In this document: positions 1 through 64,000 of the stretch, piece by piece
Position numbering within the stretch: position 1 is the stretch's first letter
Layout of the letters: the number at the start of each line of letters is the position of its first letter
NCBI GenBank assembly: GCA_016213435.1
Contig: JACRAL010000093.1
Span: 13,670 to 77,669 of the forward strand
Length of the DNA stretch: 64,000 nt
Direction: 5' to 3'
Origin: Bacteroidota bacterium
GTDB taxonomy: Bacteria > Bacteroidota > Bacteroidia > Palsa-948
Notes under the pieces: model-generated
Databases searched by the model: none
The model's input: only the letters and a program-made list of their open reading frames with translations
Told to the model about the DNA's origin: nothing
Translations under genes and position numbers: made by a program

Positions 1-7
1 TCTCTCT

Positions 8-655
8 CTATGCTTCGCTCACCACTTCCATCACTTCAGGGACAAATTTTTTGAGGATTGCCTGTATCCCTGCTTTCAGCGTCACGGTTGATGAAGGGCA
101 ACCACTACAGGCACCACGCATCAAAAGAGAAACTACTCCGTCTTTATAGGAGCGAAACACGATCATTCCCCCATCCTGCTCAACTGCCGGGCGTACATAT
201 TGTTCCAGCGTATCAATGATTTTTTGTTCTATTTCGGTTTGAGGGATTGCGTGGTCAACAGCCGCCCCCTCTAAATCTCCCCCTTCAGGGGGGACTTCAA
301 TAACAGCCTTCCGCTCGTTAACAGGAAGAAGTTCAGTGAAACTTGATGTTGTTACGGCTTTGCCAGATGAGAGATATTCTCTTAAAAATTCTCTAAGCTC
401 CAATGTAACATCATCCCATTCTACAGAATCTACTTTGAAAAGCGTAATGTAGTTACCCGAAATAAAAACACTTTTCACGAAAGGAAATTTAAAAAGCTCC
501 GCAGCAAGCGGAGAAGATTTTGCATCGGAAGGATTTAGAAATTCGAGCGGAAGAGAATTCTCCAGCAATATTTTATTCGCCACAAACTTCATGGCAGATG
601 GATTGGGCGTGCTTTCCGCGTAAGTGATAATGGGTTGTTTCAAAGTGGTATTCAT
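8..655 (-). CDS. NifU-family Fe-S cluster scaffold protein with an N-terminal Nfu-type domain
   Basis: 215-aa ORF. The C-terminal GACSGCPSS...TLKAGIQ motif is typical of the NifU C-terminal domain. Confidence 0.7.
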   Translation of the reverse strand: MNTTLKQPIITYAESTPNPSAMKFVANKILLENSLPLEFLNPSDAKSSPLAAELFKFPFVKSVFISGNYITLFKVDSVEWDDVTLELREFLREYLSSGKAVTTSSFTELLPVNERKAVIEVPPEGGDLEGAAVDHAIPQTEIEQKIIDTLEQYVRPAVEQDGGMIVFRSYKDGVVSLLMRGACSGCPSSTVTLKAGIQAILKKFVPEVMEVVSEA

Positions 656-696
656 GATTTTTTACTTTTGTGGTACAAAGATAGTACGAATAGCAA

Positions 697-2265
697 ATGA
701 AACGGAAAATTGATTTCCTAATAATAGGCTCCGGCATAGCAGGATTAAGCTATGCATTGAAGGTTGCGCCTCACGGAAAAGTGTTAATCCTTACAAAAGC
801 AAACGAAGACGAATCAAATACAAAATATGCTCAAGGGGGAATTGCTGCGGTAATTCAGAATCCGGATACCTATGAAAAACATATTCAGGATACTTTGATA
901 TGCGGTGATGGTTTGTGCAACGAAGAAGTTGTAAGAATGGTTGTGACTGAATCTACCGAACGCATAAAAGAATTAATAGAATGGGGAGCGCGCTTTGATA
1001 AAAATACGAAAGGTAAATTCGATCTGGGAAAGGAAGGAGGTCATTCAGAGAACAGGGTTCTTCATCATAAAGACAACACGGGATTTGAAATTGAAAGAGC
1101 GCTTCTCGAACAAGTACATGCGCATCCGAATATAGAAATACTTGATCATTATTTTGCATTGGAAATTTTAACGCAACATCATCTCGGGAAAAGAGTGACC
1201 AGCAAATCTCGTGATACGGAATGTTACGGAGTGTATGCGCTCAACCTTCAAACCAAACGCATCGAACAAATTCTTTCGCGCACCACACTGATGGCAACCG
1301 GTGGTGCCGGACATGTGTATGCAACCACTACCAATCCTCTTATCGCAACAGGTGATGGTGTTGCGATGGTGTATCGCGCAAAAGGAAGGGTGGAGAACAT
1401 GGAGTTCTTCCAATTCCATCCTACTTCACTCTATAATCCGGATGAACGTCCATCCTTTTTAATTACGGAAGCCATGAGAGGTTTCGGAGGAATATTGAAA
1501 ACGATCGATGGAAAAGAATTCATGCAGAAATATGACAAGCGCGGTTCTCTCGCTCCGCGGGATATTGTTGCACGAGCCATTGACAATGAACTAAAGATAC
1601 GCGGGGATGATTTTGTGTATCTCGATTGCCGTCATTTAGATAAAGATGGATTGCTCAAACATTTTCCGAACATTCACAAAAAATGCTTGTCGCTGGGGAT
1701 TGGCATCACAAAGGACTACATCCCCGTTGTGCCCGCTTCGCATTACATGTGCGGAGGAATTAAAGTGGATATGAACGGAAGAAGTACAATAAAAAACCTA
1801 TATGCTGCCGGAGAATGTTCCTGCACAGGATTGCATGGAGCAAATCGTCTTGCTTCAAATTCTCTTCTGGAAGCTGTAGTTTATTCGCACCTCGCAGCGG
1901 AAGATTCAATTGCACAGTTCAAAAAAACAGAGCATTGCGAAACTATTCCAGAATGGAATGCCGAACGGACCGCATCACCTGAAGAAATGGTTTTGATCAC
2001 TCAGAGTTTGCGTGAAGTTCAAAGCATCATGACAAATTATGTTGGTATTGTTCGCTCTAATCTCAGGCTGAAAAGAGCATTTGACCGATTATTAATTCTT
2101 CATCATGAAACAGAAAGTTTATACGAGCGCACTACTGTTTCACCGGAACTCTGTCAATTAAGGAATATCATCAAAGTAAGTTACATCATCATCAAATGCG
2201 CCATGATGCGGAAAGAAAGCGTAGGGCTGCATTATAATATTGATTATCCGAAGAAAGAAAAGTAG
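697..2265 (+). CDS. nadB: L-aspartate oxidase
   Basis: 522 aa with an N-terminal FAD-binding GSGIAGL motif. Succinate dehydrogenase/fumarate reductase flavoprotein fold; HPT...RGFGG motifs are typical of NadB. Confidence 0.85.
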   Translation: MKRKIDFLIIGSGIAGLSYALKVAPHGKVLILTKANEDESNTKYAQGGIAAVIQNPDTYEKHIQDTLICGDGLCNEEVVRMVVTESTERIKELIEWGARFDKNTKGKFDLGKEGGHSENRVLHHKDNTGFEIERALLEQVHAHPNIEILDHYFALEILTQHHLGKRVTSKSRDTECYGVYALNLQTKRIEQILSRTTLMATGGAGHVYATTTNPLIATGDGVAMVYRAKGRVENMEFFQFHPTSLYNPDERPSFLITEAMRGFGGILKTIDGKEFMQKYDKRGSLAPRDIVARAIDNELKIRGDDFVYLDCRHLDKDGLLKHFPNIHKKCLSLGIGITKDYIPVVPASHYMCGGIKVDMNGRSTIKNLYAAGECSCTGLHGANRLASNSLLEAVVYSHLAAEDSIAQFKKTEHCETIPEWNAERTASPEEMVLITQSLREVQSIMTNYVGIVRSNLRLKRAFDRLLILHHETESLYERTTVSPELCQLRNIIKVSYIIIKCAMMRKESVGLHYNIDYPKKEK

Positions 2266-2361
2266 GGAGTAGGGAGTAGACAGTAGGCAATTGCCTGTAA
2301 GCGCATTAGGCAGTTTGTATTTATTAGTAAATTAGTACTGATTCGTAATTTAGTAGATACT

Positions 2362-2877
2362 ATGGCTCTAATAAAATCAGTTAAAGGAATTTCCCCAAAG
2401 TTCGGGAACAACATTTATTTAGCCGATAACGCAACCATTGTTGGCGATGTGGTGATGGGCGATGATTGCTCCGTGTGGTTCAACGCGGTGCTGCGCGGAG
2501 ATGTTCACTATATAAGGATGGGCAACAAAGTGAATGTGCAGGATGGCGCCATCATTCATTGCACCTACCAGAAAGCGCCAACAAACATCGGCAATAATGT
2601 TTCCATAGGGCACAGGGCGCTTGTACACGGATGCACGCTGCACGACAATGTGCTCATCGGTATGGGAGCCATCGTGATGGACCATTGCGTGGTGGGCAGC
2701 AATTCCATCATTGCAGCAGGCGCGGTGCTGCTTGAAAAAACAATTGTTGAACCCGGAAGCGTATGGGCAGGAGTGCCGGCAAAAAAAGTAAAAGATATAA
2801 ATCCCGAACTTCAGAAGGGGGAGATAGAACGCATTGCGAATAATTATGTGATGTATTCGGGATGGTTTAAAGAATAG
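2362..2877 (+). CDS. Gamma-carbonic-anhydrase-family / hexapeptide-repeat protein (YrdA/PaaY-like)
   Basis: 171 aa of left-handed beta-helix hexapeptide repeats. Histidine-rich (HxxxH-containing) stretches as in gamma-carbonic anhydrases. Confidence 0.7.
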   Translation: MALIKSVKGISPKFGNNIYLADNATIVGDVVMGDDCSVWFNAVLRGDVHYIRMGNKVNVQDGAIIHCTYQKAPTNIGNNVSIGHRALVHGCTLHDNVLIGMGAIVMDHCVVGSNSIIAAGAVLLEKTIVEPGSVWAGVPAKKVKDINPELQKGEIERIANNYVMYSGWFKE

Positions 2878-2998
2878 ATGCAGCCACCCCTTCCCTAAAG
2901 GGAGGAAATACAAACAGCCGCCATAATCCTAAAATGGTCAAAGGCGTAAAAAATAGAAACGAGATATAAATAAAAACTACAAGCCCCTCAAAGTCCCT

Positions 2999-4534
2999 TT
3001 AGGGATTTAGGGCAGCCGGTTTCGCCTTTTCCCTCACCACCTCCGCAAAAGTTTTATTTTGAATTTTGCTTTCCACCCAACTCAGAAAATCGAACTCCTC
3101 CATTGCAGCTTTCTCCATCGGATATTTTCTAAGTTTCAGCAAGTTTGTTTTTAATTCCTGAAGAGCAGCGCTGCGTTTTTTTTTGCTGATCGCCTTGCCC
3201 ATGATCTGACGCAGGCAATGCATAAATGCCTGTTCCATTTTAAAAAACCGATGACGTGTGGAAAGGAAATGCAGGGCGCTGCGTTTCAATGAATCTAACC
3301 ATTCTTCATCCTTATGCAACTCGTAGTGGATGAGCAGAGAGAGAATATGTGACAATGCTTGCGTATCCTTCCGTAGTTCGCTGGCGGGCTGATCAAGGAT
3401 TTTTCTGAGCCAAAGTAATGCTTCGTTATATCTGCCTGCTCCAAAGAGCATATAGGCGATATTATAATAGAGGTTTTTTTTTGTAATGGCAGTAGCTTCT
3501 TTCAGCAGGTCTTCATTTTCTTCTATCGCTTTTAATGTCGAGAATATTTTTTCAAAATCCCCCATACGCATGAGCACGTTTAATTCATTTATATAGGAAG
3601 ATATCCAGAAGGTGGCTTTGACCTCAGGGGAAGTAATGGGATAAGAGCGTATTTTCTGCAATACTTCCTGCATCTCTCCATACTTATTGCGGTGCGTGGG
3701 TACAATATCTTCTAAAAAGATACCTAATATATTTAACGCGAAAAGATATCTTTTTTCCGGATCTCTCAATTGATGTAAATGAGTTTCTATAAAACTACAT
3801 TGTTCTTTTGCTGTTTTGTATCCTTGAGTGAAATCACGTTTAAAGAAATAGTAAAGAGATCGTATTTCATAGTAATATGTTTTTGCTTCTGCGCAGGATG
3901 CCTGTTGGGGATTGCGCAAAAGAGGATGCCGCATCAGTTTTGCAGCAAGCACTTGTTCCTCTTTTGTACGCATGGATTCCCCTTCCTGAATCTGTTGTAT
4001 TATCTTATGGTGTATGGTTCGATAATCCTTAATGTTGCTTAGTTTTTGCTGTACGGCTCCCATTTCTTCGTTCAGATGAGGTATTTTTAACAGATCCATG
4101 GATGTACAGGGAATTCTTTCCATGGTCAATATTTCGATCAGCAATTCCCAGTGCTCATGATGATATGCACTAAGTTTGGCCTTCTTTAACAGAAGAAGCG
4201 CCTGCGCAGTAAGCCCTTTGCGTAAAAGAATTTCGGCTTTGTTGAGTTGGCTTCGCAGGTTTATATCCGTACTGCTGTGGTAGTTTTCCAAACTCCGGAG
4301 GATATTATTGTAAAGACGGCCATTGGCGACAGAAAGCCGCTTCAAAAACTTTTGTCCATGGCAGACGCTGCGTATAGCATCCTCATTATACCTGTCTTGT
4401 TTTTCTATCGCGTCATATAATTTCAGATAGCTTTTATCTCCGCCTTTTAAAGAGGAAAACATTTTGAAATACTTCTTTTCTGCCATAGCGAGCGAATGGA
4501 TCAACTCGAAAAGCGCAGTTCCTGTCTTTTTCAT
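2999..4534 (-). CDS. Hypothetical all-helical (TPR-like) cytoplasmic protein, paralog A of 59181..60737
   Basis: 511-aa ORF with no signal peptide. About 65-70 percent identical over the first 150 aa to the ORF at 59181..60737. No catalytic motif recognised. Confidence 0.6.
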   Translation of the reverse strand: MKKTGTALFELIHSLAMAEKKYFKMFSSLKGGDKSYLKLYDAIEKQDRYNEDAIRSVCHGQKFLKRLSVANGRLYNNILRSLENYHSSTDINLRSQLNKAEILLRKGLTAQALLLLKKAKLSAYHHEHWELLIEILTMERIPCTSMDLLKIPHLNEEMGAVQQKLSNIKDYRTIHHKIIQQIQEGESMRTKEEQVLAAKLMRHPLLRNPQQASCAEAKTYYYEIRSLYYFFKRDFTQGYKTAKEQCSFIETHLHQLRDPEKRYLFALNILGIFLEDIVPTHRNKYGEMQEVLQKIRSYPITSPEVKATFWISSYINELNVLMRMGDFEKIFSTLKAIEENEDLLKEATAITKKNLYYNIAYMLFGAGRYNEALLWLRKILDQPASELRKDTQALSHILSLLIHYELHKDEEWLDSLKRSALHFLSTRHRFFKMEQAFMHCLRQIMGKAISKKKRSAALQELKTNLLKLRKYPMEKAAMEEFDFLSWVESKIQNKTFAEVVREKAKPAALNP

Positions 4535-4615
4535 AACTGTGATAATTATGGATCGGAAAGGTATGCATAATTCTGCTTATTCGTAGCAGAAAAGAAGATC
4601 ATGGTGGATAAGATT

Positions 4616-4682
4616 CAAAATCATATTGGTGCAATAGTGCGAAACGTTATTTTGTATCCATCACTTCTTTGACCGAACTTTG
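4616..4682. promoter_or_regulatory. Conserved intergenic motif pair (AAAATCATATTGGT ... TTTGACCGAACTTT) shared with 60826..60890
   Basis: Two motifs with the same 38-39 bp spacing appear in both paralogous divergent intergenic regions. Confidence 0.3.
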
Positions 4683-4700
4683 GTATATAAAGAAAACAGC

Positions 4701-4760
4701 CACCCCTTCCCCTAAAGGGCGAGGACAAAAACAATAGCCCCCTTTAGGGCGGGGGGAAAA
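4701..4760. repeat. Two GC-rich palindromes (CCCCTTCCCCTAAAGGG... / CCCCCTTTAGGGCGGGGGG) inserted in the intergenic region
   Basis: About 60 bp present here and absent from the otherwise collinear paralogous intergenic region at 60890..60911. Confidence 0.5.
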
Positions 4761-4773
4761 CAACAACAACACT

Positions 4774-4944
4774 ATGATATCACTCGGAATTGAATACTCT
4801 CCTCCGCCCACCAAAAAGGAAATCCGCGAATGGAAAAAATGGAGAAAGGAGATGAACAGGATAGAGGAAATGTACATGCCGAAAGCTACTCCCCACAATA
4901 AGAAGAACATTAAAAAGAAAGACAATAAAAAACCAGGAAAATGA
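4774..4944 (+). CDS. Small basic protein (56 aa), paralog of 60912..61103
   Basis: Hand translation gives MISLGIEYSPPPTKKEIREWKKWRKEMNRIEEMYMPKATPHNKKNIKKKDNKKPGK. The N-terminal 30 aa match MISLGLELPSPPPSAKEIREWHKWRKEMN of the other copy. Its TGA stop overlaps the ATG at 4941 (ATGA). It is absent from the ORF track only because it is under 60 aa. Confidence 0.55.
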   Translation: MISLGIEYSPPPTKKEIREWKKWRKEMNRIEEMYMPKATPHNKKNIKKKDNKKPGK

Positions 4945-5378
4945 AAAAACTTTTAGCGCTTATCGCCACCATCATCTTATTTGCCATCGTTCTTTCTTCT
5001 TGCAAAAGTCATGAACTTTGTCCTGCTTATGGAAAAACGGATATGAAAATAATAACAGCGGGAAATACCCCATTTTCCACTGAAAACACATCAACTCAAT
5101 GTGTAAGCTCATTAACTCCGGGTGCAAGCGCATTAACTCCGGGTGCGAGACCTTCAACTCCGGGTGCAAGCGCATTAACTCCGAATGCGAGACCTTTAAC
5201 TCCGGGTGCAAGCGCATCAACTCCGAATGCGAGACCTTTAACTCCGGGTGCAAGCTCATCAACTCCGGGTGCAAGCGCATTAACTCCATGTGAAAACTCA
5301 TCAACTCCAGGTGCAAGCTCATCAACTCAATCTATAGTTAAAAGAAAGAATTCATCATTTACCATTCATAATTTATAA
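4941..5378 (+). CDS. Lipoprotein with tandem heptapeptide (LTPGASA/LTPNARP) repeats
   Basis: Signal peptide plus lipobox (VLSSC). The coding sequence contains ten or more 21-bp repeats. Confidence 0.6.
   Translation: MKKLLALIATIILFAIVLSSCKSHELCPAYGKTDMKIITAGNTPFSTENTSTQCVSSLTPGASALTPGARPSTPGASALTPNARPLTPGASASTPNARPLTPGASSSTPGASALTPCENSSTPGASSSTQSIVKRKNSSFTIHNL
5108..5330. repeat. 21-bp tandem repeat (TTAACTCCGGGTGCAAGCGCA-like), about 10 units, inside the lipoprotein CDS
   Basis: Direct reading of the sequence; the units stay in frame. Confidence 0.8.
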
Positions 5379-5390
5379 TTTACTGCACCA

Positions 5391-6647
5391 ATGACAACAA
5401 TCAAAAGAATTTACCATGTAGCTGACTCCACGATGCTGGATTCAGCCGATGTGTTTCATGCACTTTATGTAGTGGATGAAGCCGATTATTCGGGTTTCAG
5501 CAGCGCCATCTTTACGGCAAACTTTAAAACAGATTTTCTTGCCGAAATTAATGCTGCCCGAGCCGTAGTGCAAGATATGATCAACATAGATGAGATGGCA
5601 GAAGAAACCGCTTTGGTAACCGCAAAAACTAAAGAATGTGCCGACTATTTTATTTCCGCAAAATTTTTTATTGAAAAAGCATTCCCCGATAATCAGGCGG
5701 TGTGGAACCAGTTTGGATACAATGATTACCGAAAAGCAAGCCGATCGCAAAGCAAGATGATCGGCTTTATGGAAATGTTTTTTATAGTTGCAACAAAATA
5801 TACTGCCCAGCTGAACGCTCAGGGCTTCACCGCTGCAAAAATAGCGCAGATACAAACGCTGGAAACCCAGCTCCGCACCGAGCAATTAGATCAGGAAACA
5901 TTTAAAAAGAACCGCCCTCTGTGGACTCAGGACAGGATCATTATTTTAAACAAACCCTATCAAAGGATGGTAGATATTCACAATGCTTCCAAAACCATTT
6001 ATAAAAATAATTTCGCAAAGCTGCATCAATATGCCTTGCCGCACAGTGGAACAACTCCTCCGCCTGCACCAGCCGTTATAAGCATGGTTACCGACCAAAC
6101 TACTTTGCAGGCAATCATCCTCAAAATAGCCGGCAATGCTTTGGCAACAGACACCGAGCAATTCAAAATTGCTTTTGGCGATGGCAACGAAGGGATTGGC
6201 ACTTTAGCAAACGGAATCCTTGCCATCTATCCGCACGATTACAACATACCCGGTGCCGATGCATCGGGCATCTATACAATAACCATCACTCCCGTTACCG
6301 CAGGCGCTTTATCCCTCATGGGTGTTTTGCAGTTTGATAACTGCAAGTTTAAAGATGACGTTACTATCCCCGCTGCGGTGCAGGCATCGGGTATTCAGAT
6401 GCCAAATAATCATATAACAAATTTCAATATGCAGCCTGCTTCTTACAGCAAGCTCACTTCGCTTGTTCTTTTTAATAATGATATGACTGCGAGTAACGTA
6501 AACTTTAATCTGATCGGCTTAGATGACAGCGGCTTGCCTAATGGCTTTGCCAACTTTGGCGGTGGAACAAATGCGGCACCCACAGGAGCAGGAATTACAG
6601 CAAAGAATAATTTAATTGCAAAGGGATGGACGGTAATAACGAATTAA
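5391..6647 (+). CDS. Hypothetical protein
   Basis: 418-aa ORF with no signal peptide and no recognised motif. Confidence 0.45.
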   Translation: MTTIKRIYHVADSTMLDSADVFHALYVVDEADYSGFSSAIFTANFKTDFLAEINAARAVVQDMINIDEMAEETALVTAKTKECADYFISAKFFIEKAFPDNQAVWNQFGYNDYRKASRSQSKMIGFMEMFFIVATKYTAQLNAQGFTAAKIAQIQTLETQLRTEQLDQETFKKNRPLWTQDRIIILNKPYQRMVDIHNASKTIYKNNFAKLHQYALPHSGTTPPPAPAVISMVTDQTTLQAIILKIAGNALATDTEQFKIAFGDGNEGIGTLANGILAIYPHDYNIPGADASGIYTITITPVTAGALSLMGVLQFDNCKFKDDVTIPAAVQASGIQMPNNHITNFNMQPASYSKLTSLVLFNNDMTASNVNFNLIGLDDSGLPNGFANFGGGTNAAPTGAGITAKNNLIAKGWTVITN

Positions 6648-6869
6648 ATTGTCTAAACCATGATTAAAAGGATTAAAAGATTACCATGATATTTAAATCA
6701 AGAAATCCTATAATCAAGAAAATCAAGGTTCAGACAGGAGAGGGTCGGGATAGGCTTCTAAAACCAAACACAATGCAACCAACAATAAAAATTATTGCAG
6801 CAGCAGCATTATTGATATTCTTATTGAGTCTGTTTCTTTTAACACAAGCATTAAACTAAATTAATCACC

Positions 6870-9800
6870 ATGAAGAATAAGATCTTTACCCTTGCTCTAC
6901 GCTCAATCTCCTCCCCAATGGACAACCGTAGGTTGCGACCGAAGGTCAGTTGTGGTGGGACTTTACTTCTCCTCCTCTGCCAATTTTGCTTTTGGCAACA
7001 GGGGTATGCTGTAGTAACTACTTTAACATTGGCAAATCCAACAACTGCCGTAGGTGCTGCTGATATTTGTGCAGGCACACTAAAGGTTCCAATTCATGCT
7101 TTCAAAATAACTGCATCGGGTGGTGCAGGCAGTGGGGTGCTGACTAACTTTCAATTTACAACTACCGGAACTTATGTTGCCTCTGAAATCGTTAATTTTA
7201 AAATTTGGAAAAATACTGTAGATGATTTAAGCACGGCTACAGAACTATTAGCAGCGTATGCAGGAACTCCACCATCAACTAACAATACCCCTCTTGGTCC
7301 CGGCTTGCAAGTATACTCAGGAACGGGAGGACCGTCAACATCATTCCGGACATTTAGTTATGGAATTCCGAATACTGTAACTTGGTTTTTTTGGATAACA
7401 ATGGATGTTGCTGCCACCGTTACTGATGGTAGTACTATAGGCGTTATTGCTTCTGTTAATACAGACATGACTACTGCTAAAATCCAAGCCGGCAGTGCAG
7501 CTGCCAGCGGAACACAAACATTGCATACTTTTCCCGTCATCACGGTTCAACCTGCTGATCAGTCAATATGTACCAGCAGTCTTAGCGTTCCAGCTGCATT
7601 TAATGTTACCGCTACAGCAGGCAGCGGATTAACGTATCAATGGTATGAAAATGCGGTACTCATTACCAATGGAGGAATTTACAGCGGAGCCACTTCAGCA
7701 GCATTAACCCTTACCGGAGTAAATGCAGGCATGAACGGCTATCTGTATACCTGTGTAACATCCACCGCATTTTGCTCAACCACCTCCTCTGCGGCAAGTC
7801 TTAATGTTCCGGCACTTGCTCCTACCCGTGCTGTTACGCAAAATAATATTTCGGGTGTTTTGCAGGGAACAAACTACAATGAAATAATTGGCATCGAGAT
7901 CGATATAAACTGCGCCACCACAACTGCAACTTCTTTTATTTTAAATACAACCGGAAGCACTGCCCCGGGCACCGACATCAGCGCGGCAAGGCTTCTGTAC
8001 ACGGGCACTTCATCCATATTCACAACCTCAGCCCCTCAATTCGGCATACAGGCATCTCCCAGCGGAACATTCACCATTACGGGAACACAAAGCCTATCTG
8101 TTGGCACCAATTATTTTTGGCTGAGCTATGATGTTCCTCTCACCGCAGTGCTTGGCGATGTGCTGGACGGGCAATGCACTTCGATAACCATTGGAGGAAC
8201 CGGTACGGCACCAAGCCCTACTACCGTAGCAGGAAGCAGGCCCATAGTTGCCGTGAACAGCTGGCTTTGGGCACAGGGAGCGGTAGGTGATGGTACCGCT
8301 TTCGAAATACAAGATATATTGGACTGCGCCATTGATGCTTCAAACAGTGTATACACTGTGGGGTATTTTAAACTCAATGTTACTTTTGGTTCAACTCCCA
8401 CACTGTCAGCTCCTGTTGGCTATTCCCCGGTTATTGTAAAATACGATGCCGGGGGCAATGCTCTCTGGGCGAGAATGATAGGAAATGCTGCCGGTGGTTA
8501 TGTGGGGTCGTATGATGGTGTGGCTGTCTCGCCTGCGGGTTGGGTGTATGCAGTAGGAAATGTGAGTGCAGGCACCACCTTTGGTCCTTTTACAGCCACC
8601 ATGGGTGGTATGGTCGTTATGGTTTACGATGCTAATGGAAATGAGGCGTATATGTTTCCTCAAAACACAAATACCGGCACTTGCAGTGGCAGTAATTTGG
8701 CGGTGGATGCTTCTGATAATGTGTATGTAACAGGATATTATATTGGAGCCATCACCATAGGTGGATTATCTATTACTAGCAGTAATGGGGGTACACAAAC
8801 CGATGTCTTTGTTGTTAAATACGATGGAGTAACGGGCAATCCGGTCTGGCTGAAAAGCATAGGCGGAGGCGGAGGCGGAGCTCATGGTGTTTGGTTCAAT
8901 ACCTATGTGAACGATGCTATGAAAAGCATAGCTGTTGATGCTTCAGGTAATGTTTTTGTAGGGGGATATTCTGCTGCTAGCAGTCCTCTTGATGTTTGGT
9001 CGGGAGAACCCCGTATCACTGCGGGTGCGTTTACCACTACCTCGGTTCAACAACTTGATTTCTTTCTCGTTAAATACAATTCTTCCGGCACAGAACAATG
9101 GATGAAACAACCTACATCGGGTACCGGTGGCGGAAACGATATGAATAAGATGGCCGGTTTGGCTCTCGATGCTTCGGGCAATGTATATATAACAGGGTCC
9201 TTTGCATACAATCTCAGAATTGGAACAACCACCCTCACTAATACCGGTGCTGGCGGTAATCCGACATTTGTTTTGGATGTGTTTGTTGCCAAATATAATA
9301 ATGCAGGCACTTTTCAATGGGCAGTGAGTGGAGGAGGCTCTGGAGAGGAAAACGGTTACAACATCGCCATAAACCCGCTTAACAATCACCTGTTTGTGAT
9401 TGGGGATATAAATTTGAGCGGTGGCAATGCAACTTTCACCAGGATGGCAGCGGGTGGGAGTGGAGGAGGCGGAAATACTGTTTTCTCAACGATTACCCTA
9501 CCCGGTGGCATGGGAGATTTGTTTATTGTGGAATACACTGATGCCGGAGTTGCAGTTTGCGGGAGTTCATTAGTAGGTGGTGGAGAAGATGCAACGGGCG
9601 TTGCCGCAGATAACTTTGGCTTTGCGTATATAGCAGGAGATTTTGAGGGTGTCGATCCATTTATAGTTGGCTCAACCAGTTTACCATTTACTATGGGTGC
9701 TGGTCAGGAAAATGCCTATATCGCCCGATGGTCTTCTTGTGTTGCTGTTCCCCTCGGTGTGGAGTGGATGTCGTTCACGGCATCATGCAATGAGGGCAAA

Positions 9801-10310
9801 GCAAAACTGAACTGGAGCACCGCTTCGGAAACTAATAATGATTACTTTGCCATAGAGCGCAGTGCAGATGGAGTAAACTATGAGACAATAGGCACAGTAA
9901 AAGGTGCAGGCAACAGCAGCATGACAACAGATTATACATTCACGGATGCTGATCCTGTGGATGGAATTTCTTATTACCGCATCAGGCAAACGGATTATAA
10001 CGGAAACAGCACTGTTTCAAAAATTGTGAGTTACAATAAGAATGTCTGCGGTGTATCTGTTTATCCAAATCCATTTGATAAAACTTTGTATGTGAGCAGC
10101 CCAACTACTGTGAATGCATTATTCAGGATTGTAAATGTATTGGGGCAGGAGGTGTATTCTCAGCATATCTTCCTACCCGGAGATGGCACAAGCCTTGCCA
10201 TTGACTTACCTTTATTAGCCAGCGGAATGTATATAGTGCGGATCAGTGATACAGATAACTTAAATCTGTTGCTGAACACGAAAGTGGTGAGAGCGGGAGT
10301 GGCTGAGTAG
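6870..10310 (+). CDS. Large secreted protein with SBBP-type beta-propeller repeats and a type IX secretion C-terminal sorting domain
   Basis: 1146 aa. Repeated NVYVTGYY/NVFVGGYS/NVYITGSF motifs. The C-terminus (YPNPFDKTLYV...GMYIVRISD...KVV) matches the T9SS C-terminal domain. The true start may be at 6918. Confidence 0.7.
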   Translation: MKNKIFTLALRSISSPMDNRRLRPKVSCGGTLLLLLCQFCFWQQGYAVVTTLTLANPTTAVGAADICAGTLKVPIHAFKITASGGAGSGVLTNFQFTTTGTYVASEIVNFKIWKNTVDDLSTATELLAAYAGTPPSTNNTPLGPGLQVYSGTGGPSTSFRTFSYGIPNTVTWFFWITMDVAATVTDGSTIGVIASVNTDMTTAKIQAGSAAASGTQTLHTFPVITVQPADQSICTSSLSVPAAFNVTATAGSGLTYQWYENAVLITNGGIYSGATSAALTLTGVNAGMNGYLYTCVTSTAFCSTTSSAASLNVPALAPTRAVTQNNISGVLQGTNYNEIIGIEIDINCATTTATSFILNTTGSTAPGTDISAARLLYTGTSSIFTTSAPQFGIQASPSGTFTITGTQSLSVGTNYFWLSYDVPLTAVLGDVLDGQCTSITIGGTGTAPSPTTVAGSRPIVAVNSWLWAQGAVGDGTAFEIQDILDCAIDASNSVYTVGYFKLNVTFGSTPTLSAPVGYSPVIVKYDAGGNALWARMIGNAAGGYVGSYDGVAVSPAGWVYAVGNVSAGTTFGPFTATMGGMVVMVYDANGNEAYMFPQNTNTGTCSGSNLAVDASDNVYVTGYYIGAITIGGLSITSSNGGTQTDVFVVKYDGVTGNPVWLKSIGGGGGGAHGVWFNTYVNDAMKSIAVDASGNVFVGGYSAASSPLDVWSGEPRITAGAFTTTSVQQLDFFLVKYNSSGTEQWMKQPTSGTGGGNDMNKMAGLALDASGNVYITGSFAYNLRIGTTTLTNTGAGGNPTFVLDVFVAKYNNAGTFQWAVSGGGSGEENGYNIAINPLNNHLFVIGDINLSGGNATFTRMAAGGSGGGGNTVFSTITLPGGMGDLFIVEYTDAGVAVCGSSLVGGGEDATGVAADNFGFAYIAGDFEGVDPFIVGSTSLPFTMGAGQENAYIARWSSCVAVPLGVEWMSFTASCNEGKAKLNWSTASETNNDYFAIERSADGVNYETIGTVKGAGNSSMTTDYTFTDADPVDGISYYRIRQTDYNGNSTVSKIVSYNKNVCGVSVYPNPFDKTLYVSSPTTVNALFRIVNVLGQEVYSQHIFLPGDGTSLAIDLPLLASGMYIVRISDTDNLNLLLNTKVVRAGVAE

Positions 10311-10367
10311 TACAGAAAAGACACAGAAGCAGTTTGTGATAAAATAAAAAGCAAATCCGGATCTTCA

Positions 10368-10709
10368 TTGATTTCTTATATTTGCTTCATGATCCACAGA
10401 TTGAAATCGTATTTATCAGTTTTCTTTCTTGCAGTTTTTCTTACTCCTACAATAGTAAAGGAAGTCCACAGCATTTGCCATGATAAAGAATTTCACTGCA
10501 ATGCCGCAAGTGAAACTCACATTCATATTCTTCATCACGATTGTACACTCTGCAATTTCGTCATCCCTGTTATTTCTGTTCCTTCTAAAGATCAAACTAA
10601 TTTTACACTCCCGCATTTTGCGGAATATATTTTCCCACATTCAGCAAACTTTTATTTTTCTTCTTCTCAATTCTCTTCCGCTTCGCTACGAGCTCCTCCT
10701 TTTTGCTGA
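10368..10709 (+). CDS. Small His/Cys-rich protein, possible metal-binding
   Basis: 113 aa containing HSICHDKEFHCNAASETHIHILHHDCTLCNF. Lies upstream of a ZnuA/ZnuB-like locus. Confidence 0.35.
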   Translation: MISYICFMIHRLKSYLSVFFLAVFLTPTIVKEVHSICHDKEFHCNAASETHIHILHHDCTLCNFVIPVISVPSKDQTNFTLPHFAEYIFPHSANFYFSSSQFSSASLRAPPFC

Positions 10710-10764
10710 TTGCTTTGGTCTCCAGCAAAAAATTCATTTTCCTTTTTTTTAAATAAAACTTAGT

Positions 10765-11913
10765 ATGTTAAAATCAGGTTCTATAATTATAGTTTGTTTG
10801 CATGTATTTTTTCAATGTTATTCTCAGTCAGATTCTTCAAAAATTGCTGATTTACTTCTGCTTCAGAAAATACAGAATGAAATGCAGAAACCAACTTCTT
10901 CCCCTCAGCCTCGCGTTGCTGCTTCAGCAAATCCCAACTTAAGTGTTATAGGAGATTTCAGGGGATTGTATCGCAATTTTGGGCATCACAACTTTGACGC
11001 AGTGCTGCATGAAACAGAATTTTCTTTTCAATCCGTGGTTGATCCCTATGCCCGCGCTGATTTTTTTTATTCAGTGAAAGAAGATCACGCCACAGGAGAA
11101 TTTTCAAGTGAAGTGGAAGAAGGCTATCTCACTACCTTATCATTGCCAGCGCATCTGCAATTGAGAGCGGGAAGATTTAAACAGACCCTCGGAAGAATTA
11201 ATCCCGTTCATCCTCATGCGCTTTCGTTTGTGGATATGCCCGATGCATATGTAAATTTCTTTGGCGAAGAAGGATTGAAAGGAGACGGTGCATCGCTGAG
11301 TTGGCTGCTTCCCAATCATGTTTTTTTCCAGGAACTTACAGTGGAGGCTACCAATGTAGCAGGTGAAAGTCCTAGTTTTGAGCGAAGCAAAACAAATAAT
11401 TTCATTTATCTCGCGCACTTTAAAAATTTCTGGGATCTATCGGCTAACGCAACCCTGGAACTTGGCATTTCCGGTATTTCCGGAGAAAATCGGATGAAGA
11501 AGATCACAAACATTGGCGCTGTGGTTCTCACGTATAAATGGAAACCTGTCCGGTACAATACATACAAGTCCGTCACTTTTCAGAATGAATTGTATTACAG
11601 CCGCGCAATGCTCGACAGCAGCACGGTGAACGCCATCGGGTTTTATTCCCTGTTGAATGTGCAGATCGCAAAACGTACATTTGTCGCTGGAAGATTTGAT
11701 TATTCAAACCGACCTAACTCGGCACAATTTCTGCAGCAGTCAGGCTCACTTGCCTTGGGCTGGCTTGCAACAGAATTTCAGAAAATAGAAATAGAAGGAA
11801 AATACACAACCATGAATGAAGCGCTCCCGGAAAATAACAACGAGAAAAGTTTCGTGCAGGTATATCTAAGATGGATATTTGTAATTGGCTCTCATGGAGC
11901 ACATGTGTATTAA
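10765..11913 (+). CDS. Hypothetical secreted or outer-membrane protein
   Basis: 382 aa with an N-terminal signal peptide and beta-rich composition. Confidence 0.45.
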   Translation: MLKSGSIIIVCLHVFFQCYSQSDSSKIADLLLLQKIQNEMQKPTSSPQPRVAASANPNLSVIGDFRGLYRNFGHHNFDAVLHETEFSFQSVVDPYARADFFYSVKEDHATGEFSSEVEEGYLTTLSLPAHLQLRAGRFKQTLGRINPVHPHALSFVDMPDAYVNFFGEEGLKGDGASLSWLLPNHVFFQELTVEATNVAGESPSFERSKTNNFIYLAHFKNFWDLSANATLELGISGISGENRMKKITNIGAVVLTYKWKPVRYNTYKSVTFQNELYYSRAMLDSSTVNAIGFYSLLNVQIAKRTFVAGRFDYSNRPNSAQFLQQSGSLALGWLATEFQKIEIEGKYTTMNEALPENNNEKSFVQVYLRWIFVIGSHGAHVY

Positions 11914-11958
11914 AACAAGAAAAATAAATTAATAAGTCAAAAGTCAAAAGAAAACAAT

Positions 11959-12864
11959 ATGAAAATCAATATATATATCGCACTCAGTATTTTAATTGGA
12001 ACTATTTCTTTTTCCAAGGCAGGCACAATTCATGTGGTTACTACCACGCAGGATACAAAAAGTATTGCGGAAATCATTGGCGGAAACAAAGTTAATGTAT
12101 TCGCCATTGCAACGGGTTATCAGAATCCGCACTTTGTTGATCCAAAACCAAGTTATATAATCAAGCTTGCGAATGCCGATCTGTTCGTCACACTCGGTCT
12201 TGATCTGGAAAGCGGATGGTCTCCTTCTCTTCTTACAAGTTCTAAAAACAGAAAAATTCAAAAAGGAAGTGACGGGTATGTGGATGCATCGGTTGGGGTT
12301 TCTCTTATGCAGGTTCCATCCAGCATCAATCGTGCGGAAGGAGACATTCACATTTTCGGAAACCCTCACTACTGGCTCGATCCGCTCAACGGGAAAGTAA
12401 TCGCGCGGAATATCTGTGACGGACTTGCAAAAATTTCTCCGGAAAACAAAACCTTGTTCGAGGCGAACCTGAAAATATTTGATGACCAGATCGACCTGAA
12501 AATTAAAACATGGAGTGCAAGCATGGCCACTTTCAAAGGAGCAAAGGTGATTGCCTATCACAACGAGTGGTGTTATTTTGAAAATCGTTTCGGACTGAAG
12601 ATCATTGACTTCATGGAACCGAAACCCGGAATTCCTCCTACGCCAACCCAATTAGTAAAGATTATCAAAGCAGTAAAAGAAAACAAGATCAAAGTAATTA
12701 TCACCTCACCGTATTTCACAGCATCTTCATCGGATGTAGTTGCAAAACAAACGGGAGCGACAACACTTATTCTTGCAACTTCCGTAGGCGCTTTTGACTC
12801 AATAAAAAATTATTACGATCTGTTTGATTACAATATAAAATTACTGACCGATGCTTTAAAATGA
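11959..12864 (+). CDS. Metal (zinc/manganese) ABC transporter substrate-binding protein, ZnuA/TroA family
   Basis: 301 aa with a signal peptide. HIFGNPHYWLDP motif typical of cluster A-I metal-binding proteins. Confidence 0.75.
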   Translation: MKINIYIALSILIGTISFSKAGTIHVVTTTQDTKSIAEIIGGNKVNVFAIATGYQNPHFVDPKPSYIIKLANADLFVTLGLDLESGWSPSLLTSSKNRKIQKGSDGYVDASVGVSLMQVPSSINRAEGDIHIFGNPHYWLDPLNGKVIARNICDGLAKISPENKTLFEANLKIFDDQIDLKIKTWSASMATFKGAKVIAYHNEWCYFENRFGLKIIDFMEPKPGIPPTPTQLVKIIKAVKENKIKVIITSPYFTASSSDVVAKQTGATTLILATSVGAFDSIKNYYDLFDYNIKLLTDALK

Positions 12865-12895
12865 TTTATCAATAAAATACTAAATCTATTTTTCT

Positions 12896-13753
12896 ATGTT
12901 CGACATGTTTCAATTAGATTTTATGACGCAGGCGTTCATCGTCAGCATCATTATTGGCGTGGTACTCTCCTACCTTGGCGTACACGTGGTGGGAAGAGGA
13001 ATTGTATTCGTTGACCTCGCGCTCGGGCAGATCTCTTCTCTCGGTGTTGCATTTTCCGATTATGTCGGTTACGGAAAAACAATCATTCCCATTTTATTCG
13101 CACTCAGCGGAGCTCTGCTCATGGCACTCATCAACATTCGCGACAAACGGCTCAAACTGGAAGCCATCATCGGAATAATTTACGCGGTGTCATCGGCTGC
13201 AACGGTCATGCTTATTTCAAAAACGCCTCACGGAGATTCCGACATCCAGGAAGTACTCTTCGGGAATATCCTCTCTATAAACTGGGAACAAATACAGATC
13301 ATCGGAACTATCTTCGGAGCCATCGCTTTACTCCATTTTATTTTTCATAAAAAGTTCTTTCTGCTTACAGAAAGTTTTGAAAAAGAGGATTCTGATTTTG
13401 CCGCTTCCCACTTCAGCAAAAAAGGTTGGTTCAGTTTCTGGAATTTCCTTTTTTACTTAACCATCGGTCTTGCCATTGTTTTTGCAGTACGAGTGAGCGG
13501 GGTTATTCCTGTGTTCTCATTTCTTATTATTCCAGCAGTTGGAGCAATCATGCTGTCAAAGAAAGAACTGAACATAACAATTACTGCTGTCATCATCAGT
13601 GTACTGGGAGCCTTTTTTGGATTGAATGTTTCCTATCACTATGACTTTCCGGCAGGTTCATCATTAGTAGCGGTGCTGGGTGGAATATTCCTGATTATGT
13701 CTTTGCTATATCTTTTCAAAAACAGAAAGAAAGATCAGGAAGAGAATAATTAA
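12896..13753 (+). CDS. Metal ABC transporter permease, ABC-3/ZnuB family
   Basis: 285 aa, multi-pass membrane protein, immediately downstream of the binding-protein gene. Confidence 0.75.
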   Translation: MFDMFQLDFMTQAFIVSIIIGVVLSYLGVHVVGRGIVFVDLALGQISSLGVAFSDYVGYGKTIIPILFALSGALLMALINIRDKRLKLEAIIGIIYAVSSAATVMLISKTPHGDSDIQEVLFGNILSINWEQIQIIGTIFGAIALLHFIFHKKFFLLTESFEKEDSDFAASHFSKKGWFSFWNFLFYLTIGLAIVFAVRVSGVIPVFSFLIIPAVGAIMLSKKELNITITAVIISVLGAFFGLNVSYHYDFPAGSSLVAVLGGIFLIMSLLYLFKNRKKDQEENN

Positions 13754-13773
13754 ATAAGGAGTTCACAGACGTA

Positions 13774-15741
13774 CTATTTTCTGAATGATGGTGCGTAATA
13801 ATCATACTTGCTGTCAGCAAAAGAAGATACGGTGAAGTCGTCAAGGTAAAAAGAATTCTTGTTTTGATTCCATAGATATATTCTTACTTCATCATCGGGA
13901 TAAGCGGAGGAGGGCAATTCAAATGTGGCAAAAACTTCCTGCCACCTCACCCCATGCCCCTCTCCCACAGGAGAGGGGTGTTTCACAAATTGCTGAAGAG
14001 GTTTCCCCTGCCATTCTCTTTTCCCATTCGGATCGCCAACTTCCATTACAAGTTGTGCATAAATCTCCTCTTTCGAATAAATCCATGCATTAATATTTAC
14101 ACATCCTGAATTATCGCGGAAAAGTTTTTTAACGGTGGTTTTTAGCGTAATACAGAATTCATCTTTTGGTTCGATGTTCAGAGCATATTTTCCGGAATGA
14201 GAATAAGATGTATCGGCTTTGGCAGAATCCCAACTCAGTCCCTTTCCTGCTCCCAAAGAAGAAGAGCGATCAAATCCAACATGAGAATAAAAAATCGTAT
14301 CGCGCTTGCATGAATTAATTTTTCCAAACATGGTTATTTGCGAATTGAAATGCTTTTCATCGTATAAAATACAGGGATATTTGCGCTTTATCAATTCAGG
14401 GATTTCATATGGACTTCTGAAGTTTGACCAACCGTAAATAAAATAAGAGGTTTTGCATGAATCTACCTTCTTCATCATATCTGATACAAATAAAGAATCA
14501 TCTCCGGAAAAAAAATTAAAAGGAACATTAACATTCCATCGTTTAAAATAAAAATCCATAATGTCCTTGCCGGATGAATTCAAAACCGTTGCAACATTTT
14601 CTTTGCCGTATTTATTTTGAAGATTGATTACCGATTGATTGATCTCCTTAAACACGCCAAAGCACTCCCGTTTATAAAATTTCTCTTCCACAATGGTGCT
14701 GAATAATAAAATAATTCCCCACGAAACAAAAAGAATATTATTTAATTTCTTATGCCTCTCCTTAAAGAATGAGAAAAGAAATAACAGCAAAAACGGAAAA
14801 GAAAAAAGAAGCGTAGAATATTGCAAAACAGCATTCGCATTCACGGAATAATAATACCCTGCGACAAAGGGAAGAAAGAACCAAGCAACGCAGATGAACT
14901 GAAATTTTGAAAATGAAATATCCGGATGATAGACAAGCATCGACAAAAGAAAAAGTGTCGCCACCGTAATTACAACAAGTGATGAATCATTGAGTCCGTA
15001 CAAAATATATTTCCAGAGATACTCTTTTTCTGGTTTTGCAAGCCATTCACCCACTCCTCCCATGCTGAACTGATGAACAGAAACGAAAAAGTGAGGAAGA
15101 AAAAGAAAAATAGCAATCCCCCCTGAAAGCAAATAAGGTTTCCATGTTTCTTTTTTCAAAAACAGAAATCCGGTAACGGCAACGATCATGACAAAAAAGA
15201 AAGAAAAATAATGGGTATACATGCAAAGTGCAGTTGCAATTCCATACAAAATAGATTTCAGGTAAATTCTTCTTCCCGATCCAAATAAAAGATTTGTCCA
15301 GAACCAAACCGAAAGCAAAGAAAAAAATAATCCAAAAGAGTAAGGACGTGCCAATTGGCTGTAAAGGATCGGAAAATTAAGAATGGCAAGAGAGAGAGAA
15401 GAAAAACAGGCCGTGGCAAAACCAAACCATTTCTTTGCAACGAAATACAATAACACAACACTGCCAATTCCCGCGATAACAAATGGCAGCCGGATAGCCG
15501 CTTCTGATAATCCAAACAGTTTTGTCCATCCCCAAATAAAGACTTGTGCAAATGCAGGATGGGTATCGCGATCCCGCACACCTTGCACTATGAGTTCAGA
15601 AAAAGACGAATAGTTAAGACGCAGAAATGCTCCCAACTCATCATGCGTAAAAGACCAATTCCAATAATTCCACAACCTCAAAATAGAGGCGATGAAAATA
15701 ATAACGACAAAGACTATCCTTTCTTCAGAAAACTTTTTCAC
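13774..15741 (-). CDS. GT-C-fold membrane glycosyltransferase (PMT/ArnT-like family)
   Basis: 655 aa with about 11 N-terminal transmembrane helices and a soluble C-terminal domain. Contains an in-frame GC-rich palindrome at 13945-13979. Confidence 0.5.
   Translation of the reverse strand: MKKFSEERIVFVVIIFIASILRLWNYWNWSFTHDELGAFLRLNYSSFSELIVQGVRDRDTHPAFAQVFIWGWTKLFGLSEAAIRLPFVIAGIGSVVLLYFVAKKWFGFATACFSSLSLAILNFPILYSQLARPYSFGLFFSLLSVWFWTNLLFGSGRRIYLKSILYGIATALCMYTHYFSFFFVMIVAVTGFLFLKKETWKPYLLSGGIAIFLFLPHFFVSVHQFSMGGVGEWLAKPEKEYLWKYILYGLNDSSLVVITVATLFLLSMLVYHPDISFSKFQFICVAWFFLPFVAGYYYSVNANAVLQYSTLLFSFPFLLLFLFSFFKERHKKLNNILFVSWGIILLFSTIVEEKFYKRECFGVFKEINQSVINLQNKYGKENVATVLNSSGKDIMDFYFKRWNVNVPFNFFSGDDSLFVSDMMKKVDSCKTSYFIYGWSNFRSPYEIPELIKRKYPCILYDEKHFNSQITMFGKINSCKRDTIFYSHVGFDRSSSLGAGKGLSWDSAKADTSYSHSGKYALNIEPKDEFCITLKTTVKKLFRDNSGCVNINAWIYSKEEIYAQLVMEVGDPNGKREWQGKPLQQFVKHPSPVGEGHGVRWQEVFATFELPSSAYPDDEVRIYLWNQNKNSFYLDDFTVSSFADSKYDYYAPSFRK
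13945..13979. repeat. GC-rich palindromic element copy (CCTCACCCCATGCCCCTCTCCCACAGGAGAGGGG), in frame inside a CDS
   Basis: Sequence shared with 22050, 22170, 23091 and 46431. Encodes HPSPVGEGHGVRW in the host ORF. Confidence 0.7.
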
Positions 15742-15762
15742 ACTACAAACTTACGGAATGAT

Positions 15763-17241
15763 TTACATATATGGCTTTGCTACAGAATCGGTATAACTCA
15801 TCTGTGAGTACTGGTCGTTATAAATATTTTGTTCGGGCAAATATTTTATTTCATAATCTCTAGAAATATATTTCTCTATTGAATATTTATCTGCATAAAA
15901 CACAAGCACTACATTTTTATTCTCTTCAGAATGCCAATTTCTCACCTTTAATTCATTATACCACCATCCGCAAATTAAAAATGTTTTCCTCTGTTCGGCT
16001 TTAACTTTCCGGAATACTTCTTCTGTAAAAGCAATTTTATTTAAACGCTTCGTATAATCCGAAAAAACCGGACCCGTCAGAGGATCAATAAAAATCTCCT
16101 GTCCTGCTATCCTGAATTTCACCAAAAAAAGAGAATGTTCTGACCCGCGAAGCGGATCGGTGAGATTGATGCTGAATAGGAAAGAAGACATAGTCATCAG
16201 CACACAAAATGTTTTAAAAGCGCGACTCGAAAGAAAATATCCAAATAGCAGAATGATGAATGGAATTGCCGGTATGAAGTACGCAGATTTCTGGGGTAAA
16301 CGCAAATAGAAAATTATATATATGGCAATCGTAACCAAACAAGCCAAAAACAATTTAACAGGCATTCCTGCCGGAAGCAGTTTCTCTTTCAATGAAATTT
16401 TATCTATAAGATATTTTATCTTGTAAAAAATTATTGAAGCTATTCCAATCGTTCCAAAAACTCCAAATGTTATTATGTAAAATACTTTCGGAAGATTGGG
16501 ATAAGGAAACTGGTCAGCGAAAGTAAAAAAAGAAAATTCGTATGTTTTGACAACAGGAATGTATGTGAGAATTCCGATAGCAACTGTTGTAATACAGAGA
16601 ATAAAAATCCCTCTCGAACTATACTCCCTCCCGATAGCTATCCGGACTGCGGCTGTCCCTTTAGAAAGGGGGAAAAATAAAATACAAAATGGAATCAGCA
16701 TCGCTCCGGAAGTAATTCGAAAACCAATGGAAAATCCGAGCATTATTCCGGAAAGAATTAACTGTCTCAGAGCAAAAGGTTCAGAAGAAGAATTTCTCAT
16801 CCAAGTCAACAAGAAATAAAAACTTCCCATCACACAGGCCATTGCGAGCATGTAATCGATCGTATACGTGGAGGAAATAAAAACGATAGGAGTAAACGCA
16901 AACGCGAACGATGCAAATAAGTAATGCCTGAAGTCGAGCTGTCTGAGCGCTAATGCAAAAAATAAAACTGCGATCACACTCGCAATAGCAGTCAGAAGAT
17001 TGTAGGCGAACAGGCCTGCATTCCACATCAAAGAATAAATTATTTCCTGCAGCGGATGACCAGGAGCGCGTGATAATTCGTACTGACCGGAAAGAGCAAT
17101 ATTTTTTGCTGTAATCGGAAGCAACCATGAATCTTCTTCTGCGCCAAAACCCGCTGAGAGAAACGGAAGACGGGAAAGAAAAACTACAAGAGAAAGAAAA
17201 ATGAGCTGAACAGTTATGTTTTCAGAAAATAGTTTTCTCAT
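15763..17241 (-). CDS. GT-C-fold membrane glycosyltransferase (PMT/ArnT-like), paralog of the upstream gene
   Basis: 492 aa, polytopic membrane protein with the same topology pattern. Confidence 0.5.
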   Translation of the reverse strand: MRKLFSENITVQLIFLSLVVFLSRLPFLSAGFGAEEDSWLLPITAKNIALSGQYELSRAPGHPLQEIIYSLMWNAGLFAYNLLTAIASVIAVLFFALALRQLDFRHYLFASFAFAFTPIVFISSTYTIDYMLAMACVMGSFYFLLTWMRNSSSEPFALRQLILSGIMLGFSIGFRITSGAMLIPFCILFFPLSKGTAAVRIAIGREYSSRGIFILCITTVAIGILTYIPVVKTYEFSFFTFADQFPYPNLPKVFYIITFGVFGTIGIASIIFYKIKYLIDKISLKEKLLPAGMPVKLFLACLVTIAIYIIFYLRLPQKSAYFIPAIPFIILLFGYFLSSRAFKTFCVLMTMSSFLFSINLTDPLRGSEHSLFLVKFRIAGQEIFIDPLTGPVFSDYTKRLNKIAFTEEVFRKVKAEQRKTFLICGWWYNELKVRNWHSEENKNVVLVFYADKYSIEKYISRDYEIKYLPEQNIYNDQYSQMSYTDSVAKPYM

Positions 17242-18038
17242 TTAACAAAATTTCGCTGTCTTACTACTTCGTAAAGCGTGATACCCGCAGATACAGAAAC
17301 ATTCAATGATTCAATTTGACCATAAAGTGGAATTTTCGCTTTCTCATCCGAAATTTTTAGGTATTCCTCAGAAATACCATCTTCTTCCGAACCAAAAATA
17401 ATTGCAGTGGGAAGCGAAAAGTTCATTCCATAAATTGTAGTCTCTGATTTTTCTGTACACGATACAATATGCAGTCCGCTACTTTTCAAAAAGTCGATCG
17501 TTTGTTTTAGATTCTCGCTCCGGCATATCGGAATCTGGTAGATTGCTCCAGCAGATGCTTTGATCGCATCGTTGTTTATCTGAGCACTTCCGCGTGAGGG
17601 AACAATCATCGCGTGAACTCCAGCACATTCCGCGCTTCTGCTGATAGCTCCTATATTACGTACATCCGTAATCCTGTCAAGAATGATCACCAAGGGAATC
17701 TCTCCTTTTTCAAAAACTGTTGGAAGGATGTCTTCAATGTTACGATAAGTGACAGGCGAAAGCAGTGCGATCACTCCCTGATGATTGCGGGATTTGATGA
17801 GGTGGTTCAGTTTTTCAGCAGGAACAAACTGAAACGGAATCTTATATTTTTTTATCTCCTCGTTCAATTCGCTCATCAACTTACTCCCCGTTCCTTGCTG
17901 GAATAAGATTTTTTCAATCTCCTTTCCTGAACGTATCGCTTCAATGATCGGCCGAATGCCGAAAATCAATTTCATTGCAGTATCCTTATCTTCTCTTGAG
18001 TAAGAAGATTTTTTTCTCTCCGGCTTGTTGTTTTCCAT
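17238..18038 (-). CDS. rlmB: 23S rRNA (guanosine-2'-O-)-methyltransferase, SpoU/TrmH family (RlmB-like)
   Basis: 266 aa carrying the SpoU motifs NIGAISRSAECAG and SLNVSVSAGI. Confidence 0.8.
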   Translation of the reverse strand: MENNKPERKKSSYSREDKDTAMKLIFGIRPIIEAIRSGKEIEKILFQQGTGSKLMSELNEEIKKYKIPFQFVPAEKLNHLIKSRNHQGVIALLSPVTYRNIEDILPTVFEKGEIPLVIILDRITDVRNIGAISRSAECAGVHAMIVPSRGSAQINNDAIKASAGAIYQIPICRSENLKQTIDFLKSSGLHIVSCTEKSETTIYGMNFSLPTAIIFGSEEDGISEEYLKISDEKAKIPLYGQIESLNVSVSAGITLYEVVRQRNFVK

Positions 18039-18061
18039 ATTTATTTAAACTAAGTCTAAAA

Positions 18062-19354
18062 TTATTTTTCCGAATATATTCTCCCCTGCCTCCACATCTC
18101 CATCGAATTAAACCAGCTCGTTCTGAATACCTGCGAGCGGTCAAGACGGTAATCGTTATCCGTGAACGGATTGACAACTTTCAAAAAAGAAAATGTGAGC
18201 GAGTTAAAATTATTCTCTTCACCATAAATCCAATTTTCGGAATCAGCATTTTTATATACAATATTAGGTAGACCATAAATCAGGTAGATCAATCCGCGAT
18301 CGGTCTTCCATCCTTCAATGTAAGAAGAAAAATAATTGTTTGAATTCTGAATGCGGTTGTAGAATTTTTTCACCAGCTCACGTCCTCGCTCCTGACTGCC
18401 TCCTGCACTCACCCAGAAACTATCCACCGATGCTTTTAAATTTTTACCAGAGCTCATCGCGTCATATTCCTGTTTTGTAGTAAGAAATCTCAAGGGCTGA
18501 AGCAGAAGCGCAGGAGTTTTTACCTGAGGAAAATCATCGTAAAATCTAAATAGTGTCAAACCTTCTTTTGTATTGGTATCCGCCTGAATATGATAAAAAC
18601 CCTGCTTATTGAAAACATATCCTACACTATCTTTTTCATCCAACTGGAGTGTGAATAAACTATCCGCACGGTATTCAAAAGGAGTCATGTTGCCTATAGA
18701 GAAAGGTGGAGATGGAAGAGGAAAATCACGGTGATAATAACGGACAAAAACTTTTGTGCCAGGCGTCCTGTAATGGATAATAATTTTCTCATTCTCCCTG
18801 ACATTGTCTCTGAAAATAGGCGTTTTATTTTCTGCTGAAAACATTATAAAATTCTGACGGGTGCTATGGTTCATTTTATCGATGGTCATGAAGGTTTTTG
18901 ACGTAACATTCCTGTTCGCATCGGAAAAATCGATCTCAAGAAGATAGGTGTTCGTGAAGATTGCATTGAAATCTATCTTTCCTATCAGGTCTTTTGACGT
19001 TTTGGAATACGGATCCGTGAGATTAACCGTTGTACTGTCAATAATATCTTTTGTTTCATAAGCAGAAACCAGTTTATAATGAATGCTGATATGCGCTGAA
19101 AATTTTTCGCTACCTGTCTGTTTGCTGTATAAAAGCTCTTTGGAGTTGATCTTAAAATGCAATTCAGAGACTGTGTTTGTTCGATGGAAAACCGAAAACT
19201 TGGGATGAAGGACATCTTGCTCTGTCTTATATATATAAGAAAGATTTGGGGTGCCGGATGACCGAGGTTTTGTAGTGGAGCATGCGTTAAAATTAAGAAT
19301 CAGAAATGAAAGAGATAAAAGATATAAGATATAAGGGGCAAGGGACTTCATCAT
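18062..19354 (-). CDS. GWxTD-domain protein
   Basis: 430 aa. The C-terminal region contains GWKTDRG and the conserved surrounding pattern. Confidence 0.6.
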   Translation of the reverse strand: MMKSLAPYILYLLSLSFLILNFNACSTTKPRSSGTPNLSYIYKTEQDVLHPKFSVFHRTNTVSELHFKINSKELLYSKQTGSEKFSAHISIHYKLVSAYETKDIIDSTTVNLTDPYSKTSKDLIGKIDFNAIFTNTYLLEIDFSDANRNVTSKTFMTIDKMNHSTRQNFIMFSAENKTPIFRDNVRENEKIIIHYRTPGTKVFVRYYHRDFPLPSPPFSIGNMTPFEYRADSLFTLQLDEKDSVGYVFNKQGFYHIQADTNTKEGLTLFRFYDDFPQVKTPALLLQPLRFLTTKQEYDAMSSGKNLKASVDSFWVSAGGSQERGRELVKKFYNRIQNSNNYFSSYIEGWKTDRGLIYLIYGLPNIVYKNADSENWIYGEENNFNSLTFSFLKVVNPFTDNDYRLDRSQVFRTSWFNSMEMWRQGRIYSEK

Positions 19355-20568
19355 TCGTTTTCTTTTGCTCTTTCAAGGAGTGACTGCGAAATATCTTTGG
19401 TGGTTTTTGCTCCAAGTTCTTTAATTGTTTCTGCCCTGCGGACTAAATTTCCTTTTCCGGAAGAAAGTTTTTTCATCGCATCATCGTAGGAACTTTTTGC
19501 ATCATTCATTTTTTTTCCAATAGAAAGCAAATCTTCAACAAACCCGACAAACTTATCATACAGATCTCCACTTTGTTTCGCAATCTCAAGTGCATTACGC
19601 GTTTGCCGTTCCTGTTTCCATATGGAAGAAATAGTTCTCAAAGTAGCAAGAAGTGTGGAAGGGCTCACAATCACAATTTTTCTTTCCCATGCATAATTAA
19701 AAAGTTCGTTATCCGCCTGAACCGCCAAACTGAAGGATGATTCTATCGGAATAAATAGCAAAACAAAATCAGGAGTGTTCAGTTGCCCGAGCCCCTGATA
19801 ATTTTTTTCACTCAACCCTTTAATGTGATTCTTCACAGAAATAACATGTGCTGCCAGATTGGTTTCACGATCTTCTTCATCTGATGCATTTACAAAAGCT
19901 TCATACGCTACCAAAGAAACTTTTGCATCAATGATGATGTGCTTTTTATCCGGAAAATTAATGATAGCATCGGGCTGAACGCGCTTGCCGTCTTCTGTGG
20001 TAATGCTTACCTGCATTTCGTACTCAAGTCCTTTCTGCAGTCCGGAACGCTCCAATACCTTTTCTAAAATAATTTCTCCCCAGTTTCCTTGCTTTTTCGA
20101 GTCTCCTTTCAACGCTTTTGCCAGATTATTTGCCTCTTCGCTGATCTGCTTATTCAGTGTCACCAGCGCCTTGATCTCTCCTTTGAGGGAATTTCGCTCA
20201 GATGCTTCTGCTTTATATGTATTGTCAACTTTTTTTTCAAACTTGGCAATATTTTCTTTGAGAGGATTTAAAATATTTTCAAGATTGGTTTTATTTTGCT
20301 CAGTAAATTTTTTGCTTTTATCTTCAAGAATTTTATTTGCCAGATTTTCAAATTCAGTTGTGAAAGTTTTTTGCAGCGTATCCACTTCCTCCTTTTGTGT
20401 TTTAAGTTTTTCTTCCAGTCCTTTATTCAAAGCTGTTTGAGTCGCAAGATCACGGGTCAGATCAAGCAATTCTCCATTTGACAAATCGGGCGTTTGTTTG
20501 AATTTCGCCAAAAGCCATCCTATGAGAACACCAACTACTAATCCTATTATCAATAACAATATTTGCAT
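19351..20568 (-). CDS. rmuC: DNA recombination protein RmuC
   Basis: 405 aa with an N-terminal transmembrane segment, a coiled coil, and a C-terminal RmuC nuclease-like domain. Confidence 0.8.
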   Translation of the reverse strand: MQILLLIIGLVVGVLIGWLLAKFKQTPDLSNGELLDLTRDLATQTALNKGLEEKLKTQKEEVDTLQKTFTTEFENLANKILEDKSKKFTEQNKTNLENILNPLKENIAKFEKKVDNTYKAEASERNSLKGEIKALVTLNKQISEEANNLAKALKGDSKKQGNWGEIILEKVLERSGLQKGLEYEMQVSITTEDGKRVQPDAIINFPDKKHIIIDAKVSLVAYEAFVNASDEEDRETNLAAHVISVKNHIKGLSEKNYQGLGQLNTPDFVLLFIPIESSFSLAVQADNELFNYAWERKIVIVSPSTLLATLRTISSIWKQERQTRNALEIAKQSGDLYDKFVGFVEDLLSIGKKMNDAKSSYDDAMKKLSSGKGNLVRRAETIKELGAKTTKDISQSLLERAKENE

Positions 20569-20664
20569 TAAATGTTTATTTGTATAAATCTAAAAGCAAA
20601 GATAAGATACAATTCGGGATAAAGTTCTTCCCTCCAAACAAGCAAATTCATTTAGTTATGGACT

Positions 20665-22443
20665 TCAAAAGTAATTTACGATTCCAAAATTCACCTTGCC
20701 TGCTTTCAAATTAATGGGATTAGTAAACTCTCTACCCAGCGCGTAGTTAATGGAAAAAATTCCTGCCTTAGTTTCAAAACTAATGCCCGCACCAAAACCA
20801 TAAGGCGTATCATAGCGGTCACCGATAAAGGAAACGCTGTGATTTTCATAATAGGCTGCATCGCCAAAAAAATAGAGATAAGAATTTTCTTCAAGCAGGT
20901 AGCGGTATTCAAGTGTAAAAATAGAATACTGCGAAGCAAAAATAGATTCCTCATCAAAACCGCGCAAGGTTTTAAATCCACCGATCCTGTACAATTCATT
21001 CCGAAACATATTATCATTCTGCAGGTAAGCGGATCTGTTTCCTATTTTCAGCGTACTCCTGTTTTTTATCGGGACAAAAATCTCAGCTTCAAATTCAGAA
21101 GAGTACTGAACCGAATTTAATTTCAGTCCATTATAAATATTTGCATCGAGTTTCGGATTCTGCTTAATGGTTTTATTTCCCGCACCAATCGTTACAAAAA
21201 CGGAATATCCTCTTCTTGGATTCAGGCGATAATCTAATCTCTCGGATTTAAAGCTGATCCCGTATATAGAGGAAGTAATGTCGGCATACGGAGGAAGCGT
21301 GATGATGTGTTTTAATCCTGTCGTAGCAATCAGTGTCATCTGCCTGCGGTTGACGAATGCTTTGAAATAATTTCCTCCCGAAAGAAGATATTGTATTCCG
21401 AAGTTCGGATTCACTTCTAAATAAGTAGAATCCTTTTTGTAAAGTTTAAAACTGGCATCAATCCCAAACGGAGTTTTAAACAGGAATGGGAAAACGAAAT
21501 GCGTTTTTAGGTCCTGCGTACTTGCCTGCAAGCGCTTCCAGTTGAGCTCAAACAGTTCTCCGCGATAGAAAGCATTGTTGAGTTTCAGATGAGCATCTCC
21601 TGTAAGAAGAACTTTTCCGGTTTTGTTATCGGGAAGCAGACCCACAATTCCGTCAAACTGACTCGCATTTTTTTTCTCAAGAAACAATTCCAGTTTTGCA
21701 TTTGCTCCCGGAAATAAAACCCTGTATGGAATTCGTTCTTTTACAAACGAAAGCTCCTTGACTCGTGTACCGACCTTTCTTATCAGAGACTCATTATACA
21801 GATCACCGCTTTTAATGGAAAGATGACTTTGTAAATACACAGAGGAAATTTTCGCTGATCCATGATTTACTACGCTATCAATTTTAAGAAGATTATTTTT
21901 TTGCAGATTAATGCAAGCTGAAATCGAAACATTCGAAATAACAATGCTGTCTAATTTTACCGAAGCAAAAGGATAACCGTTGTTTTCGCAGTACGTAAGA
22001 ATTTTTTCTTGAAGTTTTCGGACATCCTTGAAGTAAAGCGGTTTCCCCGCCTCACCCCTAGCCCCTCTCCGAAGGAGAGGGGGATTTACTTCACGCAGAA
22101 TTGCTTCTTCCACATTTCCTTTTAGGAGCGTTGCCCATTTGTATTGTTCACCTGTTTTGATATAAATTACCTCACCCCATACCTCCTCTCCCACAGGAGA
22201 GGGAAGTTCGACCACACTATCAACTGAAGCTGAGAGATAAGCATTATCGTACAAGCTGAAAAGAACATTCTGAATTTCTTTGTCGCGTTCTGTTTCTGAT
22301 AGGAAAGTTTTTTTGTAGGAAATCTTGTTTAAAATTTCGCTTGATTGAGAAGGTTTTATCTCCAAAAAAAATAACTTCTGAGCAAATGCTTCAACTCCGC
22401 ACAGCATGACAAGAGAAAAAAGCAAAAGAAAAAACCGTTTCAT
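20665..22443 (-). CDS. Omp85-family outer membrane protein (BamA/TamA-like)
   Basis: 592 aa with a signal peptide. The C-terminal beta-barrel ends in GKVNFGIVNYF. Contains two in-frame palindromic elements. Confidence 0.55.
   Translation of the reverse strand: MKRFFLLLFSLVMLCGVEAFAQKLFFLEIKPSQSSEILNKISYKKTFLSETERDKEIQNVLFSLYDNAYLSASVDSVVELPSPVGEEVWGEVIYIKTGEQYKWATLLKGNVEEAILREVNPPLLRRGARGEAGKPLYFKDVRKLQEKILTYCENNGYPFASVKLDSIVISNVSISACINLQKNNLLKIDSVVNHGSAKISSVYLQSHLSIKSGDLYNESLIRKVGTRVKELSFVKERIPYRVLFPGANAKLELFLEKKNASQFDGIVGLLPDNKTGKVLLTGDAHLKLNNAFYRGELFELNWKRLQASTQDLKTHFVFPFLFKTPFGIDASFKLYKKDSTYLEVNPNFGIQYLLSGGNYFKAFVNRRQMTLIATTGLKHIITLPPYADITSSIYGISFKSERLDYRLNPRRGYSVFVTIGAGNKTIKQNPKLDANIYNGLKLNSVQYSSEFEAEIFVPIKNRSTLKIGNRSAYLQNDNMFRNELYRIGGFKTLRGFDEESIFASQYSIFTLEYRYLLEENSYLYFFGDAAYYENHSVSFIGDRYDTPYGFGAGISFETKAGIFSINYALGREFTNPINLKAGKVNFGIVNYF
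22050..22084. repeat. GC-rich palindromic element copy, in frame
   Basis: CCTCACCCCTAGCCCCTCTCCGAAGGAGAGGGGG; encodes LRRGARGEAG in the host ORF. Confidence 0.7.
22170..22203. repeat. GC-rich palindromic element copy, in frame
   Basis: CCTCACCCCATACCTCCTCTCCCACAGGAGAGGG; encodes PSPVGEEVWGEV. Confidence 0.65.
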
Positions 22444-22491
22444 GAAATAAAGATACGAGTAATAACGGGAAATATTGTTTGTAGAATCAAA

Positions 22492-23166
22492 TCAATAAAC
22501 CACCCCTGGGCAACTGTCATGCCCTCCCGGGCGATAAATCAATCCGATGCGGAGTTCCCATGCACGATTGCGAATGTCAAGAGGAGGAGTTTTGTAAGCA
22601 TAATAAAAAGGAGTATCCGGATTGTAGTGAACTTCAATAAATGGCTTGAAATTACCGTAAACAATCTTCTCAAATCCCGCTCCAATTGACCAACTGAAAT
22701 TAAACTTTTGGAATGCGCCTGTAATGGCTGTGGATTTAGTGCCTTGCGTGAGCAGGTATTCAACGCGTGGTCCCATAAGCAAATATGGAAATCCATCAAA
22801 GGTTTCGTACTGGAATTTCAAAAAATTATTCCAGCAGATGTAGTTCAATCGGTTTTTGAAAGTGGCGCTGTCGGTTTTGTCTTTGCATCCTTTCTGGTCG
22901 TATTGAATTTCCGTTACCCAGCGTATATTTTCGTTATCAATAAATTCTGCTCTGAGTGAACCATTAAATCCGAAAATATTTTTTTTACGTTCAGTGGCAG
23001 AAGAACCATCGGGGTAATGCAGAAACCATTTTTCTTTTGCAAGATCTACTCCGGCTGTTGCCCCTATTCCCTGAAAGAACTGAGCAGCAGCCTCACCCCC
23101 CACCCCTCTCCAAAAGAGAGGGGAGAAAAAAATTATTATAGCGAGTGTAATATTTTTTTTGTTCAT
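22492..23166 (-). CDS. Hypothetical outer-membrane beta-barrel protein
   Basis: 224 aa with a signal peptide and alternating hydrophobic pattern. Contains a palindromic element at 23091-23124. Confidence 0.4.
   Translation of the reverse strand: MNKKNITLAIIIFFSPLFWRGVGGEAAAQFFQGIGATAGVDLAKEKWFLHYPDGSSATERKKNIFGFNGSLRAEFIDNENIRWVTEIQYDQKGCKDKTDSATFKNRLNYICWNNFLKFQYETFDGFPYLLMGPRVEYLLTQGTKSTAITGAFQKFNFSWSIGAGFEKIVYGNFKPFIEVHYNPDTPFYYAYKTPPLDIRNRAWELRIGLIYRPGGHDSCPGVVY
23091..23124. repeat. GC-rich palindromic element copy, in frame
   Basis: CCTCACCCCCCACCCCTCTCCAAAAGAGAGGGGA; encodes WRGVGGEAAAQ. Confidence 0.7.
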
Positions 23167-23219
23167 TGAGTTTGTTTTTTCCTTCCCTCCCCAATGGGGA
23201 GGGAAGGGTGGGGCTTCTG

Positions 23220-24104
23220 CTATGCGCTGATTGCCTCCGCTTCTTTATTTACTTTCTTCACCAGCCCCTGCAAAACTTTTCCGGGACCAACTTCCACGTA
23301 AGAATTTATTCCATCGGCTGTCATTCGCTGAATAGTTTGTGTCCAGCGCACAGGAGATGTAAGTTGTTGAATCAAATTCATTTTTATTTCATTCGGCTCT
23401 GTTACCGGACTCGCATTTACATTCTGATAAACCGGACAAATAGGTTTTGAAAAACTGGTTGCATTGATGGCAGCTTCCAATTCTTTCTTTGCGGGCTCCA
23501 TCAGCGGAGAATGGAAAGCACCACCCACAGGCAGCACCAATGCGCGCTTTGCTCCTGCAGCTTTCATTTTTTCGCAGGCAATGTTCACTCCTTTGATCGA
23601 ACCTGAGATCACCAATTGTCCGGGGCAATTATAATTTGCGGCAACCACCACTTCGCCTGAGTTTGATATCTCAGCACAAATGTCTTCAACAATTTTATCG
23701 TCAAGATTTAAGATAGCAGCCATGGTGCTTGGATTTGCTTCACATGCCTTTTGCATTTCCATGGCGCGTTTGTAGACCAGCGATAATCCGTCTTCAAACG
23801 TGAGCGCATTTGCAGAAACAAGAGCAGAAAATTCTCCAAGAGAATGTCCGGCCACCGCATTCGGCAGAAATGCGTCTCCCAACGTCTTAGCAAGAATTAC
23901 CGAATGAAGAAAAATTGCCGGTTGAGTTATTTTAGTTTGTTTTAGCTCTTCATCTGTTCCGGAAAACATGGCATCTGTGATCCGAAAACCAAGAAGTTCA
24001 TTTGCCCTTGAAAAAAGTCCGTTAGCAAGAGAGGAGTTTTCGTAAAGCTCTTTACCCATTCCTGAAAACTGCGAACCCTGACCTGGAAAAATATATGCTT
24101 TCAT
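23220..24104 (-). CDS. fabD: Malonyl-CoA:ACP transacylase
   Basis: 294 aa with the GHSLGE active-site motif and GQGSQ. Confidence 0.9.
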   Translation of the reverse strand: MKAYIFPGQGSQFSGMGKELYENSSLANGLFSRANELLGFRITDAMFSGTDEELKQTKITQPAIFLHSVILAKTLGDAFLPNAVAGHSLGEFSALVSANALTFEDGLSLVYKRAMEMQKACEANPSTMAAILNLDDKIVEDICAEISNSGEVVVAANYNCPGQLVISGSIKGVNIACEKMKAAGAKRALVLPVGGAFHSPLMEPAKKELEAAINATSFSKPICPVYQNVNASPVTEPNEIKMNLIQQLTSPVRWTQTIQRMTADGINSYVEVGPGKVLQGLVKKVNKEAEAISA

Positions 24105-24128
24105 ACATCAATGAATTACAATCTTTTC

Positions 24129-24216
24129 AGGACTTACGCAAAAGTTGGAAATTGCAGACTTTTAAGTGCGAAATTTTAACAAAAAAAGCATTTTATCGTT
24201 TTTTTGCGTAAGTCCT
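24129..24216. repeat. Large hairpin element with AGGACTTACGCAAA arms
   Basis: Arms at 24130-24142 and 24203-24215 are reverse complements. The same arm sequence occurs at 44007-44021. Confidence 0.6.
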
Positions 24217-24331
24217 GCTTTTTACGAAAATACGCATGATCGAATCAGCAAATACTCAGAGAGATCACAAAATATCAACATGTATTTTTTCACAAACCAT
24301 CTTCTCTTCAGAAAGGACGAGGATAAGTTTT

Positions 24332-26014
24332 TTATATCTTAAAGTAGATCGTGTGATCTTCATCTTCAGGATTTGCATTTCGTTTTTTCTTCTTAAAGAA
24401 ATGTATCTTCGGAAAAATATGTTTGCGAACCTTATGTTCAGAATCCTTTGCAGGCATATCCGACTTGGGGTGCTTTCTCCTTTTTCCTTCCTTATTCTTA
24501 TTAAACCTACTCTTACTTTTTGAATTTTTATTTTTCTTATTAAATGCAATGTGCGGAACTTTCAACAGGAAATGAAAATCCAAGCCGTAAACATCTTTCT
24601 TAGTAATGAGAGGAAGAACATTTGATGTGCCAACGATGAGCGGACCAAGACGCAAAGAAAATCCGGCACGCACATGAGAATATTTATTGTAAGAAACAGG
24701 AAAATAAGTCCCAAGCCATTTCCAGTCCCAGCGTGGAGTGATGCTGAAAGCAGTTACTTCGTGAATTTTGTCTTCATTATTCTTGAACTGGAAAGCGTAA
24801 TTCATAGTGGAGTTCACGGAAATATTTTTTCCCACATAATAATCTCCCTGCACACTCACCATTGTGGGAAGGTTCATCCTGAACTTTTTATCCACAGCGA
24901 GCATAGAGAATTTTTTCTTCAACGTGTCATCAGCACTGGCAAGAGGGGTGCTTCCGGGCGTACTTAGGGAGCTTAGATTGATCGTGTTATTAAACTCTGC
25001 AGTAAAGTCATGCCCATTGGAAGGCTTCAGGTAAGTAATCCACCCAAGATCCTGAACTGAAAATCCAACTTTATATCTGTATTCGTGCGATAACATAGTT
25101 TCTGTGGACTGCGAAACTTTTTTTGAATGCGTATTTTCTATAGGATGAAATTCATAGGTTGCACCAATATCAAGACCAACAGAGGGCTTTCCTCCAAAGC
25201 CAAACTTCAATGCATTTTTACTGAATTCAAGATTTTTGGAGTGCCCATAATTTACATGCGGACTAATTATTAAAAGACTATCAGATGTATTAAATTTATA
25301 ATCAACATTGTCTATATATATGTAAGCAGCATATAATCCCTGAAGCAATTTTAACCTCCCAGCAACATTCAATCGCCCATTACTTGACTCCATAATCGTT
25401 TTTCCATAGGTAACTCCGTATTCAGTCCACACCATGGTTTGTGTGCTGAGTTTTGGAGAAGAAAGTTGGTTTCCAAACATTGTGCTGTCTGTAGCACCCG
25501 CAACCATCATGTGCGCAAGTGACGGGTCAATGCCGTCAACATTCACATACGCTCTGGTTCGACAGGTAAAGGCAAAAGCATCTTTGTGTTTTTCGCGTGT
25601 AAACATGAACGATGGCAAAGAAATATTCGCTGCAACAAAAACTGAAGCTGCCTTAATTTTCATGCGCTGAGTCAAGTAATCATTGGCGAAATTATTATCG
25701 TTAAAGGCAGGATAATTACCACTTGTTAATCCTCCCGTATGATTAAGGGCTTTTTTTTGAAAACCAATGAAATTATTTGCCACTCCCACGTTCAGACCGA
25801 TGACACTCACATCCCATTTGCGGGGATTATTCACAATACATGCTGGGTTCAAGTCTATTCCGTTCACACCGGAAAATGGGCTATTTGTGTAGCCAAGAAA
25901 ATCTTGGGAATTACAAATTGTAAAATAAAGATTGCAGATTACAAAAAGTGAAATCCCAAAATACTTCTTTCTGCTTTTAATGAAATTTTCCTGCAACAAG
26001 CTGAATAAACTCAT
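24332..26014 (-). CDS. Hypothetical secreted protein with an extremely Lys-rich C-terminal tail
   Basis: The ORF-track span is 24332..26068. The ATG at 26012-26014 gives a signal-peptide-like N-terminus. Overlaps the folE 3' end by about 38 nt. Confidence 0.45.
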
Positions 26015-26579
26015 CTCTGGTTTTTGAATTATCGAGAAATCCTCCTGTAAATGCTGAAGTGGTAGCAACCGAATTTTGTTTTTGCACTCCGCGCATCAAC
26101 ATGCACAAGTGCTTTGCTTCAATCACCACTGCCACTCCAAGCGGTTTTAATGTATCCTGAATACAATCACGAATTTGCACAGTAAGTCGTTCCTGCACCT
26201 GTAATCTTCTTGCAAATGCATCCACTACTCTTGGAATTTTACTGAGTCCAACAATTTTTCCATTCGGAATGTAAGCAATGTGCGCTTTTCCAAAAAACGG
26301 AAGTAAGTGATGTTCGCATAAGGAATAAATTTCAATGTCTTTTACAATCACCATCTCTTTATATGCTTCTTTGAATATGGCTGATTTCAAAATGTCAGCA
26401 GGGTTCAGGCAACTTCCATGCAAAAGATATTGCATTGCTTTTGCCACACGCTCGGGAGTTTTCAAAAGCCCTTCGCTTGTCATGTCTGCACCTGAAAGTT
26501 TCAATATCTGCCTGTAATGCTCTGCAAGCTTCCCCGTAGTTTCCGGATTATACTCGTCAATTTTTTTATAGTTGCTCAT
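25977..26579 (-). CDS. folE: GTP cyclohydrolase I
   Basis: 200 aa with the CEHHLLPF motif. Confidence 0.9.
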
Positions 26580-26670
26580 GGTTACTAATTACGAATGGTT
26601 ACGAATATACTAATCATTATTTTTGTAAACATAATTGTTAACTACCTGCATGTATTCGCAATATTCGTAG

Positions 26671-27096
26671 TTATTCGTTATAAGTAACCCCGAAATATTC
26701 TACCGAATTATTTTCTGTCTCCTGGATTTTCACACAATGCAGTTCGCATCCGAGTTTTTTTATTGAAGTTTCAAGTTGTTTCCATATCTCAACTACCAGT
26801 GTTTCTGTTGTGCTGAGTTTCCCTTTCATGAAATCCACATCAAGGTTGATATTCTTATGATCAAGTTTAGAAATCACCTTTTCACGGACAATATCACTAA
26901 CATCGGAAAGGTTAGCCACAAAACTCGTATCCGGATCTTGTTCTCCCTTCACAGTAACAAATAATTGATAATTATGTCCATGCCAGTTAGGACTGGCGCA
27001 CTTACCGAATATTTTTAGATTTTTTTCTGCAGACCAATCTTCTCGCATCAATTTATGCGCTGCCGAAAACTGTTCCCTCCGTGTGATGTAAACCAT
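26671..27096 (-). CDS. queD: 6-pyruvoyl-tetrahydropterin / 6-carboxytetrahydropterin synthase
   Basis: CASPNWHGHNY (Cys...HGH) motif. The track ORF extends to 27144; the likely start is MVYITRR at 27096. Confidence 0.75.
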   Translation of the reverse strand: MVYITRREQFSAAHKLMREDWSAEKNLKIFGKCASPNWHGHNYQLFVTVKGEQDPDTSFVANLSDVSDIVREKVISKLDHKNINLDVDFMKGKLSTTETLVVEIWKQLETSIKKLGCELHCVKIQETENNSVEYFGVTYNE

Positions 27097-27164
27097 GTTT
27101 GTATAAAGAGTTGCAAATATAAAAACTCTCATCATTGGGCACATTACATTAGTATATTTGAAGA

Positions 27165-27824
27165 ATGAAAATCCTCATTGTTTCTGCTACAAATTTTGAG
27201 ATTGCCCCACTGCTGAAGAACGTTAAAAAGATTCGCTCAGGCAAGAATCTTCATACTTTTTTCTTCGAAAAACATACGATTGATGTTCTTTTTACAGGAA
27301 TAGGGATGACTTCCACCGCTTTTCATCTTGGAAAAACTCTGAATAAAAAATATGATCTGGCAATTAATGCAGGAGTATCTGGAAGTTTTAAGAGAGAAAT
27401 TCCACTCGGAGCGGTTGTAAATGTAGTGAGTGACTGTTTTTCAGATATTGGTGCCGAGGATGGGAATAAGTTTCTGACGTTGAAGGAAATGGGACTAAAA
27501 GAGGTCTCGAGTCTAAAGCCTCAAATCTCAAGTCCTAAGATCAGAAAAACATTATCCGATTTACCTCAAGTAAATGGGATCACCGTCAATACCGTTCATG
27601 GAAATTCTGCAAGCATTAAAAAAGTTGTACAAAAATTTCATCCTGATATTGAAAGCATGGAAGGCGCTGCGTTCTTCTTTTCCTGCAACCGCGAAAAGAT
27701 TCCCTGCCTGCAGATTCGCGCCATTTCAAATTATGTAAAAAAAAGAAATAAGAAAAACTGGAAACTGAATCTGGCAGTAAAAAATCTTTGCAACTCAATA
27801 GAGCAAATCTTGCAAAATCTCTAA
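27165..27824 (+). CDS. PNP/MTA-nucleosidase-fold protein (futalosine hydrolase-like)
   Basis: 219 aa. The N-terminus (KILIVSATNFEIAPLL) and the GIGMTS/AGVSGSF motifs point to this fold. Confidence 0.45.
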   Translation: MKILIVSATNFEIAPLLKNVKKIRSGKNLHTFFFEKHTIDVLFTGIGMTSTAFHLGKTLNKKYDLAINAGVSGSFKREIPLGAVVNVVSDCFSDIGAEDGNKFLTLKEMGLKEVSSLKPQISSPKIRKTLSDLPQVNGITVNTVHGNSASIKKVVQKFHPDIESMEGAAFFFSCNREKIPCLQIRAISNYVKKRNKKNWKLNLAVKNLCNSIEQILQNL

Positions 27825-27886
27825 ATGAGATTTTATGGAAACAGCATACTAATTGTATCATAACAATAACTTTTAAAAACATCCCA

Positions 27887-29515
27887 ATGAAAAAGACTAT
27901 CTTCTCATCCATTATTTTTCTTCTCCCTCTTTTCCTGTTTTCACAAGAAAACGAGAAAAAAGTTAAATCAGAAATAAAACAGGTAACAGTTTTTTTAAGC
28001 GGTGCTTCGGTAAATAATACCGGAAACACAACGATTGATCCGGGTCAAAGCGATCTTGTTTTTGAAAACCTGTCGCCAAACATTGACGCTAACAGTATTG
28101 AAGCAAAAGGAGAAGGCGCTTTCACCATTCTTGCCGTTTCTTTCCGCACCAATTACCTGAACGATCAGCCAAAGACGAAAGAAATTAAGCAACTGGAAGA
28201 TTCGCTTGAAATACTTCAGCTGAAAATAGATGTGCAGAAAAATATGCGTACTGTTTACGAGAGCGAAAGATCCATGCTTCTTGCCAACAAAAATATAGGT
28301 GGACAAAATACCGGAGTGAATTCTGCTGAACTGGAAAAAGTAGCTAATATCCTTCGCACACGCCTCACCGATCTGAACAACAAACAAATGGAATGCAGCC
28401 TAAAAGAAAAAAAGCTAAACGAACAAATTGCCAAAACACAAAGCCAGCTCAATGAATTCAACGCAAAGAGAAATATAAATACAGGAGAGATCGTGGTGAG
28501 TGTGTCGGCACAATCGGCAGTAAATGCAAAACTTTCTTTGACGTATAATGTGTACAACGCGGGCTGGTCACCGATCTACGATCTGCGTGCAACCGACAGC
28601 AACAGCCCGGTAAAACTGGAGTACCGAGCAAACATCTGGCAGAACACAGGAGTGGACTGGAAAAATGTAAAACTTACTGTTTCAACAGGAAATCCATCAC
28701 AGGGAGGTACAAAGCCCACGATAAATCCATGGTGGTTGAGCTTTTATGCACCAGCGAATTATTACATAGATGGCATAAAAGCCAGAGGTGCGCGATCTGA
28801 AGCACCAAGTATGATGGTGCAGAAATCCTCCCCTGTTGCACAAGAAGAACTTAAAGAAGTCGTTGTGGCAGATAACGCTTCCAACTACACACAAGTTACT
28901 GAGAGCACAACAACTGTTGAGTACGACATCAGCATTCCGTACAATATTTCTTCTGATAATAAACCTCATTCAGTGAGCATACAGAGTTTATCGATTCCTA
29001 CAACCTATCGTTATTATTGCGCTCCTAAACTTGATCCGGATGCTTTCCTGCTTGCCAAAGTTACGGGCTGGGATAAATACAATTTACTCAGCGGAAACAT
29101 GAACATCTTCTTTGAAGGAACTTTTGTGGGCAAGTCCTATCTTGATACGCACACAACCAGCGACACGCTGGACATTTCTCTCGGCAGGGATAAAAATGTA
29201 ATAGTGAAACGAACCTTGCTGAAAGATTTTTCCGAAAAGAAAATAATTGCCACCAACAAAAAGGAATCACGCATGTATGAGATCAGTATCCGTAATAAGA
29301 AAAGCCAGCCGATAGAAATTGACATTGAAGATCAAATCCCCCTCAGCACCAATAATGAAATTACAATTGAAACACTTGAAACCGGTGGATCAAAATACGA
29401 TACAGAAAAAGGATCACTGCTTTGGAACATGAAAGTCGCTACCGGTGAAGAGAAGAAGTTCCGATTCGGATTTTCGGTGAAATATCCTAAAGACAAATCC
29501 ATTTCTAATTTGTAA
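27887..29515 (+). CDS. DUF4139/DUF4140-family secreted protein
   Basis: Signal peptide MKKTIFSSIIFLLPLFLFSQ followed by the family's characteristic N- and C-terminal domains. The track ORF begins at 27788. Confidence 0.6.
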   Translation: MKKTIFSSIIFLLPLFLFSQENEKKVKSEIKQVTVFLSGASVNNTGNTTIDPGQSDLVFENLSPNIDANSIEAKGEGAFTILAVSFRTNYLNDQPKTKEIKQLEDSLEILQLKIDVQKNMRTVYESERSMLLANKNIGGQNTGVNSAELEKVANILRTRLTDLNNKQMECSLKEKKLNEQIAKTQSQLNEFNAKRNINTGEIVVSVSAQSAVNAKLSLTYNVYNAGWSPIYDLRATDSNSPVKLEYRANIWQNTGVDWKNVKLTVSTGNPSQGGTKPTINPWWLSFYAPANYYIDGIKARGARSEAPSMMVQKSSPVAQEELKEVVVADNASNYTQVTESTTTVEYDISIPYNISSDNKPHSVSIQSLSIPTTYRYYCAPKLDPDAFLLAKVTGWDKYNLLSGNMNIFFEGTFVGKSYLDTHTTSDTLDISLGRDKNVIVKRTLLKDFSEKKIIATNKKESRMYEISIRNKKSQPIEIDIEDQIPLSTNNEITIETLETGGSKYDTEKGSLLWNMKVATGEEKKFRFGFSVKYPKDKSISNL

Positions 29516-29646
29516 TACGAGCCAAGTATTACTTCTTCAACTCGCAGATTTTTTACCGGAACAGGCAAAATAGAAATAGGATTTCCTCAGACATAGGGAT
29601 TTCGTACCCGTATTTTTATTACATTCGCGACCCTTTTAAACAAAGT

Positions 29647-31446
29647 ATGCAAAAAATCAGAAACATCGCCATTATCGCCCACGTTGACCACGGAAAAACT
29701 ACCCTCGTTGACAAAATTCTTCATCAGTGCCAGCTCTTTCGTGAAAACCAGGAGACAGGAGATTTAATTCTCGACAATAATGATCTGGAACGGGAGCGCG
29801 GAATCACAATTCTCGCAAAGAACGTTTCGGTAAAATACAAGGATACAAAAATCAACATCATTGATACTCCAGGCCACGCAGATTTCGGAGGTGAAGTAGA
29901 ACGCGTACTGAACATGGCAGACGGAGTTCTTCTGCTGGTTGATGCTTTTGAAGGACCGATGCCACAGACAAGATTTGTTCTGCAAAAAGCATTGGCGCAA
30001 GGATTGAAAGCAATCGTTGTCATCAATAAAGTTGACAAACCAAATTGCCGTCCGGATGAGGTGCATGATGCCGTGTTCGAACTTTTCTTTAATCTTAACG
30101 CTACCGAAGATCAATTGAATTTTCCTACGATTTATGGTTCATCAAAACATGGCTGGATGAATACAGATTGGAAAAATCCAACCACTACCATTCTTCCTTT
30201 GCTCGATGCTATTGTGGAGCATATTCCTTCTGCACCCATTCGCGAAGGCACCTTGCAAATGCAGATCACTTCGCTGGATTATTCATCTTTCATCGGCAGA
30301 ATCGCAGTTGGAAGAGTTTTCAGAGGAGAAATTAAAGAAAATATGCCTTTCTCTCTTGTGAAGAGAGATGGGAAAATTTTAAAACTCAGAATACGGGAGA
30401 TATTTACGTTTGACGGACTTGAAAAGAAAAAGGTTCCTTTTGTAAAATCAGGAGACATATGCGCTGTAACAGGCATTGAAGGTTTCGACATCGGTGATAC
30501 CATTGCTGATTTTGAGAATCCGGAAGGACTCATTCCCATTGCGATTGATGAGCCTACGATGAGCATGATATTTACCATTAACAATTCTCCTTTTTACGGA
30601 CGTGATGGAAAATTCGTAACCTCGCGCCACCTGAAAGAAAGACTGGACAGAGAGCTTGAAAAAAATCTCGCTCTCCGCGTAGAAGAAACAGGATCCCCTG
30701 ATTCTTATAATGTTTTCGGAAGAGGAATTCTTCATCTTTCCATTCTTGTTGAGACGATGAGAAGAGAAGGATATGAACTACAATTGGGGCAACCTCAGGT
30801 TATCATTAAGGAAATTGACGGAGTAAAACATGAACCTATTGAAGTGCTTACTGTTGATACACCGCAGGAATGCACAGGAAAAGTGATAGAATTTGTGAGC
30901 CAGCGCAGAGGAGAAATGCTGGTGATGGAACCTAAAGGAGACTTGGTTCGCATGGAGTTTGATATTCCAGCGCGTGGACTGATAGGATTGAGAAACGCCA
31001 TCCTCACAGCCACAGCCGGAGAGGCAATCATGGCTCATCGCTTAAAAGATTTTGAACCATGGAAAGGAGATATTCCGGGCAGAAATTCCGGAGTTCTTAT
31101 TTCCAAAGAAAAAGGACCTGCTGTTGCATTTTCAATAGACAGACTGCAAGACAGAGGAAAATATTTTGTTGAACCGGGAGATGAGATATATCCCGGACAA
31201 ATAATCGGGGAACACATTCGCCCCGATGACCTGGTGATAAACATCTGCACAGAAAAAAAACTGACTAACATGCGCGCTTCTGGAAGTGAAGAAAAGATGC
31301 GCATTGCACCTAAAATTAATTTCTCTCTGGAAGAAGCGATGGAATACATTCAGAAAGACGAATTAGTGGAAGTAACGCCAAAGCATATCCGCATGAGGAA
31401 AATTGTTCTCGATGAGAACGAAAGAAAGCGTTCCGAGAAGAAATAA
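29647..31446 (+). CDS. typA: Translational GTPase TypA/BipA
   Basis: 599 aa with the GTP-binding motifs AHVDHGKTT and DTPGHADF and EF-G-like domains. Confidence 0.95.
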   Translation: MQKIRNIAIIAHVDHGKTTLVDKILHQCQLFRENQETGDLILDNNDLERERGITILAKNVSVKYKDTKINIIDTPGHADFGGEVERVLNMADGVLLLVDAFEGPMPQTRFVLQKALAQGLKAIVVINKVDKPNCRPDEVHDAVFELFFNLNATEDQLNFPTIYGSSKHGWMNTDWKNPTTTILPLLDAIVEHIPSAPIREGTLQMQITSLDYSSFIGRIAVGRVFRGEIKENMPFSLVKRDGKILKLRIREIFTFDGLEKKKVPFVKSGDICAVTGIEGFDIGDTIADFENPEGLIPIAIDEPTMSMIFTINNSPFYGRDGKFVTSRHLKERLDRELEKNLALRVEETGSPDSYNVFGRGILHLSILVETMRREGYELQLGQPQVIIKEIDGVKHEPIEVLTVDTPQECTGKVIEFVSQRRGEMLVMEPKGDLVRMEFDIPARGLIGLRNAILTATAGEAIMAHRLKDFEPWKGDIPGRNSGVLISKEKGPAVAFSIDRLQDRGKYFVEPGDEIYPGQIIGEHIRPDDLVINICTEKKLTNMRASGSEEKMRIAPKINFSLEEAMEYIQKDELVEVTPKHIRMRKIVLDENERKRSEKK

Positions 31447-31629
31447 TTGAGCAATATATTTTTGCATTGTCATGATAAGCGTACCCGAAACATCTATTAT
31501 TAAAAAAAATCCTTCCATTATGTCCATGGTGACATTTGTGTAATGATTATGATTTTTGAGGTGTCTCTATGCAGATTATGTGGTTGATGCCACATCCTTT
31601 GCTCCACTTGAAGAAAGAAATGAAGTTGT

Positions 31630-32382
31630 TTAAAGTTGACGTAGTAAAATCACAGTACATGCTAATAGGTTGAGAGCTTTCCAATGAATTTTATTTGTTT
31701 CAAAACGCACCAAAAGTGCCTTGAATCCATCCATCCAAGCATTTGTTCTCTCTATGACAAATCTGCATTTGTAGAGCAAATCGTCAAAAATATATTCAGC
31801 AGGATTCCCGTTTCTTTTATTCTGGTCAATATTGGATATGATGTCATTTTGGTAGCAATAATTGCGAAACTCTTTTGTGTCAAAACCCGAATCAGCATTT
31901 AAAAACAGTCCCTCTGTAGGAATTGTTGAATCGCGTATGTCCTGCAACATGGTATCAACGGTCTTCTCTAAATTATAGGCATCATTATGATTGCCCTCTA
32001 CCGCTTCGCTGCAAGCCAATGGCGTGCCTTGATTGTCAGCTATGATAAGCATATTGCTTGTCTTGCATTTTTTTCTTCCTTGATATGCTACTGCTTCTCC
32101 TCCACGTTTGGAAGGGGTATGCGTACCGTCCAATTGTATGCTGGATAAATCAAGTATGCCCTTATGCTTTTCTAATGTCTTGTTCCAAACCATTTCCCAA
32201 CTACCATCTTTACACCATTTCTGAAAATGGTAGTAAACACTTTGCCATTTGTATCTGGTTCTAAAAAATTGCTTCATGGGTAATTCTCTCCATTGACATC
32301 CTGTTTTTAACCTGAATAGTATCGCTTCTACTACGTGTACTTGTTTTACTTTGGTGTTGCCTAAATGATTGCCAAATTTCAA
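31630..32382 (-). mobile_element. IS5-family (DDE) transposase gene, possibly 5'-truncated
   Basis: 250 aa containing LKTGCQWRELP and the C-terminal DDE region. It begins with TTG and lacks the usual ~25-aa N-terminal segment. No terminal inverted repeats were identified. Confidence 0.75.
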
Positions 32383-32559
32383 ATGTGGGCAAATCTCTTT
32401 TTTATTGTATTTTTGTTTATCATTTTTTTTCTTCTTTTTTGAAAGAAAGATGCGGATTATTGTTTAGCAATATTTTGTCGTCTTTCTTTCTTTTAAACAG
32501 CCAACCTTAAACAACTTCAATTAGTAAATCGGATTCAATACCTGTAATAATAAAGATAA

Positions 32560-32637
32560 CCGAACAAATAAAGGTACAGTTCCTATAAAACCTTGAACTG
32601 TTCTTGTTCAACTTTGAGTAGTTCCTGTACAACCTTA
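32560..32637. repeat. About 80-bp leader sequence, direct repeat of 39679..39757
   Basis: CCGAACAAATAAAGGTAC(A/C)GTTCCTAT(A/G)AAACCTTGAACTGTTCTTGTTCAACTTTGAGTAG... is about 95 percent identical in both copies. Confidence 0.8.
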
Positions 32638-33170
32638 AACTGCCCTTATGAAACCTTGCACTTCTTTGATGCAACATTGAGCAACTTCTGTGCAACCTTG
32701 AGCAACTCCTGTGTAACCTTAAACAGCCCCTACGCAACATTGATCAGTTCCTGTGTAACCTTAAGCAGACCCTACACAACCTTGAGCAGTTCCTGCGTAA
32801 CCTTGAGCAGCTCCTGTGTAATCTTGCACTGTCTTGATGTAATGTTGCGGAGGAGCAAATACACATGTGGAAGTAGCAAGCACATGTGTGGAAGGAGCTG
32901 ACACATGTGTGGAAGGAGTAAGCACACATGCGGAAGTAGTAGGCACATGTGTGTAATGAACGAGTACATGTGTGAAAGAAGCGAGTACACATGTGGAAGG
33001 AGCAAGCACATGTGTGGAAGAAGCTGGTACATGTGTGGAAGAAGCGAATACACATGTGGAAGTAGCAGTCATATGTGTTGAAGTAGCGAGTACACATGTG
33101 GAAGAAGACGGAACATGTGTTTTTGCACTAAAAACACATGTGTATGCAATAAATACACATACCTTAGCGT
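32592..33170. repeat. 21-bp minisatellite of about 27 units
   Basis: Strict 21-bp periodicity. The consensus switches near 32845 from ACCTTGAGCAGNTCCTGTGTA to ACATGTGTGGAAGNAGCNAGC. No single frame stays open across the array. Confidence 0.85.
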
Positions 33171-33191
33171 TAAAGCAATAAATCATTCGAT

Positions 33192-33830
33192 ATGAGAAAC
33201 ATTATTCCAAAGCTCGGACTCAAGTTTCTGCGCGATGCTGAGCTTACCGAGTATGCGTATGAAAAGGTGGAAAAGATAAACGCTGCTGCCGGGTTTGCCG
33301 GCATTGTTCCCTCCGCAGCCGATGTGAGAGCCAAAACCCTGCAATACGATGCCGCGCTTGTGAAAGCGGATAACGGAACAAGGGCGGACACTGCAAAGAA
33401 AAACGCCCTGCGCACAGAACTGGAACAAATGCTTATGTATCAGGCGTCAGATGCAGCCCGGATTGCCAGCGGAGATATGGCATTGTATTTAAGATCGGGG
33501 TATGCGGCAAAGAATGTGAAAGGGAGCCCGGGCGGTGAACTTCCTGAAGTAAGGGGAGTGCAGCTCTCTTATGGCAACAATACCGGTGAGCTGAAAATAA
33601 AATGGAATACGCTGCTCAAAGCGCAAAACTTCATTGTGCAGGTGTATGCGGACAACGCCCACCCCGAAGCATCCCTCATTAAAGAATATTTTTTCAATAA
33701 AATAGGAAGAAAGAAAACCACTCTGAGCGATCTGCCATCGGGGAAAATTGTTTTTGTAAGGGTAAGGGCTAATGGCGGAAGCACCGGGCAGGGACCCTGG
33801 AGTGACGTTACGGAGAAGAGGGTGCCGTGA
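33192..33830 (+). CDS. Hypothetical protein with a possible Ig/FN3-like C-terminal domain
   Basis: 212-aa ORF. Confidence 0.4.
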   Translation: MRNIIPKLGLKFLRDAELTEYAYEKVEKINAAAGFAGIVPSAADVRAKTLQYDAALVKADNGTRADTAKKNALRTELEQMLMYQASDAARIASGDMALYLRSGYAAKNVKGSPGGELPEVRGVQLSYGNNTGELKIKWNTLLKAQNFIVQVYADNAHPEASLIKEYFFNKIGRKKTTLSDLPSGKIVFVRVRANGGSTGQGPWSDVTEKRVP

Positions 33831-33922
33831 AGTATTATACGAAACGCTAAAAGGAACGAATGAACGAATAAATACAAGGGCTGTTATTCGCTGATTCGTT
33901 TTTGTTCGGGATTCGTCCCTTT

Positions 33923-36061
33923 TTATTTATTGATGATGAGCTTTTTTGTTGCTGTTCCTTGATCGGATTTTACTTGCAGGAAGTAAATTCCTTGCTCCAA
34001 CCCTGAAGGGAGAGAAACAGAAAATGTATCAGCGCCTTTTAGGGACGGAGCATCTTCATACACTTTTTCTCCCATTACATTATAGATACCTAATTCTCCT
34101 TTTGCCAACTGCCCATTGCTTATTTGTATTTGAAATGTTCCGCTCGTGGGATTGGGGAAAATAATAAAATCATTTTGCAGAGAAAAAGCAGGAACGTCAT
34201 TAGTACAACTTATAGTAGTTATAAAAGTGTCTATACAACTATGTGTATCTGTAATTATTAATGTATATGTGCCTTGAGTAAGTCCCGTTGACGTTGCCGT
34301 GGTTTGTCCATTGTTCCATGAGTAATAATATGGAGGGGTACCTCCTGTAACAGTAGCCACAATTTTGCCATCGTTACCAGTGCAAGAGGAAGCATTGGTA
34401 ATTGCAAGATTATTTGAAATGGCAAGTGGTTGTGTAATAGCAATTACATTTTGAACCGAACAACCAAAAGAATCGGTAACTGTTACCGTATAATTACCTG
34501 CTGACAAACCCGTAATAGCAGAAGTTGTTTGCCCGGTATTCCAAAGATAGGTATAGGGGGCAGTTCCGTTTGAGGAAATTTGAGTGGCATAACCATTATT
34601 TCCTCCGTTACAACTAATGTTAGTAGAAATATTATTAAGTGATATACAAGGAGGGTTTAACTTTGCGATAAAAATATCTCCTCCTCCTGCATCAACAGGA
34701 TTTAAAGTAGTGCTCCCAAAAGCATGTGTATTAATATCAAAACCTCCTGATAATAACACCTTGCTGTTAGGGTCTACACATATACTATACCCCTGATCAT
34801 AGAAATTTCCCGAAGGATTTGTGGCCCAAACCACATTACCTGAACTATCATATTTTACTACAAAAGTAACGGTAGCGTTACTCGGACCAGTATTGGGGAT
34901 AACATAACTGCCAAAGGTAATAGCGGAGCTATTAAAAGTTCCGATTATATATATAGTATTATTATTTGTATCAACACTTATACTAGTACCATAATCAGAA
35001 CCACTTCCTCCAGCATTTTTGGCCCACACTACATTGCCAGAAGCATCATATTTAGTTACAAAAAAATCTTCTGTATAGGGGTAAGTGTGTACGCCTGTTA
35101 AGGTTGTATTTCCTAAAAAAAGTTGGCTACTTATAAAACTACCTGTTACATATGCATTACCACCATTATCAGTGCTGATCCCTAAACCAGTGTCCCAATT
35201 ATCTCCATTACCACTTTTAGCCCATATCACATTACCCAATGAATCATATTTTACAACAAAAATATCAGCGCCACCGAAATTTAATAACGTATCGGTACCA
35301 ATTCTCATGGAGGCACCGCTATAATAACCCGTTATAAACACATTGCCGCTTACGTCTGTACAAATGCTATTGCCTGAATCGTTACAAGTGCCATAGTCTC
35401 TTTTCGCCCATACTGCATTTCCTGATGCATCATATTTTACAATAAAAACTTTGGTGGAATTTGTACCGTTTGGAAATACTGTACTGCCAAAGCTAATGGA
35501 AGAACTAACAAAACTTCCTGTTACATAAACATTACCACTATTATCAGTGCAAATGCTATTCGCAACATCGTCCATGGTTCCACCCACTCCTTTAGCCCAT
35601 AGTACATTCCCTAAAGAATCATACTTTACAACAAAAATATCTTCAGTACCGCTTCCGCCTGCATTTGTTAATGTAGTGCTGCCAAAAGTAATATTGGAAC
35701 TACTAAAAAATCCGGTAACATAGACATTTCCGTTAACATCTGTACTGATACCGTTGCTTACATCGATTTTCGTTCCCCCTGCTCTTTTAGCCCAAACAAC
35801 ATTCCCTGATGGATTGTATTTTACTATAAAGAAATCACTACTGTAAGATCCAGCATTTGTTAAAGTAATACTGTCAAAAGTAATAGTTGATGCAACAAAA
35901 AACCCTGTAAAATATACATTGCCATTAAGATCCGTACACAAATGATTACTATATCCATTGGATCGACCAATTACACCTTTAGCCCATATCCAATTTGGCA
36001 CTTGGGCATTTGCAACGTAAATACAAATCACAAACAAAGCAGCCGCGTAAAGTTTTTTCAT
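33923..36061 (-). CDS. Secreted SBBP beta-propeller repeat protein with a type IX secretion C-terminal sorting domain
   Basis: 712 aa. Repeated GNVYVTGFF/GNAYVTGSF motifs. C-terminal IIFPNPTSGTFQI...GIYFLQVKS...KLIINK. Confidence 0.7.
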   Translation of the reverse strand: MKKLYAAALFVICIYVANAQVPNWIWAKGVIGRSNGYSNHLCTDLNGNVYFTGFFVASTITFDSITLTNAGSYSSDFFIVKYNPSGNVVWAKRAGGTKIDVSNGISTDVNGNVYVTGFFSSSNITFGSTTLTNAGGSGTEDIFVVKYDSLGNVLWAKGVGGTMDDVANSICTDNSGNVYVTGSFVSSSISFGSTVFPNGTNSTKVFIVKYDASGNAVWAKRDYGTCNDSGNSICTDVSGNVFITGYYSGASMRIGTDTLLNFGGADIFVVKYDSLGNVIWAKSGNGDNWDTGLGISTDNGGNAYVTGSFISSQLFLGNTTLTGVHTYPYTEDFFVTKYDASGNVVWAKNAGGSGSDYGTSISVDTNNNTIYIIGTFNSSAITFGSYVIPNTGPSNATVTFVVKYDSSGNVVWATNPSGNFYDQGYSICVDPNSKVLLSGGFDINTHAFGSTTLNPVDAGGGDIFIAKLNPPCISLNNISTNISCNGGNNGYATQISSNGTAPYTYLWNTGQTTSAITGLSAGNYTVTVTDSFGCSVQNVIAITQPLAISNNLAITNASSCTGNDGKIVATVTGGTPPYYYSWNNGQTTATSTGLTQGTYTLIITDTHSCIDTFITTISCTNDVPAFSLQNDFIIFPNPTSGTFQIQISNGQLAKGELGIYNVMGEKVYEDAPSLKGADTFSVSLPSGLEQGIYFLQVKSDQGTATKKLIINK

Positions 36062-36159
36062 TGCATTAGTTTTAAGAAAAGAATAGATGAATGTAAGAAA
36101 TTAAGTGATTACTCAGCAGGAAAGATAAAACAAGGTTGATTAGAGATAGCGTAATTTTG

Positions 36160-36203
36160 TCCGAACAGTTCTCTCCGATGTTCATCGGAGAGACACGGAT
36201 GGG
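36160..36203. repeat. 42-bp direct repeat containing the perfect palindrome TCTCTCCGATG-TT-CATCGGAGAGA
   Basis: Matches 39603..39646 with about 5 mismatches. Together the two copies bracket the restriction-modification module. Confidence 0.8.
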
Positions 36204-36210
36204 AAGGAAT

Positions 36211-36672
36211 TTAAAACAGCGAAAGCTGTTCGGGCTTATCGGTAGAGGTCTTTTCTCCCGATAATTGTCGGGATTTCGCTTCGCTCAATTTTTCCTGAGA
36301 TTTTGTTTCTTCTTCTTCTTGAGATTGCTTCACTTCGTTCGCAATGACGGTGGAGCTTGCTTCCTTCAATATTTCCTGACGCTGTTCTACTTTTTCTTCA
36401 AAGAATTCCATATCGGCAATAGCCAGTTCCATTTCGCTGGGAACATCGGCAATATTGTTTATGGCTTTGCGAATGCGCGCCTCAATTACCTGACTGCGCC
36501 AAATTCTTAAAAGTTCAAGAGAAGATGTCATCTTTTCCTTCTCGGCAATTACGGATTGCTTATGAATAATATCAAGGTGTTTTTCTAACTTCTTGTCAGA
36601 AAATGTGGTCATCTGCGCAATATATTCTTCTGCGTGTTCAAGGGCTTGACGTATTTGGATTTCGGTGCTCAT
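36211..36672 (-). CDS. Acidic coiled-coil protein of unknown function, translationally coupled to the RM gene
   Basis: 153 aa. Its ATG overlaps the stop of 36669..39557 (ATGA). Confidence 0.5.
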   Translation of the reverse strand: MSTEIQIRQALEHAEEYIAQMTTFSDKKLEKHLDIIHKQSVIAEKEKMTSSLELLRIWRSQVIEARIRKAINNIADVPSEMELAIADMEFFEEKVEQRQEILKEASSTVIANEVKQSQEEEETKSQEKLSEAKSRQLSGEKTSTDKPEQLSLF

Positions 36673-39557
36673 TCTTGCTTGCCTTCAATTATTTTGATTT
36701 CCTTGTCGGTTAAATTATACAATTCATACACAAGCTGGTTTATTTTTTCTTCGCTATGTTCAATGCGTTGTTTTAAATGCTCAGTTTTGCTTTGGAGTTT
36801 TTCTTCTTGGAATTCTTCGTTCAATTTCAGAAGCAAATCAACGTGTTTTACAATTTCATCATGTTTTTCTTTATTAAATTTATTTTCAAAATCAATTTCT
36901 CTTATCGGTAAATTTGCTACGTTGGTTTTCTTTACTTCCGCTAGTGCTTCACCTTTTTCTGGATTCAGAGTTTGATAGTACCAATTTAAGGTTTTAGAAT
37001 TGATAATGCCAAGGAGAAAAAGTAAACTGACCTTTGTATTTTCTTTTGGAACAAGTACGTGCATATTATTCAGGCAGAGCAGTTTTGTTTTATCAAGAGT
37101 AGCAATTAAGCTATCTCCAGTTTGGCGCATAAATATCTTTTCAGGCGCGTCAAAATTGGCTGATTGTCTTGGCTCTGCAAGCCATTCACCGAACTTAATA
37201 TACCTTTCCTCGAGAGCATTTATAACATAGCGGTTCATGTCCTTCCCTCTTAAATACTTTCTATATGCTTTATCCTTTTTCTTGTCACTATCAAAAACAC
37301 GATTTTCAACATCTCCTCTGGTTTGCTTTGGATTTCCTTTACCAACTTGATAAGGTTTTATTCCGACATTAATATCAATATAGGTTTCGAGTGGTTTGGT
37401 ATGTTCTTGTGTTTTTTTGAAAAGCTTTTTTTCAAATTCATTCAAGAAAATATTTACCACTTCGCCATCTTGATCTATCCATTCTTTTTGAGAATGAATA
37501 AATTCGGTGTGCTTGCCATTAAATAATGGCTTTCCTTTCTCGACAACGGTAATTCTAACTTTGTTCGACTTAGGATTCTTTTTTGAAAGAAGAATAATTT
37601 CTGTATCTACAGTTACATCAGGAAATACGGGGTCTTTGAAATGCACGATTTCATTAACGGCTACAGTTTCAAAAATAAATTTTCTTAATCCTTTTTGCAA
37701 AAGATTAGTAAGCCAAGGATTAGGAATGATCATTCCAAAATTTCCATCATTTTTTAAAAGAACCTTGACGGATTGTTCGAGAAAGATTAAATAACTATCT
37801 AACTGATAATTTTGGTTAGAATATTTTTTAAGTAAATACTTTTTCTGCTCCTCTGAAAATTCTGCACCATACGGAGGATTACCGATAACTACATCAAAAG
37901 CTCCATTTTTAAATACATCAGGGAATCCTTTTTTCCAGTTGAACGGATGAATTTTTGATGAACTATCAAAATCAAATTCTTCATCTAAATCTATTAGACT
38001 ATTTCCATTCTTAATATTATTATCCAAATCGGGAAGAATGCGCTCGTGAAAAACACTTAACTGCTGTTTGATGCTGGCTTCGGTTTCGCCTTCCATACAC
38101 TTGAGGAGCAAACTTAGTTTGGTTACTTCCACCGCGTTTGCGTCAATATCCACTCCGAAAATATTATTGAGCAGTATTTTCTTTTTCTCGGAAGTGGTAA
38201 GCCCGCCTCCATTCTTTCCTGTGAGGGAAGGAGCTAATGCTTTTGCTTTCTTGGCTTCTGCGGGATGATGGTGATACCAGTTCACATGGTATTGAACCAA
38301 ATATTGAAACGCACCGATAAGAAACGAACCGCTTCCGCAGGCGGGATCAACTATTTTCAGTTGAGCTATTTCTTTCGGTGTTTTGCCTTCAATGAGTTTT
38401 CCGACTGTGTTTTTTACAATGTACTCCACAATGTATTGGGGCGTGTAATACACACCGCCTGCCTTGCGCACTTCGGGCTTTACTTCAATGCGTGCGCTGT
38501 GCGAAGATGTGATGCGTATTACTTTTCCGAGAAACTGTTCGTAAGCATTTCCGAGAACCTCCACGGGCATTACGCGAAAAACATAGGGAGAGGGGTAATA
38601 TAGATCCTCTATAATTTTTTTCAGCACTTTATTTTTTATCGTGAGCTTTTCCGAAATGCTGTCTTTCTTAAAATCAAATAACCCGCTGTTGTATTTATCA
38701 TCGGCTCGCTTGAATAAATCATACAAGTTGTCGTAAGAATTGCCGTGTGAAACTGCTTTTTGCAACTGCCCGTATTGCTCAACTCCCCGATCTTCACAGA
38801 AGCGAAGAAAAATCAGCCGGTCAATGGTTTGCTGAACGACAAAATTTATTTCTTCTTCATTCAGTTTTTTATTTTCAAGGGCAATGCTTGTCGCCAAATA
38901 TTTTCTCCAGCTATCGAGGGATTCAACAAAATCTTTGTCGAGCGTTTGTGTTCCTTTTTTGTAGGTGTCGCTCTGAACAAATTTATCGAAGTGTCCGCTG
39001 TAAACTGCTTCGTGCGAAAAAGTGTCGTAAAGAAAATCAAACTCTTTTATGTAGTCCTCGAAATGAATGTACTTGATGCGCGCAGAACTCGCGCTGTCGC
39101 TTTGCTTGGGGCTTCTGGTGCAATCGTAAATAATAAATTCTTCAAAGTTGGTAAGGATTGAAACGGGAGCTTGCGCGCTTCGCCCATAAATGCGCAACTG
39201 GTATGATGCTTCCCTGTTTGTCTTGAGTGAAACGGATGGCTTTTTTGCTTCCACAAAGAAAAGACGTTTGTCACTCTGCCCCGCTACGCGGAAACCATAA
39301 TCGGGGGCTTTCATTTGTCCCTTAACTCTTACTTTATCTTCGTGAATTACTTCGCGGTAAGATTCTATCCTGTCTTCTTCATGGCTCACGTCCCATCCCA
39401 AGGCGTGAAAAAACGGATTGATAAGTCCGATTCTTGTCTTGGTTTCGTTATAATCAGCAGTATGATATTCCTCCCGATGCTCTCGGAAGCGTTTAACAAG
39501 TCCTTCTATGGTGGCTTTCGCCTGGTCTCTGGTCATTTGCATAAAAAAAGCAGCCAA
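36669..39557 (-). CDS. Type IIG (single-chain) restriction-modification enzyme with an N-terminal PD-(D/E)xK nuclease, a gamma-class N6-adenine methyltransferase, and a target-recognition domain
   Basis: 962 aa. N-terminal D-YGFRV...FVEAKK. Methyltransferase motif I VDPACGSGSFL and motif IV NPPYG. Confidence 0.8.
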   Translation of the reverse strand: MAAFFMQMTRDQAKATIEGLVKRFREHREEYHTADYNETKTRIGLINPFFHALGWDVSHEEDRIESYREVIHEDKVRVKGQMKAPDYGFRVAGQSDKRLFFVEAKKPSVSLKTNREASYQLRIYGRSAQAPVSILTNFEEFIIYDCTRSPKQSDSASSARIKYIHFEDYIKEFDFLYDTFSHEAVYSGHFDKFVQSDTYKKGTQTLDKDFVESLDSWRKYLATSIALENKKLNEEEINFVVQQTIDRLIFLRFCEDRGVEQYGQLQKAVSHGNSYDNLYDLFKRADDKYNSGLFDFKKDSISEKLTIKNKVLKKIIEDLYYPSPYVFRVMPVEVLGNAYEQFLGKVIRITSSHSARIEVKPEVRKAGGVYYTPQYIVEYIVKNTVGKLIEGKTPKEIAQLKIVDPACGSGSFLIGAFQYLVQYHVNWYHHHPAEAKKAKALAPSLTGKNGGGLTTSEKKKILLNNIFGVDIDANAVEVTKLSLLLKCMEGETEASIKQQLSVFHERILPDLDNNIKNGNSLIDLDEEFDFDSSSKIHPFNWKKGFPDVFKNGAFDVVIGNPPYGAEFSEEQKKYLLKKYSNQNYQLDSYLIFLEQSVKVLLKNDGNFGMIIPNPWLTNLLQKGLRKFIFETVAVNEIVHFKDPVFPDVTVDTEIILLSKKNPKSNKVRITVVEKGKPLFNGKHTEFIHSQKEWIDQDGEVVNIFLNEFEKKLFKKTQEHTKPLETYIDINVGIKPYQVGKGNPKQTRGDVENRVFDSDKKKDKAYRKYLRGKDMNRYVINALEERYIKFGEWLAEPRQSANFDAPEKIFMRQTGDSLIATLDKTKLLCLNNMHVLVPKENTKVSLLFLLGIINSKTLNWYYQTLNPEKGEALAEVKKTNVANLPIREIDFENKFNKEKHDEIVKHVDLLLKLNEEFQEEKLQSKTEHLKQRIEHSEEKINQLVYELYNLTDKEIKIIEGKQE

Positions 39558-39602
39558 ATATACACTTTATGAGGGAGAAATTTGGATGGTTTATAAATTT
39601 TG

Positions 39603-39646
39603 CCCGAGCAGTTCTCTCCGATGTTCATCGGAGAGACTCTGATGGG
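39603..39646. repeat. Second copy of the 42-bp palindrome-containing direct repeat
   Basis: See 36160..36203. Confidence 0.8.
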
Positions 39647-39678
39647 TTATGCGCAGAGTTCCTGAACAGAAAACACTG

Positions 39679-39776
39679 CCCGAACAAATAAAGGTACCGT
39701 TCCTATGAAACCTTGAACTGTTCTTGTTCAACTTTGAGTAGCTCCTGTGTAACCTTAAGCAGACACTATGCACACC
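39679..39776. repeat. Second copy of the minisatellite leader plus about 4 repeat units
   Basis: See 32560..32637. Overlaps the 3' end of the cyclase gene. Confidence 0.75.
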
Positions 39777-41607
39777 CCTCCGCAATTAACACCCGATTCA
39801 ATCTTTCCAATTGTTTTTGTTTTTCCGGCTCACGCAGCTTCCTTGCAGTCTTGGTAAAATATGTATGCTCGCCCAAAAACTTTATCTGCATCCGGCTCCA
39901 TTGCTTTTCGTCAAGAGGTGTTCCGTTGGCATTTAATTCATCAAACAAGGTTTTTCCGATGGAAGAGAAATCGGTTCTGCCAAGGTAATCCAGATCGGCA
40001 TCCACAAGAATTTCTTCCAGTATATTTTTAGGAGACTGAGGGATTTTTGTTGCCATGATCATTCCGCAGATACCTTCTATTTCCTCAGAAGAATAGTTGA
40101 ACTTCGGTAGAATCTCACGGGCTATTTCACAGCCGATCACTTCGTTTTTCCAATACTGCTTAATAAAACCCGAATCATGAAACAGCGCTGCCACTTTCAC
40201 CAGTTCTGTTTTTTCCTTGCCGATGTTTTCTTTTAATGCCAATACGGAAGCTGCATCGCAAACATCCAGGGTGTGATGCAAGCCATGATAGTAAAGTTTC
40301 CCGGGCAGTTCTTTTTCCAGTTTGTCAAGGATATATTTTTTAACCAGAAGAAATCGTTCCGATGTTTTTTCGCTTGTCACAAAATACATATCCATATCGC
40401 CCATTCCCTTGGCGGCAAGTTTCCCGCGATACTCGCAATCAAAATGATCTTTTATAATCCGGTATGTTTCTTCCGAAACATTTACTTTGCCGGGCATACC
40501 GCTGCTTTCCATCCGCGAAGCAGTGTTAACGGTATCGCCCCAAACATCGTACGTAAATTTTTTAGTGCCCACCACTCCGGCTACTAAGGGGCCTGAATGA
40601 ATACCAACGCGCATTTCCCAAGCAATGTCAGATCTTCCTTTTCGCTTCTCGAGGAAATCGATCATCTCAAATGCCGCCCGAATGCATTGTATAGCATGTG
40701 TACCTGACTCTTTGGGAAGTCCGCATACAGCCATGTAGGAATCGCCAATGGTTTTTATTTTTTCAATATCATACTTTTCCATGATATGATCAAAGGCTTT
40801 GAAAATATCATTGAGTTCATTCACCAATTTCTGCGGAGAAATTTTTGCCGATGTGGCAGTAAATTCTTTAAAGTCAGTGAACAGAATAGTGGATTCATTG
40901 TAGCGCAAGGGTGTAATAAATCCTTTTTGCTTCAATTCTTCAGCTACTTCTTCCGGAAGGATATTGTGGAGCAGCCGCTCCGACTCTTCCTTTTCCGCAC
41001 GCAATTCCTTGGTTCGTTCCTGCACTAATTTTTCCAGTATCTCATTTTGCTTTTCCATTAACTCCCTGCGTTCCTGTTCCTGTTTAAACAGCTCTTTTGC
41101 CAGGCGCTGGTTTTCTATCGAGCTCACAGAAATATTGGTAAGTAATTGCAAAAAATTTAAGTGCTTAATAATATGGCTCACGTTAAGTTCATCATTGCTG
41201 ACATCGCCCAACAACAAATATGCAAGTGGCTTGTCCCCATGATACACTGGAACCACCATGTCAAAATATTTCAAGGAATCATTCTGATGAGAAGTGACTG
41301 AAGTAATTTCTTTCAGATGGATCAGATCGCGCTCCACATCAATTTCACCTAATTCCCCATCCATGAGTCCATGGGATAGCACACATCGCCACTGAGAGGA
41401 TTTGCTGAACAAAGCAAATTTCTCAATCTTTAAATGTTCTTTTAAGAAGCGTTTGAATTTTTCAAGTATGGTTTGCGTGGAAAAATTATGATTGATGGCG
41501 TTAGTAATATCAAGCAATACATCCAGCTGCAGTTCTTTAATTGTAAGCTTGCTTTTATAGCGCTCAATCTTTTTTCCGACAATATCTTTTATTTCAAATT
41601 TGTCCAT
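39766..41607 (-). CDS. GAF / class III adenylate-guanylate cyclase / HD-domain fusion protein
   Basis: 613 aa. Cyclase core FTDFKEFT...GDSYMAVCGLP...VGIHSGPLVAGVVG. C-terminal HD motifs HGLHHTLDV and ALFHDSG. Confidence 0.75.
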   Translation of the reverse strand: MDKFEIKDIVGKKIERYKSKLTIKELQLDVLLDITNAINHNFSTQTILEKFKRFLKEHLKIEKFALFSKSSQWRCVLSHGLMDGELGEIDVERDLIHLKEITSVTSHQNDSLKYFDMVVPVYHGDKPLAYLLLGDVSNDELNVSHIIKHLNFLQLLTNISVSSIENQRLAKELFKQEQERRELMEKQNEILEKLVQERTKELRAEKEESERLLHNILPEEVAEELKQKGFITPLRYNESTILFTDFKEFTATSAKISPQKLVNELNDIFKAFDHIMEKYDIEKIKTIGDSYMAVCGLPKESGTHAIQCIRAAFEMIDFLEKRKGRSDIAWEMRVGIHSGPLVAGVVGTKKFTYDVWGDTVNTASRMESSGMPGKVNVSEETYRIIKDHFDCEYRGKLAAKGMGDMDMYFVTSEKTSERFLLVKKYILDKLEKELPGKLYYHGLHHTLDVCDAASVLALKENIGKEKTELVKVAALFHDSGFIKQYWKNEVIGCEIAREILPKFNYSSEEIEGICGMIMATKIPQSPKNILEEILVDADLDYLGRTDFSSIGKTLFDELNANGTPLDEKQWSRMQIKFLGEHTYFTKTARKLREPEKQKQLERLNRVLIAEGCA

Positions 41608-41639
41608 TCCATAGATAAAAAGATGTTACTACTCAGCTC

Positions 41640-41735
41640 CAAAATACAATGGAACGCAGATGACAGAGATTCAGCAGATACTCGCAGGTTTTATCAATAG
41701 AAATCATAATAATCAGCGTCATCAGCGTTCTATTC
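41640..41735. repeat. Palindromic repeat element (AAATACAATGGAACGCAGATGACA...GTCATCAGCGTTC)
   Basis: 13-bp arms are reverse complements with 1 mismatch. Same family as 44018..44125. Confidence 0.65.
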
Positions 41736-41760
41736 TTTTATCACTAAAGAGATTCAACCA

Positions 41761-43977
41761 TCAACTCTCCTGCAATGTCTTCAATTCCTTATCGCTTTGC
41801 CGCAAGCGGTTTGAGATAACGAATGCCAGTTTTTCAAAAAACTTTCCTGCAACTTCAGGATGTTTGGCTGCTATCTCATTAAATTTCTTGCGCGATAAAA
41901 CATACAGCGTGGAATCATCCAGTGAAAGAGCATCGGCAGAACGTTTCCGGAAGTCCAGAAACGACATATCACCAAAGAAACCTCCTTTAGGAATAGTGAC
42001 TAAATGATGAAAAATACCGTGAGCCAAAGGAAGTACAATTTTTACGTTTCCATTTCGGATAAAATAAATTTCGTCACCTTCGTCTTTAGTTTTAAATATC
42101 CGCTCATCTTTCTTGTAAGTTTTCTCCTCCAGGCTTGATGCAAATGTTTTCAAAGCTTCTTCAGAAAATCCGTTGAAGAATTCTATTTCACTAAGAGATA
42201 AAAGCCGGTTATCCGTTTTCACTTTTTCCTGAAGCAGAATATCATCTTCCACCCATTCCATCGCACTATCCAGCTCGTCAAAAAATTTAAGATTTGCTGT
42301 TTCGGCTAAGCCAAGATATTTCAGGTATTCTTTTACATTTTGTCCGGAAGGTAAACTAAGAGGAACAGAAGTGAAAATTAAAAAACCATTCTTCTCTTTT
42401 ATCCGTGCCAAAATTTGTTTCATGCGGTTTGCTGCGGTAAAATCCATCGAGAGCACCCTGCGCATATCCATTAATATGTATTTACAATCGCCCATTACCG
42501 GTTCAATTTCACTGAGAAGCTGATCTGCCGTTCCGAAAAAAAGTTGTCCCTGTAATTCAACAATGAGCGTGTGCTGTCCTTTGTCTTCCAGAATTTTTCG
42601 CTCGTTCTCAAGCCGACTTTTCTTTGAGAATTTCTGATTGCCAAATGCTTTTCTGCGAATCACCGAAGTGCGCATCTGTTCCCTCAGAAAAAGAATGATC
42701 GCCATGGCAATGCCTACGCCCGCTGCTGTAATCAAACTCATGCTCACTGCTGAAATCACTACGGCAAGAATCACCACAAAATCAAATACAGTGGAACTAT
42801 GTTTCAGCAGGGAGAAACTCTTAAAATCGATCATGCGTAGACCAACCACAATAAGTATTCCTGCCAACGCAGCATATGGAATCCATGCAACTAATTTTCC
42901 AAGCAGAAGCAAAACAAGCAAGGCAGCAATCCCGACAAAAACTCCGGACAGTTTTGTTTTTCCTCCGCTGGTAAGGTTAACGAGTGTGGGTCCCATAGTT
43001 CCGCCACCCGGAATACCGCAAAGCAGCGCAGAACCGATGTTTCCTATTCCCTGACCGACCAATTCCTTGTTTGAATTGTGCCGCGACAAAGTGAGTGCAT
43101 CCAGTATCACGCAGGTCTTCAATGTATCTATCGAAAGCAACACAGCCAAAGTGAAAACAGGTGCAATTATTAAATTGATATTATGAAAATCAAGAGTAGA
43201 AGCAAGTGTCCACTGATTGACAAACATCCCGTACAGATCAGAAAGAGATGCTGATATCGGTCCGATGATAAATGGATTATGATCCAGCAAAAGCAAGGAT
43301 GGATTTATTGCAGAAGCGCTGAAATAACAAACGACTCCGGCAAACAGCGCGATGATAGCCGCAGGAATTGCCTTAATTATTTTTGGTGCAAGGTACATCA
43401 CCACAATGGTTGCAACACCCACGCAGATGCTTTCCCACTTCCAATCCTGTATCATAAAAATTCCCTGCCATATTTTTATTTCTTTCGGAAGTCCTAAAAG
43501 TTTTGGCAATTGCCCTGTAAGAATTAAAACTCCTACACCACTAAGATAACCTGCAACTACAGGATAGGGAATGTATTTGATTACTTTTCCTCCACCGATC
43601 TTTCCAATGATCAGTTGCACCACTCCTGCAAACAACGACACAAGCGTGATATAAACCGGGATGACATCAGCCGGAATGCTATTCTTGCTTACCAATTCCG
43701 TTGCAAAAACGGCAAGCACTGCAGCAGCCGGAGCACAAGGCGCAGAAACTAAACTTTTGGTTCCGCCAATAAGAGAGGCGATCAGTCCAAGCGCAACAGT
43801 TCCCATGATTCCGCCAATGGCAGCTTTGCCTGAGAAAGCAGGACCCAATGGTGCGTAAATGATCAAGCCAAATGCAATGGCGGCAGGAAGCGCAACCAGC
43901 ATGGCGGTTGTTCCTCCGAGAACATCTCCCACAAAAGTTCCGGAAGATGATTTTTTTTCTTTGATAATTGTTTCCAT
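41761..43977 (-). CDS. SulP/SLC26-family anion transporter with a STAS domain and a C-terminal cyclic-nucleotide-binding domain
   Basis: Polytopic membrane domain, STAS, and a cyclic-nucleotide-binding domain (FGDMSFL...RSADA). The track ORF starts at 44046; the likely start METIIKEKK is at 43977. Confidence 0.75.
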   Translation of the reverse strand: METIIKEKKSSSGTFVGDVLGGTTAMLVALPAAIAFGLIIYAPLGPAFSGKAAIGGIMGTVALGLIASLIGGTKSLVSAPCAPAAAVLAVFATELVSKNSIPADVIPVYITLVSLFAGVVQLIIGKIGGGKVIKYIPYPVVAGYLSGVGVLILTGQLPKLLGLPKEIKIWQGIFMIQDWKWESICVGVATIVVMYLAPKIIKAIPAAIIALFAGVVCYFSASAINPSLLLLDHNPFIIGPISASLSDLYGMFVNQWTLASTLDFHNINLIIAPVFTLAVLLSIDTLKTCVILDALTLSRHNSNKELVGQGIGNIGSALLCGIPGGGTMGPTLVNLTSGGKTKLSGVFVGIAALLVLLLLGKLVAWIPYAALAGILIVVGLRMIDFKSFSLLKHSSTVFDFVVILAVVISAVSMSLITAAGVGIAMAIILFLREQMRTSVIRRKAFGNQKFSKKSRLENERKILEDKGQHTLIVELQGQLFFGTADQLLSEIEPVMGDCKYILMDMRRVLSMDFTAANRMKQILARIKEKNGFLIFTSVPLSLPSGQNVKEYLKYLGLAETANLKFFDELDSAMEWVEDDILLQEKVKTDNRLLSLSEIEFFNGFSEEALKTFASSLEEKTYKKDERIFKTKDEGDEIYFIRNGNVKIVLPLAHGIFHHLVTIPKGGFFGDMSFLDFRKRSADALSLDDSTLYVLSRKKFNEIAAKHPEVAGKFFEKLAFVISNRLRQSDKELKTLQES

Positions 43978-44006
43978 AGTGTTATTCTTTGGAATTATTT
44001 TAATAC

Positions 44007-44125
44007 AGGACTTACGCAAAGAAATACAATAGAACGCAGATGACACAGATTGTTATGATTCCCGCTGATTTAATCCGCGATTATCTGTTTAATCAGCGTC
44101 ATCTGCGTTCCATTACGTAAGTCCT
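44007..44125. repeat. About 120-bp nested hairpin element
   Basis: Outer arms AGGACTTACG (44007-16) and CGTAAGTCCT (44116-25). Inner arms GAACGCAGATGAC (44032-44) and GTCATCTGCGTTC (44098-110). Confidence 0.75.
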
Positions 44126-44145
44126 ATAATACTTAAAAGAACTGT

Positions 44146-46863
44146 TCAGGATAGAAACTTCTTCGCAGTTGCTATCGCCTTATCAAGACCATCCGCATTT
44201 GTTCCTCCCGCAGTAGCATAAAATGGCTGTCCGCCTCCACCGCCATTTATTTCTTTAGCAAGTTCTTTCACAATATTTCCGGCATGAAGTTTTTTGTCTT
44301 TCACAAGATTATCGGAGAGCATAACGGTAAGTTGCGGTTTTCCATTCACGATTGCGCCAAGAACAAGAAAAAGATTTTCAACTTCACCTTTTAGTCCAAA
44401 GGCAAGATTTTTTATTGCATCAGAAGAGTCTAGATCAATTGTTTTTGCTATAAAATTTATCGTGCCAGATGGTTTTACTCCTGCGGTCATATATCTTGTT
44501 TCTAATCTTTCTATTTTACTAAGAAGATCACTCCTGATATCGTTAGTCCTTTCATATAACCATACCGCTATCTGCCTTTGAAATTCAAAATTTTGTTTCT
44601 GCAAATCCTGAATAGCAGCAATAACATCTTTCGGATGCTTGAGCAATTCTTTTAATTCGTTCAGCGTTCCAATCTGACGATTGATATATTCTTCCGCTTT
44701 CAGGGCGGTTACCGCTTCTATCCTGCGGATACCAGCCGCTACCGCGCTTTCAGAAGTAATTTTAAAATACCCAATTTGTCCGGTTGCGGGAACATGAGTT
44801 CCTCCGCAAAGTTCTATAGAGTAATTTTTGTCGAAAGTTACCACGCGCACTGTGTCTCCGTATTTTTCTCCAAACAAAGCCATTGCACCCGATTTCTTTG
44901 CCTGTTCAATTGGCATTACTTGAGTATGTCCAGAAATATTTTCACGGATTTTTTCATTTACAATTGCTTCGATCTTCGCCAGTTCTTCATCCGTAACTTT
45001 TGAAAAATGTGAAAAGTCGAAGCGCAAATGCTCCTCATTCACCAGCGAACCTTTTTGCTCCACATGTTTTCCAAGCACATGCCGTAAAGCCGCATGAAGC
45101 AAATGCGTTGCAGTGTGGTTGTTCATTATAAGCTGACGTTTTAGCTTATCTACTTTTGCTATTGCCTTGTTATCATGTGGTAATCTAGGTTTTGTATCTA
45201 CAATATGAATAATCATTCCATCTTCCTTCTTTGTACCTAATACTTTTAACTCTTGCTTGTTTTCAGGAAATATAATACTACCTGTGTCGCCAATTTGTCC
45301 ACCGCTTTCGGCATAAAATGGTGTTACACCTAAACAAATTTGATATAAGTCCTTACCTTTAATATTTACCTTTCTATATCTTGCAATTATTGTTTCGTTT
45401 TCAAGTGTGTCATAACCAATAAATGCCCCACCAACGGAACGGACTACTAAATCCGTCCAGTCACTTTTATCCACTTTCGCGTCTTCACGCGAGCGGAACT
45501 TTTGTTTTCCAAGTTCAGCTTCAAACGCTTCCTCATCAATGCTCAGTCCATACTGGCGCGCAATGAGCGAAGTGAGATCCACCGGAAATCCGTATGTGTC
45601 ATAAAGTTCAAAAACGGTTTTCCCGTCAATTACTTTTTCTGTTTTTGAGTTTGACAAAGGAATACAAACTGCATCGATTTTTTTCAACCCTTGTTCCAGT
45701 GTGCGGAAGAAAGCGGTTTCTTCTTCCTTAATTACCTTCTCTGTAAAAAGTTTTTCCTTTTCTATTTCCGGAAAAAATGTTCCCATCTGATTGGCGAGAA
45801 CAGGAACGATTCGGTATAAAAATGGTTCTTTAATTCCGAGCGATTGGTAGCCGTAGCGGACTGCTCTGCGCAAAATTCTTCGTATTACATAACCCGCTCC
45901 TGTGTTAGAAGGAAGTTGTCCGTCTGCAATTGCAAATGAAATGGCGCGGATGTGATCGGCAATTACACGCATGGCAACATTTGTAATTTCTGCCTGAGGA
46001 TTGCTGTCCTCTCCATGATAACGCAGTCCGCACAAGTCTTCAATTCTACGAATGATGGGTTGAAAAACATCAGTGTCGTAAGTGGATTTTTTATTCTGAA
46101 GCACCATGCACAATCTTTCAAATCCCATTCCGGTATCCACATGCTGAGCTGGAAGTTTTACCAGCGAGCCATCTGCTTTGCGGTTGAACTCCATGAAAAC
46201 AAGATTCCACACTTCTATCACTTGAGGATTCCCTTTGTTCACCAATGTTTTTCCATCCACCTTTTCGCGCTCGCGATCATCACGCATGTCAACATGAATT
46301 TCAGAACATGGACCGCAGGGACCGGTTTCTCCCATCTCCCAGAAATTATCTTTTTTAGAACCATTAATTATTCGAGATGGATTAATATAATTTTTCCAGG
46401 CATCAGCCGCTTCCTGATCGAAAGGAATCACCTCACCCCCACCCCCTCTCCCAGAGGAGAGGGGAGAAGTTCCTTCGAAAACTGTAACATATAATCTGTC
46501 TGGGGAAATCTGATACACTCCTGTAAGAAGTTCCCATGCCCATTTGATCGCTTCCTTTTTAAAATAATTTCCAAAACTCCAGTTACCGAGCATTTCAAAC
46601 ATCGTGTGATGGTAAGTATCGATTCCAACTTCTTCCAAATCATTATGCTTGCCGGAAACACGGAGGCATTTTTGCGTATCAGCAACACGCGGATATTTTA
46701 TCTTAGCATTTCCAAGAAAAAGATCTTTGAACTGATTCATTCCGGCATTGGTGAACATCAGCGTTGGATCGTTCTTTATCACAAGTGGAGCCGATGGCAC
46801 GATCTCATGGTCTTTCCCTCGGAAATATTCCAGAAACTTTTCTCTAACCTTAGCTGATTTCAT
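44146..46863 (-). CDS. alaS: Alanine--tRNA ligase
   Basis: 905 aa with class II aminoacyl-tRNA synthetase motifs, the editing domain and a C-terminal DHHA1-like region. Contains the in-frame palindromic element at 46431-46466. Confidence 0.95.
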   Translation of the reverse strand: MKSAKVREKFLEYFRGKDHEIVPSAPLVIKNDPTLMFTNAGMNQFKDLFLGNAKIKYPRVADTQKCLRVSGKHNDLEEVGIDTYHHTMFEMLGNWSFGNYFKKEAIKWAWELLTGVYQISPDRLYVTVFEGTSPLSSGRGGGGEVIPFDQEAADAWKNYINPSRIINGSKKDNFWEMGETGPCGPCSEIHVDMRDDREREKVDGKTLVNKGNPQVIEVWNLVFMEFNRKADGSLVKLPAQHVDTGMGFERLCMVLQNKKSTYDTDVFQPIIRRIEDLCGLRYHGEDSNPQAEITNVAMRVIADHIRAISFAIADGQLPSNTGAGYVIRRILRRAVRYGYQSLGIKEPFLYRIVPVLANQMGTFFPEIEKEKLFTEKVIKEEETAFFRTLEQGLKKIDAVCIPLSNSKTEKVIDGKTVFELYDTYGFPVDLTSLIARQYGLSIDEEAFEAELGKQKFRSREDAKVDKSDWTDLVVRSVGGAFIGYDTLENETIIARYRKVNIKGKDLYQICLGVTPFYAESGGQIGDTGSIIFPENKQELKVLGTKKEDGMIIHIVDTKPRLPHDNKAIAKVDKLKRQLIMNNHTATHLLHAALRHVLGKHVEQKGSLVNEEHLRFDFSHFSKVTDEELAKIEAIVNEKIRENISGHTQVMPIEQAKKSGAMALFGEKYGDTVRVVTFDKNYSIELCGGTHVPATGQIGYFKITSESAVAAGIRRIEAVTALKAEEYINRQIGTLNELKELLKHPKDVIAAIQDLQKQNFEFQRQIAVWLYERTNDIRSDLLSKIERLETRYMTAGVKPSGTINFIAKTIDLDSSDAIKNLAFGLKGEVENLFLVLGAIVNGKPQLTVMLSDNLVKDKKLHAGNIVKELAKEINGGGGGQPFYATAGGTNADGLDKAIATAKKFLS
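46431..46466. repeat. GC-rich palindromic element copy, in frame in alaS
   Basis: CCTCACCCCCACCCCCTCTCCCAGAGGAGAGGGGAG; encodes SPLSSGRGGGGEV. Confidence 0.75.
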
Positions 46864-46949
46864 ACTGTTAATAATCCTGTTAATGTGTAAATCTTAGTAT
46901 AGTTGCAAAAATAGATTTTTTATCTAACTTTGTGTACTATTTTACAGGC

Positions 46950-47918
46950 ATGACCAAGATTAAGTATCGTTTCGACATCCATTCGCTGACTTACGAAAAA
47001 GTAGGCTTCAGTTGGAAGAAGATTGCGTTGAAGCTGCTTTCCTCTCTTGCTATAGGAATTGTTTTTGCCGGTGTTATCGTTTTTATCGCTTTCACGTATT
47101 TCGATTCTCCTAAAGAAAAAATTCAAAAGCGTGAAATCCAATGGATGACCTATCAGTATGATATCCTCAATAAAAAACTCGGACAGGTACAAACCGTACT
47201 TGGAGATATTCAGAAGCGTGATGATAATATTTACCGGATGATATTTGAGGCTGAACCCATTGCCGATGAAATCCGAAAAGCAGGATTTGGAGGGGTGGAC
47301 AGGTATAAAGAACTCGAAGGATTTGAAAACTCAAAACTCATTGTTGAAAGCACGAAGAAACTTGATCAGATATCCAAACAATTATATGTGCAGTCCAAGT
47401 CCTTTGACGATGTGGTAAAAATGGCAAAGAACAAAGAAGTGATGCTTGCATGCATTCCTGCTATTCAGCCGATTTCCGGAAAAGATCTGATGCACGAGCC
47501 ATCAGGATTCGGAATGAGAACCCATCCTATTTACAAGACATTGAAATTTCATGCCGGAATGGACTTTACTGCCAATATTGGCACTAAAATTTACGCAACA
47601 GGTGATGGCGTGATTGTAACGGCTGAATATGTATCCGGGTATGGAAATCATGTGGTAATTAATCATGGATATGGATATGAAACACTTTACGGACACATGG
47701 TAAAAATAGTTGCACGTGTTGGACAGAAAATAAAACGAGGCGAACTAATCGGATACGTAGGGAATACAGGACTTTCTGCCGGACCTCATGTGCATTATGA
47801 AGTTCATAAAAACGGCAATCCGATTAACCCAGTTAACTTCTACTACAATGATCTTACTCCTGCCGAGTACAAGCAGATGATCGAAGCATCATCACATCCT
47901 TCGCAGTCGTTCGACTAA
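46950..47918 (+). CDS. M23-family (LytM-like) metallopeptidase
   Basis: HAGMDF...GNHVVINHG...GPHVHYEV motifs and an N-terminal transmembrane segment. The track ORF begins at a GTG at 46932. Confidence 0.8.
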   Translation: MTKIKYRFDIHSLTYEKVGFSWKKIALKLLSSLAIGIVFAGVIVFIAFTYFDSPKEKIQKREIQWMTYQYDILNKKLGQVQTVLGDIQKRDDNIYRMIFEAEPIADEIRKAGFGGVDRYKELEGFENSKLIVESTKKLDQISKQLYVQSKSFDDVVKMAKNKEVMLACIPAIQPISGKDLMHEPSGFGMRTHPIYKTLKFHAGMDFTANIGTKIYATGDGVIVTAEYVSGYGNHVVINHGYGYETLYGHMVKIVARVGQKIKRGELIGYVGNTGLSAGPHVHYEVHKNGNPINPVNFYYNDLTPAEYKQMIEASSHPSQSFD

Positions 47919-47983
47919 CAACCTTCCGATATAAATATTTTACCCATCTTTGCGCCCCTGATTTTTCTCTTTTCAGAATTGAA

Positions 47984-49321
47984 ATGAAATCAAAAAAATA
48001 TATCGGTTTTTTCACAGCCACATCCATTGTCATTGCAAACATGATCGGCACCGGTGTTTTCACAAGCATGGGGTTTCAGGTAATGGGCATTCACTCCGGA
48101 TTTGCATTGTTGCTGCTTTGGGTGATTGGCGGAGTTGCCGCACTGACAGGCGCACTTTGTTACGGAGAATTAGGAGCTGCGCTTCCGCGTTCAGGAGGTG
48201 AGTATAATTTTCTTTCTCAGATTTATCATCCCACAGTGGGTTTTCTTTCGGGCTGGGTTTCTGCCACGGTGGGCTTTGCTGCTCCGGTTGCCGCTTCTGC
48301 CATCGCATTGGGGAGTTATCTCTCGCGGGTTTTTCCTTCATTCAACCCGATGTATGTTGCTTCTTGCATTGTAGTGCTGCTTACAGTTGTTCACGTCAGC
48401 AATGTAAAAACGGGAAGAGGAGTTCAAAATTTTCTTACCACCTTAAATGTAATAGTGATCTTCGGAATTATTGTTTTCGGAATTTTTTCTGCAAGAACCG
48501 GCAGTGTCCATTTCATGCCTGCTCAGGATGCAATAAAAGATATTTTGAGTCCTGCTTTTGGCGTAGCGCTTTTTTTTGTTTCGTTTGCCTATTCAGGATG
48601 GAATGCTTCCACCTATATTACAGGAGAGATCGACAATCCACAGAAAAATCTTCCCAAGTCGTTGTTCATCGGCACAATGCTGGTTTTGTTTTTATATGTG
48701 ATGTTGAACTTTATTTTCCTTTACACTGTTCCTTTAAGCGAGATGAAAGATGCAGGAGGTAATCCTGTTGTTGATATCGGTTCTGTGGCAGCTGTAAAAA
48801 TTTTCGGAGAAACAGGAGGAAAGGTTATAGCAGTCGTTATTTCCCTGCTCTTGCTTTCTTCTGTCAGTTCCATGATCATGGCAGGTCCTCGGGTTACGCA
48901 GGTAATGGGGGAAGATTTCCATTTGTTCCGTTTCTTTGCAAAGAAGAATAAAAACAATATTCCTTTCATTGCAATTTTAGCACAAAGCTGCATCACACTT
49001 TTTTTTATTTTCACATCCACATTTGAAGCCGTGATTACTTACATTGGATTTACCTTGAACCTGTTTACCTTTCTCTCCGTACTCGGGCTGTTTGTCCTCA
49101 GAATTAAAAAACCTGGCCTTTCCCGTCCATACAAAACATGGGGCTATCCCATAACACCAATAGTATTTTTATGCATGGGCGGATGGCTTTTGGTGTATGG
49201 ACTCATGTACAAGCAAACAGAATCACTGGCAGGATTGGCAACCGTGGGTATTGGCCTGAGCGTTTATTTTTTAGATCCTGCCCGCTTAGTACAAAATAAG
49301 GTTAATAAGACCGAAAAATAA
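47984..49321 (+). CDS. APC-superfamily amino acid / polyamine permease
   Basis: 445 aa with 12 predicted transmembrane helices and typical APC motifs. Confidence 0.8.
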   Translation: MKSKKYIGFFTATSIVIANMIGTGVFTSMGFQVMGIHSGFALLLLWVIGGVAALTGALCYGELGAALPRSGGEYNFLSQIYHPTVGFLSGWVSATVGFAAPVAASAIALGSYLSRVFPSFNPMYVASCIVVLLTVVHVSNVKTGRGVQNFLTTLNVIVIFGIIVFGIFSARTGSVHFMPAQDAIKDILSPAFGVALFFVSFAYSGWNASTYITGEIDNPQKNLPKSLFIGTMLVLFLYVMLNFIFLYTVPLSEMKDAGGNPVVDIGSVAAVKIFGETGGKVIAVVISLLLLSSVSSMIMAGPRVTQVMGEDFHLFRFFAKKNKNNIPFIAILAQSCITLFFIFTSTFEAVITYIGFTLNLFTFLSVLGLFVLRIKKPGLSRPYKTWGYPITPIVFLCMGGWLLVYGLMYKQTESLAGLATVGIGLSVYFLDPARLVQNKVNKTEK

Positions 49322-49334
49322 AACCATACAATTT

Positions 49335-50591
49335 ATGAAATCATCCCTGCTTACTTTTTTATTGCCCGCGTTTTTATTATTTATTTTCACTTCCGGAACA
49401 AGTTGCGGATCCGAGAAACAAAAGCAACAACAGGCAGAAGTAAAGATAGATTCTGTGAAGAAAGATTCCGTGAAAGTTGTTCCAAAACAAACAATTTCAT
49501 ACGATCGGAAATACAATGACATTGCGCGCTTCATTGCCGGCATCAATCAAACTCCGGGAAGCAGTTTAACAGGACTTGAAAAAAAAGAAAGCTGGCTGAA
49601 ATTTCAAAAATCAATCGACAGCAGTTGGAAAAAACTAGAAGCAAAACGCCTGAAGCCCATGCGCGACTGGGCGCAAACAGAACTGGCAGCGGCTAACTCC
49701 AGCGGCTCGGATGTTTTTTATCCCTTTGGCGGTCCTGATTTTCTGAACGTATTTACTTTTTTTCCTAACAGCCGTAACTACACCATTATCGGACTGGAAC
49801 CTCCCGGTGAGATTCCTTCTGATTTTACAAAAAATTCTGATCAGGAATTAGAAAAATATTTTGATGACGTTCACGTGTCACTGAGTACTATTTTTAAAGG
49901 AAATTATTTTATTACGAAACGAATGATCAACGAATTAAAATTCAGCGAACTTAAAGGAACTCTTCCCCTACTCCTTTTATTTGCCGAACGAACCGGAAAC
50001 ACCATCACTGACCTCAAGTATCTTTCAATGAATGCCGACAGCTCACTTTCCGAATTTCCATTAAATGTAAGTAATGAACAAAAAGAAAAAATATCCGGAG
50101 TAGATATTTCCTTTTTTACTGCAACCGATTCCTCCACCCTGCGCCATTGCTATTACTTTAGAGTGAATCTGCAAGACAATTATTTTAAAAATAATTTTGT
50201 TTATCAGCATTACCTCAATAACCAGACACCGGTTGTCACCTATCTTAAATCTGCGTCTTATCTTATGCACTACCCCACATTCTCAATGATTCGAAAAATA
50301 ATTTTGCACAATAGCGACTACCTTCTGCAAGATGATTCCGGAATTGCATTTAAGTATTTTGAGAAAAAAGTGTGGAATTTTAAATTCTATGGAAAATATA
50401 TTAAACCCACGCATGATTTCAGTTGGATCGAACAAAATGATCTTCAAGCTATCTATGCAACGGATACCACAATACGTCCTTTACCATTTGCACTTGGATA
50501 CAATTGGTACCGCGATGGAGTAAGCATGCTGCTTGCTGTAAAAAAGCAGATAAGTAGTGCTCAACCGGCAGCAGTAGAAAACAAGAAATGA
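49335..50591 (+). CDS. Hypothetical lipoprotein
   Basis: 418 aa with signal peptide and lipobox (FTSGTSC). Confidence 0.5.
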   Translation: MKSSLLTFLLPAFLLFIFTSGTSCGSEKQKQQQAEVKIDSVKKDSVKVVPKQTISYDRKYNDIARFIAGINQTPGSSLTGLEKKESWLKFQKSIDSSWKKLEAKRLKPMRDWAQTELAAANSSGSDVFYPFGGPDFLNVFTFFPNSRNYTIIGLEPPGEIPSDFTKNSDQELEKYFDDVHVSLSTIFKGNYFITKRMINELKFSELKGTLPLLLLFAERTGNTITDLKYLSMNADSSLSEFPLNVSNEQKEKISGVDISFFTATDSSTLRHCYYFRVNLQDNYFKNNFVYQHYLNNQTPVVTYLKSASYLMHYPTFSMIRKIILHNSDYLLQDDSGIAFKYFEKKVWNFKFYGKYIKPTHDFSWIEQNDLQAIYATDTTIRPLPFALGYNWYRDGVSMLLAVKKQISSAQPAAVENKK

Positions 50592-50776
50592 AAAAAATAT
50601 TAGACATATTAGTCCCTGTCCTTGCAATAGTACTTATTATACTTTTTTATGCTGTTATAATAGATATTTCTAATAGAGCACTAACTGTCGAAAAATCAAT
50701 ATTTGTGATTGCGGTTTTAATAATAAATTTTAGCTTATATCGTTTAAATAAAAAAATAAAAAAGAATGATCAGTAG
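50588..50776 (+). CDS. Small two-helix membrane protein
   Basis: 62 aa. Its start overlaps the upstream stop (ATGA) and its own 3' end overlaps the next gene by 11 nt. Confidence 0.35.
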   Translation: MKKILDILVPVLAIVLIILFYAVIIDISNRALTVEKSIFVIAVLIINFSLYRLNKKIKKNDQ

Positions 50777-52106
50777 TGTATCAATTGCTTCATTAAAAAA
50801 AGCTGTTGATATATCCTTAAGACATTACTCCATTGTTATTCTACTACTTTCTTTTTTCTCCTTTACTGATCTTTCATTTGCGCAAACCGTTCAGCCAAAG
50901 ACAGATGATTTGATCGAACGCATAATGAAGGCGCATCCGGAAAAATTTAAAAATATTCTAGAGTCCCCTCAGCAGTATCGTGTGCAAATTATTTACACGC
51001 AGATTAAACGCGATAAAAATAACCTCCCCCATTTCAGTCAACACACATATCATCTAAATAAGTACCATTATTTTTACCCTGCCAGTCTTGTTAAATTACC
51101 TGTGGCTGCTTTATCCCTTGAAAAAATAAACCGATTGAAAGCAGACTCTTTAAAATATTACCCGAAACTCTCTGCCTTATTCAAAGAAACAAGAATGAAG
51201 ATTGACAGCACATATTATTGTCAATCTGTTGTTGAAAAAGACAGCACCTCTGAGACAGGGTTTCCTTCCATCGCGCACTACATAAAAAAAATGATGCTGG
51301 TCAGCGATAACGATGCCTACACCCATCTTTACGAATTTTTAGGACAGGAATATGCAAACAATCGTTTATGGGAAAAAGGATACACGAGTGCCCGTATCAT
51401 TCACCGTCTCAAAATGTGCGATACCCTGCAGAACCGATACACCAATCCGATCCTTTTTCTGCATTCTGGCGGAGACACTATTTACAACCAGCGCATGCAG
51501 TATAATCCGCAACAATTAAAAAAATTTCTGGGAGTGGTAAAAGTCGGGAAGAAAAATATTGAAAATGGAAAATTAGTCGCCAAACCCAAAGAGTTTACCT
51601 ACAACAACTATTTATGCCTGCAGGATATTAACGATGTATTACTCTCCATCATGTTTCCTCAGGCAGCAATAGAAAAAAAACGGTTTCAGCTCATTACGGA
51701 TGATTATCATTTTCTTCGGAAATACATGTCAATGTACCCGACAGAATGCAATGCTCCGAAATACGACAGCGCAAATTATCATGACTGCTATAAAAAATAT
51801 CTTTTCTATGGAAATTCGAAAGATTCCATAACTGATAAGAACATCCGTATTTTTAATGTAGTGGGACAGTCGTATGGTTTTCTTTCGGATGTTGCATACA
51901 TAGCAGATTTTCAAAACAAGATCGAGTTTGCAATTTCGGCAGTGATCTATGTAAACAGCGATGGGATTCTCAATGATGGGAAATACGAGTACGATACCAT
52001 CGGCTTTCCTTTTTTAGCCAACCTCAGCAGAGCAATTTATGAATACGAAAAAAAGCGTAGCCGCTCTACTGTTCCTGATCTCAGTGAGTTTAAAATAGAT
52101 TATTAA
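50766..52106 (+). CDS. Serine hydrolase related to class A beta-lactamases
   Basis: 446 aa with SxxK (ASLVK) and SDN (VSDND) motifs. Confidence 0.5.
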   Translation: MISSVSIASLKKAVDISLRHYSIVILLLSFFSFTDLSFAQTVQPKTDDLIERIMKAHPEKFKNILESPQQYRVQIIYTQIKRDKNNLPHFSQHTYHLNKYHYFYPASLVKLPVAALSLEKINRLKADSLKYYPKLSALFKETRMKIDSTYYCQSVVEKDSTSETGFPSIAHYIKKMMLVSDNDAYTHLYEFLGQEYANNRLWEKGYTSARIIHRLKMCDTLQNRYTNPILFLHSGGDTIYNQRMQYNPQQLKKFLGVVKVGKKNIENGKLVAKPKEFTYNNYLCLQDINDVLLSIMFPQAAIEKKRFQLITDDYHFLRKYMSMYPTECNAPKYDSANYHDCYKKYLFYGNSKDSITDKNIRIFNVVGQSYGFLSDVAYIADFQNKIEFAISAVIYVNSDGILNDGKYEYDTIGFPFLANLSRAIYEYEKKRSRSTVPDLSEFKIDY

Positions 52107-52296
52107 TCGTTTGATTACTTTTTTTTACCGCTAAGGCGCCAAGACGCTAAGTGCAGATGAATTCTTTGTGTTTGCTTTGCGACTTCGCGGTTATGGCTGT
52201 GTATTTTTCCGAACACTATTATTATTTCTCTTCGGAAAATTCCTACATTTGTTTTGTTCGTAATTCGTATATTCGTAATCAATTCGTTATTCGCTG

Positions 52297-52635
52297 ATGC
52301 CTCCCTACAAAGAAAAAGAACCCGAAAAAATTTTCTACACCATCGGTGAGGTGGCGAAGATCTTTAAAGTGAATACTTCGCTTGTACGCTTTTGGGAAAA
52401 AGAATTTGATATCCTAAAGCCAAAAAAAAATAAAAAGGGCAACCGCCTGTTTACCAAACAGGACTTAGATAATCTCCACATCATTTACCACCTCGTAAAA
52501 GAGCGCGGCTTTAAGTTGGATGGCGCCAAGAAAAAACTCAAGCAAAGCCACGATGAAGTGGTGAATTCTCTTGAAATGGTAAAGGCGCTGAAAAATATCA
52601 GGAGCTTTTTGGTGGAGATGAAGGAATCACTCTGA
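52297..52635 (+). CDS. MerR-family transcriptional regulator
   Basis: 112 aa with an N-terminal HTH (IGEVAKIFKVNTSLVRFWEKEF). Confidence 0.8.
   Translation: MPPYKEKEPEKIFYTIGEVAKIFKVNTSLVRFWEKEFDILKPKKNKKGNRLFTKQDLDNLHIIYHLVKERGFKLDGAKKKLKQSHDEVVNSLEMVKALKNIRSFLVEMKESL
52564..52635. repeat. 72-bp direct repeat, copy 1 (3' end of merR)
   Basis: Copy 2 lies at about 53240..53312 with 9 mismatches. Both encode NS(L/V)EMVKALKNI(R/K)SFLVEMKESL followed by a stop. Confidence 0.8.
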
Positions 52636-52640
52636 TTGCT

Positions 52641-53240
52641 TTACAGTATTGTCGTTATAATTGTCTTGTCCGCCTTAGCTTGTTTATATTCTTCGTTCAT
52701 TTCTGAAGTCATATTTGGACCATAATAAATTCCTTTTGATTGAATAAAACCGTCATAAATGATTTTGTCCTTGAACGGGATAATTGCCGTATGGCATAAT
52801 GCCGGAAAGCGAGAAAAAAATTCATCAAATCTGTCTCCCAATGCTTTTACTGCATATATTTTATTGTCTGCTGTGTCAATAAAAACTGCATGTCTAGCAA
52901 GACATTTAAAAATCACGAAATTGCTTTTTATTTTCTTTTTGAATCCTTCAAGGATTTTAATTTGATCAAGCGTCAAAGAGTCAACCCTGCTTTTAAGATA
53001 CTCTTCCAATAGCTCCATATTTTCAAATAATTTTTCCCGACATTTAAATTTGATTTGAGTACCAAGTTTAATGAACTTATTAACATCTGTACCTGCAGGA
53101 ATAATTTTTTCATTTTGTCCGACAAAATATAAGAGAGCAAGATGTGTTTTTAAGAATTCCTGATATTCATCTCTGTCAAGTGTCATTATTGGTATCTGAA
53201 AAGTGTAAAAACAAATATAGAAAAATTGACGGGATAGCAA
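52641..53240 (-). CDS. Hypothetical protein carried on an insertion
   Basis: 199-aa ORF; the likely start is MTLDRDEY. Flanked by the 72-bp direct repeats. Confidence 0.5.
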   Translation of the reverse strand: MLSRQFFYICFYTFQIPIMTLDRDEYQEFLKTHLALLYFVGQNEKIIPAGTDVNKFIKLGTQIKFKCREKLFENMELLEEYLKSRVDSLTLDQIKILEGFKKKIKSNFVIFKCLARHAVFIDTADNKIYAVKALGDRFDEFFSRFPALCHTAIIPFKDKIIYDGFIQSKGIYYGPNMTSEMNEEYKQAKADKTIITTIL

Positions 53241-53312
53241 ATTCTGTTGAGATGGTAAAGGCGCTGAAGAATATCAAGAGTTTTTTGGTGGAGATGAAGG
53301 AGTCGCTCTGAT
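53240..53312. repeat. 72-bp direct repeat, copy 2 (orphan merR 3' end)
   Basis: See 52564..52635. Coordinates here are uncertain by about 1 nt. Confidence 0.75.
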
Positions 53313-53367
53313 TGTTTGCTAAATTAGTTTAAATGATTTTCTTGCCGATTTAACTATCGAAGAATTT

Positions 53368-53604
53368 TCATGACGCAAAACGTTTTTCTAATTCGATTTT
53401 TAGCTCTTTCATCATATCTCCAAAAACCAAGCAATCTTTATGAAATTTCCTTTCATAAAAAGTACCTTCATCACTTATCCAATAGCATAGTACATTTTCT
53501 CCTTTAATTTCCCTAACAAGCATTTTTGCACCTCCAGATGAAAGTTTGACTTCTTCATTAGGCAAGAAATTTCTATCGGTTGATTTTAATTTTGAATTTT
53601 CCAT
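53368..53604 (-). CDS. DUF2158 (YodC-like) small protein
   Basis: 78 aa with the KLSSGGAKMLV...CYW pattern typical of YodC-like proteins. Confidence 0.5.
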   Translation of the reverse strand: MENSKLKSTDRNFLPNEEVKLSSGGAKMLVREIKGENVLCYWISDEGTFYERKFHKDCLVFGDMMKELKIELEKRFAS

Positions 53605-53636
53605 TTTAATTATGATTTAACATTTAGTGCAACGTA

Positions 53637-55130
53637 TTACAAATCCTCCTCAATATCATTCATCTTAGAACCGCGGATGATGCTGTTACCTCCACCCAAA
53701 TCAGATTCCGAGAATGCGATGGTAGAACCGGAAGGTTCTACAAATTTTGCAAACTGGCTGATGAACAACAGATTTTCAGAACCCACACGTCCGTTACGAT
53801 GCTTTGCAATAATGATTTCGGCAAGTCCTTCGGTGGAATTTCCATTTTCATCCTGGGTAATTCCCGCCATGTCCGCACGGTAAATGAACATAACCAAGTC
53901 AGCATCCTGCTCAATAGCTCCCGATTCACGCAGATCGGATAACTGAGGGCGCTTGCTTCCTCCACGCTGCTCCACCGCACGGCTCATTTGGGAAAGTGCG
54001 ATAATGGGAACGTCTAATTCTTTTGCAATCGCTTTCAGCGAACGGGAAATGTTGCTCACTTCCTGCTCGCGCGAAAATTTTCCTTCCTGCCCCGAAACCA
54101 TCAGCTGGAGATAATCCACTATGAGTAATGAAATATTATGCTGTGCTTTCAACCGCCTTGCCTTGGCGCGGAATTCAAAAATTGAAAGTGCGGGAGTATC
54201 GTCAATATATATAGGAGCCGTGGTTAGTTTTCCTATTTTGGCATTCAACTGATGAAACTCATCATCGCGTAATTCGCCTTTTCTTAATTTATCGGCAGGC
54301 AGTTCCGTTTCTGCGGCAACCAAACGACTCACTAACTGAACAGAAGTCATCTCAAGCGAGAAGATCGCAACGCCTTTATCATGATCCACCGCAGCATTTC
54401 GCGCAACGCTTCCTATAAACGCAGACTTACCTGTACCGGGACGAGCAGCAAGAATAATAAGGTCGGATTTTTGCCAGCCACCTGTGATCGCATCCAAACG
54501 CGTGAAACCGCTTGGCACTCCGCCAAATTTCTGATCGCGCGCTGCTTCGATCTGCTGGATGGTTTGCCCAAGGATCGGACGAATGTGTTCGAAGTCCCTG
54601 CGGATATTTGTTTGACTGATGGAAAATAAATTCTGTTCGGCTCTGTTCAGCAATTCAAAAACATCGGAAGTGTCTTCATATGCATGCTGAAGCGTGTCGG
54701 TAGAAATTCGGATAAGTTCGCGCTGAAGATATTTTTCAAGAACAATGCGCCCGTGCATTTCCACGTTTGCTGCAGAAGCAACACGGTTGGTCAATTGCGT
54801 AATGTAATATGCACCTCCGGCAATTTCCAGTTCACCTGTTTTTTTCAGTTCCTGAGTGACAGTGAGAATGTCTACCGGTTCGGATTTAGCAAACAAACTT
54901 TGTATGGCAGTAAATATATGCTTGTGCGCATCTTTATAAAACGCTTCAGGAGTTAACATGGCAACCACGTTGGTGAGCGCATCTTTATCAAGCATGAGCG
55001 CGCCAAGTACGGCTTCTTCCAGATCCACTGCCTGCGGAGGAAGTTTACCAAGTTCAAGTAATTGTGCAGGAGTTATAGTGGTCCTAGTTCTTTTGCGAGT
55101 GTCTTTGTTGTCTTTTGAGCGCGAGTCCAT
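53637..55130 (-). CDS. dnaB: Replicative DNA helicase
   Basis: 497 aa with Walker A (ARPGTGKS), RecA-like motifs, and an N-terminal DnaB domain. Confidence 0.95.
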   Translation of the reverse strand: MDSRSKDNKDTRKRTRTTITPAQLLELGKLPPQAVDLEEAVLGALMLDKDALTNVVAMLTPEAFYKDAHKHIFTAIQSLFAKSEPVDILTVTQELKKTGELEIAGGAYYITQLTNRVASAANVEMHGRIVLEKYLQRELIRISTDTLQHAYEDTSDVFELLNRAEQNLFSISQTNIRRDFEHIRPILGQTIQQIEAARDQKFGGVPSGFTRLDAITGGWQKSDLIILAARPGTGKSAFIGSVARNAAVDHDKGVAIFSLEMTSVQLVSRLVAAETELPADKLRKGELRDDEFHQLNAKIGKLTTAPIYIDDTPALSIFEFRAKARRLKAQHNISLLIVDYLQLMVSGQEGKFSREQEVSNISRSLKAIAKELDVPIIALSQMSRAVEQRGGSKRPQLSDLRESGAIEQDADLVMFIYRADMAGITQDENGNSTEGLAEIIIAKHRNGRVGSENLLFISQFAKFVEPSGSTIAFSESDLGGGNSIIRGSKMNDIEEDL

Positions 55131-55330
55131 AGAGCGAATGACAGATTACGTATTATGAATAAAATTTTAATTGTAGCACAAAGATAAATAAATCGTTTCG
55201 ACAATCCAAAGAAGATTCTACCACTAACTAACACCAATTAACACATAACCAACATACATTAAAGATAAATTTTTTCTCAAGTTGACACGAAACTGCTTAT
55301 GTTTGCTATGAAAAATAAAATCTTCATTTC

Positions 55331-56725
55331 GTGAAAGAAAAATTTGTCAACATCCTTGCATTGTTCATGATTTTTTATATGCAAGCGCCCGGCAACTCAA
55401 ACGGCAATTCATGCTTTGCTCAAACTTCGGATAAAAATATTACTTTTTACGGGCAACTCCGGCAAAGTGACAAGCGGCCGCTTCGTTCCTCCACTGTATT
55501 ATTACTGCAATACAATCCGGATACAAAATCGGTTTCAGTCGTTGACTCCGCTACTACTGATTTTGGCGGTGACTATCGGTTTAATAAGACGCAACCGTTT
55601 AACAAAACTCAGCAGTATTATATTCTTGCTTTACCAAATGAATCGTATGATTACGAATTTCCTACATACTATGGTACTTCACTTTTTCTTGAAAAAGCTA
55701 CCCCTCTTACTGTTCTGAATCCGGGAGAAGAAATAGAAATCAATTTCACTACAATTAAAAAGAAGTCTTCTTCAGGTCGGGGAGCTATTGGCGGGCACAT
55801 TACTACCAATGGCGCTCCTGTTCCGAGTTTACGCGTATTCCTTTTTAGTCAGAATAATAATCCTGCTGCATTTGAATCTACAGATTCCTCAGGTTATTTC
55901 AAGTTCAATAAGATTTCGTATGGCATTTATTTTTTATGGATTGATTTTCCGGGAGTGGATAATTCTGTTCCCGATAAAGTGACTATTCATTCGCTTAACC
56001 CCGTAAAAGACAGTTTGAATTTCCGTATAGAAGAAAGTAATCTGATTTGGACTGATAACGCATATACAAGCATTAAAGATGCACTCCTCATTAAAACGCA
56101 TGTGTACTATCTTCAATTAAATAGTTTGCAGTATAATGTCATGGAGCAGAGTTTGATTATCCGAACTGATGGTTCTGTTACTTTAAAGCCGGCAATTGGA
56201 GAATTAACAAATCTGGAAACTTTGGAAATTGCAATCAATCAAATCACCACTCTTCCTGCTGAAATCGGCAAGTTGACCAAGTTAACCTTACTGAATGCCT
56301 CTTTGAATAAACTCAGCACACTGCCTCCTACAATAGAAAATCTGAAAAATCTGGAAGTGCTCGATCTTGGGAAAAATAATTTTAAGAAATTTCCGGAAGT
56401 AATCTGCAAACTTTCTTCATTGGAAGTTTTATCCCTGCAGAATAATCCATTCGATTCATTGCCCGGTTCAATCAGCAATCTGAAGAATTTAAAAAGCCTT
56501 TCACTTGAAAATAATTTTGAACTACTGGAACTTCCTCCGCAGATTGGAAAACTACATGATCTTGAAACGTTAAAGCTTTCCAACTGCACGAAATTAAGAT
56601 CACTTCCAAAGGAATTAAATAATCTGAAAAATCTGAAAATGCTTGATATTACAGGAACAAAACTTAACGCAAAAGATTTCCAGAAAGCAGTTCCCGAATG
56701 CGAAGTGAGGGATGGGAAGAAATAG
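55331..56725 (+). CDS. Leucine-rich-repeat protein with an N-terminal beta-sandwich region
   Basis: 464 aa. The C-terminal half is made of LxxLxxLxLxxN repeats. Confidence 0.7.
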   Translation: MKEKFVNILALFMIFYMQAPGNSNGNSCFAQTSDKNITFYGQLRQSDKRPLRSSTVLLLQYNPDTKSVSVVDSATTDFGGDYRFNKTQPFNKTQQYYILALPNESYDYEFPTYYGTSLFLEKATPLTVLNPGEEIEINFTTIKKKSSSGRGAIGGHITTNGAPVPSLRVFLFSQNNNPAAFESTDSSGYFKFNKISYGIYFLWIDFPGVDNSVPDKVTIHSLNPVKDSLNFRIEESNLIWTDNAYTSIKDALLIKTHVYYLQLNSLQYNVMEQSLIIRTDGSVTLKPAIGELTNLETLEIAINQITTLPAEIGKLTKLTLLNASLNKLSTLPPTIENLKNLEVLDLGKNNFKKFPEVICKLSSLEVLSLQNNPFDSLPGSISNLKNLKSLSLENNFELLELPPQIGKLHDLETLKLSNCTKLRSLPKELNNLKNLKMLDITGTKLNAKDFQKAVPECEVRDGKK

Positions 56726-56773
56726 AGCAACCCCACCCCGAAAGAGAAGTTGGGAGGGGCTGAAATAACTATA

Positions 56774-58063
56774 TCAAATAGATTGCGCTCCTAAAAACAG
56801 AACTGGATTTTCTAAAAGTGTTTTTAGTGTCTGTAAAAAATCTGCGCCTGTTACTCCATCCACCACACGGTGATCGCAGGAAAGCGTAACTTTCATTACT
56901 ACGCCCGGAACAATTTTCCCGTCTTTCACCACAGGAGTTTCTGTAATTCCTCCGACTGCAAGAATGCAAGCATCGGGAGGATTGATAATGGCTGTAAACT
57001 CTTCAATACCATACATGCCCAAATTGGAAATTGTAAATGTGTTTCCTTCCCAGTCTTTTGGCTGAAGTTTTTTCTCTTTAGCTTTCTTGGAGAACTCTTT
57101 TACTTCTCCTGCAATCTGAGAAAGCGTTTTGCCATCGGCAAATTTTATTACAGGTACAAGCAAACCTTCTTCTACGGCTACCGCAATTCCGATATGAATA
57201 TGATTATTGCGTCTGATAACATCTCCCATCCAGGATGAATTCACCTTCGGATGTTCGCGCAGCGCGGAACTAACCGCTTTAATTACAAGATCGTTATACG
57301 ATATCTTCACAGAAGAAACTTCGTTGATGGTCTCTCGCACTTTTACTAACTCTTCCACACTGATCTCCATGGTGAGATAAAAATGCGGTGAAGTAAATTT
57401 ACTTTCGCTCAATCGTTTTGCAATGGTCTTGCGCATTTGAGAAACAGGCTCATCGGTAAAACTTTCTTTGCCCTCCCCCTTGCCTCCTCCAGAGGGGGAA
57501 ACTGAGAAGTGCAAATAATTTTCTATGTCTTTCCTCACCACTCTTCCGCCTTCACCACTTCCTCCAATCAAAGAGATTTTCAAATTTCTGTCCTTGGCAA
57601 GTTTTTTTGCAAGAGGAGATGCTTTGATGAAACCGGGTGCTGGATGCTGGATGTTGGATGTTGAAACAACCTGTTCACCTTGCATTACCTTCTGGTTTTT
57701 GACTTCTGACTTTTGACTTTCTTTTTGGGGTTCAGTTTTTTTTATTTCTTCCTTTTTGCCAACTGCCGTTTGCACACTGCCGACTTTTTTCTTTTCTTCT
57801 TCCAATATTTTTGCAACATTCTCGCCTTCTTTTCCAATAATAGCAAGAACCGAATCAACCGGTGCAGATTTTTTATCCGGAGTTCCTATGTAAAGCAGTA
57901 CGCCATCGTAAAAACTTTCAAACTCCATGGTGGCTTTGTCGCTGTCGATCTCCGCAAGAATATCTCCAGACTTTACTTTATCGCCAACTTTTTTTAGCCA
58001 CCTCGATACGGTTCCTTCCGTCATCGTGTCGCTGAGTTTGGGCATTCTAACTATTTCGGCCAT
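56774..58063 (-). CDS. 2-oxoacid dehydrogenase E2 component (dihydrolipoamide acyltransferase)
   Basis: Lipoyl domain (AEIDSDKATMEF) and catalytic DHRVVDG. Contains a palindromic element at 57471-57500. Confidence 0.85.
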   Translation of the reverse strand: MAEIVRMPKLSDTMTEGTVSRWLKKVGDKVKSGDILAEIDSDKATMEFESFYDGVLLYIGTPDKKSAPVDSVLAIIGKEGENVAKILEEEKKKVGSVQTAVGKKEEIKKTEPQKESQKSEVKNQKVMQGEQVVSTSNIQHPAPGFIKASPLAKKLAKDRNLKISLIGGSGEGGRVVRKDIENYLHFSVSPSGGGKGEGKESFTDEPVSQMRKTIAKRLSESKFTSPHFYLTMEISVEELVKVRETINEVSSVKISYNDLVIKAVSSALREHPKVNSSWMGDVIRRNNHIHIGIAVAVEEGLLVPVIKFADGKTLSQIAGEVKEFSKKAKEKKLQPKDWEGNTFTISNLGMYGIEEFTAIINPPDACILAVGGITETPVVKDGKIVPGVVMKVTLSCDHRVVDGVTGADFLQTLKTLLENPVLFLGAQSI

Positions 58064-58096
58064 GGGGGAATAAAAATTAAATTATGTATTGACTTA

Positions 58097-59155
58097 TTAC
58101 TCTTTGATGTAAGGATAATCCTTTTGCTCATAGACATCATTATAAATTTCACTCGGATCCGGAAATGGAGACTCTTCCGAAAATTTCACACTCTCCTCCA
58201 CAAGTGCTTTCACTTTCGCTTCCATTGCTTCCACGCCTTTTTCATCAATCCATTTGTTTTTTTTCATTACAGCAAGCACTTGCTCGATCGGATCCAGTTT
58301 TTTGTATTCCTCCACTTCGTCTTTCGAACGATACGTTCCTGGGTCGCTCATGGAATGTCCGCGATAGCGGTAGGTTTTTACTTCCAGCAACGTAGGTCCG
58401 TTTCCTTTTCTCGCTCTTTCTGCCGCAGAAGCAACTGCCTCATGCATCGTCTCACAACGCATGCCGTCCACCTGAAAAGAAGGCATATCGTATGCTGCAC
58501 CTAGTTTATATAAGTCGTGTACGTTGGAAGTCCGTTCAACGGAAGTTCCCATTGCGTAATTGTTGTTCTCAATAATATAGATTACCGGAAGTTTCCAAGT
58601 CATCGCCATGTTAAACGCTTCATGAAGCGCTCCTTGACGAACCGCGCCATCGCCCATCAGGCAAATGGTAACACTGTCGTTTCCATTGTATTTATCCGCA
58701 AACGCGATTCCTGCTCCCATAGGAATTTGTCCGCCTACGATTCCGTGTCCGCCAAAAAAGTTGAACTCCTTACTGAACATGTGCATGGAACCACCTTTTC
58801 CTTTTGAACATCCTGTTGCTTTTCCATACAGTTCCGCCATCACAAATTTTGGATGCATTCCCCTCACAATCGGATGAGCATGATCGCGGTAAGCGGTAAT
58901 GACTCTATCTGTTTTTTTGAGCGCTGTTTCCGCTCCCGCAGCAACGGCTTCCTGACCTATATATAAATGACAAAAACCTCGGATCTTCTGCTGAATATAA
59001 AGTTGTCCCGCGCGCTCCTCAAATCTGCGCATCAGAAGCATCTGCTCATACCACCAAAAATAAGTTTCTTTTCCCGAAGGGACAGAGACCTGCGAAAATT
59101 TTGTCTGCGTGTTCCGATAGCTATCGAAATTCTTATCAGCAACTGTTGTTGGCAT
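58097..59155 (-). CDS. pdhA: Pyruvate dehydrogenase E1 component alpha subunit
   Basis: 352 aa with the TPP-binding motif GDGA...N. Confidence 0.8.
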   Translation of the reverse strand: MPTTVADKNFDSYRNTQTKFSQVSVPSGKETYFWWYEQMLLMRRFEERAGQLYIQQKIRGFCHLYIGQEAVAAGAETALKKTDRVITAYRDHAHPIVRGMHPKFVMAELYGKATGCSKGKGGSMHMFSKEFNFFGGHGIVGGQIPMGAGIAFADKYNGNDSVTICLMGDGAVRQGALHEAFNMAMTWKLPVIYIIENNNYAMGTSVERTSNVHDLYKLGAAYDMPSFQVDGMRCETMHEAVASAAERARKGNGPTLLEVKTYRYRGHSMSDPGTYRSKDEVEEYKKLDPIEQVLAVMKKNKWIDEKGVEAMEAKVKALVEESVKFSEESPFPDPSEIYNDVYEQKDYPYIKE

Positions 59156-59180
59156 AACATTAAAATAAACCAGAGCAAAT

Positions 59181-60737
59181 TTATACTTTTTTTAAAGCCC
59201 CTCGAGAGATTCTAAATAGTTGTTTTGACTTCTCCTTCACCACATCCTCAAAAGTTTTATGCTGAATTTTGCTTTCCACCCAGCTTAGAAAGTCAAACTC
59301 CTCCATCGCTACTTTCTCCAATGGGTCTTTCATCAGTTTCAATAAGGTGGTTTTTAATACATGGAAAGCAAGAATGCGTTCATGTTTGTCAATAGACACT
59401 TTCATAACCTGATGCAGGCAATTCATCAAAGCTTTTTCCAATTTAAAAAGTCGGTTTTGTTTGGAAAGGAGATATAGAGTGCTTCGTTGTAATGATTTCA
59501 GCAGTTGAGCATCCTTATGTATTTCGTAGTGGATGAGCAGGAAAAGAATACGTGCCGCTGCGTACACATCATGCCGGAATGCGCCTTCGGGCTGTTCAAC
59601 TATTTTTTGGGTCCAGAATAATGCTTTGTTATAGCTGCCTGCACCAAAAAGCATATAGGCGATATTATAATAAAGAATAATTGGACTAACAGCAGGATCT
59701 TTGTTCAGAAAATCATTATTTGCTTCTATCGCTTTTATAACCGGAAATACTTTTTCAAAATCCCCCGTCCGCATGAACGCGTTTAATTCATTTATATAGG
59801 AATTTGACCAGTACGAGATTTTGAGTGAGTGTGAGGCAATGGGATAGGCACGTATTTTATTCAGCAATATCTGCATTTCTTCATATAAATTATGATTGAC
59901 AGATAAAAGATATCCTATGAAAATCACTGACATGTTCAGTCCGAAGAGATATCTCTTTCCATAGTCTCTTAATTGATGCGAGTGTGTTTCTATAAATTTA
60001 CATTGCTCTTTTGAGAGTTCATATCCTCGAATAAAGTCCCGCTTAAAAAAATAATAAAGAGACCACACTTCATAATAAGTTGCTTTTGCCTCTGCGCAGG
60101 ATGCCTGCTTTAAATTGCGTAAAAGAGGATGCCGCATAAGCTTTGTAATAAACACTTGTTCCTTTTTTGTGCGCATGGGTTCCGCTTCATGGATTTTCCG
60201 TGTTATCTTATAGTGTAGCGTTCGGTAGTCATCAATGTTGTTTAGCTTTTTGAGTACAGTTTTTATTTCTTCATTCAGATGAGACATTTTTAACAGCTCC
60301 TGTGCCGAATAAGGAATTCTTTCCATAATTAAAATTTCCATCAATAGTTCCCAGTGTTCATGCTGATATGCAATGCTCTTGGCTGCCCTTAATAGCTTCA
60401 GTGCCTGGTCAGTAAGCCCTTTGTCTAAAAGAATCCCGGCTTTGCTGATCTGGCTGCGCAGGTTTATATCCGTGCTGTTGTGGTAATTTTCCAAGCTGCG
60501 GAGAATACTATTATGAAGGCGCCTTTTAGCAACAGAAAGATGCCGCAGGAACTTTTGCCCGCGGCAGGTGTTGCGGATAGCGCCCTCATCATACCTGTTT
60601 TGTTTTTCTATAACATCATATAATACCAGATAGTTCTTGTCTCCACCTTTCAGCGAAGACAACATTTTGAAATACTTCTTTTCTGCCATGCTGAGGGAAT
60701 GGATCAAGTCAAAAATTGAAGTGCTTGTTTTTTTCAT
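59181..60737 (-). CDS. Hypothetical all-helical protein, paralog B of 2999..4534
   Basis: 518 aa, collinear with paralog A. Confidence 0.6.
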   Translation of the reverse strand: MKKTSTSIFDLIHSLSMAEKKYFKMLSSLKGGDKNYLVLYDVIEKQNRYDEGAIRNTCRGQKFLRHLSVAKRRLHNSILRSLENYHNSTDINLRSQISKAGILLDKGLTDQALKLLRAAKSIAYQHEHWELLMEILIMERIPYSAQELLKMSHLNEEIKTVLKKLNNIDDYRTLHYKITRKIHEAEPMRTKKEQVFITKLMRHPLLRNLKQASCAEAKATYYEVWSLYYFFKRDFIRGYELSKEQCKFIETHSHQLRDYGKRYLFGLNMSVIFIGYLLSVNHNLYEEMQILLNKIRAYPIASHSLKISYWSNSYINELNAFMRTGDFEKVFPVIKAIEANNDFLNKDPAVSPIILYYNIAYMLFGAGSYNKALFWTQKIVEQPEGAFRHDVYAAARILFLLIHYEIHKDAQLLKSLQRSTLYLLSKQNRLFKLEKALMNCLHQVMKVSIDKHERILAFHVLKTTLLKLMKDPLEKVAMEEFDFLSWVESKIQHKTFEDVVKEKSKQLFRISRGALKKV

Positions 60738-60825
60738 AATAGTCAGTTATCATGAATATAAAGTGGAAAGGTAGATATAATTCATCTTATAAATTAAAGA
60801 AATAGTGTTTTTTCTGATAAAATTA

Positions 60826-60890
60826 AAAATCATATTGGTTAGATACAACAAAAAGTTATTGTTGCGGCATTGTTTTTTTGACTGACCTTT
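60826..60890. promoter_or_regulatory. Conserved intergenic motif pair (AAAAATCATATTGGT ... TTTGACTGACCTTT)
   Basis: See 4616..4682. Confidence 0.3.
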
Positions 60891-60911
60891 ACTTTATTAA
60901 ATCAAACCTAT

Positions 60912-61103
60912 ATGATATCACTCGGACTTGAGCTTCCCTCTCCTCCACCCTCAGCAAAAGAAATCCGCGAATGGCACAAATGGAGAAAGGAGATGAACCT
61001 GTTGATGGAAGAAACCGCCTCGCGCAAAAAAAAAGCCCACCCCAAAAGGGTAAAAAACACAAAACAAAAATCAATAAATAAAACCAATCATGAAAACATT
61101 TAA
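60912..61103 (+). CDS. Small basic protein (63 aa), paralog of 4774..4944
   Basis: MISLGLELPSPPPSAKEIREWHKWRKEMN... Its 3' end overlaps the start of 61090 by 14 nt. Confidence 0.55.
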   Translation: MISLGLELPSPPPSAKEIREWHKWRKEMNLLMEETASRKKKAHPKRVKNTKQKSINKTNHENI

Positions 61104-62541
61104 AACAATACTCATCGGATGTATTATTGCTTTTGCAAACACAACTGCAATTTATGCTAATAATCTGCAGATAGGTATCCCTACTGTTGCAACCGCAACA
61201 ACCTTAACTTTTACTATCCAGTGGGATAATAGCTGGAGAGTATCTTCCGGCACCAATAATTATGATGCTGTTTGGATCTTTGCAAAATACCAGAATTGCA
61301 GCGGCACTAACGACTGGAACCATGTTACATTGGCTGCCGGCTCCAGCGTTTCGGGCGGGGTTTTACAGGTAGTGAATACATCGGATGGACTCTATAAAGG
61401 CATTTTTGTTCAACGAAGTGCAGATGGAATAGGAAATATTTCCAGCTCTACTGTTACCCTTCAAATGAGTTTCGCTGATGCAAGTTATAACTATCAGGTT
61501 TTTGCTATGGAAATGGTATATGTACCCGTTGGAAGTTTTTATGTAGGAGACAATACTTCGAATAATAGATGTTATTTGAGTCCAGCCGGAACTCCATTTA
61601 ATGTTACATCGGATGGCGCATTGGCACTCGGAGCAAATTTTTATGCTAATTCTACAAATTATGCTATAGCTTTAGCTTATCCTCTTGGATATGATGCATT
61701 TTATTCCATGAAATATGAAATTTCACAAGAGCAGTATGCTAAATTTCTCAGCACATTGACGTATGCTCAACAAACAGCCCGTATGGATATTCCGCCTACT
61801 TCTGCTCCCGGCACTTATGCTTTGGGAACAGGAGTCAATAGAAATGGAATTTGCATTAAAACATCCGGGGTTTTTAATACAGTGCCTGCCATAATGGGGA
61901 ATGATCTAACACCGGGTACTATTGACAATACCAACGATGGACAGAATATTGCCTGCAACTGGTTATCCTGGGAGGATTTGCTTGCCTATCTCGATTGGTC
62001 TGCCTTACGGCCCATGACAGAGTTTGAATTTGAGAAAATATGCAGAGGTCCCAACACAGCAGTTGCGAATGAATATCCATGGGCAACAACTACAATTACG
62101 CAAGCACCTTCATCTGCACTTACTAACCCACAATTAAGCACAGAGGTATCTACTGCTACGGGAGATGGCTTAACAAATTATGGAAATGGAACAGCCGGTA
62201 ATTATGGTCCCGGTCCAAATAGGGTTGGACAAGCAGCCAGAGCGGCAACTACACAACAGGGAGCCGGTGCTGCCTGGTATGGGGCATTGGATATGGCAGG
62301 AAATGTATGGGAACATTGTATTCTAGTGAATGCCACTATTACCAATGCAGCAGGCGATGGAGCAATTAGTGCAGCAGGTGCTCAAAATCAGGGCTGGCCA
62401 ACTTATACTAGTGCGACCAGAAGAGGTAGTGCTTATAGTCAAAGTTTTACCTATTGTAAAACAAGTGATAGGACATTCTATAACACTCCTACTAATACTC
62501 GAAATAGTGATGGTGGAGGCAGGGGTGTTCGTATGCCATAA
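61090..62541 (+). CDS. FGE-sulfatase (SUMF1) domain protein, GldJ/GldK/PorK-like
   Basis: Signal peptide. Motifs FYSMKYEISQEQYAKF, LRPMTEFEFEKICRG and RRGSAYS correspond to the FGE consensus FxMDKYEVTNxQYxxF / RLPTEAEWEYAxRGG / RGGSW. Confidence 0.5.
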   Translation: MKTFKTILIGCIIAFANTTAIYANNLQIGIPTVATATTLTFTIQWDNSWRVSSGTNNYDAVWIFAKYQNCSGTNDWNHVTLAAGSSVSGGVLQVVNTSDGLYKGIFVQRSADGIGNISSSTVTLQMSFADASYNYQVFAMEMVYVPVGSFYVGDNTSNNRCYLSPAGTPFNVTSDGALALGANFYANSTNYAIALAYPLGYDAFYSMKYEISQEQYAKFLSTLTYAQQTARMDIPPTSAPGTYALGTGVNRNGICIKTSGVFNTVPAIMGNDLTPGTIDNTNDGQNIACNWLSWEDLLAYLDWSALRPMTEFEFEKICRGPNTAVANEYPWATTTITQAPSSALTNPQLSTEVSTATGDGLTNYGNGTAGNYGPGPNRVGQAARAATTQQGAGAAWYGALDMAGNVWEHCILVNATITNAAGDGAISAAGAQNQGWPTYTSATRRGSAYSQSFTYCKTSDRTFYNTPTNTRNSDGGGRGVRMP

Positions 62542-62591
62542 TGTTATAGATAGTATCATGTTGATAATACTATTTATCTACAAATAAAAGA

Positions 62592-64000
62592 ATGAGAAAA
62601 ATCTATTTCCACCTAATTTTTATTACCTCTTTAATGTGTTATACATTATCGGGGTTTGCTCAATATTTAGGCGGTAATTATGGTGGGTTCTCTAATAACA
62701 ATAATTTTCCGGTTACCCGTACCTATGCCACATGGAATCCTTTAGACCAAGGAGCAGGAATTACTTTATCCGGTGGGAATCTGACAACTGCTAATACTGC
62801 AGCCGGTATGGTCAGGGCAACAATAGGAGTATTAAGCGGCAAATGGTATTGGGAAATTACCAGAAACAATCCGGCCGGAGTTAGCGGGATTGCTAATGCC
62901 TCTGCAGCGTTAACTACTTACCCGGGTGCTAATGTTAATGGGTGGGAATATGATGCTACAGGGTTGAAATATACGAATGCTGCCGGTGTTGCTTATGGAG
63001 CAACTTATACCACAGGCGATGTTATAGGCGTTGCTCTTGATATGGATGCGGGAACCATTACCTATTATAAAAATGGCGTTTCTCAGGGTATTGCCTATTC
63101 CGGATTAACAGGAATCATATACCCTGCATCGGGTGCAGGGGCTGGCGGTGCTTCTCCAAACGACCGTAAAATAACAGCCAACTTTGGAGCAACTGCTTTT
63201 GCTTATGCTGTTCCGGGCGGTTATAATTCCGGGTTATATACTGATTCTTATTTCAGTCCTTGCTCCGCTCCTGCAGGAATCAACTTTTATCTGGGGGGCA
63301 GCGGGGGAGGATTTTTGAGTGGAGAAAGGACACAAACAGTATGTACGCCTCCTGTGGGGATTAGTATTTGGAATGGCGGTATTGGTGATGGGTTTGCTAC
63401 CGCCAATAATTTTCCGGCAACTCCTGTGTATACCACATGGAACCCTTCAGACAAAGGAGCAGGAATTACATTAAGTGGTGGAGACTTAGGTGCTTTAAAT
63501 ACAGCAGCAGGTTTGGTTCGTTCTACAGTAGGTGTATCCAGCGGTAAGTGGTATTGGGAGGTAACAAAAACAGATGCTCCCGCAGGTGGTTCCATTGGTT
63601 TCGCAAAGTCAACTGCAGGAATAAATAATTATCCGGGTGCTGATGCAAATGGTTGGATGTATTCTGGAAGTAACGGCTACAAATATACCGGAGGTGTCGG
63701 AGTGGCGTATGGTGCTGCATACGTCCAAAATGATGTAATCGGGATTGCACTTGATATGGATGCAGGCTCAGTTACTTTCTATGTAAATGGTGTATCTCAA
63801 GGAGTTGCTTATAGTGGTTTAACAGGAACCATTTTTGCCTCTGTTGGTGCCGGTGCTGCCGGTAAATCTTGGACAACCAATTTTGGTGCTACAGCATTTG
63901 CTTATGCTGTTCCTTCCGGATTTAATTCGGGTTTATATTCAACCGATTATTTAAGCACATGTACTCCTCCTCCTGGTTTGAGTATATTCTTAGGCGGTCA
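62592..64000 (+). CDS. Secreted protein with at least two tandem ~215-aa SPRY/B30.2-like domains (partial, runs off the window)
   Basis: Signal peptide. Each repeat contains SGKWYWE(I/V)T and GV/IALDMDAG(T/S)(I/V)T(Y/F)Y(K/V)NGVSQG, which match the SPRY signature. The ORF is still open at the window end. Confidence 0.5.
   Translation, partial: MRKIYFHLIFITSLMCYTLSGFAQYLGGNYGGFSNNNNFPVTRTYATWNPLDQGAGITLSGGNLTTANTAAGMVRATIGVLSGKWYWEITRNNPAGVSGIANASAALTTYPGANVNGWEYDATGLKYTNAAGVAYGATYTTGDVIGVALDMDAGTITYYKNGVSQGIAYSGLTGIIYPASGAGAGGASPNDRKITANFGATAFAYAVPGGYNSGLYTDSYFSPCSAPAGINFYLGGSGGGFLSGERTQTVCTPPVGISIWNGGIGDGFATANNFPATPVYTTWNPSDKGAGITLSGGDLGALNTAAGLVRSTVGVSSGKWYWEVTKTDAPAGGSIGFAKSTAGINNYPGADANGWMYSGSNGYKYTGGVGVAYGAAYVQNDVIGIALDMDAGSVTFYVNGVSQGVAYSGLTGTIFASVGAGAAGKSWTTNFGATAFAYAVPSGFNSGLYSTDYLSTCTPPPGLSIFLGG

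Follow-up and report, generated by a model that had tools for sequence, protein, structure and literature searches.

Results

Five copies of a three-block element lie inside genes

The window analysed here, a 64-kb stretch of DNA from a Bacteroidota bacterium, contains five canonical copies of a short G/C-rich element, all of them in intact ORFs on the minus strand. The host genes code for a PMT_2 family glycosyltransferase (13774..15741, minus strand; 655 aa, with a syntenic 654-aa orthologue in L124), a POTRA/BamA-TamA-like outer-membrane protein, here called Omp85-like (20665..22443, minus strand; 592 aa, two copies), a second outer-membrane protein without a Pfam match (22492..23166, minus strand; 224 aa, with orthologues of 215 and 219 aa in L124 and L125), and AlaS (alaS, 44146..46863, minus strand; 905 aa, intact, with the Pfam domains tRNA-synt_2c, tRNA_SAD and DHHA1), the latter identical to protein P0001 of an NCBI Bacteroidota MAG. 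The initial annotation had placed the element in the genes for a GT-C glycosyltransferase, an Omp85 protein (twice), an outer-membrane barrel and AlaS, and this assignment is confirmed.

On the plus strand, the five copies in the window have the layout CCTCACCCC-N3-CCCCTCTCC-loop-GGAGAGGGG, and exact matches to CCTCACCCC are found five times, at 13945, 22050, 22170, 23091 and 46431, i.e. at the positions proposed before. The claim that the motif exceeds the expectation from composition also holds: CCTCACCCC occurs on average 0.17 times in dinucleotide shuffles and reaches five in 0 of 100 shuffles, the hairpin CCCCTCTCC-N4-GGAGAGGGG with at most two mismatches has three matches in the window while 0.00 are expected, and a sequence-agnostic three-block detector finds six sites in the window compared to 0.2 in shuffles.

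The copy at 13945..13978 (minus strand) reads CCCCTCTCC-TGTG-GGAGAGGGG-CAT-GGGGTGAGG with a perfect 9-bp stem and 9/9 triads that fit a purine triplex, and it is translated in frame as HPSPVGEGHGVR (aa 588-599 of the glycosyltransferase). The Omp85-like gene carries the copy at 22050..22082 (minus strand; loop TTC, spacer CTA) at its site 2, giving PPLLRRGARGEA (aa 121-132), and a degenerate copy at 22170..22204 (minus strand; 7-bp stem, third block intact) at its site 1, giving LPSPVGEEVWGEV (aa 80-92). The copy at 23091..23123 (minus strand; 8-bp stem) lies in the signal-peptide region of the 224-aa protein and encodes SPLFWRGVGGEA (aa 15-26), and that at 46431..46464 (minus strand; loop TCTG, spacer GTG) encodes PLSSGRGGGGEV (aa 134-145) in alaS. 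The peptides quoted previously for the five copies are correct.

The element had been described as about 35 bp long and 75% GC with a 9-bp stem and an N4 loop. Its size is as described, with 33-35 bp, while the GC content is 63-74% (35-47% for the window), the stems have 7-9 bp (perfect 9-bp stems at 13957, 22062 and 46443, 8 bp at 23103 and 7 bp at 22185) and the loops 3-5 nt; the second spacer is 3 nt in all five copies, three of which are perfect. Similarly, the hairpin of the proposed design of a palindrome with a leader is present, but the real layout consists of three blocks in which the third is a mirror repeat of the second. Antiparallel pairing of GGAGAGGGG with GGGGTGAGG gives 9/9 allowed purine-motif triads, each of them G.G-C, A.A-T or T.A-T. 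ViennaRNA predicts only the hairpin, with -15 to -25 kcal/mol and non-significant z-scores for the window copies, and the G-rich strand is the sense strand in all five. An independent Logan assembly of this organism (L123) has the alaS copy in identical form, which is, therefore, not an assembly artefact.

Intergenic relatives had been proposed at 2884, 4701, 23181 and 56735, and a clean one exists at the third of these sites: the variant at 23184..23213 (G-rich strand plus; TCCCTCCCC-AAT-GGGGAGGGA-AGGGTGGGG), found by the sequence-agnostic detector, has a 13-bp hairpin (-28.5 kcal/mol, z = -2.9). The other sites are weak. An uncertain, degenerate inverted pair at 4701..4760, without assigned strand (CCACCCC-TT-CCCC-TAAA-GGG... 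followed by CCCCC-TTTA-GGG-C-GGGGGG, a C/G-only variant), is not matched by the strict three-block detector and resembles variant termini of the DUF559 cassettes described below, e.g. L134; the sites at 2884 and 4701 have a weak variant motif of ~35 nt in common, and that at 56735 is weak. Finally, a possible eroded copy, also uncertain, lies at 57471..57500 (minus strand) in the inter-domain linker of an E2 acyltransferase (SPSGGGKGEGK), a variable linker in which the window protein has 3 aa more than L122 and in which no complementary stem is left. Rfam has no match in the window.

The copies are in frame, probably at tolerant sites

The codon phase at the hairpin start is 2, 1, 2, 1 and 0, and the earlier statement that the element is read in all three frames is correct for this part. 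It does not apply to the third block: GGGGTGAGG is read as GGT-GAG in four copies and as GGG-GTG-AGG in one, and the remaining frame, which contains a TGA stop, is unused. In AlaS, the insert corresponds in the alignment to a variable loop in human AlaRS (5KNN), and in the predicted structure it would lie between the strand 124-129 and the helix 150-157 with a pLDDT <50, in agreement with the proposed linker-like insertion site.

Relatives have empty sites

The closest relatives lack the DNA motif as well as the peptide at all five sites, and the same peptides were not found in orthologues without the DNA motif. At the 13945 site, syntenic L124 has FVKQTG-KWQEV where the window has FVKHPSPVGEGHGVRWQEV. 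The 22050 copy replaces an ancestral GYREKLFK that is kept in 112 of 121 homologues including outgroups. The 22170 site is empty in L124 and L125, and the homologue P0130 has PSPLGEGAGGEV there; at the 23091 site, the signal peptides of L124 and L125 are unrelated and shorter. The alaS insert is missing in 118 of the 120 closest AlaS homologues; L122 has an empty site, and L121 matches the window in hairpin and loop, its third block being eroded. These alignments support the suggestion of a lineage-specific in-frame insertion. Because the net gain is only 15-27 nt per 33-35-nt element, 3-8 host codons were replaced, and the insertion is not a simple addition.

One motif allele is shared between non-sister lineages. 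The Omp85 site-2 allele, recognisable by its rare TTC loop and a shared flank change, is present in ~6 lineages scattered over the gene tree, including the non-sister lineage L208 with the same loop, the same spacer start and the common flank REV/IN. In alaS, the window and L121 show the same homing-like pattern, and at both sites non-sister lineages have the insertion site in common together with short co-converted flanks. Copies also decay, as seen in the eroded stem at 22170 and the eroded third blocks in L121 and L208. Overall, these comparisons support the idea of a selfish repeat that is tolerated in proteins.

The element is BoxC/PIT/TMECO

The element is the previously described G/C-rich intrastrand triplex motif BoxC/PIT/TMECO, for which work by Hoyne and Maher in 2000 is said to be an earlier source. 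This motif is known from E. coli and other Proteobacteria, and its origin was not explained (Holder 2015, PMC4666352). The published pattern is CCCTCNCCC-N3-6-GGGNGAGGG-N3-GGGNGAGGG; it was found in 262 proteobacterial genomes, and the 23 copies of MG1655 were described as "always intergenic" (PMC4666352). A single strand of the E. coli sequence, the only one studied in this way, folds into a triplex in vitro by CD and NMR; an in vivo triplex signal, promoter activity and terminator activity were not detected, and the motif was linked to local instability and to no mobile-element gene (PMC4666352).

The window copies share with BoxC/PIT/TMECO the block order (a C-rich 9-mer, a loop, the G-rich 9-mer that pairs with the first and, after a 3-nt spacer, another G-rich 9-mer), the cores CCCTCTCC, GGAGAGGG and GGGTGAGG, a size of 32-37 nt, the multi-copy, dispersed occurrence, often as inverted pairs, and triads that all fit a class II triplex of the purine motif. 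Compared to E. coli, CCCTCTCCC/GGGAGAGGG/GGGTGAGGG is changed to CCCCTCTCC/GGAGAGGGG/GGGGTGAGG by a one-base register shift. Because all three blocks are shifted in step, triplex pairing is preserved, and it is by this common shift that the literal published pattern misses the window copies. In contrast to the intergenic MG1655 copies, 5/5 canonical window copies are inside ORFs, and the host is a member of the Bacteroidota.

The initial annotation regarded the element as particular to an AT-rich genome, a view that we abandon since the same sequence is present in at least 10 phyla, at loci with 31-73% GC and unrelated flanks. Solo in-frame copies occur elsewhere in genes for NuoL/M-like proteins, MnmE, LigA, M19 dipeptidase, NIF3 and a phosphoesterase. 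In other genomes the motif is seen in both orientations, and the loci include inverted pairs ~100 bp apart, tandem arrays with a period of 42-44 bp (L158, L024, L156 and L194) and collapsed C3-hairpin-G3 forms (L043, L022 and L050). In IMG/VR, the motif is present on at least 120 viral contigs, and none of the 120 fetched IMG/VR motif loci has DUF559.

The motif flanks a DUF559 cassette

Unlike published BoxC/TMECO, for which no associated gene was reported, the family described here is tied to DUF559. Copies of the motif flank, in inverted orientation, a cassette of ~0.45-0.55 kb with the gene for a putative endonuclease that has a full-length DUF559 (Vsr-like) domain (Pfam E about 1e-30 to 1e-38). 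In PDB, the DUF559 profile matches 3HRL as well as 3R3P (I-Bth0305I), which is described as a "mobile intron protein", with E = 7e-5. The cassette has an open reading frame over its whole length and lies in frame inside conserved housekeeping genes of many phyla. By Pfam, the hosts include LeuRS, MetRS, Ile/Val-type aaRS, chorismate synthase, MetH, adenine deaminase, iPGM, DegT, RecQ, Lhr, DNA methylases, a type I S subunit and a type ISP RM enzyme, and the same insertion site recurs in orthologues (two sites in LeuRS and one in chorismate synthase). In 25 cassette-bearing ORFs, Pfam detected no Hint/intein domain and only host domains plus DUF559/MTES_1575. Because the cassette is open-reading and in frame without a splicing domain, the host gene would express the endonuclease as an internal domain.

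Among motif-seeded genome loci, 7/120 have DUF559 within ~100 bp, with two-sided flanks in L004, L009, L022 and L028. DUF559-seeded metagenome loci, a sample of the 80 closest relatives of one motif-flanked query that therefore describes this subfamily and not all DUF559 proteins, have the canonical motif within 260 bp in 40/80 cases and on both sides in 23; its density is 1.85/kb near DUF559 and 0.12/kb further away. With the sequence-agnostic three-block motif, 72/79 of these loci score within 220 bp and 37 on both sides (4.24/kb near DUF559 vs 0.17/kb further away, a 25-fold local enrichment). The motif positions are stereotyped, at about -100 and +20 to +80, cassette insertions end at motifs, and cassettes without the canonical motif have variant termini of the same design, matched at both ends. 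The two hairpins of one cassette are direct repeats of ~22 bp. The third block points outward in 15 cassettes and inward in seven, which is unusual for fixed transposon ends.

The 64-kb window has no DUF559 gene, and a full cassette at the window sites was found neither among the 120 best AlaS nor among the 120 best Omp85-like homologues. The ends of 297 copies showed no excess of direct repeats, i.e. no target-site duplication, over shuffled pairings, and the 3,431 ORFs of 120 loci contained no recurrent transposase family; we count both results against classic transposition, and the former led us to reject a derivative of a MITE or DDE transposon.

In E. coli, the sole DUF559 gene is ycjD, the end of which lies within an eroded C-block; TMECO #9 follows 168 bp downstream. 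ycjD is present in 62% of 5,426 E. coli genomes. In an evenly spaced sample, ycjD-positive chromosomes (n=37) have 18-39 motif places (median 26) and ycjD-negative chromosomes (n=22) 1-23 (median 9), a difference (one-sided Mann-Whitney p = 5e-10) that is confounded by phylogroup. O157:H7 is without ycjD and still has ~15 motif copies.

Discussion

A model for the spread of the element

The element of the window belongs to the BoxC/PIT/TMECO family and has been inserted in frame in this lineage. What appears to be new is its presence in frame inside genes, its wide spread over at least 10 phyla and its association with a DUF559 cassette. We suggest that the window copies are probably solo, non-autonomous derivatives of this cassette that are tolerated in protein loops. 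In this model, the DUF559 enzyme would recognise the three-block structure and make a break, and recombination repair would copy the cassette or a motif-bearing patch to another site, either a new one or an orthologous one, making DUF559 the putative mobilising enzyme. Solo motifs and inverted pairs would be derivatives that are non-autonomous or have decayed, in the manner of MITEs or relics, and coding DNA would keep only in-frame, loop-located copies. In the window genome, the copies retained in genes would have survived because they are in frame, clear of the TGA frame and located in a loop, a linker or a signal peptide. On the other side of the balance, we count the lack of DUF559 in the window, the phylogroup confounding, O157:H7, the viral motifs without DUF559, the two flank polarities, the lack of a full cassette at the window sites, the restriction of the DUF559 sample to one subfamily and the lack of an in vivo triplex signal.

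Several of these observations would fit motifs that spread by themselves via host replication or repair (for instance stalling induced by the hairpin or triplex, template switching or slippage), with DUF559 genes as landing sites or as users of the motif for insulation or regulation. The reported local instability without a mobile-element gene (Holder et al., PMC4666352) points in this direction, as do the viral contigs, the copies kept by O157:H7 and the tandem arrays, the 42-44 bp period of which resembles slippage products. Near-identity over at least 10 phyla at 31-73% GC is, however, hard to explain without a sequence-specific partner, and the stereotyped geometry and 25-fold enrichment around DUF559, the matched variant motifs at both ends of variant cassettes and the cassette insertions that stop at motifs also argue against self-spread, which we consider unlikely. 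Alternatively, each solo copy in the window could be the remnant of a full cassette at that exact site, with no movement in trans. Deletion between the ~22-bp direct repeats would fit the collapsed forms, and selection would favour shrinking a 160-aa insert in an enzyme; yet each window copy is one-sided, with a hairpin and a single third block, and does not have the collapsed two-sided form, five former cassettes would be needed in 64 kb while none is seen among the homologues, and E. coli has ~25 motifs and one DUF559 gene, making this origin rather improbable.

We regard it as very unlikely that the copies are selected host elements, either mRNA hairpins for translation pausing or transcript stability or useful Gly/Pro-rich loops. 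The sense orientation of the G-rich strand in all five window copies and the hairpin energies would agree with such a function, but the host proteins are unrelated, the frames and peptides differ, the nearest relatives lack the copies, some copies are eroded (at 22170 in the stem, in L121 and L208 in the third block), either orientation is used in other genomes, promoter and terminator activity had not been detected before (PMC4666352) and the folding z-scores are non-significant. Membership in the REP/REPIN (RAYT transposase) or the RPE family is, in our opinion, hardly credible at all. Inverted pairs ~100 bp apart recall REPINs and in-frame ORF insertion recalls RPEs, but neither end has a GTAG or CGTC tag, no Y1-transposase family recurs in the 120 loci, the length differs from that of RPEs and the sequence matches BoxC/TMECO instead.

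Comparison with known systems

Rickettsia palindromic elements (RPEs), reportedly described by Ogata et al., are 100-150 bp long and restricted to Rickettsia. The initial annotation likened the element to this type, and the two have in common a selfish palindrome, in frame in many unrelated ORFs, with a peptide tolerated at the protein surface. With RPEs compared by description, identity is ruled out by the 33-35 bp of the window copies; the three-block/triplex design is not found in RPEs, and we know of no RPE with an endonuclease cassette. The GC clusters of yeast mitochondrial DNA are short, mobile GC-rich palindromes that can insert in frame (var1). They are similar as GC-rich palindromes in AT-rich DNA, but they are organellar, unrelated in sequence and without third block or DUF559.

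REP/REPIN sequences are also short GC-rich hairpin repeats that occur as singlets and inverted doublets, and in the REP/REPIN-RAYT system, as here, repeats flank a single-copy domesticated nuclease gene. By contrast, the partner here is a PD-(D/E)xK/Vsr-like DUF559 protein instead of an HUH Y1 transposase, the sequence is kept across phyla and is not specific to a species, and coding insertions are common. Because the only feature in the flank logos is a CTC ahead of the hairpin, there is no Y1 cluster and the flanked gene is DUF559, a REP/REPIN-RAYT system was rejected.

Non-spliced insertion into coding sequence has a precedent in ShiLan of phage methylases, in which the HNH gene is out of frame (PMC11855218). 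Like ShiLan, the cassette stays in the host reading frame without a recognisable splicing element, but its endonuclease is in the host frame; it also differs from inteins, given the lack of Hint/intein domains in the cassette ORFs. The design is overall similar to that of homing endonuclease elements, with a putative endonuclease ORF in conserved, often essential genes (aaRS, helicases and methylases), recurrent sites in orthologues, one allele in non-sister lineages and a DUF559 domain that, judged from profile similarity, is homologous to the catalytic domain of I-Bth0305I (PDB 3R3P). The DUF559 cassette goes beyond this design in that its flanks are structured and inverted and its solo derivatives number in the hundreds, both features that are normally missing in homing elements.

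Results

The window elements are copies of a BoxC/PIT/TMECO-type repeat, in frame in intact genes

The sequence CCTCACCCC is present five times in the window, always on the plus strand (13945, 22050, 22170, 23091 and 46431), while dinucleotide-preserving shuffles contain it on average 0.17 times and reached five copies in 0/100 cases; the motif is, thus, more common than composition predicts. As annotated initially, all five copies (5/5) lie in ORFs on the minus strand, and these ORFs are intact: the copy at 13945 is in a PMT_2 glycosyltransferase gene, those at 22050 and 22170 in a gene for a POTRA/Omp85-like protein, that at 23091 in the signal-peptide region of a 224-aa outer-membrane protein, and that at 46431 in alaS. 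The element measures 33-35 bp, in line with the previous estimate of ~35 bp, and has a GC content of 63-74% rather than ~75%, in a window of 35-47% GC. When two mismatches at most are allowed, the hairpin CCCCTCTCC-N4-GGAGAGGGG has three matches in the window versus 0.00 expected, and an exhaustive scan of the window for GC-rich hairpins returned the motif sites, a variant at 23184, which corresponds to the related palindrome already noticed near 23181, and an unrelated 7-bp hairpin at 63122. Because an independent Logan assembly contains an identical alaS copy, an assembly or other artefact is an unlikely source of the copies.

In all five host genes, the G-rich strand is the sense strand and the layout is CCCCTCTCC-loop-GGAGAGGGG-NNN-GGGGTGAGG. 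The third block mirrors the second with T replacing one A and, when placed antiparallel on the hairpin, matches at 9/9 positions as G.G-C, A.A-T or T.A-T triads. The hairpin starts in codon phases 2, 1, 2, 1 and 0 across the five copies, and the suggested reading in all three frames therefore holds for the hairpin; it does not hold for the third block, which is translated only as GGT-GAG or GGG-GTG-AGG, while the remaining frame, giving TGA, is unused. Rfam (gathering threshold) and ARAGORN returned no match in the window. Compared to dinucleotide shuffles, the folding energies of the five hairpins are not significant (z from +0.4 to -1.6), and folding is, therefore, no independent evidence. 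Upon inspection, a terminator reading was ruled out because no hairpin is followed by a T-run on the transcribed strand. Separately, two intergenic regions (2884-2920 and 4698-4735) have in common a sequence of ~35 nt, CAGCCACCCCTT(C)CCCTAAAGGG.GAGGA, which resembles a weak three-block variant or an independent small repeat.

The element is already known as a sequence family. BoxC/PIT/TMECO has been known in E. coli since the 1990s and, to our knowledge, has no known origin, partner protein or function. The family was identified by a text search with the motif strings, which led to a study in which BoxC, then PIT and then TMECO are the successive names of the motif (Holder et al. 2015, PMC4666352). 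The copies in E. coli MG1655 read CCCTCTCCC-TGT-GGGAGAGGG-CCG-GGGTGAGGG (PMC4666352); the window version has the same cores with the three blocks moved together by one base, and this joint shift preserves the triplex register. Thus, the window elements are members of this family. As a single strand, TMECO forms a triplex in vitro, while no signal was found in vivo; its census comprised 3,610 copies in 262 proteobacterial genomes, and in MG1655 the motif is "always" intergenic (PMC4666352).

Copies are recent insertions at tolerated sites

Where AlaS of the window reads FEGTSPLSSGRGGGGEVIPFD, 118/120 of the closest homologues have FEGSP-EENIPFD, and the empty site is visible in the DNA of a relative (L122). 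A second relative (L124), in which gene order is kept with the window from fabD to the PMT_2 gene, is without the four non-alaS copies, and a third (L125) is without the three within its span. The ortholog comparison proposed in the initial annotation, therefore, bears out lineage-specific insertion. Nor are the relatives rich in the motif: L122 and L124 contain no copy in a total of 44 kb, and the single copy of L125 lies within a NIF3 gene, in frame. The net gain per insertion of the 33-35 nt element is ~15-27 nt; because this is less than the element length, 3-8 host codons were replaced at each insertion. Altogether, the window copies are recent in-frame insertions that replace host codons. 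Human AlaRS (5KNN) has a variable loop where the AlaS insert aligns, and a moderate-quality AlphaFold model (mean pLDDT 70) leaves residues 134-144 unstructured (pLDDT <50) between the strand 124-129 and the helix 150-157; both agree with the earlier placement of this insert at a short linker and with insertions tolerated in protein loops.

Three further differences among relatives were noted. In the 224-aa outer-membrane protein (22492-23166), the signal peptide is reshaped around the motif relative to L124:9305-9952 and L125:7042-7701. Upstream of the motif, it has gained a hydrophobic N-terminal segment (NITLAIIIFF), and WRGVGGE, encoded by the motif, immediately precedes the AAQ-FFQG junction. 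Several AlaS homologues (L121:1780-1830, encoding P0009; also P0020, P0021 and P0115) have a second, different GC-rich hairpin (CCTGCC-CGTCC-GGCAGG-C-GGG), which is inserted in frame elsewhere in the gene (WSFGN-PARPAGG-YFKK) and is missing from the window, indicating that the small GC hairpin inserts of this clade belong to more than one family. Finally, L124 has an extra DUF6265 gene (16588-17058) between a 480-aa gene and the PMT_2 gene that is missing from the window (~15741-15763), which is an ordinary difference in gene content.

No target-site duplication is present at the motif ends, and the only conserved flank is CTC before the hairpin. The allele at 22050 in the Omp85-like gene has an uncommon TTC loop, and one other locus (L208) shares this loop, the start of the spacer and the flank change ILSEV to ILREV/I-N. 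The peptide signature of this site is found in ~6 lineages scattered through a simple NJ gene tree, while 112/121 homologues, including outgroups, retain GYREKLF. Similarly, the alaS copy is also present in the non-sister L121 with an identical loop and a decayed third block. From these sequences, we read the shared Omp85 and alaS alleles as having probably arisen once and then been copied laterally, in short tracts, into orthologous sites; ordinary recombination between relatives that occur together may also account for them.

The motif is widespread

An exact-pattern scan with one genome per species gave at least 120 loci. The matches listed include Bacteroidota, Chloroflexota, Cyanobacteria, Planctomycetota, Acidobacteriota, Nitrospirota, Methylomirabilota, Gracilibacteria, Ignavibacteria and Alpha-, Beta- and Gammaproteobacteria, and comprise 143 near-identical copies with unrelated flanks at locus GC contents of 31-73%. 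In loci with <45% GC, long ORFs contain 11/38 copies, and both orientations occur; where GC is high, calls based on ORFs are less reliable than those checked with Pfam. In-frame solo copies confirmed by Pfam are in NuoL/M-like, MnmE, LigA, M19 dipeptidase, phosphoesterase and NIF3 genes. Thus, coding location is a general minority state, and the 5/5 coding copies of the window are unusually high. In some loci, motif copies are arrayed in tandem at a period of 42-44 bp (L158:1-1100 with up to ~14 copies, L024:726-802, L156:3-120 and L194:3330-3450), some of them inside long ORFs beside a DUF559 domain. In IMG/VR, at least 120 viral or prophage contigs have the exact motif (239 copies in the 1.04 Mb analysed); DUF559 was found in 0/120 of the loci analysed, leaving phage carriage of a DUF559 cassette unsupported.

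The motif flanks in-frame DUF559 cassettes

ORF clustering of 120 motif-seeded loci found no recurrent transposase or RAYT near the motifs; the recurring domain is DUF559, a very large family, including E. coli YcjD, for which we know of no function. Among the matches listed, DUF559 is within ~100 bp of the motif in seven loci. In four (L004, L009, L022 and L028), it lies between inverted motif copies, with the whole unit in frame in a larger gene and the insert bounded by motifs at both ends. The hosts of the motif-seeded cassettes are MetRS, LeuRS (two, at different sites), a type ISP restriction enzyme and chorismate synthase.

For the reverse approach, 80 metagenome loci of one DUF559 subfamily were picked by DUF559 peptide patterns alone. 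The canonical three-block motif is within 260 bp in 40/80 and on both sides in 23, at stereotyped positions (~-100 and +20 to +80) and a density of 1.85/kb near DUF559 vs 0.12/kb farther off. Cassettes without the canonical motif have variant termini of the same design, e.g. CCCCC-TAAAT-CCCCC-loop-GGGGG with an inverted partner opposite. Using a sequence-agnostic three-block detector, 72/79 loci were positive, 37 of them on both sides, with 4.24/kb near DUF559 vs 0.17/kb away. About half of these DUF559 domains are in frame within large ORFs. Pfam identified as hosts LeuRS, MetRS, an Ile/Val-type synthetase, chorismate synthase, MetH, adenine deaminase, iPGM and DegT, as well as RecQ, Lhr, DNA methylases and a type I S subunit, with intact host domains on either side, a full-length DUF559 and no Hint domain reported. 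One LeuRS ORF of 1,332 aa (L130:757-4752) has two cassettes, which flank the editing domain, plus solo motifs. The median cassette length is 488 bp, and the flanks have two polarities, both of which any mechanism must accommodate. By profile, DUF559 matches PDB 3HRL and also 3R3P, the catalytic domain of the homing endonuclease I-Bth0305I (E = 7e-5). Free-standing DUF559 proteins have motif-encoded terminal peptides in 2/120 cases, a count that is uninformative because the called ORFs end short of the motifs. We conclude that the motif family flanks DUF559 cassettes that are themselves in-frame inserts of housekeeping genes.

E. coli ycjD

ycjD (in the region NC_000913 1351040-1351830) is the only DUF559 gene of MG1655. 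Its 3' end, ...TCA CCC TCT CCC TGA, is within an eroded C-block, and TMECO #9 is 168 bp downstream. The gene is accessory (3,378/5,426 complete E. coli genomes, 62%); in genomes without it, collinearity after fabI is lost ~40 bp before the triplex motif, and O157:H7 has a TetR/RND efflux island at this position. Motif repeats are not marked in the E. coli RefSeq annotation; they were counted using a composite query (motif A, ycjD and motif B) with even sampling down the ranking. The motif matched at 18-39 further places (median 26) in 37 ycjD-positive chromosomes and at 1-23 places (median 9) in 22 ycjD-negative chromosomes, with two in UTI89, two in O25b:H4 and 15 in O157:H7. This difference (one-sided Mann-Whitney p = 5e-10) runs in the predicted direction and is confounded by phylogroup.

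Discussion

We tentatively suggest, at slightly less than even odds, that the DUF559 cassette is a kind of mobile element not recognised before, and that BoxC/PIT/TMECO repeats represent its structured ends and its MITE-like relics. This ~0.5 kb cassette would be read through in the frame of its host without splicing and encode a Vsr-like DUF559 endonuclease, expressed as an internal domain of the host protein. Across bacterial phyla, it would have colonised conserved housekeeping genes at their loops and reached orthologous sites by endonuclease-triggered gene conversion. YcjD would be the E. coli endonuclease of the element, and the five coding copies in the window solo derivatives; the window itself contains no DUF559 gene. 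As for the underlying steps, we consider it somewhat probable that DUF559 recognises the three-block structure and makes a break leading to copying, that solo motifs are non-autonomous or decayed derivatives, and that selection retains only in-frame copies within loops.

The main alternative is that errors of replication or repair spread the motifs, which simply gather around DUF559. Genomic instability was reported near TMECO, which was not associated with mobile elements (PMC4666352); set beside the stereotyped, inverted arrangement of the motifs around DUF559, we regard this alternative as unlikely. Still less probable, in our view, is that a cassette formerly occupied the site of every solo copy and left that copy as its relic. 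Three loci (L043, L022 and L050) have collapsed C3-hairpin-G3 forms, the product expected when a cassette loses the DNA between its two hairpins. A host function of the copies is likewise unlikely; neither promoter nor terminator activity was found for TMECO (PMC4666352), and the window copies are recent. Membership in the RPE or REP families is also unlikely given the sequence match to BoxC/PIT/TMECO.

In the literature library searched, we found neither a link of DUF559 or YcjD to BoxC/PIT/TMECO nor a description of in-frame DUF559 cassettes, and work on Vsr-like homing and in-frame endonuclease inserts made no connection to BoxC, DUF559 or YcjD that we could find; this is no proof of novelty. 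The link between motif and DUF559 makes the function of both accessible to experiment, namely to whether YcjD binds, cuts or mobilises the motifs. In practice, motif peptides (PSPxGEGxGVR, PLSxGRGxGGE and similar) and 100-aa DUF559 inserts inflate and confuse alignments of marker genes such as those for aminoacyl-tRNA synthetases, as well as their domain annotation and phylogenies, and the motifs mark recombination-prone sites.

If the cassette is indeed mobile, it would add a strategy beside inteins and RPEs, in which an endonuclease is carried in essential proteins without splicing and bounded by triplex-capable DNA. RPEs are similar as in-frame tolerated repeats, and the initial annotation had compared the window elements to them; the in-frame behavior is indeed alike, but the element is outside the RPE size range. 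In the REP/RAYT system, too, repeats flank a nuclease gene, but the tag and the enzyme class are different. The spread of homing elements into orthologous sites by lateral copying resembles the pattern of the shared Omp85 and alaS alleles. The cassette itself is reminiscent of inteins and of the non-spliced ShiLan insertion (PMC11855218), but differs from both by its structured inverted flanks and its many solo derivatives.

What the first reader, a model, noticed from the sequence alone, without database searches (positions are those of the whole stretch)
32560..39776. A ~7.1-kb segment bounded by direct copies of the minisatellite leader, a candidate genomic islet
The ~80-bp sequence preceding the array (CCGAACAAATAAAGGTAC.GTTCCTAT.AAACCTTGAACTGTTCTTGTTCAACTTTGAGTAG...) plus ~4 units recurs at 39679-39776. 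Between the two copies lie the minisatellite, a 212-aa protein, a 712-aa type IX secretion cargo protein, and the Type IIG restriction-modification module. The IS5 transposase sits just outside the left copy. Recombination between the copies would delete or invert this block.
Basis: seen in the sequence. Interest (0 to 1): 0.5.

Follow-up and report, generated by a model that had tools for sequence, protein, structure and literature searches.

The report
Repeat-bounded variable block at a rearrangement junction
Two near-identical ~90-base copies of the end of a 21-base repeat array do bracket a 7.1-kb block that close relatives lack, but the block looks like a patchwork left by duplication and rearrangement, with a restriction-modification cassette inserted inside it, and not like a self-contained mobile island.

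Summary
Window 32560-32650 and 39680-39770 are direct repeats (81/91 identical; core 60/62; none expected by chance).

The 'islet' reading is only partly supported.
- All of 31452-39800 is missing from the closest relatives. There, TypA is followed by NIF3 and the cyclase by other genes, on separate contigs. So this is a synteny breakpoint, not an insertion into a conserved site.
- The block holds no integrase and no tRNA, and its composition matches the flanks.
- The repeated sequence is absent from both orthologous sites in relatives.

The 'leader' is not an att site. It is 19 nt plus the first units of a 21-bp-period array. The right copy is a truncated, contracted duplicate of it.

Such arrays (about 5 to 14 units, core plus spacer) lie directly upstream of 15 of 22 non-redundant loci that hold a homologue of the 212-aa gene. 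Three of those loci have a small LytTR gene just upstream of the array.

A second, nested repeat pair (51 nt, with a hairpin) exactly brackets the Type IIG restriction-modification cassette. This is the best candidate for a true insertion with long target duplication.

As direct repeats, the two copies could delete the block but not invert it.

The parts
29647..31446 (+). TypA/BipA GTPase gene; the last gene of the left synteny block (homology with relatives ends at 31451)
   Evidence: Pfam. L036 and L037 align with the window up to 31448-31451 and then continue with NIF3/Zn_ribbon_9/Aldedh genes that are absent from the window.
31618..32522 (-). IS5-family insertion sequence, a single copy. 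Terminal inverted repeats 31618-31649 and 32491-32522; transposase 31630-32382.
   Evidence: I2; Pfam DDE_Tnp_4/DUF4096; NCBIfam NF033580, 131.7 bits, above the cut-off of 110. No second copy in the window.
32560..32650 (+). Left copy (A1) of the direct repeat: 19 unique nt (CCGAACAAATAAAGGTACA) plus array units 1-3 and part of unit 4
32579..32851 (.). Array 1: 13 units of 21 nt, consensus GtTCCTgTGcAACCTTGAgCA. Its reverse complement matches the arrays upstream of 212-aa homologues elsewhere (17/21 to L059, 15/21 to L044).
   Evidence: In 2000 shuffles the best match never reached 17 and reached 15 or more with P=0.001.
32852..33124 (.). Array 2: 13 units of 21 nt, consensus GgAGCaAGtACATGTGTGGAA. 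It has a conserved 12-nt core holding the palindrome ACACATGTGT, then a variable spacer. It ends about 70 nt before the ATG.
   Evidence: (D1).
33192..33830 (+). 212-aa gene: N-terminal three-helix bundle plus C-terminal fibronectin type III domain, no signal peptide, no Pfam/NCBIfam/PADLOC match
33849..33922 (.). Long imperfect hairpin between the convergent 212-aa and cargo genes. It contains a 27-nt motif that recurs in unrelated loci.
   Evidence: minus-strand fold z -3.25.
33923..36061 (-). 712-aa type IX secretion cargo protein (SBBP beta-propeller repeats, SprB repeats, Por_Secre_tail)
36153..36203 (+). Inner direct repeat, copy 1 (D7-1), with the hairpin TCTCTCCGATG TT CATCGGAGAGA. It lies 8 nt beyond the stop codon of the 153-aa gene.
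   Evidence: D7, I3; z -3.6.
36211..36672 (-). 153-aa partner gene of the RM enzyme; its start overlaps the RM stop codon
   Evidence: Homologous small genes follow the RM gene in L065 (57% identity) and L067 (43%).
36669..39542 (-). Type IIG restriction-modification enzyme (957 aa from the ATG; HSDR_N + Eco57I/N6_Mtase + TaqI_C)
   Evidence: P0159; PADLOC REase_MTase_IIG, 4.8e-204.
39596..39646 (+). Inner direct repeat, copy 2 (D7-2), 47/51 identical to D7-1. It lies 54 nt upstream of the RM ATG.
   Evidence: z -3.8.
39680..39772 (+). Right copy (A2) of the direct repeat: leader, units 1-2, a unit like unit 9, and 11 nt more. It overlaps the cyclase stop codon.
39766..41607 (-). Adenylate/guanylate cyclase-HD protein; the first gene of the right synteny block. 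Its C-terminus is intact.

Best explanation
What the repeat is. The repeated ~90 nt is the outer end of a 21-bp-period array of protein-binding sites. It is not an element end or an att site. Arrays of this kind are the conserved upstream region of the 212-aa helical+Fn3 gene family in these Bacteroidota. Each unit has a conserved core of about 9-13 bp followed by a variable spacer. The likely binding protein is a LytTR-type DNA-binding protein, because LytTR sites are direct repeats with a 21-bp period.

What the right copy is. A2 is a truncated and contracted duplicate of the left end of array 1. I infer that a segmental duplication or an ectopic recombination between arrays left it behind, followed by a deletion that fused it to the stop codon of the cyclase gene.

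What the block is. The 7.1 kb between the copies is a lineage-specific patchwork at a synteny breakpoint, made of three parts:
- the array plus 212-aa gene module, which is itself present or absent between related genomes
- a type IX secretion cargo gene, a habitual neighbour of that module
- a two-gene Type IIG RM cassette that I infer was inserted with duplication of a 51-bp hairpin-bearing target

An IS5 copy landed 37 nt outside the left repeat.

Shown: the repeats; the array architecture and its conservation across homologues; the synteny break on both sides; the nested repeat pair; the cassette nature of the RM gene pair.

Inferred: the order of events; LytTR binding; that the 34-nt perfect run and 60/62 core could occasionally support RecA-dependent deletion of the block.
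For: 1. The repeat is real and unique to these two places.
2. A1 is in the same 21-nt register as the 26-unit array, and A2 keeps that register and unit order: units 1 and 2, then a unit like unit 9.
3. In 661 kb of non-redundant fetched DNA, 23 regions pass a lag-21 autocorrelation threshold. Fifteen of them lie within 400 nt upstream of a 212-aa homologue, in 22 such loci.
4. Conservation inside the units is a contiguous core plus spacer, with no 3-nt periodicity. This argues for DNA sites and against coding sequence.
5. Array 1 matches the L059, L044 and L047 arrays at 17, 15 and 14 of 21 positions.
6. Small stand-alone LytTR genes sit directly upstream of the array in L003 (E 1.5e-13), L007 and L047 (E about 2e-4 each, just below the Pfam cut-off). 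LytTR sites are 9-10-bp direct repeats with 11-12-bp spacers (PMC2766830; PMC6193735).
7. Synteny. L036 aligns with the window up to 31451 and then continues with NIF3. L008 matches the window by protein from about 50.6 kb down to 39841 and then continues with other genes. L037 and L008 are two contigs of one MAG.
8. The array+212 module lies between the epimerase and T9SS genes in L006. The homologous genes in L008 are 198 nt apart with no module between them.
9. The D7 repeat pair brackets exactly the RM gene plus the 153-aa gene. That gene pair recurs in two unrelated contexts. RM homologues at 53-58% identity occur in CPR bacteria, Bacillota and Leptospiraceae.
Against: - No genome close enough to show an empty site or a single-copy leader was found, so the order of events cannot be reconstructed.
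- The window has no LytTR gene next to the array. A small HMM built from the three related proteins found none anywhere in the window.
- Unit cores fit the published LytTR consensus only partly. That comparison was made by eye and was not scored.
- Arrays of 8-26 units are far longer than the usual pair of LytTR sites.
- The orientation of array units relative to the gene is not constant between loci.
- The A1/A2 core is 97% identical while neighbouring units are only about 70-75% alike. That could mean selection on A2 as a working site and not mere recency.
- The source is a MAG contig, so the join across the 0.9-kb IS5 is not independently verified.
Confidence: 0.55

Rival explanations
1. 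A discrete genomic islet. In this reading the 7.1-kb block entered as one piece, and the two leader copies are the duplicated target or attL/attR. It could then excise again by recombination between them. One version is Campbell-type integration of a circle carrying T9SS gene, D7, leader, arrays and 212-aa gene.
For: - Direct repeats of 62-91 nt flank a block under 20 kb that holds R and M functions and no other mobility gene. [quoted passage not shown]
- The block is absent from relatives.
- The gene order in the block is a circular permutation of the order seen in L006 and L059: T9SS gene (-), array, 212-aa gene (+).
Against: - There is no integrase or tRNA.
- The leader is absent from the TypA and cyclase 3' flanks of relatives, and those flanks are not adjacent there.
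- A1 continues in register into the array.
- Composition is indistinguishable from the flanks.
- There is no match in plasmid, phage or viral collections.
- The leader 24-mer has no match in GTDB species representatives or JGI metagenomes.
Confidence: 0.2
2. Assembly artefact. In this reading the contig is a chimeric MAG join at repeats (IS5 and/or the leader), so the 'block bounded by repeats' does not exist in one genome.
For: - The source is a MAG contig.
- The k=31 Logan contigs of run SRR12113407 break inside both leader copies, at 32592 and 39712.
- The two flanks are not adjacent in relatives, and a 0.9-kb IS lies at the left junction.
Against: - The longest perfect run shared by the copies is 34 nt, far below read length, and diagnostic mismatches flank it.
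- The independent Logan contigs reproduce both right-hand contexts at 99.97-100% identity: leader to arrays to 212-aa gene to T9SS gene to D7-1, and leader to cyclase to SulP.
- The window contains no N.
- Only the TypA-IS5-A1 join is unverified. The cyclase-side junction with A2, D7-2 and the RM gene contains no long repeat.
Confidence: 0.1
3. A2 is a working mini-operator kept by selection. In this reading, four units of the same binding-site family sit 140-230 nt upstream of the RM/153-aa operon, and formerly of the cargo gene, on the minus strand. One DNA-binding protein would then co-regulate the 212-aa gene and the minus-strand genes. This is compatible with the best explanation.
For: - The A1/A2 core is 60/62 identical while adjacent units within array 1 are only about 70-75% alike.
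- Read on the minus strand, A2 has the orientation that the homologous L044 and L059 arrays have relative to their gene.
- T9SS cargo genes neighbour the module in at least six of the contexts examined.
Against: - No regulator has been identified in the window.
- Identity of 60/62 is equally explained by a recent duplication. The D7 pair is 47/51 identical, which is not clearly different from the leader pair on so few positions.
- By eye, the RM gene has its own TAnnTTTG-type box next to its ATG (read; not tested with any tool).
Confidence: 0.25

Closest known systems
RM gene insertion with long target duplication (Nobusato et al. 2000; Furuta, Abe and Kobayashi 2010, PMC2853133)
   Same: R and M functions lie inside a short insert (3.4 kb for the D7 pair, 7.1 kb for the leader pair). 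Direct repeats longer than 30 bp flank it. No integrase or transposase lies inside. The RM family is scattered across phyla.
   Different: No empty-site genome is available, so target duplication is not demonstrated. For the outer (leader) pair, the repeat is part of a tandem array and is absent from the orthologous sites of relatives. That fits array duplication better than target duplication.
LytTR-family operators (AgrA, ComE, SilA, HdrR/BrsR): pairs of 9-10-bp direct repeats spaced 11-13 bp apart
   Same: The period is 21 bp. Each unit has a conserved core of about 9-13 bp and a variable spacer. The arrays lie just upstream of the regulated gene. Small stand-alone LytTR genes are adjacent in three related loci.
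   Different: There are about 5-14 units per array in related loci, and 26 counting both arrays in the window, in place of two. Many cores are palindromic. The fit to the published consensus is only partial and was judged by eye. No LytTR gene lies next to the array in this window. Binding is untested.
Classical genomic islands or integrative elements bounded by attL/attR
   Same: Direct repeats bound a block of strain-specific genes that includes a defence gene.
   Different: There is no recombinase and no tRNA or conserved target. Composition is like the host. The flanks are not contiguous in relatives.
IS-associated rearrangement junctions and variable regions
   Same: An IS5 copy lies 37 nt from the left repeat, at a synteny breakpoint.
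   Different: Only one IS copy is present, so there is no composite transposon. The right-hand breakpoint at the cyclase stop codon has no IS.

Membership tests
Integrase/att-bounded genomic island | Site-specific recombinase gene inside or next to the block | tested here: not met
   Pfam on all block genes. tblastn with a tyrosine integrase from L064 finds nothing in the window. The only mobility gene is the IS5 DDE transposase, which lies outside the block.
Integrase/att-bounded genomic island | Flanking repeats correspond to one copy at the empty site in relatives, often at a tRNA 3' end | tested here: not met
   No tRNA in the window. No leader-like sequence at the TypA or cyclase 3' flanks of L036, L037 or L008. 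The flanks are not adjacent in relatives.
Integrase/att-bounded genomic island | Absent from closely related genomes | tested here: met
   Nothing from 31452-39800 is found at the orthologous loci of L008-L013 or L036-L042.
Integrase/att-bounded genomic island | Composition or codon usage deviates from the host | tested here: not met
   Block GC 0.395 against flanks 0.395-0.401. RM codon-usage distance 0.057 against background 0.065 +/- 0.012. Tetranucleotide z below 2.
[quoted passage not shown] | R and M functions inside the insert, insert under 20 kb, repeats over 30 bp, no other mobility gene inside | tested here: met
   D7 pair: 51 nt, 47/51 identical, 3.4-kb insert. Leader pair: 62-91 nt, 7.1 kb. 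The Type IIG enzyme combines R and M functions.
[quoted passage not shown] | A related genome shows the empty site with a single copy of the repeat | not testable with these tools
   No relative carries the T9SS712/D7 neighbourhood. The best 212-aa homologue is 65% identical and the best RM homologue 68%. The leader 24-mer is absent from GTDB representatives and JGI metagenomes.
LytTR-type operator array | Direct repeats of about 9-10 bp recurring every 20-22 bp | tested here: met
   Strict 21-nt register over 26 units. Contiguous conserved cores of 9-13 nt with variable spacers. Literature spacing.
LytTR-type operator array | Cognate LytTR-domain regulator encoded nearby | tested here: inconclusive
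   Present directly upstream of the array in L003, L007 and L047, of which only L003 passes Pfam's cut-off. None found in the window with a three-sequence HMM. The position where it would lie is occupied by IS5.
LytTR-type operator array | Match to the consensus [TA][AC][CA]GTTN[AG][TG], and demonstrated binding | not testable with these tools
   Cores such as CAATGTTGA and CAAGGTTGA share the GTT centre only partly, and array 2 (ACACATGTGG) does not. This was judged by eye and not scored. Binding needs experiment.
Coding heptad-repeat minisatellite | An open frame across the array, with variation concentrated at third codon positions | tested here: not met
   Mean conservation is similar in the three codon phases, and conservation follows a core/spacer pattern. 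ORFs across the arrays are short, overlap in several frames and do not join the 212-aa gene. By contrast, the array at 5089-5328 lies in a complete lipoprotein ORF.
Composite transposon | Two IS copies flanking the block | tested here: not met
   There is a single IS5 copy in the window.

The most novel reading that the evidence does not exclude
The 'leader' would belong to an undescribed class of cis-element: long arrays of 21-bp units, each with a short and often palindromic core. The arrays turn over rapidly in sequence but keep their period. They are tied to a widespread uncharacterised helical+Fn3 gene family next to type IX secretion cargo genes. Orphan LytTR proteins would bind them as a cooperative filament-like operator.

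In this reading, recombination within and between such arrays (the A1/A2 pair, the in-register loss of six units, the flipped orientation of array 1) moves, duplicates or deletes the neighbouring cargo and defence genes. The arrays would then act as both regulatory switches and recombination hot spots.
Probability: 0.3. Interest if true: 0.65.

Novelty: new member of a known kind. Interest (0 to 1): 0.4.

Why it matters
As an islet, the block is ordinary. It is one more variable region with an RM cassette and long direct repeats, of a kind already catalogued for RM genes. Without a close relative or reads it cannot be shown to move.

Two results are useful.
- Explaining the 'leader' uncovered a conserved pairing of 21-bp arrays with a 212-aa Fn3 gene family, next to type IX secretion cargo genes and in three loci an orphan LytTR gene. 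No match to Pfam, NCBIfam, PADLOC or Rfam covers this pairing, and a narrow full-text search found no description of it.

If the arrays are multi-site LytTR operators, they would be an unusually large bacterial operator. They would also give a handle on how some type IX secretion cargo loci are regulated.

Tried and rejected
- Exact-pattern scans for a 24-mer of the leader found nothing in GTDB species representatives or JGI metagenomes. The copy number of the leader elsewhere in the source genome is therefore unknown.
- Exact-protein look-ups failed for TypA, for the RM enzyme from either start codon, and for P0159. The source contig and further Logan contigs could not be fetched, so the TypA-IS5-A1 and RM-A2 joins lack independent confirmation.
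- No Rfam family and no tRNA is present in the window.
- The leader has no significant RNA fold (z -0.5 to -1.4).
- The sigma-70 promoter and terminator scans were at background level.
- The 212-aa protein is unrelated to the 418-aa protein that follows the other 21-nt array.
- The fold search returned only generic Fn3 domains and gave no functional clue. The afdb50 library was unavailable.
- The 212-aa family is absent from IMG/VR viral contigs. The block has no DNA match in plasmids or phages.
- I considered the idea that the leader is the gene-proximal end of a leftward-facing array. I kept it only as a possibility, because unit orientation flips between loci.
- I considered a link between D7 and a MITE-like insert in L059. 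I dropped it because the shared string is only 9 nt.
- A 3-bp target duplication (AAT) for IS5 is ambiguous, because those bases may belong to the inverted repeats.
- RM cassettes in L065 and L067 have no flanking direct repeats.

Full report
**1. Observation**

The direct repeat is real. The repeat finder reports 32560-32650 and 39680-39770 at 89% identity over 91 nt (family D2). BLAST gives 79 nt at 93.7%, E 4e-28. The 62-nt core matches exactly twice in the window, against none in 100 shuffles.

Homology starts abruptly at 32560/39680 and fades about 93 nt in.

- two 21-nt arrays in one register
- a 212-aa gene
- a 712-aa SBBP/SprB/Por_Secre_tail cargo gene
- a 153-aa gene overlapping a 957-aa Type IIG RM gene (PADLOC 4.8e-204)

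An IS5-family element (31618-32522; NF033580 above its cut-off) ends 37 nt left of the left copy.

Two corrections. First, the repeats are direct, so they can delete or circularise the block but cannot invert it. Second, the 'leader' is 19 unique nt plus array units.

**2.

36153-36203 and 39596-39646 are 47/51 identical. Each holds a perfect 10-bp-stem hairpin (RNA fold z -3.6 and -3.8). Both occur only at these two places in the window. They bracket exactly the RM gene plus the 153-aa gene.

That gene pair is a cassette. RM homologues at 68% and 66% identity (the proteins encoded in L065 and L067) are each followed by a homologue of the 153-aa protein (57% and 43% identity). Their surroundings are unrelated: next to a Shedu defence gene in one case, and between YchF and PIG-L in the other. 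Homologues at 53-58% identity occur in CPR bacteria, Bacillota and Leptospiraceae.

**3. Is the 7.1-kb block an inserted islet?**

The window comes from an NCBI MAG, a 118-kb contig labelled 'Bacteroidetes bacterium'.

Left side. The closest relatives found are a JGI contig (L036; TypA 98% identical in protein, about 85% in DNA) and MAG palsa_971 (L037, L008). L036 aligns with the window from 17631 to 31451. It then continues with NIF3, Zn_ribbon_9, Aldedh and SecA genes. None of the L036 sequence beyond TypA matches the window.

Right side. L008 matches the window by protein from about 50.6 kb down to 39841, in the cyclase (84% identical). It then continues with a 588-aa gene and others that are absent from the window. 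More distant orthologous loci (L009-L013) all have SulP, cyclase and a conserved 287-aa gene in that order.

So everything from 31452 to about 39800 is lineage-specific. However, its two flanks are not neighbours in relatives. In palsa_971 they lie on different contigs, each with 10 kb of other genes beyond the break. This is a rearrangement junction, not an insertion into a conserved site.

Other points against a classical island:
- GC is 0.395 for the block against 0.395-0.401 for the flanks. RM codon usage and the tetranucleotide profile are within the window's background.
- There is no integrase, no tRNA, and no plasmid, phage or viral match.
- The leader sequence is absent from the relatives' orthologous flanks. 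A 24-mer of it is absent from GTDB representatives and JGI metagenomes.

**4. What the 'leader' is**

The arrays keep one 21-nt register from 32579 to about 33120.

A1's units 1-3 are units of array 1. A2 keeps the same register and order: units 1 and 2, then a unit 20/21 identical to unit 9, then 11 nt. This is an in-register loss of six units followed by truncation, ending within about 5 nt of the cyclase stop codon. The cyclase C-terminus itself is within the normal range of its orthologues.

The 212-aa protein has 38 homologues (43-65% identical besides the source's own entry), almost all from metagenomes and with no family assignment. Its model (pLDDT 87.8) is a three-helix bundle plus an Fn3 domain.

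Looking upstream of these homologues gave the most informative result. In 661 kb of non-redundant fetched DNA, 23 regions pass a lag-21 autocorrelation threshold. Fifteen of them lie within 400 nt upstream of a 212-aa homologue, in 22 such loci. The loci without an array are mostly truncated contigs, second genes of tandem pairs, or N-terminally different variants.

Unit sequences differ between loci, but the period is always 21 or 42 nt.

Within units, conservation forms a contiguous core of 9-13 nt plus a variable spacer, with no codon periodicity. Many cores are palindromic around ATG, for example TTGAATGTTCAA, TGCAATGTTGCA and ACACATGTGT.

Array 1 of the window, read as its reverse complement, matches the arrays of L059, L044 and L047 at 17, 15 and 14 of 21 positions. 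In 2000 shuffles, 17 was never reached. Array 1 is therefore the same element type, but flipped relative to its gene.

Three loci (L003, L007, L047) have a 108-123-aa stand-alone LytTR-domain gene directly upstream of the array. The Pfam E-values are 1.5e-13, 2e-4 and 2e-4, and only L003 passes the curated cut-off. LytTR proteins bind 9-10-bp direct repeats with 11-13-bp spacers, which is a 21-bp period.

Type IX secretion cargo genes adjoin the module in at least six contexts.

The module itself comes and goes. In L006 it lies between an epimerase gene and a T9SS gene. The homologous genes in L008 are 198 nt apart, with no module between them.

**5. Most likely history and mechanism**

The repeated segment is the end of a binding-site array, and A2 is a decayed duplicate of it.

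The gene order in the block is leader-arrays-212(+), cargo(-), D7, leader'. This is a circular permutation of the order seen in L006 and L059, which is cargo(-), array, 212(+). Two histories would produce that:
- a tandem duplication of such a unit, trimmed by deletions on both sides, on the left near the IS5 and on the right at the cyclase stop codon
- a Campbell-type homologous integration of a circular copy

The data do not separate these two.

The RM cassette then entered, or had already entered, at the hairpin, with a 51-bp duplication. The leader pair (2/62 to 5/79 mismatches) and the D7 pair (4/51) diverge to similar degrees.

I put 0.55 on this composite reading and 0.2 on a discrete islet with target or att duplication. 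I put 0.1 on a chimeric contig. A2 may in addition be a selected mini-operator (0.25; this is not exclusive of the others).

On the artefact reading: the Logan k=31 contigs break in the 34-nt perfect run of the leader. They nevertheless reproduce both right-hand contexts at 99.97-100% identity, and the window has no N. Only the join across the IS5 is unverified.

**6. Novelty and interest**

As a repeat-bounded variable block with an RM cassette, this is a new member of a known kind.

The array and gene-family association is not covered by Pfam, NCBIfam, PADLOC or Rfam. Two full-text searches turned up nothing on it (one returned only unrelated papers, the narrower one none), and these searches are far from exhaustive. 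It is the more interesting lead, but its mechanism is inferred and not shown.

Noticed in passing
window 4941-5378 (array 5089-5328), with 2999-4534, 5391-6647 and 6870-10310: The window's other 21-nt array is coding. It encodes heptad repeats (TPGASAL-like) in a 145-aa lipoprotein with a signal peptide and lipobox. A 418-aa protein with no family match and a 1146-aa SBBP/T9SS cargo protein follow it. A 511-aa TPR protein is encoded divergently upstream.
   Followed up: partly
window 59181-60737 (-) and 61090-64000: A 64%-identical paralogue of the 511-aa TPR protein again sits divergently next to two signal-peptide proteins. TPR proteins of similar size also neighbour the array+212 module in L007 and L044. 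Those two are about 30% identical to each other but show no detectable similarity to the window's TPR proteins.
   Followed up: partly
window 33864-33890; L060 930-956; L064 1327-1353; L067 5829-5844: A 27-nt motif, GAATAAATACAAGGGCTGTTATTCGCT, lies inside the long hairpin between the convergent 212-aa and cargo genes. It recurs at 26/27 next to an integrase and array in L060/L064, and at 16/16 immediately after the RM stop codon in L067. It may be a dispersed REP-like or terminator motif.
   Followed up: partly
L060 1-2853 and L064 59-2369: A tyrosine integrase gene lies next to a 42-nt-period array. In L060 two tandem 212-aa paralogues follow the array; L064 (an overlapping contig) ends within the first. 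This is the only context examined in which a recombinase adjoins the module.
   Followed up: no
L059 about 4610-4740: A palindromic, MITE-like insert of about 115 nt (terminal inverted repeats GTTACTGTTCGGG) separates the array from the 212-aa gene.
   Followed up: no
L058 211-1311 and L061 201-1296: Variants of the 212-aa family with a different N-terminus are preceded by a conserved ~150-aa ORF and have no 21-nt array upstream.
   Followed up: no
L002 (= window 32592-36346): The Logan contig from run SRR12113407 stops at window 36346, inside the 153-aa gene, where the window has no repeat. Possible causes are a coverage drop or strain variation within the RM cassette.
   Followed up: no
P0170 and P0178; L065 9027-10181: Some homologues of the Type IIG enzyme are fused to a Y1 (REP-associated) transposase domain, PF01797. 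In L065 the RM cassette sits next to a Shedu (SduA) defence gene.
   Followed up: no
window 39766-44046 and L008-L013: The cyclase-HD gene and the SulP transporter gene with a cyclic-nucleotide-binding domain are a conserved adjacent pair in all six orthologous loci. This suggests a local cNMP signalling unit.
   Followed up: no
L003 about 9640-9700: Besides its 42-nt array, L003 has three 21-nt units of the form GCAAACC-N9-GTTTC just downstream of the LytTR gene. This could be an autoregulatory site.
   Followed up: no

Follow-up and report, generated by a model that had tools for sequence, protein, structure and literature searches.

The locus examined here, in a 64,000-nt stretch of DNA (the window) from an uncultured Bacteroidota bacterium, is a chromosomal two-gene Type IIG restriction-modification (RM) module with both genes on the minus strand. 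It raises two questions: what the small protein encoded behind the enzyme does, and whether the hairpin-containing repeats that bracket the gene pair are part of the same unit. The best explanation of the whole, to which we give an even chance of being right, is a two-gene module whose small protein is a clamp-docking adaptor and whose hairpin repeats lie outside the conserved module.

The RM gene occupies positions 36669-39557 (minus strand) if its 962-aa open reading frame (orf) is counted from a TTG codon, and the 153-aa partner gene occupies 36211-36672 (minus strand); the partner start codon overlaps the RM stop codon (ATGA), an arrangement noted previously and borne out here. The TTG falls within a Bacteroidetes-type -7 promoter box, TATATTTG (39555-39562, minus strand). 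The deposited RM protein has 957 aa and starts from the ATG at 39542, and an ATG at 39536 agrees better with the homologue consensus (MTRE...); one or the other is likely to be the true start. The box itself is the putative promoter of the module, a role that we infer from the known TAnnTTTG consensus, and the block AAAGTGTATATTT around it is common to the module upstream regions of three related loci (L001, L005 and L024). The GC content of the module (0.38-0.41) is not distinct from that of the window (0.40).

By its sequence, the large protein belongs to the single-chain Type IIG enzymes. The earlier note had described nuclease, methyltransferase and recognition functions in one chain, and this description is upheld by a match to the PADLOC model REase_MTase_IIG (PDLC03604; E=4.9e-204, aa 12-733) and by the Pfam architecture HSDR_N + Eco57I/N6_Mtase + TaqI_C; the motifs PDYG...FVEAKK, DPACGSGSF and NPPYG are all present. 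The N-terminal PD-(D/E)xK nuclease domain (39105-39452, minus strand; PDYG at 39294-39305, VEAKK at 39240-39254) matches HSDR_N with 29.4 bits (cut-off 25.1) over aa 36-151, and its residues P80, D81, E98, A99 and K100 are invariant in 15 homologues. The gamma-class N6-adenine methyltransferase domain (37530-38558, minus strand; motif I at 38322-38348, motif IV at 37866-37880) matches both Eco57I (E=7.8e-41) and N6_Mtase (E=2.7e-21); in the same 15 homologues motif I, DPACGSGSF, and N555-P557 of motif IV are invariant, and Y558 is nearly so. The target-recognition domain (36903-37259, minus strand) matches TaqI_C in Pfam (E=3.2e-22) and varies between RM homologues, as expected if these differ in specificity. 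The activities predicted for this class are self-methylation and a SAM-dependent cutting at a fixed distance from an asymmetric site.

The enzyme had also been called MmeI-like, which holds for its architecture but not for its sequence. Membership of the MmeI (Type IIL) group was rejected, as MmeI_N scores 16.9 bits against a cut-off of 27 and the profile search gave no matches to the MmeI TRD or C-terminal domains; MmeI_Mtase passes (58 bits) but is weaker than Eco57I (140 bits). The solved structures matched at E<=1e-3 include no chain under the name of MmeI or DrdV; they are adenine methylase domains of TaqI, BseCI, BrxX and other types.

Conservation of the 153-aa orf beside homologous RM genes had been set beforehand as the check on its reality, and the orf is conserved: five other contexts have the partner gene immediately behind an orthologous RM gene, with different flanking genes each time, and we therefore regard it as a real partner. 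The overlap between the two is 4-11 nt in L001, L002/L003 and L005; the called partner start lies 19 nt past the RM stop in L023, and an IS200-like gene is inserted between the two genes in L024. With 27 close homologues and 134 cluster representatives, the partner is, on sequence grounds, a real and previously unannotated protein family, for which no match was found in Pfam, NCBIfam, PADLOC or the PDB. It is dispensable for the enzyme class, since it is missing from at least one close RM homologue, that of L025 (64% identity), and from distant plasmid homologues (37%). A phage or plasmid origin of the module was considered and rejected: the partner has no match in phage records, plasmid records or viral contigs, and RM protein matches on plasmids reach only 37%. 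Two distant partner homologues, P0173 and P0199, sit on contigs too short to reveal their gene context.

The partner consists of a conserved helical N-domain (aa 1-104; 36361-36672, minus strand) followed by a variable, acidic, low-complexity linker (aa 105-148; 36229-36360, minus strand), which is 19 aa longer here than in most homologues. AlphaFold2 (AF2) predicts a compact helical N-domain of ~72 residues (pLDDT >90 at aa 1-72), then a long low-confidence helix and a disordered tail, with no secondary structure past residue 134 and pLDDT of 42-46 across the last 30 residues. The label of acidic coiled-coil given to it earlier is thus right as to acidity (pI 5.0) and only roughly so as to coiled-coil. 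A fold search returned generic helical bundles only. Family members of ~70 aa are the N-domain alone, which implies a role for this domain that is independent of the tail. Controller (C) proteins are small helix-turn-helix DNA-binding proteins whose gene usually lies upstream of the nuclease gene; the partner has no HTH family match, is acidic and is encoded downstream of the RM gene, and this identity was rejected.

The most informative feature of the partner, overlooked in the earlier note, is its C-terminal pentapeptide QLSLF (aa 149-153; 36214-36228, minus strand, with the stop codon at 36211-36213), a candidate motif for binding DnaN, the beta sliding clamp. Residues Q149, L150, L152 and F153 are invariant in 27 partner sequences, and the 40 residues before them vary. 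Among 57 divergent full-length family representatives (115-160 aa), 41 have the pattern Q[LMVT]x[LMF]F among their 11 C-terminal residues; in these 41 tails the Q and the F are each present in 41/41, the first L in 34/41 and the second in 39/41, and position 3 takes 10 different residues. The variant in L023 ends in QMSLF. A tail of the Q[LMVT]x[LMF]F type is found in 0 of 120 RM homologues. Three traits of beta clamp binders are seen in the partner, namely the consensus, a terminus predicted to be disordered and the conservation pattern. Short linear motifs are open to misassignment, and dnaN is not among the window orfs scanned. QLSLF is a full consensus clamp-binding motif, and also the C-terminal motif of PolC; clamp-binding motifs are usually found at C-termini (PMC12309361; PMC4549789).

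These features suggest a partner that ties the Type IIG enzyme to the sliding clamp and so to the replication machinery. The folded helical N-domain would probably bind the enzyme, and the disordered acidic tail would present QLSLF-COOH to the clamp. The adaptor would dock the enzyme on DnaN clamps left behind replication forks, where host sites that are briefly unmodified after replication would be met first and be methylated instead of cut. We tentatively propose, with somewhat less than an even chance of being right, that the partner represents a new class of RM accessory protein, an adaptor dedicated to linking a single-chain Type IIG enzyme with the beta clamp. Replication would in that case mark 'self', and on newly made DNA it would either steer maintenance methylation or hold back cutting. 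Single-chain enzymes that modify one strand must tell newly replicated host sites from foreign DNA (PMC2582602; bioRxiv 10.1101/2021.01.06.425610), and a clamp tether may bear on this problem, the membership of the present enzyme in that group being putative. Against the proposal stand the RM homologues that lack a partner and the family members that consist of the N-domain alone.

Tight translational coupling and strict adjacency of the two genes would also suit a structural or regulatory subunit of the enzyme, serving as a cut/methylate switch or in assembly, with a C-terminal peptide that binds not the clamp but the enzyme or a host factor, for example a protease adaptor. The N-domain-only family members and the generic result of the fold search are compatible with such a subunit, and the link to DnaN is a sequence-based one. 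We nevertheless consider a subunit of this kind unlikely, in that a Q/L/L/F fixed around a free position 3, placed behind a disordered acidic linker at the very end of the chain, is a specific clamp-motif signature, and we know of no other C-terminal docking motif that fits the tail as well. The clamp-motif evidence itself could also belong to a clamp-directed effector or sensor, which either aims restriction at replicating phage or plasmid DNA on the host clamp or, on loss or triggering of the module, poisons the clamp and halts replication in addiction or abortive infection. Clamp-binding toxins such as SocB exist, and the related module loci are defence islands in which RelA_SpoT pairs, putAbiC and Shedu SduA occur. 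Against this, the partner has no toxin-like domain, its N-domain being a small helical bundle, and it is translated together with the enzyme instead of being kept in check by an antitoxin; an effector or sensor is computationally indistinguishable from a tether that promotes methylation, and we judge it quite improbable. A tether to the clamp is the reading that we retain for the partner.

The module is bracketed by two 51-nt direct repeats, A1 (36153-36203) and A2 (39596-39646). A1 is found 7 nt downstream of the partner stop codon; A2 is placed 53 nt ahead of the annotated RM start (ATG 39542) and ~120 nt downstream of a cyclase gene. They are identical at 47/51 positions, share an identical 29-nt core, and contain the palindrome TCTCTCCGATG-TT-CATCGGAGAGA (11+2+11), perfect in both copies (36170-36193 in A1, 39613-39636 in A2). 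The bracketing repeats and perfect palindrome reported previously are therefore real, but the length of 42 bp and the coordinates given with it are replaced by those above. The four mismatches all lie outside the 24-nt palindrome (p about 0.07). As DNA hairpins the repeats have folding energies of -10.6 to -13.5 kcal/mol (z = -3.2 to -4.8). The search for further copies that had been called for, carried out here on the 64-kb window, found exactly two, both abutting the module, and none in 100 shuffles.

Intrinsic terminators were considered for the hairpins and rejected: after the stem comes CACGGATGGG (plus strand) or ACTGTTCGGAC (minus strand), and neither hairpin was called by the terminator scan. 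With no T-run, they are not canonical terminators. They may nonetheless be members of a family of small palindromic (REP/MITE-like) or terminator-like elements spread over the genome, with two of its copies flanking the module by chance or through a preference for intergenic sites. A further palindromic element, CCTCACCCC..CCCCTCTCC-loop-GGAGAGGGG, is present in multiple copies in this genome; one of them lies within alaS as an in-frame insertion, and the stem of the element has CTCTCC/GGAGAG in common with repeat A; A1 and A2 both lie just 3' of minus-strand genes, and CTCTCCGATG stems are bidirectional terminators in unrelated metagenomes. A dispersed family is somewhat unlikely, however, given only two copies in 64 kb, both against the module, the lack of a T-run past the stem on either strand, and a similarity between A1 and A2 that runs 17 and 10 nt past the stem, unlike that of convergent terminators. 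Database queries with 18- and 20-base palindrome patterns matched unrelated bidirectional terminators with differing flanks; the flanks of repeat A had no match in genome or metagenome collections (the source genome is outside these), and a fuzzy search across all fetched loci found nothing. Searches with proteins from the window edges, aimed at lengthening the source contig, yielded short Logan contigs only.

The same repeats could instead delimit a mobile cassette of 3443 bp, composed of promoter, RM gene, partner gene and one repeat, and integrated by recombination at a hairpin site with a recombinase supplied in trans, either a hairpin-recognising HUH/Y1 transposase (of IS200/IS605 or REP-associated type) or a site-specific recombinase. 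In its favour, the repeats sit close against the module on both sides, in direct orientation and with intact hairpins, every mismatch being off the palindrome; elsewhere, Y1_Tnp genes adjoin close RM homologues in L024 and L025, and are seemingly fused in the gene calls P0039 and P0047. The module also sits at a synteny break. Synteny with relatives runs from DnaB to the stop codon of the cyclase gene, whose orthologues are 86% and 84% identical, and the relatives' genes downstream of the cyclase are absent from the window. At that stop codon, the exact end of synteny, begins repeat B2 (39680-39770), a 91-nt copy (89%) of the leader of the 21-nt array at 32560-32650; it is context outside the module. 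Because synteny ends there, no empty site could be recovered, which itself counts against a cassette. Neither a Y1 transposase nor a site-specific recombinase is present in the window: tblastn of the L024 Y1_Tnp protein against it found nothing (best E=2.8), an IS5-family transposase is the sole recombinase within ~15 kb of the module, and the orfs scanned from about 18 to 56 kb include no integrase. The perfect stem and its loop of 2-4 nt do not resemble integron attC sites or the imperfect ends of IS608 type. The repeats are absent from the other module loci examined and unmatched in the collections and fetched loci, and the 8% difference between A1 and A2 would make any cassette event an old one. 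We rate mobility as a cassette as rather unlikely, and neither it nor the insulator role suggested for the hairpins finds support in these comparisons.

The repeats are real yet, by comparison of the loci, outside the conserved module. Most likely a single hairpin sequence was duplicated on entry of the module into a variable, rearranged spot and the two copies have since diverged; they would now act at most as local stem-loops at transcript ends.

What is new here is the combination of helical N-domain, variable acidic tail and C-terminal clamp-consensus motif in the partner family. The QLSLF tail provides an annotation handle for a family of about 130 sequence clusters. Avoidance of self-cleavage has been partly explained by slow methylation set against multi-site cleavage (bioRxiv 10.1101/2021.01.06.425610). 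If the proposal is true, a clamp-binding adaptor adds a spatial solution to the post-replication self-cleavage problem, and would be the first link between an RM system and the replisome, as far as the searched literature goes. BREX PglX-type methylases may meet the same issue of an unmarked daughter duplex.

Compared with known systems, the enzyme resembles Eco57I-methylase/TaqI_C Type IIG enzymes (PDLC03604) in having a PD-(D/E)xK nuclease, a gamma N6-adenine methyltransferase and a recognition domain in one polypeptide, and differs from them in its coupling to a conserved small partner. Of the plasmid homologues inspected, that of Psychrobacter stands alone and that of Xanthomonas is accompanied by a separate methylase and a ribbon-helix-helix regulator. 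MmeI and DrdV (Type IIL) have the same domain order and possibly share a problem, in that one-strand modification leaves one daughter duplex unmodified (PMC2582602; bioRxiv 10.1101/2021.01.06.425610), but the present enzyme is not a sequence member of their group, and they are described as acting alone. The resemblance to IS200/IS605 elements, REP-associated (RAYT) elements and integron cassettes lies in the direct hairpin repeats that bracket a promoter-plus-genes unit and in the Y1 transposase genes beside close RM homologues elsewhere; the present locus, in contrast, lacks a transposase and an integrase, its hairpins have a perfect stem and a short loop, and neither further copies nor an excised or empty form came to light. 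An integron attC site has a GTTRRRY core and inverted repeats that are imperfect, with extrahelical bases; the perfect palindrome here with its 2-nt centre, the lack of such a core and the lack of an integrase among the orfs scanned led us to reject that identity. The partner is like the C-terminal QLxLF clamp binders (PolC, Pol IV, MutS/MutL, Hda, IS transposases and NucS/EndoMS) in having a flexible linker that leads to the pentapeptide at the extreme C-terminus; among them NucS, a nuclease with a restriction-endonuclease fold, is recruited by the clamp (PMC11109965). Unlike these, the partner bears the motif on a separate adaptor that has no catalytic domain and is dedicated to an RM enzyme, and no link between an RM system and a clamp-binding motif was found in the searched literature. 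DNMT1 is brought to newly replicated DNA through a PCNA-binding peptide. Its proteins are unrelated to those described here, where the motif lies indirectly on an adaptor, the enzyme carries a nuclease and the coupling is inferred. The proposed logic, in which a methyltransferase reaches newly replicated DNA via a short clamp-binding peptide, is nevertheless the same, and if true the module would be the bacterial analogue of DNMT1-PCNA and would explain in mechanistic terms how the host survives each round of replication.

The restriction-modification (RM) gene and its partner lie on the minus strand, as do all of the coding features of the module. The RM open reading frame occupies 36669..39557 (962 aa counted from a TTG codon), and the 153-aa partner reading frame lies 3' of it at 36211..36672, with the partner ATG overlapping the RM TGA as ATGA; the coupled arrangement described in the earlier note was confirmed. 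The TTG falls within a Bacteroidetes-type -7 box (TATATTTG, 39555-39562). The deposited protein (P0028, a 100% match) has 957 aa and starts at the ATG at 39542, and the consensus of the homologues begins MTRE, which corresponds to the ATG at 39536.

The RM protein was examined for Pfam domains, which place HSDR_N at aa 36-151, Eco57I and N6_Mtase at aa 334-676, and TaqI_C at aa 767-885; it matches the PADLOC Type IIG model PDLC03604 with an E-value of 4.9e-204. When the window protein was aligned with 14 homologues (54-69% identity), nuclease residues P80, D81, E98, A99 and K100, motif I (DPACGSGSF) and N555-P557 of motif IV were invariant, Y558 of motif IV was nearly so, and the recognition region varied. 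Because the nuclease residues and motifs I and IV are conserved, the enzyme is expected to be active. Its earlier description as an MmeI-like single-chain enzyme stands as regards Type IIG but not as strict membership of the MmeI family, since in Pfam MmeI_N falls below the cut-off and the MmeI TRD and C-terminal domains were not found. A search of solved structures relates it to TaqI-, BseCI- and BrxX-type and other adenine methylase domains, and no matching chain bears the name MmeI or DrdV. With at least 8000 matches at E<=1e-20 the family is a very large one, and the enzyme by itself is new but otherwise ordinary for the Type IIG class.

Close homologues of the partner number 27 (47-75% identity, mostly 134 aa); all are unnamed and come from uncultured samples. 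In each informative context fetched, a partner homologue lies directly 3' of an orthologous Type IIG gene, which encodes 927-953 aa, and the genes flanking the module differ in every one. The two genes overlap by 4 nt in locus L001, 11 nt in L002/L003 and 8 nt in L005; in L023 a diverged 117-aa homologue has its called start 19 nt past the RM stop, and in L024 the genes are separated by an inserted IS200-like Y1 transposase gene. L023, L024 and L025 were picked via the enzyme and not via the partner, which is present in two of the three (L023 and L024); in L025 it is absent, and a Y1 transposase gene comes after the RM gene. Distant plasmid RM homologues (37% identity) also lack it. The pair thus constitutes a conserved two-gene module of one Bacteroidota-centred subclade. 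The earlier note's proposal that the 153-aa reading frame is a real partner is thus supported by the database search, which found it conserved beside homologous Type IIG genes.

Related modules are found within defence islands, with putAbiC or Shedu SduA genes immediately 3', and a gene for a RelA_SpoT-domain protein with a 79-80-aa partner recurs upstream. These RelA_SpoT pairs, putAbiC and SduA genes are at L002 3990-5103, L003 1788-2901, L005 2345-3431, L023 7241-8395 and L002 8425-9708; the RelA_SpoT-domain and 79-80-aa genes are possibly a toxic small-alarmone-synthetase toxin-antitoxin pair.

The module is tightly bracketed by two hairpin repeats, A1 (36153-36203) and A2 (39596-39646), each 51 nt long and so longer than the 42 bp first reported; one lies 53 nt, putative promoter included, before the RM start, and the other 7 nt past the partner stop. 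They are identical at 47 of 51 positions, share an identical 29-nt core (CAGTTCTCTCCGATGTTCATCGGAGAGAC), and carry the palindrome TCTCTCCGATG-TT-CATCGGAGAGA, which is perfect in both. Exactly two copies are present in the window, against none in 100 shuffles; folded as single strands of DNA, the copies reach -10.6 to -13.5 kcal/mol (z = -3.2 to -4.8). Our best estimate is that A1 and A2 descend from one hairpin sequence that was duplicated on arrival of the module. A mobile or dispersed origin would suit the recurrence of Y1 transposase genes next to close RM homologues, the presence in this genome of another palindromic element family with one copy in frame within alaS, and the position of all four A1/A2 mismatches outside the palindrome (p about 0.07, by our own count); we consider it less likely that the repeats represent a dispersed element family. 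That module and repeats form a true cassette is improbable, as A-type repeats are lacking at the other module loci examined (the next gene there is usually 6-60 nt away) and no Y1 transposase was found in the window. The hairpins were rejected as terminators, having no T-run and not being called in the terminator scan, and palindrome scans of genome and metagenome collections returned only unrelated A-run/stem/T-run terminators with different flanks. Like these findings, the unremarkable GC content counts against a cassette, and so does the make-up of the interval from ~18 to 56 kb, where the reading frames scanned belong to housekeeping genes (TypA, AlaRS, DnaB, folate and queuosine enzymes, RmuC and others) apart from one IS5-family element. 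The cassette or insulator role initially suggested for the repeats was accordingly not upheld, and the hairpin bracket is a local peculiarity outside the system proper.

Relatives with a cyclase 86% and 84% identical to that encoded next to A2 have in common with the window the gene order DnaB, MerR, M23, AlaRS, SulP and cyclase. Similarity ends at the cyclase stop codon; the window has none of the genes that come next in the relatives (DUF4369-thioredoxin, epimerase and others), and neither A repeat is present in the relatives. With synteny ending here and the downstream genes differing, the module lies within a lineage-specific, rearranged segment, and the relatives offer no empty site. Three genes at 47984-52106, encoding an amino-acid permease, a 418-aa product of unknown function and a beta-lactamase-like protein, separate M23 peptidase and MerR genes that are adjacent in the relative L047, so that there has been either a 4.3-kb insertion here or a deletion in L047.

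Several other repeats and mobile elements were observed. The IS5-family insertion sequence (31618-32522) encodes a 250-aa DDE transposase (DUF4096 and DDE_Tnp_4), has 32-nt terminal inverted repeats, and lies 38 nt from the start of a 600-nt array of 21-nt tandem repeats (32560-33165; units of AACCTTGAGCAGCTCCTGTGT, then AGGAGCAAGTACATATGTGGA), which contains no single reading frame and is upstream of an unannotated 212-aa gene (33192..33830). The first 91 nt of the array recur (89% identity) at 39680-39770, adjoining A2, and the starting point of this copy is precisely the cyclase stop codon, at which synteny with the relatives is lost; a second, outer pair of direct repeats thus delimits a 7.1-kb segment that contains the module. 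Another 21-nt-period array (5039-5349) is coding, and specifies ~ten heptapeptide repeats of (L/S)TPGASA in a small lipoprotein with a signal peptide and Cys (4941-5378). A family of ~38-nt G+C-rich palindromic elements (CCTCACCCC-NNN-CCCCTCTCC-loop-GGAGAGGGG) has a copy at 46438-46461 within alaS (44146..46863, minus strand), related copies at 13940-13980 and 22045-22085, and looser copies at 2880, 4697, 23096/23183 and 60940. In alaS the copy falls where 8 aa are inserted in frame (EGTSPLSSGRGGGGEVIPF vs QG-SP--------DENLSF in L047), those at 13957 and 22062 are also within long reading frames, and the family is reminiscent of the Rickettsia-type palindromic elements, which are found inserted in coding sequence. 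Where IS200-like/RAYT-like Y1 transposase genes (148 aa) recurrently adjoin the 3' end of close RM homologues (L024 6784-7744; L025 6800-7870), REP-like hairpins (TTCAACC-N6-GGTTG) flank them; the one in L025 lies between copies of a 149-nt direct repeat (93%) that takes in hairpins as well as the final 87 nt of the RM gene, and the transposase appears fused to the RM protein in two gene calls (P0039 and P0047). Long-range direct repeats (3019-3318 vs 59222-59521, 300 nt, 73%; 4797-4857 vs 60938-60998, 61 nt, 87%) span genes near the two window ends, 2999..4534 and 59181..60737, which are probably paralogues with similar upstream regions. Repeats of ~700-nt period occupy 62670-63976.

In an alignment of 27 sequences the partner falls into three parts: aa 1-104, N-terminal and conserved; aa 105-148, variable, acidic and of low complexity, with a 19-aa insertion in the window protein; and an invariant extreme C-terminus, ...PEQLSLF. 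QLSLF is described as a 'full consensus' beta sliding-clamp binding motif, is conserved at the C-terminus of PolC for clamp binding, and belongs to a type of motif that is usually C-terminal (PMC4549789; PMC12309361). A profile search over 1.84 billion representatives yielded 134 family clusters, and 41 of the 57 family representatives of 115-160 aa have Q[LMVT]x[LMF]F within the last 11 residues. Positions 1 and 5 are Q and F in 41/41, positions 2 and 4 are L in 34/41 and 39/41, and position 3 is filled by 10 different residues; the family pattern, as judged from these sequences, reads exactly QLxLF. Some of the other 16 are truncated just short of the motif or have near-misses (e.g. QLFFDF). 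No such ending was found in 120 RM homologues, and among the window reading frames the partner alone ends in a clamp-type motif. Family members of ~70 aa consist of the N-domain only; the tail is therefore an add-on module. Stand-alone proteins of this kind include P0216, P0222, P0233, P0257 and P0279, and the N-domain apparently also occurs within a giant protein (P0248, 3717 aa; match at aa 1262-1307).

The partner, translationally coupled to the enzyme and inherited together with it, bears this conserved peptide on a flexible tail, and the predicted consensus clamp-binding tail is its sole recognisable feature. We propose that the N-domain would bind the RM enzyme and the tail would bind DnaN, the beta sliding clamp, so that the enzyme would be concentrated on clamps left on the DNA behind replication forks and host sites would gain priority for methylation. 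Such a tether could be useful because single-chain enzymes that modify one strand only leave one daughter duplex unmodified (PMC2582602; bioRxiv 10.1101/2021.01.06.425610). We judge it about evenly balanced that the partner binds the clamp with a functional role, and advance the specific 'methylate first' role only tentatively. Alternatively, the tail may bind something other than the clamp, may direct restriction, via the clamp, to replicating invaders, or the partner may poison the clamp. No paper linking clamp-binding motifs to restriction-modification systems was found in the literature searched. The putative clamp-motif adaptor makes the long-standing self-protection question of single-chain RM enzymes experimentally approachable.

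The new part is a dedicated, conserved, unannotated partner added to a Type IIG enzyme. The nearest precedent is NucS/EndoMS, a restriction-fold nuclease that has a clamp motif (PMC11109965). If the proposed tether holds, the module would work like DNMT1-PCNA or NucS-clamp coupling, although it is a member of neither family.

Follow-up and report, generated by a model that had tools for sequence, protein, structure and literature searches.

A merR 3′ end repeated beyond a single low-GC gene in a variable merR–dnaB slot of uncultured Bacteroidota, possibly through homology-anchored recombination

Insertion at a hotspot, with the insert bounded by a duplicated end of the target gene, is a broadly known pattern. 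Among its forms are integrative elements that insert in gene 3′ ends and supply a replacement end, their decayed derivatives (CIMEs), and the tandem accretion of such elements (PMC5704250). The locus dealt with here, at the 3′ end of a merR-family gene in an uncultured Bacteroidota lineage, is like them in that direct repeats of the target end lie on either side of an insert with low-GC, foreign cargo, with the target left intact, and also in that, in a related genome (L008), repeated events have left a series of displaced ends as in CIME accretion. It is unlike them in that no integrase was found in or near the locus and that, for the merR site, no related element with an integrase is known. 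Scale is a further difference, the merR units being 0.3-0.6 kb with one or two small genes, and the repeat, 78 nt and 90% identical, having a left boundary that varies. Tandem islands at ssrA (PMC3146451) likewise reuse one conserved gene end, with a variable strain-specific region and several end repeats downstream, but they are kilobases long, many have a serine recombinase module, their repeat is short and fixed in position, and their target is an RNA gene.

Precedents of other kinds are also pertinent. Integration by homology at one end with illegitimate joining at the other is documented (PMC3240628), and the parallels with the merR locus comprise a homologous end in a conserved gene, an irregular other end, no dedicated recombinase and junctions that vary. 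However, that process is known from laboratory transformation or conjugation, as a rare event, and for the merR locus no donor arrangement was found. With orphan rhs/cdiA C-terminal modules (e.g. PMC3967940), a new end and a linked gene arrive via the conserved part and the old end is orphaned downstream, which is similar, but there the ends encode varied toxin domains, variety being the point of the exchange, whereas merR ends encode nearly the same tail, and p181, the cargo gene here, is unlike the linked immunity genes in being on the opposite strand and having no known immunity role. The resemblance to integron cassettes is that a single small gene moves as a unit to a fixed site, with a p181 homologue present in a repeat-punctuated array elsewhere; the differences are that there is neither an attC hairpin nor intI, that p181 has its own upstream region and faces merR, and that the repeat is made up of coding sequence from the adjacent gene. 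The present case is unusual in its very small size, in having no mobility gene and in that two allelic ends are preserved. We know of no description of a natural hotspot where one gene bears three illegitimate-join scars. Many variable or defence hotspots in bacteria are without recognisable integration machinery, and evidence on how such machinery-free hotspots fill is scarce, the scars of the present locus and of L008 being part of it.

The window, i.e. the whole stretch of DNA analysed, is 64,000 nt long (Bacteroidota bacterium, GCA_016213435.1, contig JACRAL010000093.1, positions 13,670-77,669, forward strand) and is part of a metagenome-assembled genome; the relatives with which it was compared are also metagenome assemblies, together with reference genomes. 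The features relevant to what follows are these.

50766-52106, plus strand: beta-lactamase-like gene (PF13354, E 2.4e-10), upstream of merR; left synteny anchor
52297-52635, plus strand: merR-family regulator gene, intact, 112 aa (PF13411, E 1.6e-21)
52564-52641, plus strand: repeat copy 1 from the direct-repeat search, the live merR end (23 codons and stop, then 6 nt)
52641-53186, minus strand: p181 cargo gene, 181 aa, the product comprising a helical N-terminal domain plus an OB-like beta-barrel; uncharacterised family
53187-53239, minus strand: p181 upstream region, 53 bp, ending at the abrupt junction with copy 2
53240-53317, plus strand: repeat copy 2 from the direct-repeat search, a displaced merR 3′ end (23 codons and stop, then 6 nt)
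53368-53604, minus strand: small DUF2158 gene, 78 aa (PF09926, 25.1 bits against a cut-off of 22.3); GC 30.8%
53637-55130, minus strand: dnaB replicative helicase gene (PF03796, E 8.7e-102); right synteny anchor

The regulator has the N-terminal MerR helix-turn-helix domain (PF13411, 76.6 bits against a cut-off of 21.6) and is below every NCBIfam equivalog cut-off; it is therefore not the mercury-responsive MerR proper. merR is a core gene conserved across Bacteroidota, with 1844 homologues of its product at E<=1e-40, the closest of which align over the full length, to residue 112. The two copies of the repeat start 676 nt apart and are identical at 70/78 positions (90%), the spacer between them being 598 bp and containing one gene, p181, on the minus strand. 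A sequence-only reading had noticed that the end of merR recurs downstream, and this stands: a 32-nt core pattern of the repeat is present at only 2 places in the 64-kb window, was matched in 0/100 shuffles and is not expected by chance at all. The dimensions given then (72 bp, recurring 605 bp downstream) become 78 nt and a spacer of 598 bp. The two amino-acid changes reported, L/V and R/K, were likewise found, and the number of nucleotide differences is 8 in 78 nt, 7 of them in the 72 coding nt, instead of 9. The gene beyond the insert is, as had been stated, a DUF2158 gene, and dnaB follows it. The length of 199 aa assigned to the intervening gene was an overestimate, being that of the maximal ORF from an upstream TTG; the start is the ATG at 53186, judged from the homologues, almost all of the 120 listed (of 130 found) being 180-182 aa, and from the deposited protein of 181 aa.

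At the junction 53239/53240 similarity begins sharply, the sequences …GGGATAGCA and …GAAGTGGTG, respectively, immediately preceding the shared AATTCT…, and copy 1 is continuous with merR. One side continues into merR homology and the other junction is abrupt, as in an illegitimate-recombination scar. The 7 coding differences between the copies comprise 5 synonymous and 2 non-synonymous (L/V and R/K), giving pS 0.37, pN 0.036 and pN/pS 0.10 on few sites. The chance of at least 5 synonymous differences among 7 is 0.004 (binomial), or 0.02 when changes are simulated with the transition/transversion mix preserved; statistically the bias is genuine, and most of the divergence consequently arose under coding constraint. 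Where that constraint operated is a separate matter. Comparison of the window merR with orthologues of related species yields pS 0.41-0.55 and pN 0.024, and, to judge from these values, the divergence of the copies matches that between merR orthologues of separate species. Copy 2 encodes the peptide NSVEMVKALKNIKSFLVEMKESL, in which the closest MerR homologues also end, as does MerR in two metagenome relatives, L090 and L091. V at position 92 is present in 28/28 close MerR homologues as well as in copy 2, and K at position 102 in most of them; it is the live copy 1 that bears the derived residues, L at 92 and R at 102. Substitutions absent from all relatives are at 16/264 of the first merR positions and at 3/72 in copy 1 (gene positions 271, 276 and 302), so that their density in copy 1 is about that of the rest of the window merR. 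None was observed in copy 2, against 4.4 expected (P 0.013).

Divergence at the level of orthologues, the relatives' tail peptide and the dearth of lineage substitutions together show that the two ends diverged in separate lineages, before they were joined; and as copy 2 lacks the history of the live gene and is undecayed, the junction is recent and the ends derive from two lineages. Copy 2 is thus a non-functional merR end from another merR lineage, allelic to copy 1, and the synonymous bias is what two orthologous merR alleles accumulated while diverging as working genes ahead of the junction, not a mark of selection on a remnant. The data are compatible with import of a whole merR or with an insert that carried copy 2, and which of the ends was the incoming one is something we infer only.

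The surroundings of merR bear on how the insert arrived. With one genome taken per species, 0/80 merR loci have dnaB, DUF2158 or p181 within 5 kb of merR, i.e. synteny is lost at that distance, and for the exact MerR protein of the window no other record was found. Closer relatives are metagenome contigs (MerR 93-95% identical, DnaB 97% at the amino-acid level, flank nucleotide identity 87-89%); for the dnaB of L091 the figures against the window are 97% amino-acid and 87% nucleotide identity. One of these relatives, L090, was located in JGI metagenomes with a degenerate DNA pattern that represents the MerR tail, and is the sole contig matched. Upstream of merR, the 3′ end of the beta-lactamase-like gene is present also in L090 and L092. 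Five close relatives keep the convergent merR/dnaB flanks with different genes in the gap.

L090 gap, minus strand: 191-aa gene
L091 and L097 gap, minus strand: 114-aa gene
L098 and L099 gap, minus strand: 312-aa RAMA-domain gene, with weak PADLOC candidate-system matches

All of these gap genes are on the minus strand and finish 0-32 nt past the merR stop (0-35 nt over the related genomes), and a second merR end is present in none of the five (L090, L091, L097, L098 and L099). In this uncultured Bacteroidota lineage the merR–dnaB gap is thus a slot of variable content, occupied by unrelated genes in different genomes. As to the uninterrupted merR–dnaB locus that was to be sought in relatives, these five have a state free of p181 and of the second end, but their gap is filled by other genes, and a truly empty merR–dnaB or merR–DUF2158–dnaB site was not found among the relatives examined. 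The DUF2158 gene, absent from the gap in L090 and L091, is a second low-GC cargo gene and probably the earlier occupant of the gap. Its GC of 30.8% and that of p181, 31.7%, compare with 40.2% for the window, and both are in the lowest ~1% of windows; p181 is foreign-looking by composition.

Displaced ends were screened for with each locus's own merR tail, at 90 merR loci by DNA and 93 by peptide, and were found in the window and in L008 only. L008 is the closest reference genome (MerR 82% identical) and has two decayed remnants of a merR end, 68% and 83% identical, downstream of merR and in the same orientation, with small minus-strand genes between them.

L008 remnant 1, ~5636-5690, same orientation as merR: …KRVKSFLKEKKEQI…
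L008 remnant 2, ~6243-6345, same orientation as merR: KRKQNKEEVINSVEMTK…VF*VEMKVQL*

The remnants carry a stop or frameshift, one having an internal stop. Displacement of merR ends is accordingly recurrent in the clade, and the displaced ends are not maintained but decay. Their left boundaries differ, at ~72 nt in the window and ~60 and ~105 nt in L008 (three cases, two of them decayed), and no shared motif is present beside the three boundaries. Weak matches ~1.4 kb downstream in Bacteroidales merR loci were discarded, since what they pick up is a conserved gene for a coiled-coil protein, not a merR remnant. That there was an insertion at the merR 3′ end, with a full-length end kept and a second end displaced, as the sequence-only reading had it, is upheld by the low GC of p181, by the relatives that have neither the gene nor the duplication, and by the recurrence in L008.

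The search for mobility machinery was negative where it was made. There is no recombinase or integrase in the 598-bp insert or among the 30 window ORFs scanned, so that the suggested search for one specific to this sequence came to nothing there, and no recombinase is present in the L008 units; the sole mobile gene found in the window is an IS4/5 transposase 20 kb away. Rfam yielded no known RNA in the window region or in the L008 units. A transposon or insertion sequence with target-site duplication was rejected, there being no terminal inverted repeats and no transposase in the insert, and the repeat being 78 nt and diverged. An integron cassette site was rejected too: folding of the repeat gave z-scores of -2.0, 0.0, +1.2 and +1.5 for the two copies on both strands, with no common structure and no attC-like hairpin, no intI or tyrosine recombinase is present in the window, and p181 is convergent with merR. 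The idea of an integrative element, originally put forward for this locus, was not supported by the tests made. The insert does lie between direct repeats, and one of the two serves as the working 3′ end of the intact target gene, so that a regenerated end is there; a recombinase, an attC-like hairpin and a shared flank were not found, nor, among the three displaced ends, was the fixed repeat boundary or core expected of successive insertions of one element.

The explanation to which we tentatively lean, giving it somewhat less than an even chance, is import by recombination, with homology in merR as the anchor and a second junction that was irregular. The 598-bp low-GC segment with p181 would have been brought in by recombination that used merR as its homologous anchor. 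The second junction, 53239/53240, would have been irregular, the upstream end of p181 becoming joined to codon 90 of the merR of the other parent, and the outcome would be a complete merR ending in copy 1, followed by the orphaned 72-nt end with its stop (copy 2), the older DUF2158 gene and dnaB. More generally, recombination between related genomes would be anchored in the conserved flanks, with the second join irregular on occasion. The continuation into merR, the abrupt junction, the variable boundaries, the alleles of two lineages and the clean replacement of cargo in relatives fit homology-facilitated illegitimate recombination, and the mechanism would then be a homology-anchored illegitimate join for which no dedicated recombinase need be invoked. 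Several considerations run counter to recombinational import. Such joins are rare, and three displaced merR ends in two genomes exceed what is expected of a rare accident; a dedicated site-directed process could better explain three ends at one gene. A donor arrangement, with p181 directly downstream of merR, is not among the 9 p181 loci, though this 0/9 for merR beside a p181 homologue comes from a small sample of mostly short contigs. Cargo genes end a few bases from the merR stop, which is more precise than random joining. The junctions are known from metagenome assemblies alone.

The main rival, a miniature site-specific element or a decayed one, is less probable and in our judgement rather unlikely. 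On this view a tyrosine or serine recombinase, its gene located elsewhere or lost with a helper element, would use the merR 3′ end for attachment. Small cargo units with a site like the merR end would integrate, regenerate the gene end and stack successively, in the manner of cis-mobilizable elements and accretion, or of an integron whose site is the end of a coding gene. An insert flanked by direct repeats with the target gene kept intact is what such a miniature element would leave, and the recurrence at merR in the same orientation, once in the window and twice in L008 and each time as far as the stop codon, together with the relatives' cargo genes that abut the merR stop within 0-35 nt, is explained better by it than by homology-anchored import. 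The behaviour of p181 elsewhere is also in its favour. The p181 family, found widely among Bacteroidota, has the behaviour of a mobile unit of one gene; in a 6.67-Mb genome with a p181 homologue, where array genes are separated by conserved ~210 bp repeats (those in L006 do not form a single hairpin on folding), there are two copies, 99.9% identical, of a two-gene TPM+p181 unit of 1590 bp, so that the family does move as a small unit. Set against this are the want of a recombinase in the insert or the 30 window ORFs (the IS4/5 transposase being 20 kb off), a unit size of only 0.3-0.6 kb, left boundaries that differ (~60, ~72 and ~105 nt) with no adjoining shared motif, five relatives with other cargo genes and no second merR end, and a 78-nt repeat whose secondary structure is neither significant nor consistent. 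In addition, the loci of p181 homologues share DNA similarity in coding sequence only, with no common flank and no flank like merR.

A more ambitious version, which we consider improbable, would make the merR 3′ end the docking site of an undescribed, integron-like gene-capture system, in which single-gene units with a copy of the merR tail form a small array of accessory genes that is reshuffled between merR and dnaB, the recombination site being the coding end of a housekeeping regulator. For a docking site of this sort, the units could be inserted and excised either by host RecA, through the 78-bp homology, or by a recombinase whose gene is elsewhere.

The sequence-only reading took the synonymous bias to mean that merR was partly duplicated in place and that purifying selection acts on both copies, an interpretation that has not survived well; we consider it very improbable, including the variant in which copy 2 is translated as the tail of a 55-aa ORF. 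It can appeal to differences that are mostly synonymous (5/7, pN/pS 0.10) and to copy 2 being in frame within that ORF (53144-53311). However, the ORF begins within sequence antisense to the start of p181, copy 2 is free of the lineage substitutions (0 against 4.4 expected) that the live gene has at 6% of sites (P 0.013), an old duplicate being expected to share the lineage history or to decay faster, the copies have diverged as far as orthologues of different species and copy 2 has the tail of the relatives, and the displaced ends in L008 have decayed, with a stop or frameshift. Just as improbable is an assembly chimera, in which two co-existing strains were joined by the assembler via the shared merR end so that no cell carries the duplication, for though the window is from a metagenome-assembled genome, the copies look like alleles of different strains and no other contig with the exact window MerR is on record, a join via a shared repeat yields one copy and not two, the junction 53239/53240 has no shared sequence to mislead an assembler, and L008, an independent assembly, has decayed displaced ends that are unlike an artefact.

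The merR locus is a dated example of a single accessory gene entering a core-flanked hotspot without mobile-element genes, and the preservation of both the imported and the resident end shows the event to be recent and to have drawn on two lineages. Finding a dedicated recombinase would turn the merR end into a gene-capture site of a new type; in its absence the locus is a recombination scar of the ordinary sort.

Attention also attaches to the cargo, an uncharacterised 181-aa family in which a helical domain is combined with an OB-like barrel. Upstream of p181, TATATTTG (53219-53212, minus strand) matches TAnnTTTG, the Bacteroidetes -7 motif; going by the promoter consensus published for Bacteroides, it is a putative p181 promoter element. 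(A sigma-70 promoter and terminator scan, which does not model Bacteroidetes promoters, had nothing above chance.) The sequence-only reading had pointed to toxin-antitoxin systems or defence islands as contexts in which homologues might be sought. Contexts were found, and they are unrelated to one another, with Hypoth_Ymh and an MmeI-like enzyme in one case, AbiJ and GmrSD nearby in another, and an acetyltransferase or a methyltransferase in others; p181 itself matches no known anti-phage defence or toxin-antitoxin family in PADLOC, Pfam or NCBIfam models and has no clear structural match to one. A phage origin was rejected, as relatives are absent from the phage collections searched (IMG/VR and GenBank phages). 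Distant full-length relatives, 24-27% identical, are present on megaplasmids of haloarchaea and of Ruminococcus albus.

On its upstream side, the merR locus differs among the genomes compared: a Peptidase_M23 gene is directly upstream of merR in L008, the closest reference genome, and in L093 and L103, two further loci with merR, but the window has its M23 gene (46932-47918) ~4.3 kb from merR, with an amino-acid permease, a 418-aa gene without a family, a 62-aa ORF and a beta-lactamase-like gene between them. From this difference in gene order, remodelling has evidently taken place on the upstream side of the window merR (46932-52106) also. On the downstream side in L008, a ~195-bp GC-rich segment (5362-5556) is immediately 3′ of the merR stop codon and is bounded by 22-nt inverted repeats, AACACAGATAA… and …TTATCTGTGTT. 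It has the look of a miniature inverted-repeat element, and an Rfam search with it yielded no match.

Homologues of p181, the 181-aa cargo gene inserted after merR in the window, are present in several settings, one being an array punctuated by repeats in a 6.67-Mb genome.

L005 and L006, ENA ERZ26165376, contig ctg355699_104x_c: array with p181 homologue, e.g. L006 1862-7953

The L006 array consists of co-oriented genes, including those for an AbiJ-like protein, UDG and a TPM phosphatase in addition to the p181 homologue and others, and every gene of the L005/L006 array is followed by a conserved ~210-bp intergenic repeat (start …CAGCCAACATGGGGTTTGG, end …CGTTGGCTG). The layout resembles that of a cassette array; folding of the ~210-bp repeat did not reveal a single-hairpin structure. 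A 1590-bp unit comprising the TPM and p181 genes is present in two copies, ~360 kb apart in this genome and 99.9% identical. In L001-L004, four contigs from different samples, the p181 homologue has a 40-bp tandem repeat in 5-6 copies ~300 bp upstream (e.g. L001 3504-3720) and, on its downstream side, genes for a Hypoth_Ymh protein and an MmeI-like restriction-modification enzyme.

Megaplasmids from six genera of haloarchaea, together with two from Ruminococcus albus, carry more distant, full-length relatives of p181 with 24-27% identity (plasmid matches H1-H8), examples being:

NZ_KX906370.1, 140602-141153: distant p181 relative
NC_014824.1, 122081-122617: distant p181 relative

A 302-aa protein of Halorubrum lacusprofundi has the p181-like region as its N-terminal part, with a UPF0175/PIN pair adjoining; in R. 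albus the region is divided between two ORFs, and an IS66 element is next to them.

Elsewhere in the window there are one paralogous gene pair and several types of repeat.

2999-4857 and 59181-60998: paralogous genes, ~511-518 aa, 73% identical over 300 nt
5039-5349 and 32560-33165: two long tandem arrays with 21-bp units, at least 10-11 units per array
13943, 14231, 22048, 22169, 23089 and 46429: six dispersed copies, ~36 nt each, of a GC-rich palindromic element
36153-36203 and 39596-39646: 51-nt intergenic repeat, 92% identical

One of the paralogues has weak TPR matches. Upstream of both there is a conserved 61-nt segment, 87% identical between the two, which may be a leader or regulatory element that they have in common. 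The second 21-bp array adjoins an IS4/5-family DDE transposase gene (31630-32382), and a 91-nt piece beside it has a second copy, with 89% identity, at 39680-39770. The six GC-rich palindromes (…CACCCC…CCCTCTCC…GGAGAGGGG) resemble REP-type intergenic hairpins. The 51-nt repeat, which contains a perfect hairpin (TCTCTCCGATG…CATCGGAGAGA), is downstream of two large minus-strand genes.
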